Shown piece by piece: positions 1 to 64,000 of a stretch of 64,000 bases of DNA. A program made the translations under genes and the position numbers. The notes below the pieces were generated by a model. The model saw only the letters and a program-made list of their open reading frames with translations. It was not told the origin of the DNA and did no database searches. Position 1 is the first letter of the stretch; every line of letters starts with the position of its first letter. The DNA comes from Eledone cirrhosa. Its lineage: Eukaryota. The DNA lies in assembly GCA_964016885.1 (NCBI GenBank), contig OZ024741.1, forward strand, positions 156,488,001 to 156,552,000, written 5' to 3'.

Positions 1-27
1 ATTTCCTCTCTCTTTTAGCCTGCAAAC

Positions 28-2290
28 ATGAACATATTAAGAGTAGGATGTTTAAATGTTCGTGGCCTCGGATCGCCCTGGAAGCAGAGTCACCTGCTCA
101 ACGATTTCAGGTCTCTAGATATGGATACGATTGCCGTCAGCGAGGCTAGAATTCCGACACGCGCACACTAGCCCCCATTTTCGCATCTCTTAGTCGGGCT
201 GGAATGGGAGGTGGGGTGGCAGTGCTGTATAGGAAAGGCCCGGATTTCGAGATAAGTTCGTATTTCCGGGACCCGGACGGTAAGTTGGTGGTCCTAGACG
301 TGAGCAATAGCGAAGGTGGTGCCTTTAGACTGGTAGCCATCTGGAAGTCTTTCTGGGAATGTCTCGCCCTTTATTGTTAGCGAGGCACTGAAATGGCATC
401 TTAGACTCACACTGGGATTACGTGGGTCATCTATATCGTATATAGATAGTCTTTTTAATTAGGTCAGTAGATAAGGTTAGTATAGGTTGTCCTCATTTTC
501 AAACTGTCGCCTATTCAGGGCACAAGTTTGTGATCTGCATTGTCAACCTAGATAAGACACGCAGGTTAGGCCCTGATTACTGGAAGCTAAACATGCCATT
601 CCCCACACATAAAGCTTACAGAGACAGGATCGAAACTTTAATTAAGTGTAAGTGGACAGTGAGGTCATCAACAACAGGTGGAGTGGGGCACGCAAGAGAG
701 AGATTAGACTAATATCGATAGGCTTTAGTAAAGTAGTAGTGCTAGAAAAAAATAGAATAGAGGGGAATTTGTTGGCTACATTAGATGAGGCTATTTGTAG
801 TGGCATTGCGACTGATTGTGCTGGCAACGAGAATAGCATTAGACCACTCCTTCAAGGCGAAACACGAACGTTGCATTGTAAGAGCTAAGACACCTGCTCT
901 GAAAACGAGGGTACGAAAGCTGTTGGATGTGCCCGTGTGGAGGAGGCGCAGCGTGATAGCAAAACCACGAATCGGTCTCTGATTGACCGAGACGAACGCG
1001 TGCTGAACTATTCCAGGCATATGTCTGCGCCTTTAGCCAGCACTTTGCTCGACTGTTCAGGGAAGGCGGCTGTCGGAGACGGTGGTGGACTTTAGTTCCT
1101 AACTTAAAGGCCTCCCACAACTCTCCCCAGCTGATTCTGAGCGCTATGAAAAGCTGTTAACATCAGCCGAGATTCGGGATGCCCTAGTCGGTCGCACGCT
1201 GCGCATATCACCCGGTTTTGATGGTCAGATCTACAAGTTTTACGTAGAAATGCCAGATTTATTCTCCAATCTCTTCCGAGCGTAGTAACGAGTAGTAACG
1301 TGTAGTAACGTGTAGTAACGCTGATGAGGAAAGACGAGAACAAGAAGGACACTTTAGATAATTTCAGGCTCATATCTCTGTTAAACACAGAGTTTATGAC
1401 TTTGGCCCAGGTGCTAGAAAATAATTTGGCCCTTGTCGTTGAGGGTCTGGTAGGGAAGATGTAAACTTGCGCAATCCCGACTAGGTCCATAAATAACAAC
1501 CTTCACTTCATGCGATTCATCATAGAGAAGGTAGGGTGTAAACCTGGCTTCGGTGGGTCTCTGATCAATTTAGATCAATCGAAAGCTTTCGATAGGGTTG
1601 TCCAAAGAGGCCTGGAGGCTGTCCTCAAGGCAGCTGTCTTTGGACCCATTTTCAGAGGCTGAATCGCTGCCATGCACCGCGGCACTTATTCGGTGGTAAA
1701 AGTAAATGCCCACCTTTTGGAACCGTTCCAGTTCGCAGCTTCCGCCCGTCAAAGGTACCCTCTCTCCTACATTCTGTATGCATTGGTGCTCAAGCCATTA
1801 CTACGCAAGTTGGAATTGTTGCAGGGCATCCAGCTCGGTCCGGGACGTGGAAGGGCTGTTTCGGCATAAGCGGGCGCCATAACCATGATGGTATTGAACA
1901 CCTCGAGAATCAAGGTGGTCGGCACCTTCTTAGAAGAATATGAAAGACGGACGGGAGAAACACTTAACCCGGAAAAGTCGGTGAGTCTGCAGCTCGGCAC
2001 TTGGAGAGGCAAACCCATGAAGTTCAACAGCGTCGTCACAAGCTGAACAGAGAACCGGTGAAGTTGCTCTGACCGGACCTCCAGGTGGATAAGAACTGGA
2101 TCGAGGTAACGAGGAGGGTGGCCACTTTCACAAAGAAATAGGCCAAGAGGAAGCTCTCCCTGAAGGGTCGGGTGGAGGTGGCGAACGCGTACATCGCGTC
2201 CGTTATCTACTATCACCTAACCGTCGTGCATTGCCAGCGTTTGCACCTCACCAAATTGGAATATCTGCTCTTCGGCTATTAGTGGGTATG
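28..2290 (+). mobile_element. Degenerate Tx1-group LINE ORF2 (AP endonuclease + RT), many stops and frameshifts
   Basis: ATG at 28 reads MNILRVGCLNVRGLGSPWKQ (APE N-terminus). Later motifs are YSGHKFVIC, LGPDYWKLN, NFRLISLLNTEF and LINLDQSKAFDR. Colinear with the copies at 38172 and 56244. Confidence 0.92.
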
Positions 2291-3639
2291 TAGAACCGCA
2301 TCACATTGGACTCACACAAAGACTAGGTGGGAGTAGCTAATAGAAAACGGGCTACAAAAGCCTCAAGAACCAGATCAGGCAATTATAACTTTCTGACATA
2401 TACGGACTAAGTTACACAAATACGTCAGTCTGAAAAGAGAGCAATCACATAGGATCATCCAGATCATATTTAGGCAAGTTTTTTCATTAGACTAAGGTAA
2501 GGATAGCGTAGAGTGACCACACTTACAAATGATCTTCTATCCACACCACACAATTATGATCTACATAGTTAACCTAGATAGAATATGTAGACATGACCTG
2601 TTATTGGAAACAGCGCGATTTTCCTGGCGCGAAAATCTACAAAGACAGGATTAGCTCTAGACAGAGGATCCTTCGGGAATCGAACCATGTATTTGTCGTA
2701 ATCAGAACAACTAGATGGACCACTACAACAAATATCATGCGTAGCTTACATAAATGTCTAATTCGACAAACCGCAATTGTTTGCTTCCAATTTTATTGCA
2801 TGACTATCGCTGGTAAAGGAACAGTTACTTACCAACCATTAACCGCATTACAGTCAGTCAACTCTCCCCGACCGACAGGGATATCTCCCATTGACTTTGG
2901 GGTAGGTGAGAGATGTCTTCTCTTGTGAAAATGCGTATAGCTTTCATTATGTAAAATCTCACCATTTTGCCTCATTTTGGGGCATTGTTTTTCACGTTAC
3001 TCCCCGTTTGGGTTTTTAGAGGTTGGCAAGTCTGCCATTACTGTGAAGCATGTCTAAATGTATTATGTAAGTTTAAATATACATTCTCTTTGTGTATAAT
3101 GTGATTGGAGTCTAATGTATTCCCTATTTCTGAAGAATAAATAACATCCTTGTGTATAATACGACCCTAGAGTATAGATATCCATTCGTAATGTTTTTGT
3201 AAAATTGTACCATGTTATTCAGTTTCTCATAATGTTGAAAAGGTTTAATAACTGGATGTTTAGCAAGTTGTGCCCGCTGCGTATATTTGCAATTTTTAAC
3301 TTGAGGTGTGTGCTTTAAAGCTCAGCATAATTTTCTGAAAACGTGTACTCGTATATATATATATAAGACTTCACCGTTTTGCTTGTTAATTTATCATAGC
3401 AAACAGGAGGAAATATGGAGAGTGTGTGTGGATATATATCCACACACATTGTTGGTCCAGTGCTGGTTTTGTTGGCGAGTAGTTAAAACGCTGGCTTTCA
3501 TCAAGTTTCATCCGTTGTAAAAAAGGTATGAAATAATTTTCTTGTCTTTTGCTTTTCATAACATGAATGGGTTCCAGAAATGTAAGAATTTAAAAGCTCA
3601 TTAAAATATAATTGATTGATTGATTTTCATCTTTCATAG

Positions 3640-5773
3640 TGAATAATATTATGGAAGCCAGAAAGGAGATTTAGGTGCTTGAGAAAAAACCCGAGACTCA
3701 CTAGCCTCCAAACAACAAGTGCTCTTTTGTTTTCTCTACTATCACGTCGAACTCGGGGAGACGATTGCAGTTACCATAAAAACAATAATCAGAAGATCCA
3801 GGAAATATGGGAAAAAGCAAATATCCCTACCAAAATGGAAAACATATCCACACTAAAATCGAGGAATTTTATATGGAGTATCAAGGACTGAAATAAAAGA
3901 AAACTCAAGGATGACTGAAAAAGCGTGAAATATAGAAAGGTGATCACGAGGAAATGTTTGACATCGCAGCCTAGGACGTTCTCGAACGACAGGATGTCCC
4001 ATTTGAAGAGAAAGTTTTCCTTGAGATACAGCGGAAAGATCGGACGTCTTTATTCATGGCTAGTGTTGATGAGGAACATGTGAGAGCCATCCAGAAGAAG
4101 GAAAAGAAGATTCACGATATGAAAGTATGACAGTGAAAGCAGGATGAAGAATTCAATATAATATCCTAGAAATTGGTTCTTGAATGTTCCTCATCCAGCT
4201 CAGCTATTAGTGATGATGATGATGATGAAATCTTCAAGTCAGCACTGGCCTGAAAATCTCTGCGAATAAAGCCAATTCTCAACGTCACTCTTGTTGCCAC
4301 TCGCAAACGGGCGAAACTATCACTACGGCAAATAAGTATTTCTTACATCGCAATTGCGAAGAGAATTGGTCATGGTGTGTCTGAACTTTCGATTTCTCCT
4401 CAACTGTTTATCGAGCCAGAACCAGTCACTGTGAGATGATGGCTCGAGAAATCGAGTTATCCACTTTCCCACATGAAGACAGATTCTGGCTAATACTCCT
4501 CTGAGATGGAGAATTATTTCAAACGGTTTCCAGGTCTAGCCCACTCGAAGATCGGATTGTAATTTTAGTTACAGGAAAAGGAAAGGAGGAGCTCTTATAT
4601 GTTATTATTGCAAGGGATGGAACCGGACGACAAGTCGCTGAAATTGTTTTGAAGGAAATCAAACGGCACAAAATAGAGGATAAAATAATTAGTATGTCGT
4701 TCGACATCACCCACTTGCACCAACATTGAAGCTTTCTGAAAAATCTCTTTTGTGACTGGCTTGCCGCCATCACATTCTTCAACAGGTTTTGAAAAATGTC
4801 TTTGTGATCTTTTTCCCATCATCTGGTCCCAGTATCCCGATGTTTAAAAGTTTCAGAAAAGTTGGGACTCCAACGATAAGTCTTATTAACAATCTATCCG
4901 GGATGGTGATTGGTCCATGGAAAAGTTTACAAGCAAAGGAGGAAGGAGGTGGTAGAATATTTACTGACCCTACTGCTTTCTGTATATCAACCCCAAAAAG
5001 ACTTTGTCAAGTTCATAAAGTTCTCCATTCTCTATATTGGTGGGTGGTCATCTTTGCAGTTTTCCTTCTTGGGTCCAGGAGATTACCACCAGGCTCGTTG
5101 GCTGGCTAAGGTCATATATGTGTTCGAGAGAGTTCTGTTCAAGGAACAACTTAAGGTTACACCATGTTAGTCAAGTGATCTACAAAAAGTAATTTCTGGT
5201 TATAAATTTAATTAATTGTTTCTTCTTTCGGCACAAGGCCAGCAATTACCCAGTGCATTACTGGTACTTTATTTTATCGACCCCGTAAGGATGAAAGGCA
5301 AAGTTAACCTCGACGGTTATAAATTTAATTAATAAAACGTATTTCCCTCTTTAACAAAAATATTGTTTTGTTTTTAGATCGTATTCCTTCTGCTTATTTT
5401 CATTTCATTTGTCTGCTTATTATCATTTCAACAAGTCCCCCAGAGCACAAAGGGAGTTGTTTCCGGTAATAAAGTTCATTAATAAACAGTGTTTCTCTCT
5501 TTAATCTCAATATTATTGTGTAATTATAACGTATTTCCCCTACTTGTTGTCATTTCATTTGGTTCTTTTGTGTAGTTTCTTCTCTCGATTCAGCAGAGTG
5601 AACAGAAAAGACAATCTACCACAAACCAGGTTCAAATATGAACATATGCAACATTTAAATATTATTTGATCGATCTATAATTCAACTTACTTCATTATTT
5701 TATCATCAATTCAAACATGGGCGTAATCGACATGAGGTGATTGGTGAATAGATTACAAAATGGAACACCCTAA
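3640..5773 (+). mobile_element. Decayed hAT-superfamily (hATm-like) DNA transposon remnant
   Basis: Fragmented translations give IQEIWEKANIPT, SMSFDIT, WL-CRHHI (~4757-4776) and GPGDYHQARWLAKVIY (CxxH and RW motifs of hAT transposases). Candidate right end GAACACCCTAA at ~5763-5773. No left TIR found. Confidence 0.6.
5217..5314 (-). mobile_element. 5'-truncated SINE family 1 with 19-bp target-site duplication
   Basis: SINE body GCCTTTCATCCTTACGGGGTCGATAAAATAAAGTACCAG on the minus strand. GGTTATAAATTTAATTAAT occurs at both 5198-5216 and 5315-5333. Confidence 0.88.
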
Positions 5774-6687
5774 TGTACACTTATAAGATAGCCATGACAG
5801 GAATGTCTCTCACTATAGGTACAGACCTATAGTGAGAGACTTTAATCTTAGCTTAACACCAACGACAGCAACAACAAAAAGAATGTTGGTGCAATAAAAT
5901 TATGATAGCCTGATTATGACCAGCATGAGGTTTGACCACAACACCATCACCAACGCCAACGTAAACACCACTTTCAATATTGACAACACCAATAAAACCA
6001 ACGTCACCACCACTACTATCAACAACAACAACCAATAATGTACACATTTATTCGTCTTCAAATATTTTGATGTGTCTCGTAGGAAATAAAAGTTGTTTTT
6101 TTTTATATTTATTTATTTTTCACTGTAAAAAAAACATTTTTAATTTATCTCACGTATCTTAAAATTAATTAATTAATTGCACAATTTCCATATGTCTTGT
6201 TTTAAATCAACAAAGAAGCAGAAATAAGAAGTGAAGCAAAATCTCGCACATTACAGGATTTTCTTCAACTTCCAATAAATAAAGATCGATATGAGCCGGA
6301 AGTTTATTGCTAATAAAATGAATCAATTTAAAGTAATTAGCAAATAATTATTGTCTAATATATAATTAACTAGTTGCAATATGTTGTTACTATTGCAATT
6401 ATTGCTTGTTCAAGTACCATTTGTAGAGGGAGGTAAGGATAAAGAGGGAGTGCTACTTTCTAGTGTTTTTTTTTAATATGAAAAATGGTTGAGAGGCGCG
6501 ATGTTCAACGAGACTGCATTGAGCGACTCTCATTGACAGGAGGAAAGAAACCAGGAGTCGGGTATTAAATGCTCGTGAGGTGACAGAGCAATCCGAAGTT
6601 TTATGTGAGATTTTCTCTGGAATTGCCCCAAACTCCAGTCCCATGCTATTGGAACACTCTTCCCAGTTGACACTTATTAATGACTTG

Positions 6688-6875
6688 CATGGCAGTATCG
6701 TTAGAGGGTCGGACGCCATGCTTTGCAGCAAGGAGTTACGGTCCTTTTCGTTCTGAGTTCAAATCGCGCCGAGGTTGACTTTGCCTTTCATCCTTACGCG
6801 GTCGATAAAATAAAGTGCCAGTAATGCACTGGGTAATTGCTGGCCTTGTGCCAAAAGTAGAAACAATTATTATCA
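6688..6875 (+). mobile_element. tRNA-derived SINE family 1
   Basis: A-box-like TGGCAGTATCG, B-box GAGTTCAAATC, conserved body, and 3' end GGCCTTGTGCCAAAAGTAGAAACAATTATTAT. Confidence 0.9.
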
Positions 6876-6889
6876 TGATGACTTATTCG

Positions 6890-7450
6890 AGTTACTGTTA
6901 TTGTTATATCTATTGGTTACCTTTTTTTATATCCCCTTTTCCTTTGCGTGATGCAAACCTAGGTTTTTCTTCGTCCATGAAGAAAAAAAAACATAAATGT
7001 TCCCCTGTTTATCATTCCAGGTGCACTGACTATCATTGGTATTATACGGACATTAAGATGCCACATTTTCTCAATTTCAATTGTCAATTTTTTGCATTTA
7101 CTGAGCTATTGGAACTCTTTCTAGATGTTACTATCTGATGGAATATCCATGCCAATTAATACATATGTTTTCTCTATGTGGCCCTTCACAATTATATCAA
7201 GACTGTTGGCCTTGATTATCCCATAGGATTGTCACATTCTCGCCTCATGTTAATGTATCTGGGTGATGGTTGTACCATTTTCCCTCTGTATTTAGACTGT
7301 AAAACCTGCATATTACCCAGTGTAACTATTGCCCTACTCTATCATATTTTGTAGCCTGAAACCAGGTGGTCAATAGACTCAGCATACTCATCAGAGAATC
7401 GTCAATTTGGGGCAGTCCCATTTTTGTCACGTTGGCTTAAAAGTTGCACG
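6890..7450 (-). mobile_element. R4/Dong-type LINE 3' fragment (zinc knuckle/RLE region)
   Basis: Minus-strand translation ESIDHLVSG..DRVGQ-LHWVIC..ENVTILWD, homologous to 49700-49900 of the long copy. Confidence 0.65.
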
Positions 7451-7477
7451 TTGAAAGACACAGGTTTGTGTAGTCAA

Positions 7478-7695
7478 GGGTGGGGGCAGTTCGGTAGAAC
7501 GTCGGACAACATACTTTGCGACATCTAGTTGCGGCTTTTTACGTTCTAAGTTCAAATCCCACTGAGGTTATTTTTGCCTTTCATCCTTACGGGGTCGATA
7601 AAATAAAGTATAAATAATGCACTGGAGTCGATTAAATCGTCTTTCTCTTTCCATTCAAATTGCTGACCTTGCGCAAAAAGTAGAAATTATTATTT
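7478..7695 (+). mobile_element. tRNA-derived SINE family 1 (long-tail variant)
   Basis: GTTCAAATCCC B box, GCCTTTCATCCTTACGGGGTCGATAAA body, ends GTAGAAATTATTATT. Confidence 0.85.
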
Positions 7696-7699
7696 TTAC

Positions 7700-10600
7700 C
7701 TCTGCTACCTCCACATTCAAAAAAATTCAAAAAAAAAAGAAGACAAAGAAAATCTTACCTCACACCAACACGCACTTCAGTTAACACAGAACACAATATA
7801 TCAAATACAGAAACATCCATAACAATATCAACACCACCAACATCACAACTCCCAAGACAAACATCGTCACCACTACCCACAAAACGAAAACAACTAAATT
7901 CGTGATAGTGAGGAGGCCAATAGCGAACTGATGCCCCTCCTAATACGAACAGAGGATATTGAAAGAAAAGAAGTATTTGGCACCAGCAACTTCAAGGGTG
8001 TACAAACGTTTCCGTCGGTATGTCTGTCTCTAGAAACATATGAAAACACCAGGGAGGGCTTCCAATATGACATAGGAAGCACTAATGTGAAAGCCAGCTG
8101 TTGGCTATTGAAGTGATCTTAAAGAACCCCAACAGCACCGGCAGGGTAAGTAAACCTCCTTTTCCTTTTTCCAACATGGTGATTTTATGACTGGGTTACA
8201 TAAATTCCAAGTCATCCTGGAACCAGTGTCACTTGCTCAAGGATCTTAGGTCATTAGCTACGAATATGACAGCCCTCAGGAAGCCCAGGATTTACGAGAC
8301 GCGCGCACTAACCTCTATGTTTGATGACCTTGAGATCTATGCATCAACGCTAAGCTGGTAGTCCTGGATGTGAACAATAGTCAAGGTAGTGCTTTTACAC
8401 TGGTGGCCCGACTGGGACATGACTGCTGAATTTCTTTAGACATCTCAAACTCTTTCTCGGAAAGTCTCACCCTTTACTACAAGAGAGTGACGGGACTGGA
8501 AAATCTTGGAATCACAGAGGGCCTGTGTGGGAGTAGCCAATAGGAGTGGTAATACAAAAGCCTCAAGAACCCAATCAGATAATTCCAACAGTCAGACAGG
8601 TACCGACTAGATTACACAAATATGCCTGCACAGTGAACTCCATTCACATGTAAAGTGCACTGTGCATGCTTCCTTGAGAGGACGAGTGTCTCAGTTTTCA
8701 CAGGCCTGATTTTCATTCCAGCCATGCTGCACTTGCAGTCAAATTATCAAATGCAAATCTGAGATCACCTTCTGTTGAGTTAAGGAACACAATGTCATTT
8801 ACAAATTCTATCCGACTAATTTTACACCCGCCAGTCGTGACACCACTTCCGACCCGGCTGCACGTGTCAATCGTGTTCATGAAAATAATGAAGAGGAGAG
8901 GTGACTCTCACATAAACGGTTTCGATTTACCATCATTTATCCGAACACAAACACTCGAGCATTCGTCTAGATACATCAGGGCAGCAAGAAGCTGACCATC
9001 GATCCCATACTCCTGCACAACCTTCCAAAGCAGGTCCCGGGGAATGTGGTCATATGCCTTTCGGAGGTCTACAAATCAAGAATATACCTCTCGGCAATAC
9101 TCCCACGATTTCTCGAAGACCTGCTCCAGTGTCAATATTTGGTCGATTGCACTGCGTCCTGGTCGAAAACCCCACTGTTCCACAGCTAGCTTGGACTCTG
9201 CTCGTTGACCTATGTAAATGACCACCTATCGGAACCGATCCAGATCACGCGTTGTGTCCGTCCAGTGTACCCTCCCTCTCCCCTTCTGTATTTACTGACT
9301 CTCAAACTATTACTGCTGAATCTGGAGCTGTTACAGGGCATGCCACTCGGACCGGGACGTGGATGGTCTGTTTTAGCATTTGTAGGAGCAAAGCTCTACT
9401 CGGACAACTGGGTGGTTTCGCAGCTCGGTACCTGGAGAAGCAAGTGCATGCCGTTCCCGTTCAACCGTTTCCTCCAATGCTGGACGAGCGGACAGATTTA
9501 GTTAATCCGAATATATCTTTCAACAGATTCCAGGTGGATAAAGACTGGGACGAGATAAAAATTAGGGTAGTCTTTCTCTCCAAGAAATGGGCCGGGAGGA
9601 GGCCATCCATGAAAGATCGGGTAGAGATGACGAATAGGAAAATAGCATCCGATATCTATTACCACCTGGACGTCATGCCTTGTCCCAGTTCGCAGCTCAT
9701 CAGGCTGGAGCGCGTGATCTTCTACGCTTGTGAAAGGGACAGATACCACTGGTCAAGTGATCCATCTTATGCCAACACCCGTTGCGCGGAAGGACGGGCA
9801 TGCTGTGGCTGAGGAAGTGCAAACATGCGCTGAGATTAGGGTATTTGCAGATATTCTTAAACGATAGACAGGTTCGATCCCCGTTAGTCAGGCATGTCTT
9901 TCCGCAGGTCCTCCGTTTGACTGAGCTGCTTAATAGGGGTAGCGAAGACAAAAACTAGGCGCCTGACATCTGGAATATTTTCAGGGGATCATTGGAAATT
10001 TCACGTTAACGGTATATAGAAGATTCGTGGTAGAAATTCCAGGCGTCAACGAGAACGAATTAACCGGTGTGTCCTTGAGAACTTTCGGTCTGGAAACTAT
10101 GGACGATTTCCAGAGATCCCTGGCTGACAGTGCTACGGGAAGGCACTGCCAGTTCGAGACAAACTCTACAGACAGGGAAGTACTGTCGGGCGGACATTTA
10201 AGATATGCTCCCGTAGCTTTGAAATCGTTCTGCACATATTTGTCTAGTGAACAGGCATTGTTGATTTGTGGAGTTTGTTGAGCAGCTATTGCCTCGTGTT
10301 GGATGGATCTGGCTATCGGCTGACTCCAAGGTGAGGATCGCCCTGCCATGTTTTTTTTTGTTTTTTTTTTATCGGAGAGGGCAGGCAGTTTTCCTTTGTC
10401 TGGTAGCTGTAGTAAAAGAGGTTGTGTGATAGACGCGACTTAAATGAATGAAGACATACATTTTTCTTCTTTGGCCAAACACCCATTGACCTTTTCCAGA
10501 TCCACTCGGAAACGAATCCCACCCCTCAGTTCATTTGGTAAAAGGAGGGTGAATGCGGTGAGGATGGCCAGATTGAATGGGCCTAGGCAGAGCACGCGCC

Positions 10601-10859
10601 TGTAGAGTTCAAAGAAAAAAACCGGCACAATCCTCTGATGCTCTTCACGATTAGGGTGGTTTCAGATTTGTGGAGTTCCTGAATTCCTATGGCTAGTACC
10701 TCTCCACTATTTGAAAATTCTGTTATTTTAATTTTATTGTTATTTTCTAACATGTTTTCTTTGTGTACGGGCTTTATAACATTTGTAAATACCACTGTCT
10801 TTGTCCATTTGTATTGTCCTTTGTATTTTGACCCTAGTGGCCAATAAAGAAAGAATATC
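7700..10859 (+). mobile_element. Old Tx1-group LINE (ORF1 end, APE fragment, RT C-terminal half, 3' UTR), interrupted by an RTE fragment
   Basis: ORF1 end GGGTAAGTAA at 8144-8153, ORF2 ATG at 8176, VNDHLSEPIQITRCVR (9205+), TMDDFQRSLA (~10098), and 3' end GTGGCCAATAAAGAAA at ~10838-10853. Confidence 0.85.
8630..9200 (-). mobile_element. RTE-clade LINE reverse transcriptase fragment
   Basis: Minus strand reads EQWGFRPGRSAIDQILTLEQVFEKSWEY..FVDLRKAYDHIPRDLLW..PLLFIIFM..FVND (degenerate F/YADD). Confidence 0.8.
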
Positions 10860-10861
10860 GG

Positions 10862-10884
10862 CAGCATCATCATTAATAGTAGTA

Positions 10885-10921
<37 letters not shown>

Positions 10922-11389
10922 CAGCAGCATCATCATAACTAGTAGTAGTAGTAGCAGCAGCAGCAACAGCATCATAACTAGTAGTAGTAGTAGCAGCAGC
11001 AGCAGTATCATAACTAGTAGTAGTAGTAGTAGTAGTAGCAGCAGCATCATAACTAGTAGTAGTAGTAGTAGTAGTAGTAGCAGCAGCAGCAGCAGCAGCA
11101 GCAGCATCATAACTAGTAGTAGTAGTAGTAGTAGTAGTAGTAGCAGCAGTAGCAGCAGCAGCAGCATCATAACTAGTAGTAGTAGTAGTAGAAGTAGTAG
11201 TAGCAGCAGCATCATAACTAGTAGTAGTAGTAGTAGTAGTAGTAGCAGCAGTAGCAGCAGCATCATCATAACTAGTAGTAGTAGTAGTAGTAGTAGTAGT
11301 AGCAGCAGCAGCAGCATCATAACTAGTAGTAGTAATAGTAGTAGTAGTAGTAGTAGTAGTAGCAGTAGCAGCAGCAGCAGCATCATAAC

Positions 11390-11422
<33 letters not shown>

Positions 11423-11905
11423 CAGCATCATCATCATAACTAGTAGTAGTAGTAGTATTAGTAGTAGTAGTAGTAGTAGTAGCAGCAGCAGCAACAGCAT
11501 CATAACTAGTAGTAGTAGTAGTAGCAGCAGCAGCAGTATCATAACTAGTAGTAGTAGTAGTAGTAGCAGCAGCATCATAACTAGTAGTAGTAGTAGTAGC
11601 AGCAGCAGCAGCAGCAGCAGCATCATAACTAGTAGTAGTAGTAGTAGTAGTAGTAGTAGCAGTAGCAGCAGCAGCAGCAGCATCATAACTAGTAGTAGTA
11701 GTAGTAGTAGTAGAAGTAGTAGTAGCAGCAGCATCATAACTAGTAGTAGTAGTAGTAGTAGTAGTAGTAGCAGCAGCAGTAGCAGCAGCATCATCATAAC
11801 TAGTAGTAGTAGTAGTAGTAGTAGTAGCAGCAGCAGCAGCATCATAACTAGTAGTAGTAATAGTAGTAGTAGTAGCAGCAGCAGCATCATAACTAGTAGT
11901 AGTAA

Positions 11906-11944
<39 letters not shown>
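10862..11944. repeat. Compound trinucleotide array [(AGT)n(AGC)m ATC ATA ACT]x
   Basis: Directly visible. More than 20 higher-order blocks, each closed by ATCATAACT. Confidence 0.97.
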
Positions 11945-12139
11945 AAGGAGGAGGAGGGGGAGAGGGGGTGGAAGTATCATCATTGCTGTTATTTTATAGA
12001 TTTAGAATTTCCTTTGTCGTTCCGGCTCTCCGTCATTCTGCTTTCCTGTGAAGTTTAATTGTAATAGATTTGCCTGGCTAGCTTTAGACGAATCTCTGTT
12101 ATGGCTCCACCTCTGACAACACGGATATTTCCACCTCAC

Positions 12140-12190
12140 TGTCTCTCTCTTTCTCTTGCCCATTCTCTCACTCACTTTACTCTATCTGTT

Positions 12191-12227
<37 letters not shown>

Positions 12228-12233
12228 GTATAC

Positions 12234-12272
<39 letters not shown>

Positions 12273-12386
12273 CGTAAGTGAGTGATATACATATATATTA
12301 CATACACACACACACACGTATGTATATGTATATATATACACATATATATGTATGCATATATATATATATATATATATACATACATA

Positions 12387-12422
<36 letters not shown>

Positions 12423-12468
12423 AGTATATGTATATATATGTGTGTATATATAGGCATTTATATATACA

Positions 12469-12506
<38 letters not shown>

Positions 12507-12749
12507 GTGTGCAAATTCACAGTACACAACGAAAAGAAATTAATTATATTGTGTTTGTGTTGTAAAAATGTAGCATTTCGTGTCGTTGAATATTGATTTC
12601 TTTAAAAATGGGTTTCTTCAGCTGTACTCTTTTTAAAGTGTTCTTTATAGTTTGAGAACCAGTTTTCGGTTTCTTTCACCTTCGTAGTGCGATCAGTTCC
12701 TCTTTCTCATATCCTTGTTTCCATATTCTGTAAAAGTGACCAAGTAACT

Positions 12750-12819
<70 letters not shown>

Positions 12820-12880
12820 ACAGAGAGAAAGAGACGATTATTAGGAAGAAAAATATGTACATATGTGTGTGTGTTTGGGT
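12140..12880. repeat. (CT)n/(TA)n/(TG)n microsatellite cluster
   Basis: Directly visible dinucleotide runs. Confidence 0.95.
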
Positions 12881-13936
12881 GAGTGCTACTTAAATGTATG
12901 AATTGTTTTATTACATCTAAATTTCCATTAGCTGGATAACTGCTCTCCTCTTAGGTAATATTATTTTACTCACAAATCTGCCCATCCTACGCTGTCACTG
13001 GTAAAGCCTGCACCCACAATATTTACTATGTAATATCATCTTAAGACAAATAAAAAAAAACAATCTTAGTGTGTTAGATTAACGGAATTGTTAGAGTTGG
13101 GCGAGATAATTTATAGCATCTGCTCTGGTTCTATGCATTCTGAGCACAAATTACTCAATTTTCCCATCCTTCTGCGATCATCAGATAGTATCAGCAATGG
13201 TAAAATTAATGGAAGCATTGTTTCCGTGGTCTGATCCGATAATCGGCTCCTTTCTTCTTCTAGCAGATTCAGCCGACTTATAGTATCAGTGATGGAAATA
13301 CCATTTGAAACATTATTTGACGATCGGATCCTTACATTTATTTTTATTTTTATTCGTTTTACTTGTTTTAAACTCGGAAATTTATCACACTTCTGAGATT
13401 CTCGGTTGGTGAGATTGTGTTTCATGAATACATAGCAAGTGCGTAGCGAATACTTTGGTAGTTGTCATATCTTCTATATATATAAGAAGTGATTTATCAG
13501 TTCTCTATTGTATATGTAGCTATATGACATCAACTTTCATATTTCCGTTTGAGAGTGTCAATGCTAGATAAGAAATAAGTTAGGGAGATAACATGTCTTC
13601 GTGGAGATATTAGACTTCGTTCAGATATTAGACTAAATGTTATTTGTCTTGACACATTCGTAACCCTGTGTTCCATATCGTCGGCGTTTTATAGCATATT
13701 AGACATAATTATTTTCCTTTGGTGCTATCCGATTGCTTTCCATTGGTTCCGGAATGGAATGAACCTCCGCCGATTTCGTCAATGACTATACGATAAGCTT
13801 TCTCGTAAAATTAACCCGGAAGACGTTAAGGATTACACATAGACGTATAGACTTAAGATAATTCTCAGGCAGATTCAGCATAGTACAGTGCATCTTGTAT
13901 TGTAGTGTAAGAGGTTGAATACCTCACAGACATATG

Positions 13937-14064
13937 CAGTGCTGGGTTTAGGACAAATGAGGCCCCGTGCTAGTCAAGTTATGAAACCCGTTACTGAAAG
14001 AGGTAAAAAGTTTTGTTGACAGCGAGGCCCTGTGCACCTAAGCACAATGGTAAATCCGGCACTG
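13937..14064. mobile_element. 128-bp hAT-type MITE
   Basis: Ends CAGTGCTGGGTTTA and TAAATCCGGCACTG form a 14-bp TIR with 2 mismatches. 8-bp TSD GACATATG/GATATATG. Lies inside a SINE family 2 remnant. Confidence 0.8.
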
Positions 14065-15169
14065 GATATATGTTCCGTTAACGTAATTCTCTGTGGGATT
14101 TAGTATAACATAATGGCTAAGAAGATTTTACCTTTTAATTACAAGAACAGTCTTTCTGACGGGATTCCAATCATTTCCGTGTAGTCAATTTCACTCACAA
14201 GCCATGAGTGACATAGTTATGACCCTCGGACAAAATGCTTCGCATTGAATTTGAACTTAAGTTCGAATGATTGCTATGCAACGTTTGAAAATACACGAGC
14301 ATGCTGCGCCTACTCTTATACGTTGCTTACAAATATATCGAGATATGTTAGTTGTCTATTCCGTACACTAAAGTTGTGTTTATGTGTACTATGTCGGGAG
14401 TTCGATTGCCGGTGGTACATTGACTCCTTGACCAAGATACTTTATTTCATGTTGCTCAAGTCAATTCAACTGACAAAAATGAGTTATACCTGCAATTCAA
14501 AGAGCCAGCTTTGTCACAAACAGAGTCACACTGAATTTCTCCGAGAACTAAGTTAAAATTATATGTATTGGTAAACAGTTCGACCACTTTCATACTAATT
14601 TCACGAAGAGTCTGTTCGAACATCTAGAACGCTAGTCGTCGAAAGCGACGAAGATTCAACCAAAACAGATTTTCACGCTTGTATGCCAGTGCGAGCATGT
14701 TAAGCAGTAAACAAGATTTAAACTTTGACCAGACTTACACGAAAATCAAATAATTGCTCTTTTGTTCTTACAAATATTTCAGATGGCCTTTGCGTTTGTT
14801 TCTTCCATTTACTGTCAGTGGAATTTATAGTTTGTTGCGCAAGAAGAATGTTGCTGGGGAAGAATGTCGAACATATTATTATTATCATCTTTATTATTGT
14901 TGTTGTTGTTATTGTTATTGTTACCTTTTGCTTTTGTTTGTGTGAGCTCCAGGATGTCTCAACTAGAAACGCCAAGAGACTGTTAAGATGTGATATACCA
15001 TGTATTTGTAAGATTGGTAAAATAAGGCAGAAGTTTCAGTTTAAAGCATGTGAGAGCATCTATATGTGTATGTATAAGTGTTGTGCTTACAAAATGTGTA
15101 ACTTGTGGTTGTTTATGCTCTCACCAATTCTTTTCGTGATGGAGATTGAATGTGCAGCATATTACTCAA

Positions 15170-15900
15170 TGTACTAAGCTGCTTTATCATGCCATGCAAG
15201 TATTCAAATGGTGCCAATCGGTCGTATCCAGGAATTATGTGTTCTATTTTCTCCGATCTTTCCTGACATACACGAACTACAAATGTGTCTGTTGTGACAA
15301 TCACCAATGATTGTTTTATTGATTGAAAGTTTGACTTTACATTCACATGCACTGCGATTACGTCCTTTTTGTACGCCAGGAAAACATATTTTTGTTGACA
15401 AGGAAAGTGTATGTTCTGTCAGAACTGATCAGAGGATTTTGAACATTGTTGTCAGACCAGTTATAGGCCTATGATTTTGTAGAATTTTGGTTCACCATTT
15501 TTAGGGGTCAAGAAAGTTTGTCATTAACCAGTCACTTACTTATAATTTGCAGTTCTTTATTATAAAATTTAAACGAAAGTTGATTTTTATGAAAATTTCT
15601 CTAAATATTTACCCAACAGTTGGGGATTTTATTCTTTCCAGGAGATTCCCATTTACTGGATGTTTTTAACTTCTGCCCTTCTTGCTTTTGTTGGTTAATC
15701 CATTAGTCATTAGAGTCGTGTACCTTTCCATCATATCATATTTAAATCTAAAAGTCATGCACTTCTTTTAGTTTGATTGTGCGTTTTCCTATATTTCTGT
15801 TGGGGAATTTTCTTTTGTTTCTTTTATTTTTGTTACATACTTTGTTTTTCTTTTATACACATTTTTACAAACAAGAACCCACGTTATACCGTGCTGTGCT
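15170..15900 (-). mobile_element. Degenerate R4/Dong-type LINE fragment
   Basis: Minus strand NHRPITGLTTMFKIL..FPGVQKG..SINKTIIGDCHNRH matches [32 protein letters not shown] of the 46-50 kb copy. Confidence 0.75.
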
Positions 15901-15944
15901 GTCCTTAATGTAAGCACTTTATGGTCAATAAAAAACATTATCGA

Positions 15945-16682
15945 TATTGCGGAGGTCGGAGGCCATGCTTTGCAGCATAGAGTTACGGTCCTTTACGGTC
16001 TGAGTTCAAATCCCACCGAGATTAACTTTGCCTTTCATCCTTACGGGGTCGATAAAATAAAGCACCAGTAACTACTGGGGTTGATTTAATCAACTTCTCC
16101 CCCCCCCCCCAAAAGAAATTGTGCCTATACTAGAAATCATTATTATTGGATTGGCAGTATCGGTAGAGGGTCGGACGCCATGCTTTCCAGCATAGTTACG
16201 TCCCTTTACGATCTGAGTTCAAATCCCGCCGAGGTTGACTTTGCTTTTCATCCTTACGGGGTCGATAAAATAAAGTACCAGTAATGTACTGGGTAATTGC
16301 TGGCCTTGTGCCTAAAGTAGAAACAATTATTATTAATTACGTTATTGGCGGTGGATTGGCAGTATCGGTAGAGGGTCGGACGCAATGCTTTCCAGCATAG
16401 TTATGTCCTTTTACGATCTGAGTTCAAATCCCGCCGAGGTTGACTTTGCCTTTCATCCTTACGGGGTCGATAAAATAAAGTACCAGTAATGCACTGCGTA
16501 ATTGCTGGCCTTGTGCCAAAAGTAGAAACAATTATTATTGATTACGTCCCTTTACGGTTCTAGTTCAAATCCCGTCGAGGTTAACTTTGCCTTTCATCCT
16601 TACGGGGTCGATAAAATAAAGTACCCGTAATGTACTGGATATTTGCTGGCCTTGTGCCAAAAGTAGAAACAATTATTATTGA
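15945..16682 (+). mobile_element. Tandem head-to-tail array of four SINE family 1 copies linked by (ATT)n
   Basis: Units at about 15945-16147, 16148-16340, 16346-16540 and 16543-16682 (last is 5'-truncated). Each ends TAGAAA(C/T)(A/C)ATTATT. Confidence 0.92.
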
Positions 16683-16819
16683 TTTTGTTCAATGCACAAG
16701 CAATATTTTTTCACTGTCATATATTCAAAGTACTCTACGTAATATATGTGTTGGATCTCCATCGGCTCAGACGCCGAATTTTCCAAATTTTTTAAATATG
16801 CAACAGGCTACTCGAGAAA

Positions 16820-17040
16820 TTTACATGCAAGTGACTGCGCATTCCACAGACACATGTAACCTTAACGTAATACTCAGGAAGATTCAGCGTGACATAATGT
16901 GAGACAAGGCCTGACTTTTGAATCACAAATAAAACTCACTTTTTGGTCTAACTGAGCGGTACTGTGCAACATGGAATAAAGTACCTTGATGAAGAACAAA
17001 CGGCGCCGAACACCCTAACCACTAACATTTGTGCATTCAC
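16820..17040 (-). mobile_element. SINE family 2 remnant
   Basis: Reverse complement of the CTTTGTCACA..TGTCACGCTGAAT / TTGCTCCAGT-type body seen at 24085-24300. Similar remnants at ~14380-14560, 31560-31720, 59020-59360 and 60000-60190. Confidence 0.6.
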
Positions 17041-17301
17041 ACATGTATATGTACGCACACACACACACATGTTTATGCATGCATAGCTATATTAAATATT
17101 CCATTTAAAGACCGGTTAGATTTTAAGAAGTCATACAAATGTTGAATTTATAAATAGTATGTTACCTAAAGCAGAGAAATTTTGAATAAATCTTGTCTCT
17201 GCTGGATATTGTTTTTCTTCATTTTCTTTCTGTCTAATGTCTGAAGCACGGTTATCTCTTGCCCATTTTTAAAGATTAAACATATCCTCTACATGAGTGG
17301 T

Positions 17302-17550
<249 letters not shown>

Positions 17551-17948
17551 ATTTTGAAGTTAGTAAACAAGAAGACTTTTGAACGACAAGGGACACATTC
17601 ATATATAGCTTGCGCATGAATACACAAGCATATATATACTAATATAATACCAAATGGGTATTTGTCCATTGCGCAAAGGGGGACAACTCATCTGTGTATG
17701 AGTATGTAAATATAAACACATACATACAGTGGCTGACAGGGTCTAAAATTATTGGTTGCCAGGAGATGAAGGGGGCCCACCTACATATAGAATGCTATGA
17801 TTTAATTTTTATAATGAATGAATAACATTTTCGAAAAATACATAAGTGGAAACAAAACAGTGCAATAAATTTTGCGGGAAAATATATTACCTTCTCCAAT
17901 AAAAAATATCATGTATTTTTCGAAATCCAGAGACTTTCAATAATGACC

Positions 17949-18375
17949 AGAAGTCGACCCTAAATATTATTAATAGCACTAGGAAAGCCATGAACGGCAC
18001 CACATCTTTTTAACTTTGATTTTGAAAGTAGGTTTATAATTATCAATTTTCATTACACTTTTGTAGCTGTCACGGTGGCCTAGTTGGAGGAATCATAGAC
18101 GGTGGTGATCGTGGTCGGGAGTTGGGTCCCAGTAAACCTTTTCATTTTTGTTATATGGGTTGTAAAATAAAAACTGAAAAAAGGTTCCATGCACCACTTG
18201 ACCAGGATTGAACCCAAGATCAAGATTTTCACTGTCTCCAGTACCTACCATTAGGCCACAGAGACAAATACGAATATCCTATGAAAATTCATACTTTCAA
18301 AATTTTCAAAACAAAATGTTGTGGTGTCGTTCATATCGTTCTTAGTGTTATTACTCCTACTTAAGGTCGACTTCT
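17949..18375. mobile_element. Fold-back element with long imperfect inverted arms containing tRNA-like heads
   Basis: AGAAGTCGACC (17949) and GGTCGACTTCT (18375) begin ~85-bp diverged inverted arms. tRNA-like A/B boxes at 18069-18135 (+) and 18265-18195 (-). Confidence 0.65.
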
Positions 18376-18612
18376 AAATCATTTTGGTTTTACATAAACT
18401 ACATCCTCGTTTTGTTTCACATCTATCTAGACTATATTTTAACCTGTAATCTATGGTTAATTTCTGTTCCACCTCATTTCTCCCCCTCCCTCTCTCTCTC
18501 TCTCGCTCTCTTTTTCTCGCTGTGATATTTGAATGTACTATGATTTGGGCTTACGTTATTCCTATATATATTTTTTTGCATGTCAGTGAGATCCAAACTT
18601 ACAATGATTGGC

Positions 18613-18662
<50 letters not shown>

Positions 18663-18896
18663 CAGTGGCGGACTAGGTCTACAAATATTGGTTGCCAGAT
18701 GAAGGGAGCCCACCTACATTTAGAATGCTATCATTTAATTTTTATAATGAATAAATAACATTTTCAAAAGATACAGAAGTGGAAACAAAAAAAATTATGC
18801 GGGAAAATATTTTACCTTCTCCAATAAAAAATATTATGTATTTTTGCGAAATCCAGAGACTTTCAATAATGACCCTTGGTCTTTCACACTCACTCA

Positions 18897-18934
<38 letters not shown>

Positions 18935-18937
<3 letters not shown>

Positions 18938-19269
18938 TGGCGAAGGGTAACCTAGAAAGCAGGGCATGCAGTCCAATTGCCATGGCGGAAAGTGGGGCTG
19001 TGCAGCCTTACACCCCCCACCCCCTAATTCCCTCTAAATGACCCTCCCGGTCAAAGACGCATGTAGTGTTATCTTTTTATGTATCTACGAGTTAGTAAGC
19101 AGTCAAAATTTTGCTTGCCCCAAAGCTGTCTTGTGTTTGTGTGTATGTGTGTGTGTTATCTTTATTTGTGACTATACGTTTTAGTAAGCAGCCAAAATTC
19201 TGCTTGCTTCAACCGACGCAATTGATCAACTCAAGATTCTATACCGCATGCACGGACCCTTCGCCCCTG
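18935..19269. mobile_element. 335-bp hAT-type MITE inserted in (TA)n
   Basis: CAGTGGCGAAGGGT and ACCCTTCGCCCCTG form a 14-bp TIR with 1 mismatch, flanked by ATATATAT on both sides. Confidence 0.82.
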
Positions 19270-19426
19270 ATATATATGTGTGTGTGTGTGCGCGTGTGTG
19301 TGTGTGAGTGTATCTATCTATTTAACTATCTCTCTATATATATACACCACCTTCACCACTAATTGATTTGACAAATGTTTTTAACCCATTGATATAAAAT
19401 ATTATTTGGTTAGTAGTTCGTGTGTC

Positions 19427-19472
<46 letters not shown>

Positions 19473-20469
19473 GAGAGGTATAGAGATTGTTTTAGCGAGA
19501 AGCTAACAGCATTCTAACATATATGCGACTATAACGTCAAGATGGGAAAAGTAGTTAACGTAAGATTTATGAAAAATAATTCAAACTCATCTCAAAAGAG
19601 AATCAGGATACAAATTCATCCACAGAATTTAGTGCAATCCAGGGAAAAATCAATAGACCTTTAACTCATGATAAAATAAAGTTTAAAACACTTATCCTTC
19701 AATTTGGAATAACATCAAATGCTCTGTATAGTCTTAAAAGACTATTTCAGGAAAACTTTCAGTGGAGATGGTCACGGTTGGATTTCATTCATCAGCAGAG
19801 TTCAACAGAAAACCAGGGCTCTCACAGTATTATAATCCGAAAAAGGGAATTCTAAAACTGGCTAGTTCGCCATCATGTGTAGTTATGAAAAAGCACATGG
19901 GGAAAAACGGGGCTAGTGACGTCTATGCTTGTATCTCTGTGTCTATATATGTATGTTTGGATGCATGATTGAATACACTAAGCTTTAGATTTAGTAGAAT
20001 GTACAACCACTGATTCCAGCTATTTGCACTATCGTATATTTTGGTTTCTAGTAATTCCCTGGGGAATTGGTGGACCAAATAGTTTGCTTAATTGTTTTAT
20101 TTACTTTTTATTTTATTTTATTCTTTCTCTTAGATTTCAGGTATTTTTTGAAATCAAAGCATTGGCCACTAAAATACTACAGTGGGCACTGCAAACCTAC
20201 TGTGGGCTCTTACAATGCTACCATGGGTCCCCTGGGGCCCACTTGCCATTGGACAACCTGGCAACCTGGCCAGTCCTCCACTGCATACATATACATAAAC
20301 AGATACATTATACAAAATAATGATGACAGACACACATATCTATGTGATGAGTCCAGAAGGAAGGCGGCTCTGACAAAGTATAGAAAACAACGAACAATAT
20401 GTGGGCATGTAATAATTATTTACTCTAATGAGCCTGTTTATGTATATTTTTGCATAATTTAACACATCC

Positions 20470-22015
20470 TACAAGCGAAAGAGCAAACGCTCCAGCGCAG
20501 TCAGGCGGGGCTTAGGACAAGTTACGACGGTCAGGCGGTAGTAGATGACGGACGCGATGTTCGCGTTAGCCACCTCCGCTCGACCTTTCAGAGATAGCTT
20601 CATCTCCGCCCATTTCTGGGTGAGAGAAGCCACCCTGCTCGTCACCTCGTCCCAGTTTTTGTCCGTCTAGAGGTCTGGACCGAACCAGACCCCTAGCAAT
20701 TTAACCGGTCCGTTCGTCCAGCGGCCGACGACGTTGTTGGACGGCATGGACCTTATTATTATTATTTCATTTTTTGGCCACAAGGGCCAACATATAGGGG
20801 GTAATACAAAAGACTGGGACAGTGGGGTTTTACAGAAAAATCGAGTAAAATATATGAATAACAATAACAAAGTAACAAGAAAAATACAAGAAGAAAAATT
20901 CCCCAATAGGGGGGGGGGGGTGACCACTCAGGGTTCGCTCAGGTATCCCACCAATCCTGAACGACACGACGCTTCGCAAGCACCCTGGAAGGGCACCCCT
21001 CTCCTCCTCATAATTTACCCACCTACAGGCGCATGACCAGAGTAGGCCCACTCACACGGGCCATTCTCGCCACATTCACCCACCTCACAGCAAATGTACT
21101 GGGGAGCAGCACTTCTCTCTCCACCATCACCTTCCTTTCCAAGTGAAACTTGAAAAAGTTGTTGAGGGATTGGCCGAAGAGAAAAGTGTCTGTATTTAGT
21201 CCTTTCAACCTCGTCCACCATACAACCTCTTTCGCTACTGCCACCAGACAGGAATATTTCCTGCCCTTCCTGGCCAAAAGAAGGCGGCGGGTCGATCTTC
21301 ACTATGGACTCGGCCGATAGCCGGATCCGTTCTACACGCGACAACAGCTCTTCGACATATCTCCACAAGTCAGTAATGCACGGACACTGAACGAGTGCGT
21401 GCAGAACGGTTTCGTCGCTCTGCGCGCATCTCGGGCAGGTCCGTCTGACAGCACTTCCGTGCCTGTAGAGTTTATCTCGAACCGGCAGTGCCCTCCGGTA
21501 GCACTGCCAAGCGAGGGACTTTTGGAAATTATCCATCGTCCCCGGCTCGAAAGTCCTCCGGAACAGACTGGTTATTTCTACTTCTTCGACTCCCAGAGCC
21601 TCTCCGAGTGCGTCGTCGCACTTGCCCACCACTAATCCTCTATAGAACTCGAGAGTGGAAGTTCCACTGACCGCATTGCCCGCGTGGTAGAGGGTAGTGA
21701 GTTCCTGGCAACATTCCAGATGCCAGTCACCCAGTCTCGGATCCCTCCTTGACCCAGGGCTGCAGCTTAGTCAATGAAACGAGCTGCGGAAAGGCGCGTC
21801 AGATAAACGGCGACCACACCTGTTCACCGTTTAGGCAGAATATCTGGAGATGCCGCAGCCTCAGCGCATGTCTGCGCATCATTAGCTACGACATTCCTAG
21901 CCCTCCACGTAGAGGGTGCTGGCAGCAGATGGACCGCCTCAACAGAGGAACCTGAACCCTCCACAAGAATTTGAAGAGGAGCCGTTCCAAGTTAGTGAGG
22001 CGCGAACGGGGGCAT
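20470..22015 (-). mobile_element. Two abutting Tx1-group LINE fragments (3' end 20765-22015; RT C-terminal piece 20470-20752)
   Basis: MDNFQKSLAWQCYRRALPVRDKL..CPRC..ETVLHALVQC (L1/Tx1 C-terminal CCHC) and VVGRWTNGPVKLLGVWFGPDL. Joined by a short (ATT/AAT) run. Confidence 0.92.
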
Positions 22016-22129
22016 CACTCCTTCATCACTCGTCATAGTGTGTGTTTATATGTGTTTGTTGTTATTTTACTTGTGTATATATATATTTATTTATTTATTT
22101 ATATTTCCTTTAAGTCAGTATTGTTTGTT

Positions 22130-22740
22130 TTGTGTATGGTTGTTGTTGTTGTTATTCCATTCGTTCTTTCTGTTCAACTTCGGTCTTCTTAGTTCTATCT
22201 CAGTTGCTTCTCTGACTTGCCTACTTGTTGAGTCATTTCTATGCTTAGATATTATTTTAATTTCTATGTTGTCTATATTACCGTCATGTCTTTGTCTGGC
22301 GTGTTCATATACTACTGAACTTTTTTTTTTTTTTGTCCCTTTAGTTCCCCCAGTGTTGATCTATTCTTTCTTCTAAGCTTCGAGCTGTCTCACCTATGTA
22401 TGTCGTTGTCATGTTTCTTCAAGTACCCTCTGTGCTATAGACTACGTTTCTAGTTTTACAGTTTATCCAGGGGTTTACTTTACATATAATATATTTCCTA
22501 TTAGAACAGTGGGTTTTCTTAAAAGGGTATGTCTTGCTGATCAGGGATGTTATGGTAGTTCCTGGCTTTTCTACCACTTTAATCTTTAGATGGGTCTTTC
22601 GTAGGGCCTTTCTACATTGGTTAGCTAATTTCCCTCCAGGGATAGCATCCACGAACATGACACTCTAGTATCTCTGGTTGTCGTACCATGAAGTGGCTTT
22701 CCCTATCTTATGTTTAGTCCTAGCTAAGCTATTCCATGAT
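22130..22740 (-). mobile_element. Penelope-like element fragment (Zn-finger-like linker + GIY-YIG endonuclease)
   Basis: MFVDAIPGGKLANQCRKAL..IKVVEKPGTTI..C....IICK.....NCKTRNVVY, followed by GETARSLEERIDQH..SSVYEH..RQVREA on the minus strand. Confidence 0.8.
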
Positions 22741-24084
22741 TTGCTCCTGTATAATGGGCAAATTACTTTCATGTACTATGAGCGTCTTATATTTCTACTT
22801 TGGCCCCTTTGTATACTCTGATTCTGTCTCTTTGGTTGTAATCAGAGAACTGCATTGTTTCTGGAAACAAATAAATATTTTTAAAAAGACTCCAGTTGGA
22901 TTTTCGATTTCATCCTTTTTCCCTTATATATATATATATTGTTATTATTCTAAACCTTTATTGATCTCTCTGCTAATTACTTCACAGAAACGAAATATTT
23001 TCCTCATAACTGTTCTTTATATATAACTACTATAAGACAGCAAAATGCTAGAGTCGTTGGAATGAGGGAGAGAATTGGTTGTTATTCATTCCAACTTTCT
23101 GCACTCTTAATTCAAATCCCATTGAGGTCAACTTTGCATTTCATCTTTTCTAGGTCGATAAATAGAATACCAGCCCAGTACAGGTGTCGATTCTTCTCTC
23201 TTGTTCTCTGCAAGTAACTGGTTGTATTCAGATCTGAAGAAAGATGAGTTCCATCAGGATTTTAAAATGTCCAAACTGAATGTAACAACGTCGTATCTAC
23301 GACTTCGTCATGTTTTAAGTGGCGATGGATATCAACATAATTACTATAACATCGAATGTCTGTAAGCTAAATGATAAATTCCATTTTTCAATATTAATTT
23401 TTTGTGATATAATAAAGTCACTCATGTATACATGACTGCCGTCTCTACACGACTGATGTTCTCCATAGGAAAGCGAAAGCCAAAATACCTTGGCACCAAT
23501 GAAGCAGTCAAAGATGGTACCCTCAAAATGCAGAGAGCCGAAACAGTTACTGAGAAAAAAACACTCAACCGACTTTGATAATTCCTCAAATATCTACCAC
23601 CCGTGATAAGCATATTACTTAATGAACTCGGAAAGTTGGAAGGAAAACTTGATCTACATATCCATGTCCGTGTGTGCATCTATGTTCTTCTATGTGTGAG
23701 CGTCTATATGTGTTGTGTGTGTTGTGCGTGTTGAATGTGTGAGCAAGCGTGCTTTGGTGTATGTCATGCTATATAGTGTTACTTACATCAAATGGATATG
23801 TGAAGTTAAAAGAGAAATATGTTTAACAGACAAGAATACTTAAAGCAAACACTGATTTTGTAAACGCCAATGCGTATGTTTGAGAGCTGACACGTACTAT
23901 TATGCTATTCCACAGATGTATGCGGATTAAAGCTGAATAATATCGATTTTACTACACACTTGGATATCAGCTATCATATTAATTCGATTTTTTCTATTTC
24001 ATTTGATAAGAAGCGGAAACATCGCTGGAGGTGTAATATTTTAATATTATGACTACTTTAAAATACGTAATTGATCTGGAGAGT

Positions 24085-24300
24085 GAAAGCGCGTGGCTTT
24101 GTGTTTAGGTTGTTTGGCTCATGATCGTAAGGTCGTGGGTTCCATTTCAGGCAACGCGTTGTGTCCAAGAGCAAGGCATATTAATCGATGTTGCTCATAT
24201 CCTCTCAGATAGCAAAAATGAGTTGTACTTGTATTTCAAAAGTCCAACTTTGTCATACATTGTGTCACGCTGAATGTCACCGATATTTACGTATCCGAGG
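24085..24300 (+). mobile_element. tRNA-derived SINE family 2
   Basis: GCGCGTGGCTTTGTGTTTAGG (A-box-like), GTCGTGGGTTCCATTTC (B-box-like), then a TTGTGTCCAAGAGCAAGGCA body. Confidence 0.7.
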
Positions 24301-24789
24301 AATGCTCGGTTTGTGATGGTGATGCTTTAATCTTGTGTTGCAGTTAGAAATTCTTGTCTTAAATTTTAGTCAGTGCATCTTAATCAGTTTTGTGAATTTT
24401 TCTTGTTCAATGTCTTCCTATTCAGCTTTTTCGGGTATTGGTCATGTAGCTGTTTAATTGACAATTTTTTTGCATTGCATTTTAAACATGTTTTACATTT
24501 TTAGATTTTTCACAATTTCTGTTGTGGTCTCCTCTATGCCTCATAATTATCTGTTAATTCAGCTTCTGCTTTCAATTTGTTGGCTTCCATGGAGACAGAA
24601 AATAATTTTTTTCGTGATTTGTAGCGATTTGTATTAATTTTTCATTGTTTTTTATTGGATATTTTTGTTGTCATACAGTGATTATTTTATAATAATTTTC
24701 ACTGTGTTTATGGCTGGTATAATCTTTCTACACATGATTTTAGGGTGTAGTTATTTTAGTGTCCAGTTAAAAATATTAAAACTGTATCT

Positions 24790-26150
24790 TATTATTGTTA
24801 TTATTATTATTTTTACTAGTCAAGCAATGTAAATGGAAAATGCATCGGGGTATTTAGTCGTCTGTCAAGTCACAACAAAGGCCTCAGAAAGATAGTACTT
24901 TCCTTAAAATATGCGCAGTACCTAGTAAGGTTGATTTTGTAAGACATCAATTTTGCATAGTATTCCTAACCGTTTTAAGAAGACTTGAAATTTCAATGGG
25001 ATTGACCCTAATGCTCCGATCACATCGGGTATCATTTCACAATACCCTCTCGCATTCCAAACAGTTTTGTCTCAGTTATTTAATTCGAAGTGTGTGATGA
25101 TTGTTTTCAACTTCTTTACTCGCAATATCCATTTCATTTGTTATGGATACGTCCAATGGATATGTTATGGATACGTCCAATAAGTCAATGTCCGATCGGC
25201 GATGTTCAATTACTCTATCTGTCTGAAAATCATAATACCAGAATATCGTTGCTTTCCCATCCTCATGCATTAATTTACTAGACACATGACCATTACTTCA
25301 TTTCGGTATTTATGACATAAAAGACAATTATGGTACAAATATATTTTATCATGACAGCGCTTAGTGTTCTTTTTGTGTAAGGCTCTCACATCTACTTACC
25401 AAGTGGGTAATATCTTCCACATTCTTTTCACCGAGTCTGCATTTCTGAATGTCAGAGGTTTTGTAGATGTTATACTTTACAGAATCGGTAGCAAGAACTT
25501 GATCATGTGATCAGTTATAAGGCTTTCAGTGGTACACTTCAAATAACCATGCGTAGGCAATGTCCATGATGTTGTTTCATCCTTGATATCCTGAGTATTT
25601 CTTTCAACTGACTATGCATTCTCATTTCCTGGAGGTCTTTTCTCTTCTCTTTAACTCTTTCATTAAACACTTCCTTACCAACATGTCATCTGTACTTATA
25701 CCTATATCTTCCGCTTCAGATTGCAAGAACTCTATGTCACTGTTTACCAAATATTCTGCGGTCGTTTTCCTTTCATTTCTTATAAAATAACACACACTAA
25801 TGAGACCTCTACCACTATTCATTCTCTTCATGTACAATCTATTTATATTTGCTATAGGATGTGAAGCTCCATACAATGTCAATAAGTTTCTTGTCTTTCT
25901 CTCCAACTTTGCTATTTCTTCTTCTGTACACATGAAAATAAACGAATTATATCTATCCACTGCAACTGATGAGATATTCGTTGCAGTGTTTAGATTTCTC
26001 CCATTCAGGTTGGATTTCTAAATCATTTTTACTCTGTTTAAATATGTCTCTCAAATTCTTTTTTCTACTAGTGAAATGTAATCCAGATCTAAAATCCCCA
26101 AATAATTGTGTCCATTACTCCAGTTCCCCCATCGTTTCTCTCAATAGCAG
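24790..26150 (-). mobile_element. R4/Dong-type LINE 3' fragment with (TAA)n tail
   Basis: KLERKTRNLLTLYGASHPIANINRLYMKRMNSGRGLI; TIFWYYDFQTDRVIEHRRSDI; GALGSIP; LGTAHIL. Tail at ~24790-24810. Confidence 0.85.
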
Positions 26151-26219
26151 CCGAAATTCACTCTATGCTGCTTTCTTCTTTCTTTTTATACCTAAAAAGG
26201 GTGATTACAGTAGAATCGA

Positions 26220-27560
26220 TGATGTTTAATAAAGGAGTAGCGATTAAGAAAACTAGACTAGAGGGTGAGCTAGTTAGATGGCTAAAGTAGGCTGTTATGA
26301 GGGGCAACCCAACTGGCGTGCTTGTGGCAAGATTGGCTCTCAGTGGATCATTTAATGTAAAACACGAAAGCGGCAATGTCAGAGCTACGGCACATGCTCT
26401 TAGAAGACGAAAACCGTTCGATATGCCCGAGTAAAAGAGATCCATGCACGACAACCTCCAGCTTATGCGATATGTCATAGAGAGGGTGGCTAAGGAATCT
26501 GGCAAACTTAGATCAATCGAAAGCTTTCGATAAAGTTGACCATCACTACATGGTGGCAATCCTCAAGGCAGCCAGCTTCGGACCCGTTTTCAGATGTTGC
26601 ATTGTTCCAATGCACAACAACATCTGCTCTATGGTTAGAATGAATAGTTACGTTTCAGAACTGTCCAACATCATATGTTCGGTCCAGCACATTTGTTCCC
26701 GCTCCTCTGTTTTGTATGTATTCACTTATGAGCCATTACTACACAAATTGGAGACGCTGAGGGACGTCGCGCGTGAATTAAATTGCTGGAGATTCGCATC
26801 AACATATGTTACAACGTCACCTGTGCGGTGTCGAACACCAAGCGCATTGAGATGATCGGCACTGCTCCTAGGGTGTACGAAGCGATAACAGCAGCAAACA
26901 TTAATAAGTAAACGCCAATAGGCCTGCCACTCAGCACCTGGCAAAGCAAGTCCATGGCATCCAATAGCATCGTCGGACACTGTACGGAAGGTCCGGTTAA
27001 ATTGCTAGGAGTCTGGTTTGATCAGGACCTCCAGATGGAAAACAGCTGGGACGAGGTAACGGGCAGGGTGAACTCTCTCACCCAGAAATGGGCCAAAAGA
27101 AAGCTATCCCTGGGAGGTCGGGCAGAGCTGGCAAACGCGTGCATCGTGTCGGTCATCTACTACCACCTGATCGTCGTGCCTTGTCCTGGTCCATCTTTGA
27201 CAGACTGCACTTGAACGTTTATCCTTTTGCTTTGGTGGGAAGAGACAGATTCTACTGCTCAGTTGATCCATTCATTGTCAACATCAACTGCAGAGATAAC
27301 TGAGCATACCGAGGCTAATGATCCACTAACAGGCGCTGAGGCTACGACATCTCCAACTTTTCCTTGGCAGTGAACAGATGTGATTGCTGTTTGCTAGACG
27401 CGTTTTCCACAGCTCGTCTCACTGGTGGAAATGCAGTCAAGAGTCAAGCGTAGACCGAGAGGGAGTGCTTGGAGACTGGAATGTCTTAAAGCAGTCACAG
27501 TCCTCTGATAATCGACCAGTACGATCGGGGTAAAAATCCAGCCTGGCATTCTATACACGG
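26220..27560 (+). mobile_element. Internally deleted Tx1-group LINE ORF2 fragment
   Basis: SMHDNLQLMRYVIERV, LDQSKAF, GPVFR, VVGHCTEGPVKLLGVWFDQDLQ. Confidence 0.88.
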
Positions 27561-28365
27561 TTAAGATTGAAATGTTCAGTACCTCGTCACAGTGTGTCTT
27601 GCATTTCTGTCAATTTGTTTCAGCTGTTCTCTTGACCAATTCAAATATGCTGCAGAGTAACTAAATAGAGATACTGCACAGGTGTTAATTCCTGTAATAC
27701 GTTTTCCTCCACTAAGCTTAAAATGTATTACTTTTATACGCTCCTAAAATATTCTCTCGTGACCTGTTTCTTTCACTTATTCCCACAGAAGTTTATCCGC
27801 AACTAAATCACACAGGTACGTATAACGTTCACCTTCTCCCATCTCTTTGAATTCTGTGGCATCAGATAGCTCTGTACATTCAGATGTTATTTCTCCTCTC
27901 TTAAATATCAACATTGCACTAATATCAATTCCAAATTGAGTTTCTATATTATTGTTCACTAAAATTACCGTTTGAACTTATGAGTCTAGTGCCTTTTCAC
28001 TTTTAGCAAACACTTTCTGCTCATTAAAAATAAGCAAGTATTTATTATCTATCAAAGACACGACAAAGAGTAACGTGAAAGCGACCCCCCTTTAAAACGA
28101 CTCTTTCGATGTTATTATATCCTATGTCAAACATGCTTTCTAATTTTCCAAACTTTTTCTTAGTAATCCTGCAATGTTGTCTGTAACACCGAATATTTGG
28201 TAACACCTCTTGATCTAAGAGTGTGGGGCCTTTATAAAATCTATCCACCCCTTTGCTAATTTTCTTTTCTTGTTTCCTGCTTCTCTCAGACCATGTTGAC
28301 CTATATATACAAATCATGTGTTCTTCCGCATTCGTTGCTCTTTTGTAAGCATCCCTTGTCATTTA
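27560..28365 (-). mobile_element. R4/Dong-type RT fragment
   Basis: NNIETQFGIDISAMLIFKRG..EMGEGERYTYL, homologous to DDIKMEFGLDKCAKATFTRG..TYKYLG. Confidence 0.7.
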
Positions 28366-28414
28366 TGAGTATACCATACATAGATATATGTGCGTATATC
28401 ATATAAATCTATAA

Positions 28415-28585
<171 letters not shown>

Positions 28586-29409
28586 TACACTCATTTTTTC
28601 TTGGTTATTTCGCAATACTTTCATTGCTATCGGGATTCAACGTGAAAGCGTGTCACGTTGAAACTGCATAAAAATTATGTTTATTTTTTCCCTTTTCTTG
28701 CTTACCTGTCAAAATAATCTGCCAGGTAATATATTAAATCCATTACATCGAGTCGATCAAGTAATATTTGTTCAGATCTTACTTGATTTACCTCAATATT
28801 GATCTACCTTAATCCCGAAGTCTCTCGGTATCTTTCATACACAACACACGACAAAATATTGACAGCAAAATAATAAAATAATAATTTGAATCACTGTTGA
28901 AATTCCAAGTATCATCTGATATTGTCAGGTTACATTACAGGAATCAAAAAACATTATGTAGTGTTTTATAAATTTCTATGAAAGCTTGGCACTAAGATAC
29001 TTTGCCACTTTTAGATTTAGTTCATACCATGGAACTGTACTTATACATATATAAACACCCCGCTCCCCCCCACACACACACACAAGAAAATACAGACATA
29101 AATATAATTTGAAAATAAAGTCGTCTGAATGCAGGTAACTACAATAGTAGATGATAGCTGTAAATAATAGTTGATAAAATCGGGTAAAGTATCCATGGAG
29201 ATGGAAAACGTGAACACTGTGTCGCAATCCACTTTTTCCGTCTCCACGAATAATCTAGTGAATTTATTCCACTATTTATCGATATTATCTACTATTATAC
29301 ATACCTGAATTATGGTGACTATATTTTCAAATTTCCCAATGCTTCGTAAACCAGCCAGATGTACACTCGCGCACACACACACACACACAGTCACATACAT
29401 ACATATGCA

Positions 29410-29448
<39 letters not shown>

Positions 29449-29488
29449 TTCAAAATATTAATAAATATAGACATTCACGTAATCAAAA

Positions 29489-29558
29489 TATATTTTATTA
29501 TATATATTTCGGAGGTACTGTGCTGTTTTTTCAGTACGTCCTCATCAAATAAAATACA
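29489..29558 (-). ncRNA. Minimal type I hammerhead ribozyme motif (core C-to-U variant), Penelope-like LTR type
   Basis: Minus strand: TATTTTAT-TTGATGA-GGACGTACTG(loop)CAGTACCTCC-GAAA-TATATAT-A-ATAAAATA. This gives an 8-bp stem I, a 10-bp stem II with 1 mismatch, and a short palindromic stem III. Confidence 0.6.
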
Positions 29559-29588
29559 TAAATTGATGTATGACATACCTCAACTGTG

Positions 29589-29997
29589 CTGATGGTTCAA
29601 TTCCAGTCTTGGCAGAGATTAATTACAACAAAACTCAGTATTTATATACCATAAGTAATAACATGACAAACTAAATATAATATCTCCCTCTCTTTGTTTT
29701 TATCTTCATCTCCTTATTTTTTCCCTTTCTCTTCTATTTAGCTCTCTCTCTCTCTCTCATTTGTTTTTTTTTTTCTCTAATACAGATATTTACATATTTA
29801 AATATTCAAATATTTAACATTTATGTACTTATGTGTTTATGTATTTATTTATTTATTTTATTTATGTATTTATTTTTCTACACTTTCTCCTACTCACCCT
29901 CTCCATTATATTTAGTTTGTCATGTTATAACTTATGGTATATAAATATTGAGTTTTGTTGTAATTAATCACTGCCAAGACTGGAATTGAACTATCAG
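29589..29997. repeat. 93-bp inverted repeat (29589-29681 / 29905-29997)
   Basis: Arms are reverse complements with about 4 mismatches around a 223-bp pyrimidine/AT-rich spacer. Confidence 0.9.
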
Positions 29998-30184
29998 ACA
30001 CGGGCAGTTCGTTCGGAGCAATGAGAAAATTTGCTCTGAACGAACTGCCCGTATCCGAAGGAACCTGCAGCCGTAGAATCAGCCAGATCCATACAGTGAT
30101 CATGTCTCGAGCTACCTGCCGGCGAAACAATTGTAACACGCAATAAACTGAGTCCAGATGCATCACTGATTTTTCGTTTTTTTA

Positions 30185-30227
<43 letters not shown>

Positions 30228-30307
30228 TATATATATATACACATATATATATATATATATACACATATATGTCCGGATGGTCTGTATGAGTGGAAGATTT
30301 TCTGTAG

Positions 30308-31365
30308 ATAAATTTCTTTATTAGCCACAAGGGCACAAAAGAAGGGGGCGAATACAAATGGGGAGTTTACATACAGGTATATGAAAATAAAACTATTAAT
30401 AAAATAACAAATAACAATTGAAATCCCCAATAGGGGTTGTACACACCCCGAAACAAATGTACAACCCTCATCTCCAGGAGCACCAAGAGTGAGTACTCCC
30501 CTCCTCTCTTCCTCTTTTTCCTCAACCTACAGGCTTATATAGAGAGAAGGCCCAACCACTCGGGCCTCTTTGCCACATTCACCCACCTTTTATAAAATTT
30601 GCTGTGGTACATCACCTTACTATCCATCCTGATTCTTCTTCCAAAATGATATTTGAAAAAACGAATCAGTTGTTCGCCGGAGAGAAAGGTGTCTTTTAAC
30701 CTCGTCCACCAAATAACCTCTTTCGCCATAGCCATAACACATAGGAAAACTGCATCTCCTTCGTTTTTGAAGGAGGGTGGCGGTTTGATCATGACAATGG
30801 ACTCGGTGGTCAACTGCATTGGTCGCACCCGCAAGAAAAGTCGTTCTACATAGCCCCACAGGTCGGTAATGCCCGGGCAGTGCACAAATGAGAGCGTGTC
30901 GGTTTCCTCGTCGCGCACGTATCTCGGACAGATCTTTTTCAAAGGGTCCCTGCTCGGGCGCCCGTGTCTGTAGAGCTTGTCTCGAACTGGTAAGGGCTCC
31001 TCGGTAGCACTGCCAGGCCAGGGACTTTTGGATGTTGTCCATCGGTCCCGGGCGGAAGGTCGTACCGAACAGACTGGCCAGTTCGTCCTCCTCTACGCCT
31101 AGAGTTTCTACGAGCGCGTCGTCGCACTTGCTGATCGCCGGGTCCGTTTGCCAGAGGACTGTGAGCGCCTGAGCACATTCGATGTGCCAGTCGCCCATTT
31201 TCCTCGGTCTTTGCTTAACCCAGGACTGCAGCTCGATCAGCGAGACGAGTCGTGGGAAGGCTCGCCTCACGAATGGGGCCCACACCGGTTGTCCGGTGAG
31301 GAATACGTGGAGGTGCCGCAGCCTGAGCGTGTGTTTGAGCATCGTCAGCCACGGCATCCCCAGTT
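30308..31365 (-). mobile_element. 5'-truncated Tx1-group LINE
   Basis: MPWLTMLKHTLRLRHL..MDNIQKSLAWQCYRGAL..CPRY..HC. 3' end TTGTGGCTAATAAAGAAA. Confidence 0.9.
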
Positions 31366-31484
31366 CTGTAGATAGTTAGATGTTCATTTCGTTTGTAGAC
31401 TAATAATAGGCATTTATTGATTCGCCTAAATAAATACATCTAAAAAAACCCTCTTTGTCACTCCCTCCAGTTCTATCTCTCTCT

Positions 31485-31524
<40 letters not shown>

Positions 31525-31718
31525 GATCGATCGACTTTCGTCAAATCGGACCGAGGAAACAATGTTTCCGTTGGTCTTTCCAGTTGCTAGTACTATCTAT
31601 CGGTCGCAACTCCAGGTAGAAGGAGCAACGTGAAATAAAGTGTCTTGTTCAAGGAGATAACGCATCGCCCGGTCTAGGAATCGAACTCACAACTTCAAGA
31701 TTGCGAATCCAATTCTCT

Positions 31719-31771
<53 letters not shown>

Positions 31772-31806
31772 TTATACATATATATATATGGGACATATAT
31801 ATATAT

Positions 31807-32127
31807 GGGACCTCGGTTCACAAACTTAATTCGTTCCAAGATGTCATTTGACTCCCGAAATGTTGGTAAGCCGAAACTATTTCTTCATATGAAAATTTGA
31901 GATACAGTGAGAGACATATTGTGTGTGAAAGACAGATATATATCACCATAGTAACTAACTACACAGCAAATGACGCTTTCCCGCCGACACTACCAACCGG
32001 TATTGCCGGCTTGCGCGTCCGTTACTCTAGACATCTTTCGTCAACTAAGATACTTTATGTTCGGAAAGATTGTTCCTGAACCAATTTGTTCGTTATGTGA
32101 GGTGTTCCTGTCCTGAGACTCCACTCT
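31807..32127. mobile_element. Possible Tc1/mariner (Tigger/pogo-like) MITE remnant
   Basis: CCTCGGTTCACAAACTTAATTCGTTCC at the left, GAACCAATTTGTTCGTTATGTGAGG near the right, flanked by TA runs. TIR degraded. Confidence 0.4.
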
Positions 32128-32477
32128 ATATACATATATATATATACATATTCCTATGTATAACGAAGCAATTGTGGTAAGGAACCAGATGGACCATAAC
32201 GCACCAAAGTACTCAATACTTAGTGTAGTAGAGTGGGTAATAGGAAAAAGTATGACCCCGACTGCAGAGCTCAAGCCGTTTCGACGGCTATTTCTGAGTC
32301 CACTTTTTCCTATTCCTATGAATATATATATATTCCTATGTATATATATATGTAGAGAGGGGGAGAGATTTAGATATATATATATATAGAGAGAGATAGA
32401 TATATTCGTAGAGTATTGCTGGCATTACTTCGTCCGAAGATTGCCTGGTAATAGAGCCAGGCATGAAATTATAATTT

Positions 32478-32621
32478 ATGTATGTTATGTTCCATAAACA
32501 AATCGTGCACAGTAACATATACATTTTACTACAACACCGTTACTAATAATTATTAGTAACGGTGTTGTAGTAAAATATATATGTTACTCTGCACGATTTG
32601 TTTATGGAACATAACATACAT
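32478..32621. repeat. 144-bp spacerless palindrome
   Basis: 72-bp arms centred on 32549/32550 with 2 mismatches. Confidence 0.95.
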
Positions 32622-33429
32622 GTATTTGTTATGAGTGGAGAGAGGAGACATCCTTAACTATTTGGGTGGAACATTAAATCTATATTCAAATTAGATCTAT
32701 AAAAAGATTAAGTGTGAACATTTCTATATTAAAAAATATTATTCTTGAATTAACCTTCATTAAGTAAACAAACTAAAGTTTTAGAAATATGTTCAGCAAT
32801 TCCTTTTTTCAGATTTACCTTGAATCGTATTAATTATCCTAACCAACTAATCATTTATGAAAGTTGAATCTGACAAATATTTTACATACACCCATAAGAT
32901 AAAATTGAAAATATTTTAATATTCATATTCATAGGAATTTGTGAATTAATCGAATATATTTTTGGAATCATGACAATAAAATAAATGCATCATGATTCTA
33001 AATATTATTTTGAAATATAATCTATAGAAGTAATGTTTCAGAAATTTAAATTTCAAAGTTTGAAATTGCACAAAGTAGTTATAATGAGAGTGTATATATT
33101 CGTTTGATGTTAACTACACTCTCCTGTACTGCACTCCATTTCTCAATATGTATGCTTCGTCGTGTAACATGAAGAGTCAATACATTAGGGAGCATACACA
33201 AGCACACACACACATACACAGATGCACTTGTGCATACATGCACAGACACGCATCATAATATGTACTGGAATGAAAGCTATCAACCTAAATATACCGAAAC
33301 TGTAGTGATTTCCAGAGGTTGTCTGAGGAGATGGGACTGTATTTCCGTTGTTTTTTCAATTGTCTTTGTGCTGTGTGCCCCCTATTTCGAATATATATAT
33401 ATATATACAAACGGTCTCTCTATAATATT

Positions 33430-34435
33430 AATTATTTTTGTTGGCCATTAGGCCAAAACACAAAAGAACAGGGACAATGGGGATTTATATAAAAAAGTTA
33501 AAAAACGAAAACAGATTGCAATTACTAATAAATGAATGACAGCAGAATTACCCAATACGGGATTTCAACCAGAGTAGTTTAGGAATCCCATAGATTCGAA
33601 ACCAACCTAATCCAAGAGCAGCCTAGGTAGGTGTTCCACACTTCTCTGATCTCTCCACCCTACAGACGCATTCTCAGAGTAAACACTTTCCTACGGACCA
33701 TCCTCGCTGCATTCACCCACATTTTAAAAAATGTACTGGGATAGTATTTCCGTCTCAACCATAACGTTCCTTTCCAATTGGAAATAGATTTTCGGTAAAA
33801 ACTCCACAAGTCAGCTATGCGCGACATTGGACGAGTGCGTCCTGAACGATTTGGTCGCTCTGCACGCATCTCGGACAGCGCTGTCTAGCAGCACTTCCGC
33901 CGTATGTTTAAAATTTATCTTGGTAGCATTGTCAAGCCAGGTATTTCTGGAAATGTTCCATTGTCTCCGACTCGAACGTTCTCCGGATCAAACTCATTAG
34001 TTCAATTTCGTCGACGCCCAGACGTCCTTCAAGAACGTCTTTGACCTTTCCCACCACTAGTCTTCTATAGAACATTAAAGTGGAATTTCCACTGATTCCA
34101 TTGCTCGATAGGAAAAGGGCTGTGAACACCTGACAGCATTCGAGATACCGGGCAACACGTATAGGTCTTCGCTTGACGACGACTGTAGCTCAATCAAAGA
34201 GACAAGCTGCAGAAGATGGGCCTGACAAATGCCAAACCTATTTGTTCACCGTTTAGGAATATCTGCTAATGCCGTAGCCTCAGCACATCTTTGCGCATCA
34301 TCAGCCACGGCAGGCTCAGCCCTCGGCGTAAAGGGCAGATGAACTGCCTGATCTGTGGAACTTGTTCCTTCCACTAGAAGTGAAAGAGCAGGTACCCCAA
34401 TCTAGCGAGGTGCTGACAGGGGCAAGGCACACCAG
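33430..34435 (-). mobile_element. Degenerate 5'-truncated Tx1-group LINE
   Basis: GISGNSTLMFYRRLVVGK..ETMEHFQKYLA; WVNAARMVR..TLRMRL*. Confidence 0.85.
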
Positions 34436-34564
34436 CCAAACAATACAAGATTACTCTTATAATTATTATCATTTCTACATTTGGCACAAGGCCAGCGATT
34501 TGAAGGAGATGGGAAAGTCGATTAGATTGACCCCCCCCCCCCCCAGTTCTTCACTAGTACTTGA

Positions 34565-34612
<48 letters not shown>

Positions 34613-34890
34613 TTTCATTTATTAGCCACAAGGGCCGACATGTAGGGGACAATACAAAGACAGGGACAGTGGAGGTTTACAATAAGGTCGAGTAAAAGTG
34701 CACAATGGCAAGACTAATTTAACAATGTAGATATAAAAATTGTAAAATAAACTATGCATAAATATAACAAAATAAATTCCCCGATAGGGGGTGGACGACC
34801 CTGGGGTAACTCAGGTACCCCACCAATCCTGAACCACCCTGCGCTTCTAGGGCACCCAGGGAGAGCACCCCTCTCCTCAAGTTAGCTAGC

Positions 34891-37800
34891 CTATAGGCGC
34901 ATGGTCAGAGTAGGCCCATTCACACGAGCCATTCTCGCCACATTCACCCACCTTTTAGCAAAAGTACAGGGTGGCAGCACTTCTCTCTCCACCCTCACCC
35001 TCCTTTCCAGGTGAAACTTGAAGAAGTTGATGAATTGGACGAAAAGAAAAGTGTCTGTCTTTAGTCCTTTCAACCTGGTCCACCATATAATCTCTTTCGC
35101 AACTGCCACAAGACAGAGGAAAATTCCATGCTCTTCCTGACCTAAGGAAGGCGGCGGGTCGATCTTCACAATGGACTCGGCCGATAGCCGGGTTCATTCC
35201 ACACGCGACAGTAGCTGTTTGGCATAACTCCACAAGTCAGTAATGCACGGACATTGTACAAGGGCGTGCAGAATGGTTTCGTCAATCTGTGCGCATCTTG
35301 GGCAGGTCCGTCTGACAGCACTTCCGTGCCTGTAGAGTTTATCCCGAACCGGCAGTGCCCCCCGGTAGCACTGCCAAGCGAGGGATTTCTGGAAATTGTC
35401 CATCGTCCCCGGCTCGAAAGTCCTCCGTTACAGACAGGTCAGTTCGACTTCGTCGAGGCCCAAAGCTTCTCCGAGTGCCTCATCGCACATTCCCACCACT
35501 AATCCTCTAAAGAACTCGAGAGTGGAAGTTCCACTGATCGCATTGCTCACGTGGTAGAGGACAGTGAGTGCCTGGCAACATTCCAGGTGCCAGTCACCCA
35601 GTCTTGGTCTCTTCTTGACCCAGGACTGCAGCTCAGTCAAAGAAACGAGCTGCGGAAAGGCCCGTCTGATAAACGGCGACCACACCTGTTCACGGTTTAG
35701 GCAGAATATCTGGAGATGTCACAGCCTCAACGCATGTCTGCGCATCATTAGCCACGGCAGGCCCAGCCCTCCGCGTAGAGGGTGCTGGCAGCAGATAGAC
35801 TGCCTCACCAACGGAACTTGTCCCCTCCACAAGAATTTGAAGAGGAGCCGTTCGAACTTGACGAGGCGCCGACGAGGGCAAGGCACGACGGTCAGACAGT
35901 AGTAGATGACGGACTCGATGTACGCATTCGCCACCTCCGCGCGACCTTTCAGTGATAGCTTCCTCCCAGCTTATTTTTGGGTGAGACTGGCTACTCTGCT
36001 CGTTACCTCGTCCCAATTCTTTTCCACCTAGAGGTCTGGTCCGACCCAAACCCCGAGCAACTTTACCGGTCCGTCCGTCCAGCGCCCCACGACGCTGTTA
36101 GACGGCATGGGCTTGCCTCTCCAGGTTCCGAGCTGCAAGCCCACCGACTTTTGCGGGTTAAGCTTGGCTCCTGTCAACCTTTCATATTCCTTCAGTAAGG
36201 TGCCGACCACCTCAATTTCTGAGGTGTTCGACACCATCACGGTGATGTCGCCCGCATAAGCCGACACCGCCTTTCCACGTCCCGGTTCGAGCGGGATGCC
36301 CTGCAACAGCTCCAGCTTCCGTAGTAAAGGCTCGAGTATCAATACGTACAGAAGGGAGGAGAGAGGGCCGAAGCCAGCTGCTTTGAGGACAAACTCCAGA
36401 TACCGATGGTCGACCCTATCGAATGCTTTCGATTGATCTAAATTGATCAGTGCTCCACCGAAGCCAGGTTTACACCCTACCCTCTCTATGATGTATCGCA
36501 TGAGGTGGAGATTGTCGTATATGGACTTGGCTGGGATTGCGCAAGTTTGCGCCTCCCCAACTAAATCCTCGACGACAAGCGCCAATCTCTTTGCTAACAC
36601 CTTGGCCAAAATCTTAAACTCTGTGTTGAGCAGAGTTATGGGCCTGAAGTTGTCTAATGTATCCCTCTTGTTCTCGTCTTTCCTTATCAGCGTCACCACT
36701 CCCCTGCTCACAGAACTGGGAATACTCCCATTCTGCTGCCAGTTGCAGTAGAGTGCTTCGAGGAGATTGGAGAACAAGTCTGGCATATTTACGTAAAGTT
36801 CGTAGGGCAGACCATCCAAACTGGGTGACTTGCGCCTCATGCAGCCGACAAGGGCATCCTGAATCTCGGCTGAAGTAATTGGCCTTTCGCAGCGCCCAGC
36901 GTCAGCCGTCGAGAGTTGCGGCAAGCCATCGAGTTAGGGACTGAAGTCCGCCACCATCTCTGACCCGCCACTTCCCCCAAAATGTTGGCGAAAGGCCTCA
37001 CACATCCTCTTGGAATCAATCAGCTCGTGCCCGTCTCGGTTCGTCAAAGACCGAATCGTGGTTTTATTTCCACGCTGCGCCTCTGCCACGCGGGCCCATC
37101 GAACAGCTTTGGTTCCCTTGGTTCTCAGAGTACGCGCCTTAGCTCTGACAATGCAACATTCGTGTTTCGCATTGAAGAAATGGTCTAATGCCATTCTCGC
37201 CGCTAGCACATCAGTTGCAATGCCACTACCAATAGCCGCGTCTAACTTATCTACCAACTCGCCCTCCTTTCTATTTTTCTCTAATGCTACTTCTTTGCTA
37301 AACTCTATCGACATAACTCTAATCTTTTGAGAGCCCCACACGATCTATTGTTGATGACTCCCCCTGTCAACTTTTGCTTAACTAAATTGTTGACCGGTCC
37401 CTCTAAGCCTTACGTTCCGGAAATGACATGTTTAGCTTCCAGCAACCAGGTCCTAACCTACGCGTCTTATCTAGGTCGATCATACAGATCACAAACTTGT
37501 GATCTGAATAGGCGACCGTTTCAAAACATGGACAGCTTACACTATTTCTGTCTATTTTCCTAATGAATATCCTGTCTATATACGATCTAGATGACGCTAT
37601 GCGGTTAGCCCAGGTCCACACTGGCGCATTAGGGAAATCTAGTCGGTACCTGTCAGACAGTTGGAACTGGCTGATCAGGTTCTTGAGGCTTTTGCACCCT
37701 CCGCTCCTATCGGATACTCCCACACAGTCCCAGCGTGCGTCTAAGATGCCGTTCCAGTCCCCCGCTAACAGTAAAGGGCGAGACGTACCCAGAAAGGCTT

Positions 37801-38172
37801 CCAGGCGTCTAAAGAAGTCCGGCCATCCTGCCCCAGTAGGAGCATAGATGGCCACCAGTCTAAAGGCACCACCTTCATTATTGTTCACGTCCAGGAGCAC
37901 CAACTTCCCGTCCGGGTGCCGGAAGATCGACCTTACCTCGAGATCCAGGCCTTTCCTAAACAGCACTTCCACCCCACCTCCCATTCCCTATCGGATGCAA
38001 AGATCTGATAGTCGTCGAAAATGGGGGCTAGTGCGCGCGTGTCGGAAATCCTGGTCTCGCTGACTGCAATTACATCCATTTCTATAGACCTGACGTCTTT
38101 TAGCAGGTGACCCTGCTTCCAGGACGATCCCAGGCCTCGAACATCTAAACATCCTAGTCTTAATACGGCCAT
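34891..38172 (-). pseudogene. Copy A ORF2: APE + RT + C-terminal CCHC; stops, frameshifts and an internal deletion
   Basis: MAVLRLGCLDVRGL, AGDWNG, SYIDRIF, YSDHK, KSPSLDGLPYE, NFRPITLLNTEFKILAK, LDQSKAFDRV, AYAGD, CPRC..ETILHALVQC. Confidence 0.93.
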
Positions 38173-38203
38173 GTTGGCAGGTTAAACAGAGAGAGGGGAA
38201 GGT

Positions 38204-40213
38204 TTACTTACCTTCCGGGCTCTTGTGAAGGTCGGGTTGTTCGACCTCCATAGTTAGTGGGGTTTCTTTTGGGAACCCCTTTAAAAGACTTGAAGTGGGT
38301 TTTACGTTCGGGGTTCCCACGTCCCGAGGAAAGCTGTCTCGTATTTCTTTGAATATGTCGAGCGACATTCGCACCAGAACCAAATCTTCTGGCACGCGAA
38401 ATGTGCTCGATTTAAAAATTCCCCCTTCTTTTTGTATATTTTCACTTCGTGCTACGAGGGCCATCAGTTCCTTGTTGGCCCTCCTGACGAGCACAAAGTT
38501 TTGTATGTTTTGTTGGTGTGATCTTATTTGTTTGCATGGCTGTGGTGGTGATGGTTTTGGTGGTGTTGTTTAGGTTGTATCTGTGTTTGTTGTGAGTGTG
38601 GTGTCTGAGGTTTCAGACGTTTGTGTGTATATTTGTTCTTGCGTCTGTTTCGGTTGTTTGCGTTTGGGGGATTCTGGTGATGGTGATGATGGTGTTGATG
38701 TTGGTGTGATTGGAGAGATGTTTCCGTGGGTGGTGTCTGCGTTTTTTATTGTGGGTGCTTTTGTGCTTTGTTGAGTTTTTTTTTTTTTCTTTTTGTGTTT
38801 CCTTTTTTGTATTTTGGGGGATTTGGGATTTCCCTCATTTTCATTACTGGTAGATGAGGGGGTCTGTGTCTGTAAGTGTGTCTGTATGTATGTTTAGGGT
38901 TTTATTGGTGTATGTATTTTTTTTTTGGGGGGGGGGAATTTGACAGCTTTCCTCGTTTCCCTCCTGGGTGGTCAATGTTGGTGGTGGTCTTTCTATTGGT
39001 GTTGCTGTTGGTGGTTTTGCCGGTGCTGGTGTTGGTTGTGGTCCTCGCCCCGGCGTCGGCAGCAGTGGAGCCTTTCGACCCCTTGCCTCTTTCAGCAGTT
39101 GAGGGCAGAAGGCTCGCAAATGGGTTTTTTCCCCACAAACAAAACACTGCGGCCTTTTGCCTCCTGTCATAATGTGAATGACCGTCCCATTCTGAAGGCG
39201 GATGTAGTCTGGGATTGTCTTCACATTCTCGGGCCTGATCTGGAGAAGGATCTCCAGGTCAACCCCGGACCAGTCCTCTCTGGTCGTTCTAGTCACTTCT
39301 ATAGGGACTGTATCCGTCCGCTCCACTATCACACATCCCAGAAGCCACCACATGTCAAGTCCTGGTGGTATTCTGGGAATGCGGAGACGGGCCGCTCTTT
39401 TTCCCATGTGGAGGGGTACATTATGACCTTGCTGGATTTGCAAGGAGTCATAGCGTGTTTCATAGCGAGGGCTTCTGACTTGAACAACACCGAAATGGTG
39501 CCGTACTGTCTGCCCCTCTCTATGTACTGAGTGTCTTCTCTGATGCACCTCAGCGCGACTTCGACATCTTCTTGTGGGATTAAAGCTGCCCTTTTGGTTT
39601 GTGCTGAGATGCATCTATAATGCACCGTTTTGCGCTCCACTGCCTCAATAGCTTCTACCGGGACAGTTAAGTTGGCCCAAGTTTGCTCTTGCTTGATGAG
39701 CTTCCATACCTGGGCCAACTTTTCATCTTTGTTTGAGAGGTCCATGTTGAAGCATGGCCTCTTTTTTTGCTGCTGCAGCGAAAGTGTTCTTGTTTTCGTT
39801 GGGGGTGTTGTTGACGTTGTTCTTGTTGGTGTTGTTGTTAGCACTGTCGCTGTTATCATTGTTGTCTTTGTTGCCACCGTTGTTCTCGGTGCAGTTGGTA
39901 TTGTTGCTGTTGGTGTTTTCGCTATTTGTTTTCATGTTAGTGGTGTTGATATTGTTGTTGTATTTGTTATTTTCTTTTTGTTTTCTGTATTTTCGTTGTC
40001 GCTATTACTGTCATTTTTTTCAAAATTAGAGTTCTTATTGGTATCACTGGTGTCTTTGTTTACCTTGTTTGTGGTGGTGTTTGTGTTATCAATGTGTGAT
40101 AATTTCGCTGTAGCGCTCCTCTCAACTTCTAAGTCGTTGTCGCACGACAGCCGACATATCGCTGGGGGGCGTGGCTCAGCCATGTTTTTTTTTCTTCCTA
40201 AATTTTTTAACAT
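38204..40213 (-). pseudogene. Copy A ORF1: Thr/Asn-rich N-terminus, central domain, CCHC zinc knuckle; frameshifted
   Basis: ORF pieces 39932-40213, 39329-39877, 38844-39614 (CFVCGEKTHLRAFC) and 38204-38494. Confidence 0.88.
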
Positions 40214-40405
40214 GTAAAAAAAAGTTCAAATATTTGGACCAATAGGCCCAAATATTATACTTTCCCCTTCACGGGGAAAGTCTAAGGGCTTATATCCCTT
40301 ACACAACAAGAAATATTTAACAACAAATAATTTAAACAGCAAATAAAGCGACTTACTGTGAGCCAGCAAAATACGTCCGCTTAGACCAATAATAATAATA
40401 ATAAT

Positions 40406-43400
40406 GCTTTCTTTATTAACCACAAGAGTTTACATAAAGTAGACATTAAGGACAGTACAGGACAATCCAGGACTGTACAAATGGGTTTTTCTGCGTGTAA
40501 AAAGCAAAAACAGAGGATGTAACAAAAAATAACAATGGAAAATTCCCCAATAGGGGGGAGACTTCGGAGGGACATTTGTGGAGAAAGCCCATTAAAAAGT
40601 CACAGAGACCCTGATCACCAGGGCAAGTGCCCTCTCCCAGTTTTCAACCTTTAATTTACAGACACATACGCAGAGTAGGCCCATTCACTCGAGCCATACT
40701 TGCTTCTCTCACCCATCTTTCAACAAAATGCTGGGAAGAGAGCACTTCCCTCTCTACTCTGATTTTCCTTTTAAAATAAAATTTTAAAAAGTTAATCAGG
40801 GCATTACCGAAGAGGTAAGTGCTCGTCTTCAGCCCTTTCAAACGTGTCCACCATACTATCTCTTTCGCCATGGCCACCAGACAGATAAAATCTGCCTGCC
40901 CTTCCCGGCTAAAGGAAGAGGGCGGGGCAATCCTCACGATGGACTCAGCTGATAGCTGGATCCGTCCTACACGTGACAGCAGGTGTTCGACATAAACCCA
41001 TAAGTCAGCAATGCTCGGACACTGGACGAGTGCGTACAGGACGGTTTCGTCACCCTGCGCACATCTCGGACATGCCCGTCTGACGGCACCTCCATGCCTG
41101 TAGAGTTTATCCCGAACTGGCAAAGCTCCTCGGTAGCACTGCCAGGCCAGGGATTTCTGGAAGTTGTCCATAGGCCCCGGCCCGAAAGTTCTTCCGAAGA
41201 GATTGGCTACTTGATTTTCGTCGACGCCTAGAGTTTCTCCAAGTACGTCGTAGCTCTTACCCTTCACTAATCCTATATAGAACGCCAAGGTGGAGTTTCC
41301 ACAGATCACATTGCCCGATTGTGAGCGCCTGATGACATTCCAGTCTCCAGCGCTCCCTCTCGGTCTTCGCTTGACCCAGGACTGCAGGTCCGTCATGGAG
41401 ACGAGCTGGGGAAAGACGTGTCTAGCAAACGGCGACCACACCTGATCACCGTTGAGGAAGAGGTAGAGATGTCGTAGCCTGAGCGCGTGTCTGCACATCG
41501 TCAGCCACGGCTTGCCCAGCCCTCCACGTAGCGGGTGTTGACAGCAGGTGGACCGCCTGACCATCGGAGCGCGTCCCTTCCACAAAAAGCGAAAGAGCAA
41601 ACGTTCCAGCGCAGTCAGGCGGGGCTTAGGACAAGGTACGACGGTCAGGCGGTAGTAGATGACGGACGCGATGAACGCGTTAGCCACCTCCGCTCGACCT
41701 TTCAGGGATAGCCACCCTGCTCGTCACCTCGTGCCAGCTTTTGTCCGTCTGGAGGTCCGGACCGAACCAGACCCCTAACAATTTAACCGGTCCGTCCGTC
41801 CAGCGCCCGACGACGCTCTTGGACAGCATGGACCTGCCTCTCCAGGTTCCGAGCTGCAGGCCCACTGACATTTCCTGGTTGATCATTGCTCCTGTCACCG
41901 CTTTGTATTCTCTTAGTATAGTGCCGATCGCCTCGATGTATTTGGCGTTCCGTGACATCGTCCGCATATGCTGACACGAATCTTCCGCATCCTAGCTCGC
42001 GCGGAACTCCCCTCAAAGTCTCCAGTTTGTGCAGTAATGGCTCGAGAGACAATACGTACAAGAGGGACGAGAGAGGACATCCTTGGCGGACCGAGCGCAT
42101 GATGTTGAACGGTTCTGAAAGGTGACCGTTCACTCTCACCACAGAGCAGATGTCGCTGTGCATGGCAGCGATCCAGCCTCTGAAGACGGGCCCAAAGCCA
42201 GCCGCCTTCAGGACTGCCGCTAGGTAACGATGGTCGAGCCTATCGAAAGCTTTCGACTGATCCAAATTGATCAAGGACCCACCCGTGCCATGTTCCCTAG
42301 CTACCCTCTCTACGATGTATCGCACTCGGGCCCATTGAACGGCTTTTGTCCCCTCGTGTCTGAGAGCACGCACCATAGCTCTGACAACGCAGCCTTCGTG
42401 CTTTGCATTGAAGAATTGGTCAAGGGCCAATTTCGCCCCAAGTACGTCGGTCGCGATGCCTTTGCTAAGCGCCTCGTCTAAATTTCTAACTAGTTCTCCC
42501 TCTGCTCTATTTTTCTCTATTTTTCTCTTACTAAACCTAATGGACTCTATTCTAATCGCTCTTTTCAGAGCAAACCACCACTTGTTGACGATGGCCCCGG
42601 TCAACGCCCGCTTTAACTAGTTCGCTACTCCGTTCTCTGTAGGCCTTGCACGCTGGTAAGGACGCGTTTAGCTTCCAGTAGCCGGGTCCTCGTCTATGAA
42701 GCCTATCTAAGTCAAGCACACAGATCACGAATTTGTGGTCCGTGTAGCTGACTATCTTGAATTGTGGACAGCCTATGCTAGACCTATCTATTTCCCTACA
42801 AAATACTCTATCTAGATATGATCTGGATGACCCGATACGGTTTGTCCAAGTCCACATTGGCACATTCGGGAAATCCTATCGGTACCTGTCAGACAGTTAA
42901 AAACGCCTGAGCAGATTGGTGAGGCTCTTGCACCCTTCTCCCCTATCCGCTAATCCCACACAGTCCTAGCGTGCATCTACGATCCCGTTCCAGTCGCCCA
43001 CTAACACTAAAAAGCGGGACATTCCAAGAAGGGTCTCCAGACGCCGGAAGAAATCAGGCCGCCCTGCTCCTGTCAGGGCATAGACGGCCACTAGCCTGAA
43101 AGCTTGCCCGTCTCCGCTTGCCACGTCCAGCACCACCAACTTACCTTCTGGGTCCAGGAAGATGGCCCGTATGGCGAGATCCAAACCTCTCCGAAAAAGC
43201 ACAGCAACACCTCCCACCGATCCCGGACGGCTGGGAGATGCGTACACATCGTAGCCGCCGAAGATCGGTGCGAAGGTCCGTACTTCGGAAATTCTGGTCT
43301 CGCTGATGGCCAGTACATCTATGTTTAGTGACCTGAGATCGTTGAGCAGGTGGCCCTGCTTCCATGACGACCCCAAACCACGCGCATTTATGCTGCCTAT

Positions 43401-45407
43401 TCTGAGTGAAGTCATGTTGAAATGGAGTGGAAAAGATGGGAAAGACCACTTACCTTACTTCTCGTAGGGGAAGGATTGTTTCTCCATCCTTTTCACTGCT
43501 TGTGGCCTCCTCTGGAAGGATGTGCTTATAAATCCTCCTGGAGAGTGCTTGTCGGAAGTCTCCGATATCTTTGGGGAATTTTTGTTTTAGTGTCATGTAC
43601 GTTTTCTGTGTGATGCGAGTGATTTGTATGTGTGGAGGTGGTGTGAACTTTTGGGTTGTTGTGTAGTCTTTTTCTGTGATGCTGGTGTTGTGTTGGATGT
43701 AGTGTAATAATTGGTTGTTGTTCAAATTTAATGCTGTGTAGTGTGTATCGTTTTGGTTGTTTTGTTTTGTTTGCGTTTGTTGTGGGTTTGTTTCTGTTTC
43801 GCTTTATGGTGACTTTTGTGGTGCTGGTGATGGTGGTATTGGGGTTAATGATGGTGTTGGTGTTTGTGTTGATGGGGTTGGTGATGCTGGTGTGGATGGT
43901 GGCATATCTGTCTTAACTTTTTTGAATGATAGTTTATTTGTTTCCCTCTGTATTTTGTTTTTGGAGGGGGAAGGAAGGGGATTTGTTCTTTTTTGGTTTC
44001 TTTTTCTTTTTTCCTTTTTTCCTGATACCGTTTCCCACTCCTCGTCGTGACAATCTGTCTCCAGTTGCGATAGGTCGGGGAGTGGAAAGACCTCCACAGG
44101 CGTTGGTTTTGGTTGTGGTGTGGTGGATGGTGTAGGCGCTGGTGCTAGTTCTGGCGCGTTGGGTGGTGGTGGTGTTGGTTTTGCCCTCGACGATTACGGG
44201 AGGTGGCTGCCGTCAGTGAGGTCTATTACCTCTGGGATGTCCTCAATGCTTTTTTGGTCCGCTTGGATCATGAGCTCCATCCCAGATCCGGACCAGTTCT
44301 CCTGCTTTTCTTTCGCTATTTAGATTATCTTGGTGTTGGCTTCGATGCCGGCGAGGACAGCAGCCATTATCCAGGGAATTTCGATGGCGGGTGGAACGTG
44401 GGTCACCCTGATCTTCACGAGTCTCTGGCCACAATATCTTGGGACGAGTGTGAAGTCGTCACTTCTTAATGGGGCCATGGAGTGTTCTCTGGCCTCCTGT
44501 CGTGTTTCAAAGAACACGTCCACGGTTCCATATTTCTGCCCACGTCTGATGTGGGTTTTTTGCCCGCACATGACCCAAAGCTTTTTGGATTTGGGACTCG
44601 GATGCCCGTTCCAATCGGCGCGATTTTATGTTAATCGTCCGATAAGACACGGTGCATAGGCGCCGATGCTCCATGTTATTAGGTGTGTGTGTGGGGGGGA
44701 GGGGCTGACCCTGGATCTATCTTTCTTTACCATTTTTTGGCTTCTTCTAATTCCTCCTGAGTTACCTGAAATGCTTCGCACTTTTTTGCTACTCTGGCAA
44801 AAGACAGGGTTTTCTTATTCTCTTTGTTGCTGTTGTTGTTATCGTTATTTTTGTTATTGTTAACTTTAATTTCAGTTGTGGTGGTGGCGTCAGTGGTGTT
44901 CGGTGTGGAAGAGTTAATTTTGGCTGAATTCGTTTCGATATCACGAGATAATTTATTTTTTTTATTTTGTTTCTGTTGTCGCTGTGCTGGTGGTGGGCAC
45001 GGTGGCTTCAACACCTGCAGTCCTTGGTAATGGCGGGAAATGAATGTCTGTCTGAGACAAATTTAAAATATTGCTACTGCTTATATTTTTAGTGTTGGCA
45101 AACGTAGTAATATTTACAATGGTGGTGTCGGTGTGAGGTGTTAGTTTGTGAGGAAGGCTCTCAGCTACTGGGTTCAGCTGTGAGTCGGCCATGATTTTTC
45201 AAAGAAATTTTTTTTGTTTGATAATTATAAAAGTTTAAATTTTGGGCTCAAGGCCCCAATCTTTTTGAGTGTCATTTTCAGAAAACAATGTTTGTGCACT
45301 TATATACAGTTAATAATAAAAATTTTCCATAAATGGCAATTTTAAACAACTGAAAACAACAAATCTTTGCGGAGCTCACGATGATACGATTTACTACGTA
45401 GGTCGCC
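40406..45407 (-). mobile_element. Full-length Tx1-group LINE copy B (different subfamily, RT internally deleted)
   Basis: 5' end ATT|GGCGACCTACG; ORF1 45192-43450 (broken); ORF2 43415-40656 with MTSLRIGSINARGL, VRQGCPLS and AYADD; 3' end GTGGTTAATAAAGAAAGC(ATT)6 abutting copy A. Confidence 0.95.
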
Positions 45408-45451
<44 letters not shown>

Positions 45452-45457
45452 GGAAAG

Positions 45458-46130
45458 GGACGCACGTGGTGGATAGTGTGTTATGGAATCGCTCCCGTAA
45501 GTTTTTGATTTTTAACATATTTAAAACAATTGTGATATAACAATTCCTAGTACAAATGGGACATAAAGCGCCAGGCTTAACTCTCATTAATTTCGGATCA
45601 ATAATATCCTGTTATATCGCTCACATATTCAATTTTGTATTATAAATTTTATATTTAAAAAAGAAAGTGGTCATATATGGAAGAAAACCCCTCTGTCTAC
45701 ACTATATAGAACAGCCAAATAACAGCAATTTCACCAACACCACAAACTAGATACACCACCTATCCCATCACCCCTCTGTATACACTAAATACAACAGCCA
45801 GATAACGTCAATTTCACCACCACCAATCCCAGCATAATAATAATAATTAGTATTATTGTATCTCAAGTTTTCTCAAAATGTTTAATTCAAATATTAAGGG
45901 AATATGTCAACACATATATTAAACATACGCAACAAACCGCATAGATACACAGATCAAACAAACTACAGTCTATTAAACAAATCTCAGTAACGACAACGCC
46001 ATCACTATAGTCACCGCCGCCACCACTCCATCATTGCTACCACTATCCCATCACCGCCGCCACCACTCCTTCATTGCTACCACCACTATTACCCCACTAC
46101 CTTCTGTTAACTTAAGAAAGGGGAAGTTGG
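45458..46130 (+). mobile_element. Possible 5' remnant (UTR + Thr-rich ORF1 start) of another Tx1-group element
   Basis: Starts GGACGCAC like the 5' end of copy C, has similar UTR composition, then ACC/AAC-rich sequence. Confidence 0.35.
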
Positions 46131-46332
46131 CGGTATCACTAGACAAGGGAGAGACTAGCAAAAGATATAAATAGACTGACTTAGTGACTCGGTCAAACGT
46201 CTACGACTATGGTACTGCTGAGTCCCCCATTCCCCACCAACAATAGAAAAAGCTCCAGCACCACCACCACCGACATAGCCAACAACAATAACAGGCAACT
46301 TCAGCAAAAAGTATATTATATTGTTAATAATA

Positions 46333-49300
46333 ATTTCATTCTTAAGCCACGCAATGCTCACATTAAGGAACCACTCATGATAATAACAATTTAAAAAACA
46401 ACAAAAAAGAAAACTCCGTGACCAAGAAATACCGGGATGGCGGCCGGCGGGGAATAGCCATATCTCTAGGGGAGGACGACCCCTCTAGTCTTGGTTGACA
46501 CTCGTCCTAGAAGTGGTAACACACGAAATGATTACCCCTTCGCGGTTAAGGATAAAACGCGACAAAATAAAGTAAATGTCAAATGATAAAATCTCATACC
46601 GGATCGGCCGTCACCCGAGTCAAAAAGGGTCGCGTCCCTCAGAGAGGAACCAGACTGTGGTCGAAAAATTAGCTAATGGTTCAAACCTTCAAATCACTTC
46701 GAAGCTGGAGACCTCCCATAACCGGAATACTCCTACTGTTGGCCCTCCATGCTCACCACCAAGAAATCCAAAGAAAAAGAGAGAAAAATGGTCAAGGGAA
46801 GACAATAAAGAAGTCCTTGAGGCTTTCTACACTGCCATGAACTACCCATCGAATATATCGAATATAGAACAGACATATATCAACTGGAAAAAGAAACATC
46901 CAGAAAACAGAGGCTATATTGACAGTAACAAACTAGCCAATATACGAAGAAATATTGTTAAAAAAAAATTACTAACTGATATAGAAATTGATCAGATCAA
47001 GCTATTAGTACAAAGTCAGCGAAGGAAAAATGAAACATGTGTCAGTGAAAACGAGGTAAATTGTAACACTTCGAATCCCAGGGTTGGGGCGGAATCACTG
47101 ACAACAGAACAAATTAAAGAAAGGATACGAAAAGTGGAGGGAGTGCATGCACAAGATGAAACTCAAAATGAAAACAATGAGATCGTAAATGATAAAGAAA
47201 TGAATGAGAATGAACTTGCCAACTTGAAGGATGAAATTATGATCGAATGGATGAAAATGAAAGAATCTGACATTGGGGAGCGAGACACCCTCCCTAAGAT
47301 CCAGAACTCCAAACAGAACCAAAAGATAATACACAAGACTTACATAATTCTCAAAAACTTTATCATCACAAACAAACTAAACATTACTGATTTAAATCAT
47401 CTCTATTATACATCGGCTAAAGTCACCACTCACTTATGTGGAGTGAAAATGAAAAAACAAAGGAATCCCTACAAGAAATCTACTTGGCAAGAGAACATCA
47501 ATCGCCAAATAAACCTTCTCCGATCTGACATAGAAAGTTTAACAAACTACAAAGTAGGTGAACATGTTAAACAAACTAAACTTAGAAAATTGAAAAGAAA
47601 ATACAGTATAAAATCAACAAGTGAGATAGACATGCTGATAGAAATAATCAAGCAAAAAATGTCGGCCAAACCTGCTCGTATAAGGCGCTTTGAAAAACGA
47701 TCTAGATTCTATAAGCACAATAATATGTTCAAAAACAACCAAAGAAACTACTATAGAAAAATTGGGACGTCAACAATAACTGCTAAATCAATACCACCCA
47801 AGGAGGAAGTGCAAGAATTCTGGGAAAAGATCTGGGCCGAAGAAAAAGTTCATAATATACATGCCCCATGGATAGACAGACAAATGAAAGATACAGCTCA
47901 CCTTGAGGAACAAATATGGGAAAATATAACAGTTGAACAGTTGCGTTTGGCTCTTAGAAAAACCAGCAAATGTAAATCCCCAGGAAAAGACAAAATACAA
48001 AATCTTTGGATAAATGCCTTCACAGAGTCTCATGAGCTGTTAGCCCAACTTTACAATGAAATAGTTAAGGAGCCAGAAAAATACCATCATGGCTAGTTAA
48101 CGACATTACATTCCTGCTTCCGAAGACAAAAAATGAGACAAACAATGAGACAAACAATCCCACAAATTACAGACCGATAACTTGCTTGACCACAATGTAT
48201 AACATTTTAACATCAGTCCTAACTGATATACATATGACCACCTGATAACAAATGACCTATTTCCCAATGAGCAGAAAGGGTGTAAACGAGACTCATATGG
48301 CTGTAAGGATCAGCTTTTGGTTAACAAAATGATACTGGAAGATTGTCATAATAGACACAAAAATCTATCAATTGCTTGGATAGATTATAAAAAAGCATTC
48401 GATAGTTTGCCACACAGTTGGATTGAAAAATGTTTAGAGATTTTCAAAATATCTCCCGTTGTCAGGAGGTTCTTGTCATTCAGTATGAAGACATGGAAAA
48501 CGACACTCCTTTTGAATAGTGAAAAGGAATCACTGGAAGCTGGAGAAGTTAATATTAATTGTGGAATTTTTCAGGGTGACTCTTTATCCCCGCTTTTATT
48601 CTGCATCGCTTTTATGCCATTAAGTAAAATGCTCAATGAAACAAAACATGAATATAAAGTCTATGACAAAACCATTAATCATTGTTCTACATGGATGACA
48701 TGAAACTATTTGCAAAAAATGATGAACAATTGCAAGGGCTATTATCCACTGTGGAGCAGTTCAGTGATGACATTAAAATGGAGTTTGGACTAGATAAATG
48801 CGCCAAAGCAACGTTCACCAGAGGAAAGCTGCTGAAAAGTTCAGACACTAATCTTGATCGGGGGAATGTGATAAGAGAACTAGATCAAGAGGAAACTTAC
48901 AAATATCTAGGTGTTTGTGAAGGAGACGGAATCAAGCACTCGACAATGAGGGAAAGGATAAGGAAGGAATGTTACCGCAGAGTAAGAGCAATCTTAAAGA
49001 ACGGAATTGAATGCAAGGAATAGGATCGATGCCATAAACACGCTTGCCATACCAGTAGTAACATACAGTTACAATGTCATCAACTGGTTAAGCACAGAGA
49101 TCCGTAGGCTCGATACAAAAATTCGAAAATTCTTAACCATGCACAGAATGCATCACCCTAAGGCAGATACAGATAGAATATATCTCCCTAGGAAAGAAGG
49201 AACACGTGGGTTAATCCAGTTAGATATTGCGTTGAAAACTGCAACAATTGGATTATCTACATATCTAAGGGAATCACATGATTGGATGATCAAACTCGTT

Positions 49301-50376
49301 TTGAAACACGACACCATCAAAAGATCATACTCCATTACAAAAGATGCACAAATATACAGTAATGGACTACAAATTTCAGAAGTCCCATTTACTGCTGAAA
49401 TGGAAAACACAGAAAAAGCAAAGCAGGTAAAAGTAACTGCAAAAAAAGAACTGCTTCAGAAACTGGCTAAGAAATGGCAAGAAAAGCCTCTGTATGGAAA
49501 ATACCCAGAGCGAGCTAACAATACTGATGTTGACAAAACTTTAACCCATCAGTGGATAGCATCCTCTGGACTGGAATCGGAGACTGAAGGACTGATTATA
49601 TCAGTACAAGATCAGTGTCTGCCAACAAAAAATTACCAAGCCAACATAATAAAAAATGGATGCAACCCATTATGCTGTGTATGCAAAAAAACAACCAGAG
49701 ACCATTGATCATATAATTTCAATGTGCAGTCCAACCGAATACCTAAACAGGCATGACAGAGCTGCACAATACATACATTGGATAATGTGTAAGCATTTTG
49801 ACCTGCCCCATCAAAAGAATTGGTGGGAGTATCAACCACCTCCCATACTTGAAAAAGATCACATCTCAATCTTGTGGAACTTTAGCATCCAAACAGACCG
49901 AAAAATAGATGCAAATAGACCTGATATAATACTGAAAAGAGGGTATGCCTGCTAAGTGATATGTCCGTTCCAATAGACACGAATGTATCTATAAAAACAT
50001 TTGAAAAATTGAGCAAGTATAAGGACCTGGAGATAGAAATTGGAAAAATGTGGAAATTGAGAACTAAAACAATACCAGTGGTTGTAGGCGCTCTAGGAAT
50101 GATACCTAGGGGGTCTAATGATTACTTATCGCAAATCCCAGGAAACCCGCGTATAGGAGAAATACAAAAGATAGCACTAATGGGAACTGCCCATATACTA
50201 AGGAAGATTCTGTCAATATAAGTACTTCACAAGTCTAAACACCTAAAGATGCATGTGTTTGTATGTATGTTCTTTCTTGAACATGGCGGACCTTGTTGTC
50301 TCTTGAGGTCACTGGTTGTGACTTGGTGATAACTCGTATGAACATACAGCAAGATAAATGCAACTATAATAATAAT
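46333..50376 (+). mobile_element. Near full-length R4/Dong-type RLE LINE (copy D)
   Basis: Begins after TAATAATAAT, single broken ORF 46576-50221, ends CAACTA(TAA)n. Confidence 0.92.
46576..50221 (+). pseudogene. Copy D polyprotein: N-terminal domain + RT + CCHC + PD-(D/E)xK endonuclease; about six frameshifts
   Basis: [67 protein letters not shown]-like TRGL, CCVC..ETIDHIISMC, RHD, RPDII, DMSVP, KLSKY, VVGALG. Confidence 0.93.
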
Positions 50377-50377
50377 A

Positions 50378-52190
50378 AAAGCTTGAGTCCTTACTGAATG
50401 GGACATTACATAACATAGACACTAAAGATAAATTGGAAATAAATGACAAAACTGGGGGGGGGGGCTAAATATTATCAGAGAGAAACTGAAGCAACGCATT
50501 GTAGCAAAAAGTGCAAAGATTAGATGGTATGAGAACAGAGTCACTCAGTATAGACAGAACCAGTATAGACACTCAGTTTGACAACAGCCAGAAGATGTCG
50601 TTTGGACAGCTTGAAGGGAAAGAAAGAGGCAACGACGTGATCCCTGAGGCGGAACAGACTAAGACATTCTGGAGAGGAATATGGGAGAAGGATGTTGAAC
50701 ATAATGGTCAGGCAGTGTGGATTGGGACAATTCAAAAGGAGACTAGTAAACAGGCACACCAACAACCTGATTTGAGTATCACAGTTGAAATTGCTAAAGG
50801 GCAGGCCAAAAAACTAATCAACTGGAAATCACCAGGCCCAGATGGTGTGCAGGGGTATTGGATTAAAAATATAACATCCCTCCACCCGAAACTGACAACC
50901 ATGTTCAATGACTGCTTGATGTCGGGTGAGGTACCAGAGTGGTTGACAAATGGTGCCACAGTTCTGGTAATGAATGACCGAATCAAGGGTAAGGATGTTA
51001 CCAACTATAGGCCTATCACATGTTGGTCCGTAATGTGGAAACTGTTAACAAGCATTGTGTCTGAGGAAATCTTCCATCACCTCCACATAAACAACTTGCT
51101 ACCGGACCGTCAGAAAGGATGCCGAAAGAAGTCCCGTGGTACAAAAGACCAGTTACTTACTGATAAGATGGTAATGAGGAATTGCAAGAGGAGGCATACT
51201 AGTCTTGTCATGGGATGGATAGATTACAAAAAAACTTTCGCCATGGTACCGCTTTCTTGGATAACCAAAAGCCTAGAGATCTTCAAGGTGGCAGATAACA
51301 TTAGACAGTTGTTGAGCAAAAGTATGAAGCCCTGGGAAACAGAGTTAACATCGGGTGGAGAATCCTTGGGAGGTGTGAAGATCAAGAGAGGTATCTTCCA
51401 TGGAGAGAGTTTGTCCCCTCTGCTGTTTGTCCTTGCCCTGATACCCCTGACCGTTATATTGCGAAAAGTGACAGCAGGATACAAGTTGGGAAAAGGAGAG
51501 CTTACCATCAACCACCTCCTCATCATGGACGATCTTAAACTCTTTGGGAAGAGAGAGAAGGTGTTGGATGTACTTGTTGACACTGTCCGTATTTTCAGCA
51601 ATGATATATGTATGGAATTTTGTATTAATAAGTGTGGAGTCCTAGTGATGAAGAGGGGTAAATTAAGCAGAAGCAACGGATTCCAGGTACCAACAGGTGA
51701 GATGATACAGGAATGAGGAGGGATACAAATATTTAGGTGTTCTGGAGGCAGATGACATCAAGAACAAAAAAATGCAGGAATTGATAAGATCAGAGTACAT
51801 AAGGAGAGTAAGTGTAGATGTAGCCTGCCCATTTGACATGAGAGTGCAAGAAAAGGAGTGGGGGAAAATTAACCGATACCAGGACATAAAGTGGCAGTTA
51901 AAAAGGATTTGGAACTGCCATGAAGTCAGAGTCGTCCCGATTGTCATAGGCGCACTAGGTACTATCTCAAATAGTTTCCAAGGATGCTTAAAGAAAATTA
52001 GTCCAGCCCCGCTTTTTGGAACACTTCAAAAGGCATGCTTGCTGGGAACAGCAAAAACCCTCCGATACTTCCTGAATATCTGAGGGTGCATGTAGCGGCT
52101 TGATATTCATTTCAACAAACTTTCCAGTTAAATAACATCAATGACTGAGATTCAAAGAATAATAATAATAATAATAATAATTATAATAAT
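50378..52190 (+). mobile_element. Second R4/Dong-type LINE (copy E), 5'-truncated and internally deleted
   Basis: 401-aa ORF 50511-51716 (WKSPGPDGVQGYW, NYRPITC, WIDYKK, GIFHGESLSPLLF, IMDDLKL). Jumps at ~51810 to the RLE region (VDVACPFD..VPIVIGALG). (TAA)n tail at 52158-52190. Confidence 0.92.
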
Positions 52191-52191
52191 A

Positions 52192-52583
52192 ATTGTTTCT
52201 ACTTTTGGCACAAGGCCAGCAATTATCACAGTACTTTACTGGTACTTTATTTAATCGACCCCGTAAGGATGAAAGGCAAAGTTAACCTCGGCGAGATTTG
52301 AATTCAGATCGTAAAGGGACGTAACTATGCTGGAAAGCATGTCCGACCCTCTACCGATACTGCCAATTCACCGCCCTTATAATAATTATAATAATAATTG
52401 TTTCTATTTTAGGCACAAGGCCAGCAATAACCAGTACATTACTGGTACTTTATTTTATCGACCCCGTAAGGATGAAAGGCAAAGTTAACCTCAGCGGGAT
52501 TTGAACTCAGAATGGAAAGGGCCGTAACTCTATGCGTCAAAGCATGGTGTCCGACTCTCTACCGATACTGCCAATCCACCGCC
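52192..52583 (-). mobile_element. Two tandem SINE family 1 copies
   Basis: Units ~52192-52377 and ~52397-52583, heads GGCGGTG(G/A)ATTGGCAGTATCGG, linked by an (ATT)-like run. Confidence 0.92.
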
Positions 52584-52603
52584 ATTATAATTATAATAAT
52601 AAT

Positions 52604-55600
52604 GATTTCATTTATTAGCCACAAGGGCCGACATGTAGGGGACAATACAAAGACAGGGACAGTGGAGGTTTACAATAAGGTCGAGTAAAAGTGCACAATG
52701 GCAAGACTAATTTAACAATGTAGATATAAAAAATGTAAAATAAACTATGCATAAATATAACAAAATAAATTCCCCGATAGGGGGTGGACGACCCTGGGGT
52801 AACTCAGGTACCCCACCAATCCTGAACCACCTTCTGCTTCTAGGGCACCCAGGGAAAGCACACCTCTCCTCAAGGTTAGCTAGCCTATAGGCGCGTAGTC
52901 AGAGTAGGCCCATTCACATAGGCCATTCTTGCCACATTCATCCATCTTTTAGCAAATGTATTGGGGGGGGGCATCACTTCTCTCTCTCCACCCTCACCTT
53001 CCTTTCCAGGTGAAACTTGAAGAAGTTGATGAGGGACTGGCCGAAGAGAAATGTGTCTGTCTTCAATCCTTTTAATCTGGTCCACCATATAATCTCTTTC
53101 GCAATGGCCACCAGGCAGAGGAAAATTTCCTGCTCTTCCTGACCTAATGAAGACGGCGGGTCGATCTTCACAATGGACTCGGCCGATAGCCGGGTTCATT
53201 CCACACGCGACAGTAGCTGTTCGGCATAACTCCACAAGTCAGGAATGCACGGACATTGTACAAGGGCGTGCAGAATGGTTTCGTCATTCTGTGCGCATCT
53301 TGGGCAGGTCCGTCTGACAGCACTTCCGTGCCTGTAGAGTTTATCCCGAACCGGCAGTGCCCCCCGGTAGCACTGCCAAGCGAGGGATTTCTGGAAATTG
53401 TCCATCGTCCCCGGCTCGAAAGTCCTCCGTTACAGACAGGTCAGTTCGACTTCGTCGAGGCCCAAAGCTTCTCCGAGTGCCTCATCGCACATTCCCACCA
53501 CTAATCCTCTAAAGAACTCGAGAGTGGAAGTTCCACTGATCGCATTGCTCACGTGGTAGAGGACAGTGAGTGCCTGGCAACATTCCAGGTGCCAGTCACC
53601 CAGTCTTGGTCTCTTCTTGACCCAGGACTGCAGCTCAGTCAAAGAAACGAGCTGCGGAAAGGCCCGTCTGATAAACGGCGACCACACCTGTTCACGGTTT
53701 AGGCAGAATATCTGGAGATGTCACAGCCTCAACGCATGTCTGCGCATCATTAGCCACGGCAGGCCCAGCCCTCCGCGTAGAGGGTGCTGGCAGCAGATGG
53801 ACTGCCTCACCAACGGAACTTGTCCCCTCCACAAGAATTTGAAGAGGAGCCGTTCGAACTTGACGAGGCGCCGACGAGGGCAAGGCACGACGGTCAGACA
53901 GTAGTAGATGACGGACTCGATGTACGCATTCGCCACCTCCGCGCGACCTTTCAGTGATAGCTTCCTCCCAGCTTATTTTTGGGTGAGACTGGCTACTCTG
54001 CTCGTTACCTCGTCCCAATTCTTTTCCACCTAGAGGTCTGGTCCGAACCAGACCCCGAGCAACTTTACCGGTCCGTCCGTCCTCGCTGTTGGACGGCATA
54101 GTCTTGCCACTCCAGGTTCCGAGCTGCAACCCAACGACTTTTCCGGCTTAAGTTTGGCTCCTGTCAACCTTTCATATTCCTTCAATAAGGTGCCGACCAT
54201 CTCGATTTCTGAGGTGTCCGACACCATGACGGTGATGTCCTCCGCATAAGCCGACACCGCCTTTCCACGTCCTAGTTCGAGCGGGATGCCCTGCAACAGC
54301 TCCATCTTCCGTAGTAAAGGCTCGAGAATCAATACGTACAGAAGGGAAGAGAGAGGGCACCCTTGACGGACCGAGCGTGTGCCGCTCTGCATTGCATCGA
54401 TCCAGTTTCTGAAGACAGGGCCGAAGCCAGCTGCTTTGAGGACAAACTCCAGATACCGATGGTCGACCCTATCGAATGCTTTCGATTTATCTAAATTGAT
54501 CAGTGCCCCACCGAAGCCAGGTTTACACCCTACAACTTCTATGATGTATCGCATGAGATGGAGATTGTCGTGTATGGACCTGGCTGGGATTGCGCAAGTT
54601 TGCGCGTCTCCAACCAAATTCTCGACGACAAGCGCCAATTTCTTTGCTAACACCTTGGCCAAAATCTTAAACTCTGTGTTGAGCAGAGATATGGGCCTGA
54701 ATTTGCCTAATGTATCCTTCTTGTTCTCGTCTTTCCTAATCAGCGTCACCACTCCCCGGCTCATAGAACTGGGAATACGCCCATTCTGCTGTCAGTTGCA
54801 GTAGAGTGCTTCGAGGAGATCAGAGAACAAGTCTAGCATATTTGCGTAAAGCTCGTAGGGCAGGCCATCCAAACCGGTGAACTTGCGCCTCATGCAGCGG
54901 ACAAGGGCGTCCTAAATTTTGGCTGAAGTAATCGCCTTTCGCAACGCTCAGAGTCGACCGTCGAGATGCGCAACAAGCCGTCAAGGTAGGGACTGAAATC
55001 CGCTACTCTCCTGACTCGCCACTCTCCCTGAACAACCGAGCAAAGTGCTGGTGAAAGGTCTCACACATCCGCTTGGAATCGCTTATCTCGTGTCCGTCTC
55101 GGTCCGCAAAAGACCAAATTGTGGTTTTATTACCACGCTGCGCCACCGCCACGTGGTCCCATCTTACAGCTTTAGTTCCCACGTTTCTCAGCGCACGCGC
55201 CTTAGCTCTGACAATGCAACCTTCGAGTTTCGCATTGAAGAAATTGTCTAATGCCATTCTCGCCGATAGCACGTCAGTTGCGATCCCACTACAAATAGCC
55301 TCGTCTAACTTATCTACTAGCCTCCCTCCCTTTCTATTTTTCTCTAACGCTAGTTCTTTGCTGAAATCTATCGAACTTACTCTGATCTCTCTTTTGAGAG
55401 CCCCCCACCATCTGTTGTTGATGATCCCCCTGTCAACGTTTCCTTAACTAAATTGTTGACTCGGCCCCTGTAAGCCTTACGTGCCGGAAATGACATGTTC
55501 AGCTTCCAGTAACCCGGTCCCAACCTATACGTTTTATCTAGGTCGACCATACAGATCACAAATTTGTGATCTGAATAGGCGACCGCTTTAAAAACTGGGC

Positions 55601-58389
55601 AGCCTACACCATTTCTATCTATTTTCCTAATGAAGATCCTGTCTATATACGATCTAGATGACCCCATGCGGTTGGTCCATGTCCATATTGTCGCATTGGG
55701 GAAATCTAGTCGATACCTGTCAGACAGTTGGAACTGGCATATTAGGTGCTTGAGGCTTTTGCCCCCGCCGCTCCTATTGGATACTCCCACACAATTCCAG
55801 CGTGCGTCTAAGATGCCGTTCCAGTCCCTGCTAACAGTAAAGGGCGAGACGTATCCAGAAAGGTCTCCAGGCGCCTAAAGAAGTCCGGTCGTCCGGCCCT
55901 TGTAGGGGCGTAGACGGCCAGCAGTCTAAAGGCACCACCTTCGCTACTGCTCACATCCAAGACCACCAACTTACGTCCGGGTCCCGGAAGATCAACCTTA
56001 CCTCGAGATCCAGTCCTTTCCTAAACAGCACTACCACCCCACCTCCCATTCCCGGCCTGCTAACAGATGCGAAGATCTGATAGTCGTCGAAAATGGGGGC
56101 TAGTGCGTGCGTGTCGGAAATTCCTGTCTCGCTGACGGCAAACACATCCATTTCCAGCGACCTGAGGTCGTTGAGCAGGCGACCCTGCTTCCAGGGTGAC
56201 CCCAGGCCGCGAACATTTAAACTTCCTACTCTTAATATGGCCATGTTGGCAAGCTAAAAGTGAGTGGGAAGGTTTCCTTACCTCCCGGGGTCTTGTGAAG
56301 GTCGGGTAGTTCGACCTCCATGGTTGGTGGGGTTTCTTTGAGGAACCCCTTTAAAAGTCTCGATGTGGGTTTCACATTCGGGGTTCCCACGTCTTGATGA
56401 AAGCTCTCCCGAATTTCTTTGAAGGAATCGAGTGACATTCGGACCAGAAGCAAATCTTCTGGCACGCAAAATGTGCTCATTTCAAAGATCTCCCCTTCTG
56501 TTCGAATGTCCTCGCTTCGTGCTAAGAAGGCCATCAGTTTATCGTTGGCCCTTCTGACAAGCACGGAGTTTTTAACATTGTGCTGGTGTGGTTTTATTTG
56601 TTTTCGTTTTGGTGACTGTGGTGGTGATGGTTTTGGTGGTGTTGTTTCGGGTATGTCTGTGTTTGTTGTATGGGATTGTGGGGTCGGTGTCGATATTAAT
56701 GTTGGTGCTGATGTTATTGGGGAAATGTTTACGTTAGTGGTGTCTGTATTTCTTCTTGCGTATGATTTTGTGTTTTGTTGGGGCTTTTTTGTGAGTTTTC
56801 TCTGTTTTATTTGCACTTTTTGGTTTTCCTTCATCTTCCGTGCTGGAAGACAAAGGGTCTGTGGCTGTGAGTGTCTCTGTGTCTGTGTGTGCGTTTATTG
56901 TTTTGTCTATGTGTATAATTGGAGGGGTAGGAGGAGTGGGAGAGCTTACCTCGTTTTCCCGTTGGATTGGTTTCGGTGTTGGTGGTGGGCGGGCTGTTTT
57001 TGATGTTGGTGTCCCTGTCTTTGTTGGTGTTGTTTTTGGTGGTGGTTGCTGACACTGGCGTTGGCAACAAAAGAGGTTTGCGACCCCCTGCATTTTTGCG
57101 CTACGGGGGCAGAAGTATTGCAGATGCGTTGCTTCCCTGCAGACGAAGCAGTGCGGGCTTCTTCCCTCAGTGATTAGTTGGATTGTTGTCCTGTCCTGCA
57201 GGCGGGCAAAATCCGGGATGTTGTTCATGTCCTCCGGTTTCATTTGGAGAAGAATCTCCAAATCCATTCCGGACCAGTCTTCTCTCTTTGTCCTTTTGAT
57301 GTCCAGGAGGGTAGTGTCTGTCCCTTCCTCGATTACGCATCCTAGGAGCCACCATATGTTCATTCCTGGTGGGATCCTGGGAATGCGGACCATTATTGTC
57401 CCTTTTCCCATGTAGGACGGGTGCATGATAATGCGTTCCGTTCTGCAGGGGGCCACCGAGTGCTTAATAGCAAGGGCCTCGGTTTTGAACAGTACCGAGA
57501 TGGTACCGAACTGTTTGCCTATTGCTTTATACTCTATGTCACTTCCGATGCACTCCAAAGCAGCCTCGACCTCTGCTTGGCTGGCAAGTTCCACTTTGTG
57601 TGTCTGCACTGAAATGCATCGAAAGTACACCGTCCTCCTTTGCATGGCCGCTATTGCCCCGTCCGGGATGGTCAGGTTTGGCCAGGACTTCTCCCGTTTA
57701 ATTAACCTCCATGCCTGGGCCAAATGTTCGTCTTTATCGCTAATATCAATATTCAATAAGCGCTTTGTTTTTTTCTGCTGCAGCAAAGGTGGTGCCTCTG
57801 TTGCTCTTGTTGTTGCTGTTGTCGTTCTTGTTGTTGTTGTTGGTGTTGTTGTTATTTGGTTTGTTGTTGCTGTTGCCATCCGTATTTACATTGAAGCTGT
57901 CGGTGTTATTGTCGTCGGTGTTCTGAGCTGTTCTTGTAGTGGTGGTGGTGGTAGTGGTGATGTCGTTTTGAGATGATACTGCTACTAACACAGAAGAGAG
58001 CGGCTGTAATGGTAGCTGTTGTGTTTTGCCTTCACATTCAGTGGAATGGTCGACAGACATGTCTGTAGTAGTCGTAGTTGTGGTGAGATCTACAGTGGCT
58101 GCTTTTGAACTTTTGACCTGAACGTTTTTTACCGTTTCAAGGTCGAAAATTTCCATGTTTTTTTTTTATTGGGGAGGGAAAATTTATTTTTCGAAGTTCT
58201 TAAAGATAAATCTGAATATTCGGGCTTAAAGCCCAAATATTGAAAGGTCTCCCATCCTTGGAACTAAGGTGGGTACTTTATGTTTCGTTAACGACAAGAA
58301 AATACAAAAAATGATACTTTAAAACAGCTTAAAATTACGAACCTTCCCCCCCCCCCCGCAGGCTTGTACGTCTTCATACATGTGCGTCC
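52604..58389 (-). mobile_element. Full-length Tx1-group LINE copy C (disrupted), inserted in a SINE array
   Basis: 5' end ATT|GGACGCAC; ORF1 58156 to ~56275 (CFVCREATHLQYFC); ORF2 56244-52885 (MAILRVGSLNVRGL, KFRPISLLNTEFKILAK, VRQGCPLS, AYAED); 3' end identical to copy A. Confidence 0.95.
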
Positions 58390-58586
58390 AATAATAATAA
58401 TTGTTTCTACTTTTGGCACAAGGCCAGTAATTATCCCAGTACATTACTGGTACTTTATTTTATCGACCCCGTAAGGATGAAAGGCAAAGTTAACCTCAGT
58501 GGGATTTGAACTCAGACCGTAAAGAGGCATAACTATGCTACAAAGCATGGCGTCCGACTCTACGGATACTGCCAATCCACCGTCCG
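58390..58586 (-). mobile_element. SINE family 1 whose (ATT)n tail leads directly into Tx1 copy C
   Basis: Minus strand GGTGGATTGGCAGTATC..GAGTTCAAATCCC..GGCCTTGTGCCAAAAGTAGAAACAATTATTATTATT|GGACGCAC. Confidence 0.92.
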
Positions 58587-60194
58587 ATAATAATAATAAT
58601 GAATATCGGTTTTATTATACAAATGGGAGAAACAAAACTTAATATATGGGTAATGTGGTGTATATTGTATTATAACTGTGATTCGAATTTGAAAATGCAT
58701 TTAACCACAACATTTCTGGCCCTCGAGTTACTCGTGTAGCTTCTCAGCTATGACAAAATTTTCAACAACATATATAACTAGATTGTCTTTATTGGAGAAA
58801 ACTTTCCCAGAATGGAAATAATCGATAACGTTTTGTGAATCAATGTGTGTATTGTATTGCCTGCAGAAGGTTGTGGTTGTTATCACTATTATTAAGACAT
58901 CAAAAGTTCATTTTATATAATGATGTTTAGGAATACCAAACTGTATAGAATGGAATGAGCTTTCGTCGGTGTCAATGATGAGTGCTCTAAATGTTCGAGC
59001 ATCGGAACAGCTTTAGCATGAATTAACGTGTAAGTGTCTAAGCATTCCACAGACACATGAATCATTCAAGGGAGATTCAGCGTGATTATGGGAGTGTGAC
59101 TTAGGTGGATCCTTGAATTACAGGTTCAGTTTATACGACGGGCTTCCAAACAGTTTCTGTCTACCTAATTTCATTACAAAACTTGGATTAATTCGAGGCT
59201 ATGGTAAATTACATTTGTCTCAGATTCCACTGAGTGTGATCGACACTGGAAACTAAAAGTGGAATGAAACAAAGGGAAATAAAATATCTTGCTCAAGGGC
59301 AGAATGCGATACCGGAAGTCGAACTGTCGACCTTACGATCGAGAGGTGAACACCCTAACTCATAAGACAGATGCTTTAGAATCAGAATTGTATTTACATG
59401 GGTGTGTATAGAAAAATACCGATTTGTATTATTCTTGGCAGAGAGAGAGGGGGAGTGCAATGAAGCATTTCTCGCCAGTGTGTTTAGTTACACAATAGTT
59501 AAATCGAACAGATTACCATACAATGAAAGAACATTTTAGCAGATAATGGATTTTCTCATCTTGTTTGCTGAAATGCTAAAAACGTGGGTGACTGGGTTGG
59601 TGTGTTGGTGTAGGACAATTTCATTTCAATTTAGTAGGCAAGTTAATTCACCAGTTGGTCATTGTTGTATCTATGCTTAGCCCAAGGGTTGAACCCACTT
59701 TTAACAGAGAATATTTCACAGATAGAATATTTAAGTGCTTTGATTAAAGCAAGAGGATCAGAGGAAATCAATAATGATCTGTGTCGAAGGGAGTTCAACA
59801 CATTATTAAGACACCAACCCTCAAACCGAAAACAACCCCTCTATCCAGCCCTCCATTCACTAAACTCTCCAGCCAACCCACTTATTCAGGTAATCATAAC
59901 AAAATCAACAATGGCCCGTGCCGGAAAATAGTACACACAAAGAGTTCCAATTTGTGTATTTTTAGACAACATGTTTATATAAGGGGTGATAGAAAGCACA
60001 TAATTGTGGCTGACTGTGGTTAAGTTGTTCGGCTCGTAATTGTGAGATTGTAAGTTTTATTCACGGCTCTCGCGACGTGGTGTGGCACTTGTGAAAGATA
60101 TTTTATTTTACAACATGCTCCAGTTCATTCAGCTGGTAAAAATGATTTGTACCTGTAACTCAAAGGATCAACCTTGTTATACATTGTGTAATTA

Positions 60195-60570
60195 CTGATG
60201 CTTTATTTTATCGACCCCGTAAGGATGAAAGACAAAGCTAATCTCGACGGGATTTGAAATCAGAACGTAAAGGGCCGTAACTATATGCCGTAAAGCATGT
60301 TGTCCGACGCTCTACCAATACTGCCTATACACCACCCTTAAAAATAATTGTTTCTACTTTAGGCACAAGGCCAGCAATTTTGGGGGAGGGAAAAGTTGAT
60401 TAAATCGACTCCAGTGCGTGACTGGTACTTTATTTTATCGACCCCGTAAGGATGACAGGCAAAGCTAACCTAGGCGGGATTTGAACTCTGAATGTAAAGG
60501 GCCATAACTCTATGCCGCAAAGCATGTTTTCCGATGTTTTATAAGTACTGCCAAACCACCACCCTATACT
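60195..60570 (-). mobile_element. Two tandem SINE family 1 copies
   Basis: Bodies TTTTATCGACCCCGTAAGGATGA at ~60205 and ~60433 (plus-strand view). Confidence 0.88.
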
Positions 60571-61246
60571 CAGCAACAATAACAATAATAACGGTTTGGT
60601 TGGGGAGAAAATAACATACTTTAACCTCAAATCGGCATTGATCAAGTATCAGAGGCGCTCCAGCCATGATCTTTCCATCATTATATTATGTCTATAATCC
60701 GGTATGTTTGGTTTCACTTATATGATCTAGCGTTTGATCACCACGCATGTCTGCACCATGGCTTCGGTTCAACCAAAGCCGAATGAGGGAAATTGTGTGA
60801 AAATCTGTCAGATGGTTTTACTTGTAATTCAACGGAGTGGAATATTTAACTACTTTCAAGCTGTTTGGTTATTGGATCAACATGGGTTCAACACTAAATA
60901 ATAATAATGCTGAATCAATTACACATTAATTCACGAGTTCACACGTCCAGTTGATCGAATAACTGAATGCTTATCAGTGATATCAGTAAATGATCCATCA
61001 TCATCATTAACTTCTTTTCTACTCTCTTGGTGTTTATTTCTCTTGGAATCGACTACGTTACACAAACAATTATGTTTAATACAAGAAATAGTAACAAGAT
61101 TGAGTGAGAGGCTAGCAGGCAGACAAGAATCCTGACTTGTCTATATAATAATTGACACATCCTGACCTGACTATGTAATACAGCAATCAACACCCATATC
61201 TATACCCTGACATGACTATTTAATATAGTAACAGCCACCCACATTA

Positions 61247-64000
61247 CTATATAATATAACAATCAACACCCACATTAGTATCCTGACTATATAATATAAC
61301 AATCAACACCCACATTAGTATCCTGACTATATAATATAACAATCAACACCCACATTAGTATCCTGACTATATAATATAACAATCAACACCCACATTAGTA
61401 TCCCGACCTGACTATATAATATAACAATCAACACCCACATTAGTATCCTGACTATATAATATAGCAATCAACACCCACACTAGTATCCTAACCTGACTAT
61501 ATAATATAGCAATCAACACCCACATTAGTATCCTGACTATATAATATAACAATCAACACCCACATTAGTATCCTGACCTGACTATATAATATAACAATCA
61601 ACACCCACATTAGTATCCCGACCTGACTATATAATATAACAATCAACACCCACATTAGTATCCTGACTATATAATATAACAATCAACACCCACATTAGTA
61701 TCCCGACCTGACTATATAATATAACAATCAACACCCACATTAGTATCCTAACCTGACTATATAATATAGCAATCAACACCCACATTAGTATCCTGACCTG
61801 ACTATATAATATAGCAATCAACACCCACATTAGTATCCTGACCTGACTATATAATATAACAATCAACACCCACATTAGTATCCTGACTATATAATATAAC
61901 AATCAACACCCACATTAGTATCCTGACTATATAATATAACAATCAACACCCACATTAGTATCCTGACCTGACTATATAATATAGCAATCAACACCCACAT
62001 TAGTATCCTTACCTGACTATATAATATAGCAATCAACACCCACATTAGTATCCTGACCTGACTATATAATATAACAATCAACACCCACATTAGTATCCTG
62101 ACCTGACTATATAATATAACAATCAACACCCACATTAGTATCCCGACCTGACTATATAATATAACAATCAACACCCACATTAGTATCCTGACTATATAAT
62201 ATAACAATCAACACCCACATTAGTATCCTGACCTGACTATATAATATAGCAATCAACACCCACATTAGTATCCTGACCTGACTATATAATATAGCAATCA
62301 ACACCCACATTAGTATCCCGACCTGACTATATAATATAACAATCAACACCCACATTAGTATCCTGTCCTGACTATATAATATAGCAATCAACACCCACAT
62401 TAGTATCCTGACCTGACTATATAATATAACAATCAACACCCACATTAGTATCCTGACTATATAATATAACAATCAACACCCACATTAGTATCCTGTCCTG
62501 ACTATATAATATAGCAATCAACACCCACATTATTATACTGACCTGACTATATAATATAACAATCAACACCCACATTAGTATCCTGACTATATAATATAAC
62601 AATCAACACCCACATTAGTATCCTGACTATATAATATAACAATCAACACGCACATTAGTATCCTGACTATATAATATAACAATCAACACCCACATTAGTA
62701 TCCTGACCTGACTATATAATATAGCAATCAACACCCACATTAGTATCCTGACCTGACTATATAATATAACAATCAACACCCACATTAGTATCCCGACCTG
62801 ACTATATAATATAACAATCAACACCCACATTAGTATCCTGACTATATAATATAACAATCAACACCCACATTAGTATCCTGACCTGACTATATAATATAGC
62901 AATCAATACCCACATTAGTATCCCGACCTGACTATATAATATAACAATCAACACCCACATTAGTATCCTGACCTGACTATATAATATAGCAATCAACACC
63001 CACATCAGTATCCTGACCTGACTATATAATATAGCAATCAACACCCACATTAGTATCCCGACCTGACTATATAATATAACAATCAACACCCACATTAGTA
63101 TCCCGACCTGACTATATAATATAACAATCAACACCCACATTAGTATCCTGACTATATAATATAGCAATCAACACCCACATTAGTATCCTGACCTGACTAT
63201 ATAATATAACAATCAACACCCACATTAGTATCCTGACCTGACTATATAATATAACAATCAACACCCACATTAGTATCCTGACTATATAATATAACAATCA
63301 ACACCCACATTAGTATCCTGACCTGACTATATAATATAACAATCAACACCCACATTAGTATCCTGACCTGACTATATAATATAACAATCAACACCCACAT
63401 TAGTATCCCAACCTGACTATATAATATAGCAATCAACACCCACATTAGTATCCCGACCTGACTATATAATATAACAATCAACACCCACATTAGTATCCTG
63501 ACTATATAATATAACAATCAACACCCACATTAGTATCCTGACCTGACTATATAATATAACAATCAACACCCACATTAGTATCCTGACCTGACTATATAAT
63601 ATAACAATCAACACCCACATTAGTATCCCAACCTAACTATATAATATAGCAATCAACACCCACATTAGTATCCCGACCTGACTATATAATATAACAATCA
63701 ACACCCACATTAGTATCCTGACTATATAATATAACAATCAACACCCACATTAGTATCCTGACTTGACTATATAATATAACAATCAACACCCACATTAGTA
63801 TCCTGACCTGACTATATAATATAACAATCAACACCCACATTAGTATCCTGACCTGACTATATAATATAACAATTAACACCCACATTAGTATCCTGAACTG
63901 ACTATATAATATAGCAATCAACACCCACATTAGTATCCTGACTATATAATATAACAATCAACACCCACATTAGTATCCTGACCTGACTATATAATATAAC
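61247..64000. repeat. Minisatellite, 40/45-bp unit ACTATATAATATA(A/G)CAATCAACACCCACATTAGTATCC(T/C)G[ACCTG]
   Basis: More than 60 near-identical tandem units to the window end. Degenerate units at ~61130-61246. Confidence 0.98.

Follow-up and report, generated by a model that had tools for sequence, protein, structure and literature searches.

A stretch of 64,000 nucleotides of Eledone cirrhosa DNA (GenBank assembly GCA_964016885.1, contig OZ024741.1, positions 156,488,001 to 156,552,000 of the forward strand), here called the window, contains a chain of LINEs, SINEs and Dong-type elements joined end to end through short ATT arrays. The locus raises the question of whether these elements select the repeat as their target and, if so, how such chains grow. 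The features of the chain are given below in positions of the window, from its right end to its left.

58587..58600, minus strand: (ATT)4 array at the right end
58402..58585, minus strand: SINE copy 1, about 185 nt, of the family searched genome-wide
58390..58401, minus strand: (ATT)4 linker joining the SINE tail to the LINE C head (ATT|GG)
52604..58389, minus strand: Tx1-like LINE of family C, ORF1 and ORF2 (APE, RT) broken
52584..52603, minus strand: imperfect ATT linker starting (ATT)3-ATA, probably the 5' target duplication of SINE 2
52399..52583, minus strand: SINE copy 2
52377..52398, minus strand: imperfect ATT linker starting (ATT)3-ATA
52194..52376, minus strand: SINE copy 3
52158..52193, minus strand: (ATT)3-ATA-(ATT)8 array separating the tail of SINE 3 from the 3' end of Dong element 2
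50378..52157, plus strand: Dong/R4-type element 2, 5'-truncated and with an internal deletion, RT domain
50366..50377, plus strand: (AAT)4 linker joining both Dong-type elements
45452..50365, plus strand: Dong/R4-type element 1, full span but broken
45408..45451, minus strand: (ATT)14 array, common to LINE B and Dong element 1, which stand head to head
40406..45407, minus strand: Tx1-like LINE of family B, two internal deletions
40388..40405, minus strand: (ATT)6 linker joining the LINE B tail to the LINE A head
34611..40387, minus strand: Tx1-like LINE, family A in its 5' part
34569..34610, minus strand: (ATT)14 tail array of LINE A
33423..34560, minus strand: continuation of the chain past the LINE A tail, a truncated SINE-like piece and then an older Tx1-like 3' fragment, 65-70% identical to A and C

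On the minus strand the order is (ATT)4, SINE, (ATT)4, LINE C, linker, SINE, linker, SINE and linker, followed by the two plus-strand Dong-type elements, (ATT)14, LINE B, (ATT)6, LINE A and (ATT)14. Re-reading of the window showed that the first-pass annotation had given this order, the strands and the coordinates correctly, including the starts of LINEs C, B and A at ATT|GG (58389, 45407 and 40387) and two exceptions, a fragment at 20765 whose tail reads AAT and one at 30308 without a tail. Its remark that no element body is interrupted is true within the window but not elsewhere, as SINEs lie inside ORF1 of family B at 3 of 20 loci. The three linkers that flank both inner SINEs are imperfect, and the ATA marker that follows the opening (ATT)3 of each is the record of serial SINE insertion. 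The chain is real, and its pattern holds genome-wide.

The three Tx1-like LINEs had been described as full-length copies with unrelated 5' UTRs. All three indeed span the element from 5' to 3', but all are broken, with no ORF longer than 383 aa; relative to sister copies, LINE B has deletions of about 190 and 600 nt and LINE A lacks about 105 nt. The 5' UTRs, on the other hand, are homologous: in all ten pairs among five LINE families the match was better than in at least 299 of 300 shuffles, and a palindrome ahead of the ATG is common to them. LINEs A and C are 51-71% identical in the first 1.7 kb and 99-100% identical over most of the last 1.5 kb of A, and the two 3' ends therefore do not count as independent. 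This pattern makes gene conversion between them after serial insertion likely. Outside such conversion-like tracts the LINE members of the window are 51-89% alike and belong to different families.

By their predicted proteins these LINEs have the features of the L1 group, namely an N-terminal APE, an RT nearer to that of L1 than that of R2, a C-terminal zinc finger and a separate ORF1. Intact ORF2 of family F carries the domains Exo_endo_phos, RVT_1 and zf-RVT, and in a PDB search ORF2 matched L1 ORF2p best (E 2.6e-38, vs. 2e-20 for R2), the closest solved relative being human L1 ORF2p. The upstream ORF1 (698-715 codons) has a CCHC knuckle read by eye and gave no significant Pfam match. A quick tree holding no Tx1 reference joined families A, B, C and F to a protein from Argonauta (SH-aLRT 100), and their sister group included a cuttlefish protein; "Tx1-like" is used here as a provisional name. 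Distant homologues are 42-46% identical, and a metagenome scan gave no relative. Sequence-specific insertion, a trait of many members of the Tx1 clade, is present in these families. In the alignment their endonuclease hairpin loop has 9 residues between anchors, the L1 length, and not the 11 of Tx1L and TRAS1, in which the extended loop is reported to help set specificity (PMC1950540). The 11-residue loop is a feature of Tx1L and is not established as defining the Tx1 clade.

Junctions elsewhere in the genome bear on the first part of the question. The LINE queries contained no ATT flank, and the samples were the best-scoring 29-30 of 500-2800 candidates and therefore favour young, whole copies. 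Across 600 kb sampled at even spacing from the genome, a random position is preceded by (ATT)3 with a frequency of 1.6e-4, and the 5'-junction tests were set against backgrounds of 1.6e-4 and 0.36%. The enrichment that the first-pass annotation had proposed to look for was found in families A and B, where at least three perfect ATT units precede the head in 52 of 58 best-scoring copies outside the window; among these best-scoring copies all 58 have at least three ATT in the last 15 nt before the head, and 55 have the junction ATT|GG. Family F, which is very young, has at least three perfect units at 19/19 readable heads, and the older family C has ATT-rich junctions in 22 of its 29 best-scoring copies by a relaxed test. 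The phase at ATT|G is near-perfect across all LINE families, with 5' arrays of 0 to 27 units. The GG itself was considered as part of the target and rejected because families F and E start with GA. Eighteen junctions of 5'-truncated copies, read by eye, comprised 13 with ATT units, one with a duplication starting in ATT and four with neither. Older divergent relatives in random samples mostly have no ATT tails, and one clear ATT array was seen among seven matches near the 3' end.

Empty sites were found among paralogues: a host repeat with an internal array is empty in 14 of 19 paralogues, where it carries 4-13 ATT units, and has a LINE or SINE inserted at that array in the other five. At the window itself (58330-60150) no empty allele was seen in four sequencing runs of the one deep-cover sample, which were swamped by SINE copies; reads of the same sample, possibly the source of the assembly, support the unique flank and the 5' junction of the SINE (records spanning 58573-59036). 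The arrays flank the LINEs on both sides and are often the ends of older elements. Upstream of 87 LINE heads the neighbour was a LINE 3' end in 20 cases, a SINE 3' end in 13, a reversed Dong element in 18 and a CR1-like tail in 2, a few of these labels being based on 58-70% matches, and 19 of 20 F loci adjoin another element, 11 of them on both sides. These data support what had been proposed, that the Tx1-like LINEs target pre-existing (ATT)n in a fixed strand and phase, and that the ends of elements serve again as LINE targets.

The two plus-strand elements, which we take to be of R4/Dong type from R4-like motifs and TAA flanks, meet the same arrays from the other side. Among their best-scoring copies, 23 of 29 heads have (AAT)3 or more upstream and none has (ATT)3. 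Their RT domain precedes CCHC and restriction-like endonuclease motifs that were read by eye in broken frames (in the window, in element 1), and in the quick tree, which had no Dong or R4 reference, the RT stands on a long branch. A CR1-like LINE that also ends in ATT served as negative control, and 0 of its 26 junctions were ATT-rich. The idea that an ATT tail is sufficient for targeting was accordingly rejected, since this same-tailed LINE is untargeted. Six of 29 CR1-like tails are directly followed by a SINE, LINE or Dong element.

The SINE had been regarded as an (ATT)n-specific companion of the LINEs, a specificity that was rejected. Only 3 of 29 heads of best-scoring copies are ATT-rich. 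Target duplications of 8-19 bp are present in 22 of these 29 copies (vs. 13 of 145 mismatched controls), 19 start with ATTAT, and in all 22 the SINE adds no ATT beyond the duplication. A single ATT site is enough for it to insert, and one such site in ORF1 of family B was hit three times. The SINE and the LINEs share strand and ATT register; the SINE does not need long arrays, and the duplication length of the LINEs is unreadable inside pure repeats. The SINE tail resembles LINE tails in a gapped match of about 58 nt that was equalled by 0/1000 shuffles for family A, 8/1000 for C (moderate) and 53/1000 for B (weak), and it has no resemblance to the tails of Dong or CR1. SINEs derived from tRNA (octopus OR1/OR2, CORE or Deu type) have a tRNA-like head and a named central domain; in the present SINE ARAGORN detected no tRNA, and Rfam gave no relevant match and none to an snRNA. 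The SINE likely borrows the machinery of the Tx1-like LINEs but accepts a bare ATTAT.

With fair confidence we favour the reading that several Tx1-like families sit in (ATT)n by means of their own endonuclease, that arrays are duplicated and the linkers hit again, that the SINE borrows this machinery, that Dong enters on the opposite strand and that the CR1-like LINE acts as a seeder. The endonuclease would likely nick the AAT strand of an array that is already there, and the AUU end of the LINE RNA would pair at the nick and prime reverse transcription. Since insertion would duplicate part of the array, leaving it at both ends of the element, one target may become two. Dong-type elements, whose endonuclease is of another kind, would use these arrays from the opposite strand, and the untargeted CR1-like LINE would seed new short arrays. 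The mixed chain of the window would then be the product of serial insertion, followed by the likely conversion between A and C. Several observations sit uneasily with this: SINE and LINE differ in strictness, for which one enzyme must account, the endonuclease loop has the L1 length, the SINE tail matches family B weakly, and older relatives mostly have no ATT tail.

A rather improbable alternative is that the endonuclease is only loosely specific (ATTAT), and that pairing of the long AUU tail and of the 5' cDNA with repeats, not cutting, sets the specificity. The single-site insertions of the SINE and the L1-length loop would agree with it, as would full-length LINE heads that are joined exactly in phase when SINE heads are not, and in other LINEs a 5' joining of the annealing type has been described (PMC4245944). 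However, the CR1-like LINE has the same tail and is untargeted, so that a tail by itself does not suffice, and most truncated LINE copies (13/18) have ATT flanks even though they lack a special 5' end. Still less probable is that the 5' (ATT)n is part of the element itself, with transcripts that start in the upstream repeat and carry it along, so that the array is not a target. The near-perfect ATT|G phase in all families would suit this, but the array is already in the paralogous empty sites, its length varies widely, truncated copies also have it, and dispersed F copies have no common leader beyond pure ATT. A short carried leader may nevertheless exist on top of targeting.

Family F bears on the second part of the question, how chains grow. 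It has intact ORFs, more than 100 near-identical copies with open reading frames, and head-to-tail arrays of up to 9 copies. A recurrent upstream "element Z", first thought to be a Dong end, proved to be the F head. In the 9-copy array all eight linkers end like the outer 5' flank, six in the same 51-nt form; in a 5-copy array the four linkers are identical and neighbouring copies are 100% identical over 2566 nt; and in another array about 200 nt of upstream flank recur in two of four linkers. These linkers, together with the conversion-like tracts between A and C, would fit chains that arise mainly by unequal exchange of DNA between flanking ATT arrays. As the general explanation this is very unlikely: the window members, being different families, cannot be copies of each other, which makes it unlikely as the origin of the mixed chain, and the last tail of the 9-copy array differs from the inner tails, a difference not expected if one element had simply been duplicated. 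For the pure F arrays, unequal exchange and growth by insertion are about evenly balanced; insertion and duplication could not be told apart by private variants, because 37 of 44 head rows show no difference over 150 nt (with one junction entered twice). Random insertion with better survival in microsatellites, although Waldo of Drosophila is described as accumulating passively (PMC3812793), has a negligible chance in view of the exact phase and strand, the several-thousand-fold enrichment already in near-identical young copies (19/19) and the negative CR1-like control.

The view first taken of serial insertion, that each one leaves a fresh tail as the next target, is not supported in that form. 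The SINE adds none, and the 9-copy and 5-copy F arrays, the only two with marked linkers, did not grow via fresh tails because their linkers copy the outer 5' flank. F tails tend to be longer than F 5' arrays (median 14 vs. 8 units, longer in 13/19, p = 0.12). Self-renewal would mostly be target duplication and linker reuse, and for pure F arrays duplication starting at the 5' linker is the likely mode of growth. A bolder version, which we hold to be possible but doubtful, is that a currently active octopod LINE lineage targets (ATT)n and assembles head-to-tail arrays of 30-55 kb in a new manner: it would prime upstream of a resident copy, at an ATT nick, and finish by pairing its cDNA with the 5' end of that copy, so that 30-200 nt of flank would be duplicated each time; with the SINE, Dong and the CR1-like seeder this would be a four-lineage system making and consuming one microsatellite, and the intact F endonuclease would then be a natural ATT-specific nicking tool.

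Library matches to Tx1-like LINEs, the SINE and Dong cover about 7%, 2.6% and 1.3% of sampled DNA, so that the targeting shapes a large genome. By eye, about 11 of 28 sampled ATT arrays are element tails, and that many such arrays are the ends of elements has consequences for microsatellite markers and for assembly. How APE-type elements choose microsatellites has been called not well understood (PMC3812793), and with the ORF-bearing copies of F, which supply a natural intact protein, this choice can be tested directly.

Elements that target repeats have been described before, but (ATT)n appears to be a new target for this LINE group: no (ATT)n-specific Tx1-like lineage was found in the literature, although Repbase and Fig. 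3 of PMC4494074 (Tx1 targets), both outside the search, could list one. The nearest described systems are Kibi and Koshi of the Tx1 clade in teleosts and the Tx1 families that occupy (TTCC)n/(TTTC)n in crocodilians, all microsatellite-specific APE-type LINEs (PMC4494074, PMC3812793). The Eledone LINEs are likewise microsatellite-specific and APE-type, with two ORFs and an ORF2 with APE, RT and zf-RVT; compared by description only, they differ in target, in octopod host, in long mixed chains and in that several families with differing 5' UTR and ORF1 share the target. In crocodilians, SINEU shares the target preference of Tx1-Mar, usually more weakly than the LINE (PMC4494074). The SINE here similarly shares part of the LINE preference and is less strict, but it has no snRNA match, and what it has in common with the LINEs is a short ATTAT motif instead of a DNA transposon. 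The endonuclease of Dong is restriction-like. The same enzyme type is given for the R4 clade (PMC4640811), Dong targeting of TAA is known from silkworm, mosquito and snail (PMC3812793), and Dong-R4 is reported as abundant in octopus (PMC13282606, PMC8967140). The two plus-strand elements follow this known TAA targeting, whereas the Tx1-like families, APE-type and in opposite orientation, reach the same repeat independently. Keno and Utopia, APE-type and RLE-type, respectively, are both described in U2 snRNA genes, Utopia sometimes in tandem (PMC4640811); in Eledone the target common to both types is a microsatellite, entered from opposite strands. Finally, in mammals L1 and Alu insert into A-rich tails of earlier copies, L1 having a weak preference (TTAAAA). 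There, as here, tail and target share sequence, and therefore elements create and reuse targets, but the preference in Eledone is nearly absolute and is for a trinucleotide repeat. With it (ATT)n joins the short list of APE-type LINE targets, as a single microsatellite on which APE-type and RLE-type elements converge from opposite strands.

The (ATT)n chain pattern is real and genome-wide. The 3.0-Gb genome of Eledone cirrhosa itself was searched with the 5' ends, without flank, of LINEs A, B and C, the three APE-RT Tx1-like copies on the minus strand of the window, which gave 534, 2248 and 2005 candidates, respectively; 40 were scored and 30 fetched for each family, the first being the window copy. 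Among the other best-scoring copies of families A and B, at least three perfect ATT units stand at the 5' junction in 52/58, at least three ATT lie within the last 15 nt in 58/58, and ATT|GG is read in 55/58; the corresponding repeat counts for the best-scoring copies of the older family C are 7/29 and 22/29. Sixty evenly spaced 10-kb pieces of the genome gave backgrounds of 1.6 × 10^-4 and 0.36%, respectively, so that the junction enrichment that the first-pass annotation had proposed as a check is present. Median divergence from the column majority is 1.1% in family A and 2.5% in family B. As for 5'-truncated copies, counted by eye with the junction required within the locus and internally deleted copies excluded, 13/18 are ATT-flanked, one has a long duplication starting in ATT and four are not flanked in this way.

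The array precedes the insertion. One family A copy sits inside the internal ATT array of a host repeat, of whose paralogues 14/19 are empty with 4-13 ATT units, as had been predicted for empty sites (here paralogous ones), and in 5/19 a SINE or a LINE (full or truncated) occupies that array. This repeat (L311-L330) is young, 96-97% alike and unclassified, and its array is an insertion hot spot. A control LINE (L331-L360), CR1-like to judge by its RT and 3' motifs, has a tail of 1-7 ATT units, yet 0/26 of its estimated 5' junctions are ATT-rich, so a matching tail alone gives no targeting; target duplication is almost absent from it, with two weak cases. The control LINE is a seed of new ATT arrays, and directly after its tails a SINE, Tx1-like LINE or Dong end is found in 6/29.

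In the window, re-reading bore out the order of the chain (SINEs and APE-RT LINEs, three of each, on the minus strand; a plus-strand pair of Dong-type elements; ATT-type linkers throughout) and the LINE heads at ATT|GG; by Pfam, the LINEs contain fragments of RT and APE, and the Dong elements an RT. However, the LINEs, described before as full-length with unrelated 5' UTRs, are all broken, B and A with internal deletions, and their 5' UTRs are homologous. The chain continues leftwards past its earlier boundary. Three successive linkers carry the marker (ATT)3-ATA, which would follow from successive entry of two SINEs into a single array. The last 1.5 kb of LINE A is mostly 99-100% identical to LINE C, whereas other family A copies match this stretch of LINE A at about 86%, a sign of C-to-A conversion or of an assembly error. 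Further features of the window are as follows.

34611-36070 and 52604-54050: LINEs A and C, patchy 99-100% identical tracts with stop codons in common
2-2655, 7768-8626, 20456-22014, 26192-27575 and 30353-31363: older Tx1-like fragments, both strands, 60-83% to A, B and C
20755: fragment with an AAT-reading tail, then another truncated copy
15954-16686 and 60191-60597: tandem SINE clusters outside the chain
10877-11944: degenerate (TAG)n array of ~1 kb with higher-order units, hence spurious long ORFs, within the 3' region of an old Tx1-like fragment (9384-10910)
61246-64000: satellite, 63 copies of a ~45-nt unit with 92% matches, cut off by the end of the window
40150-40387, 45170-45407 and 58150-58389 (also loci L373 and L266): palindrome shortly before the ORF1 ATG

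The palindrome is kept in all five families despite divergent 5' UTRs and is possibly a promoter or a hairpin in the RNA. Between families, the ORF1 cores are no more than 34-52% identical, which suggests that 5' ends have been replaced, as happens in L1.

Upstream of 87 LINE heads there are a LINE 3' end in 20, a reversed Dong in 18, a SINE 3' end in 13 and a CR1-like tail in two; in the remaining 34 the neighbour is unrecognised or the match doubtful. Since about 11/28 random arrays of at least four ATT units are element tails (by eye), tails are used about as often as their share would predict, although LINE tails look over-used (20/87 against 2/28, small numbers).

The SINE had been named as a companion in an (ATT)n-targeting system in which each insertion leaves a fresh tail, but only 3/29 heads are ATT-rich, and in every copy with a duplication this follows the body without additional ATT. 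Target duplications of 8-19 bp occur in 22/29 copies (mismatched controls, 13/145), 19 of them starting with ATTAT, and family B ORF1 holds three SINE insertions at one single-ATT site. The SINE tail resembles that of family A (0/1000 shuffles as good; C 8, B 53), with no significant likeness to Dong and CR1 tails. The SINE is a putative, and likely, passenger of the Tx1-like LINE machinery.

Family F, a young and intact one found by protein search, has ORF2 in common with B and a different 5' end starting GA; open frames are 1150-1204 codons in most top rows (150 scored of 35227 candidates). Of 118 rows, 40 lie at most 40 kb from another, and 26/26 neighbour pairs share a strand, with spacings close to integer multiples of 6.08 kb. 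Among 20 apparently single loci, two of them duplicates of each other, 3-27 perfect ATT units precede 19/19 readable heads, and 19/20 adjoin another element, 11 on both sides. Three arrays, on two contigs (C1 and C2), were read at every junction.

C1:441086000-441141400 (L375-L384): nine F copies, head-to-tail, ~54 kb
C2:188049001-188081200 (L374, L385-L388): five F copies, head-to-tail
C1:234592000-234623616 (L389-L394): five F copies, head-to-tail

Copies are near-identical, most with a long open ORF2. In the nine-copy array 8/8 linkers (six of 51 nt, one of 36 and one of 30) end with the imperfect sequence of the outer 5' flank and the last tail differs; on C2 4/4 linkers end likewise; in the third array 2/4 carry ~200 nt of upstream flank and 2/4 are pure ATT. 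In the two arrays with marked linkers it is thus the 5' side that was copied during growth, either through unequal exchange or through new insertions that were resolved on a resident copy, and tails, formerly proposed as the next targets, are not where these arrays grew. Identity between neighbours reaches 100%, so assembly may contribute. The boldest reading, growth of arrays by a new route, is improbable.

Strand, phase, pre-existing arrays, SINE duplication and reuse of element ends are matters of observation; mechanistically, the AAT strand would be nicked, the AUU end of the LINE RNA would pair at the nick and the second cut would fall inside the repeat. The LINE may plausibly add a fresh ATT tail. 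In target-primed reverse transcription the endonuclease is the main setter of specificity (PMC4494074, PMC1950540). Strictness may be set by cutting or, less probably, by RNA/cDNA pairing, for which the L1-length endonuclease loop speaks.

The LINE families belong to the L1 group, "Tx1-like" being a putative clade label. Among named proteins, those of Argonauta (56-71% identity) and a cuttlefish are the nearest to the LINE protein; protein clusters P0009, P0011, P0019 and P0020 consist of relatives (43-44% identity), 350-730 per cluster, and in many of them ORF2 is full-length. In octopus genomes L1-Tx1, Dong-R4 and SINEs are abundant and recent, and the available parts of the two reports (PMC13282606, PMC8967140) mention no insertion targets for them.

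Dong heads have (AAT)3 or more upstream in 23/29 and (ATT)3 in 0/29, which matches known Dong, whose TAA targeting, including in a snail, is on record (PMC3812793, citing Kojima and Fujiwara 2004). Seven heads (L283, L288, L291, L300, L301, L304, L306) follow (AAG)n runs, often beside (AAT)n, perhaps expansions of the element's own GAA-rich start. Earlier publications describe microsatellite-specific Tx1 families, a SINE that shares its target with such families, and convergence of APE and RLE elements (PMC4494074, PMC3812793, PMC4640811). In the open-access text searched, Repbase and the Fig. 3 and supplementary files of PMC4494074 aside, no account of an (ATT)n-specific Tx1-like lineage was found. 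Microsatellite targeting itself is known for Tx1 families, and what appears to be new is (ATT)n as a target of Tx1-like LINEs.
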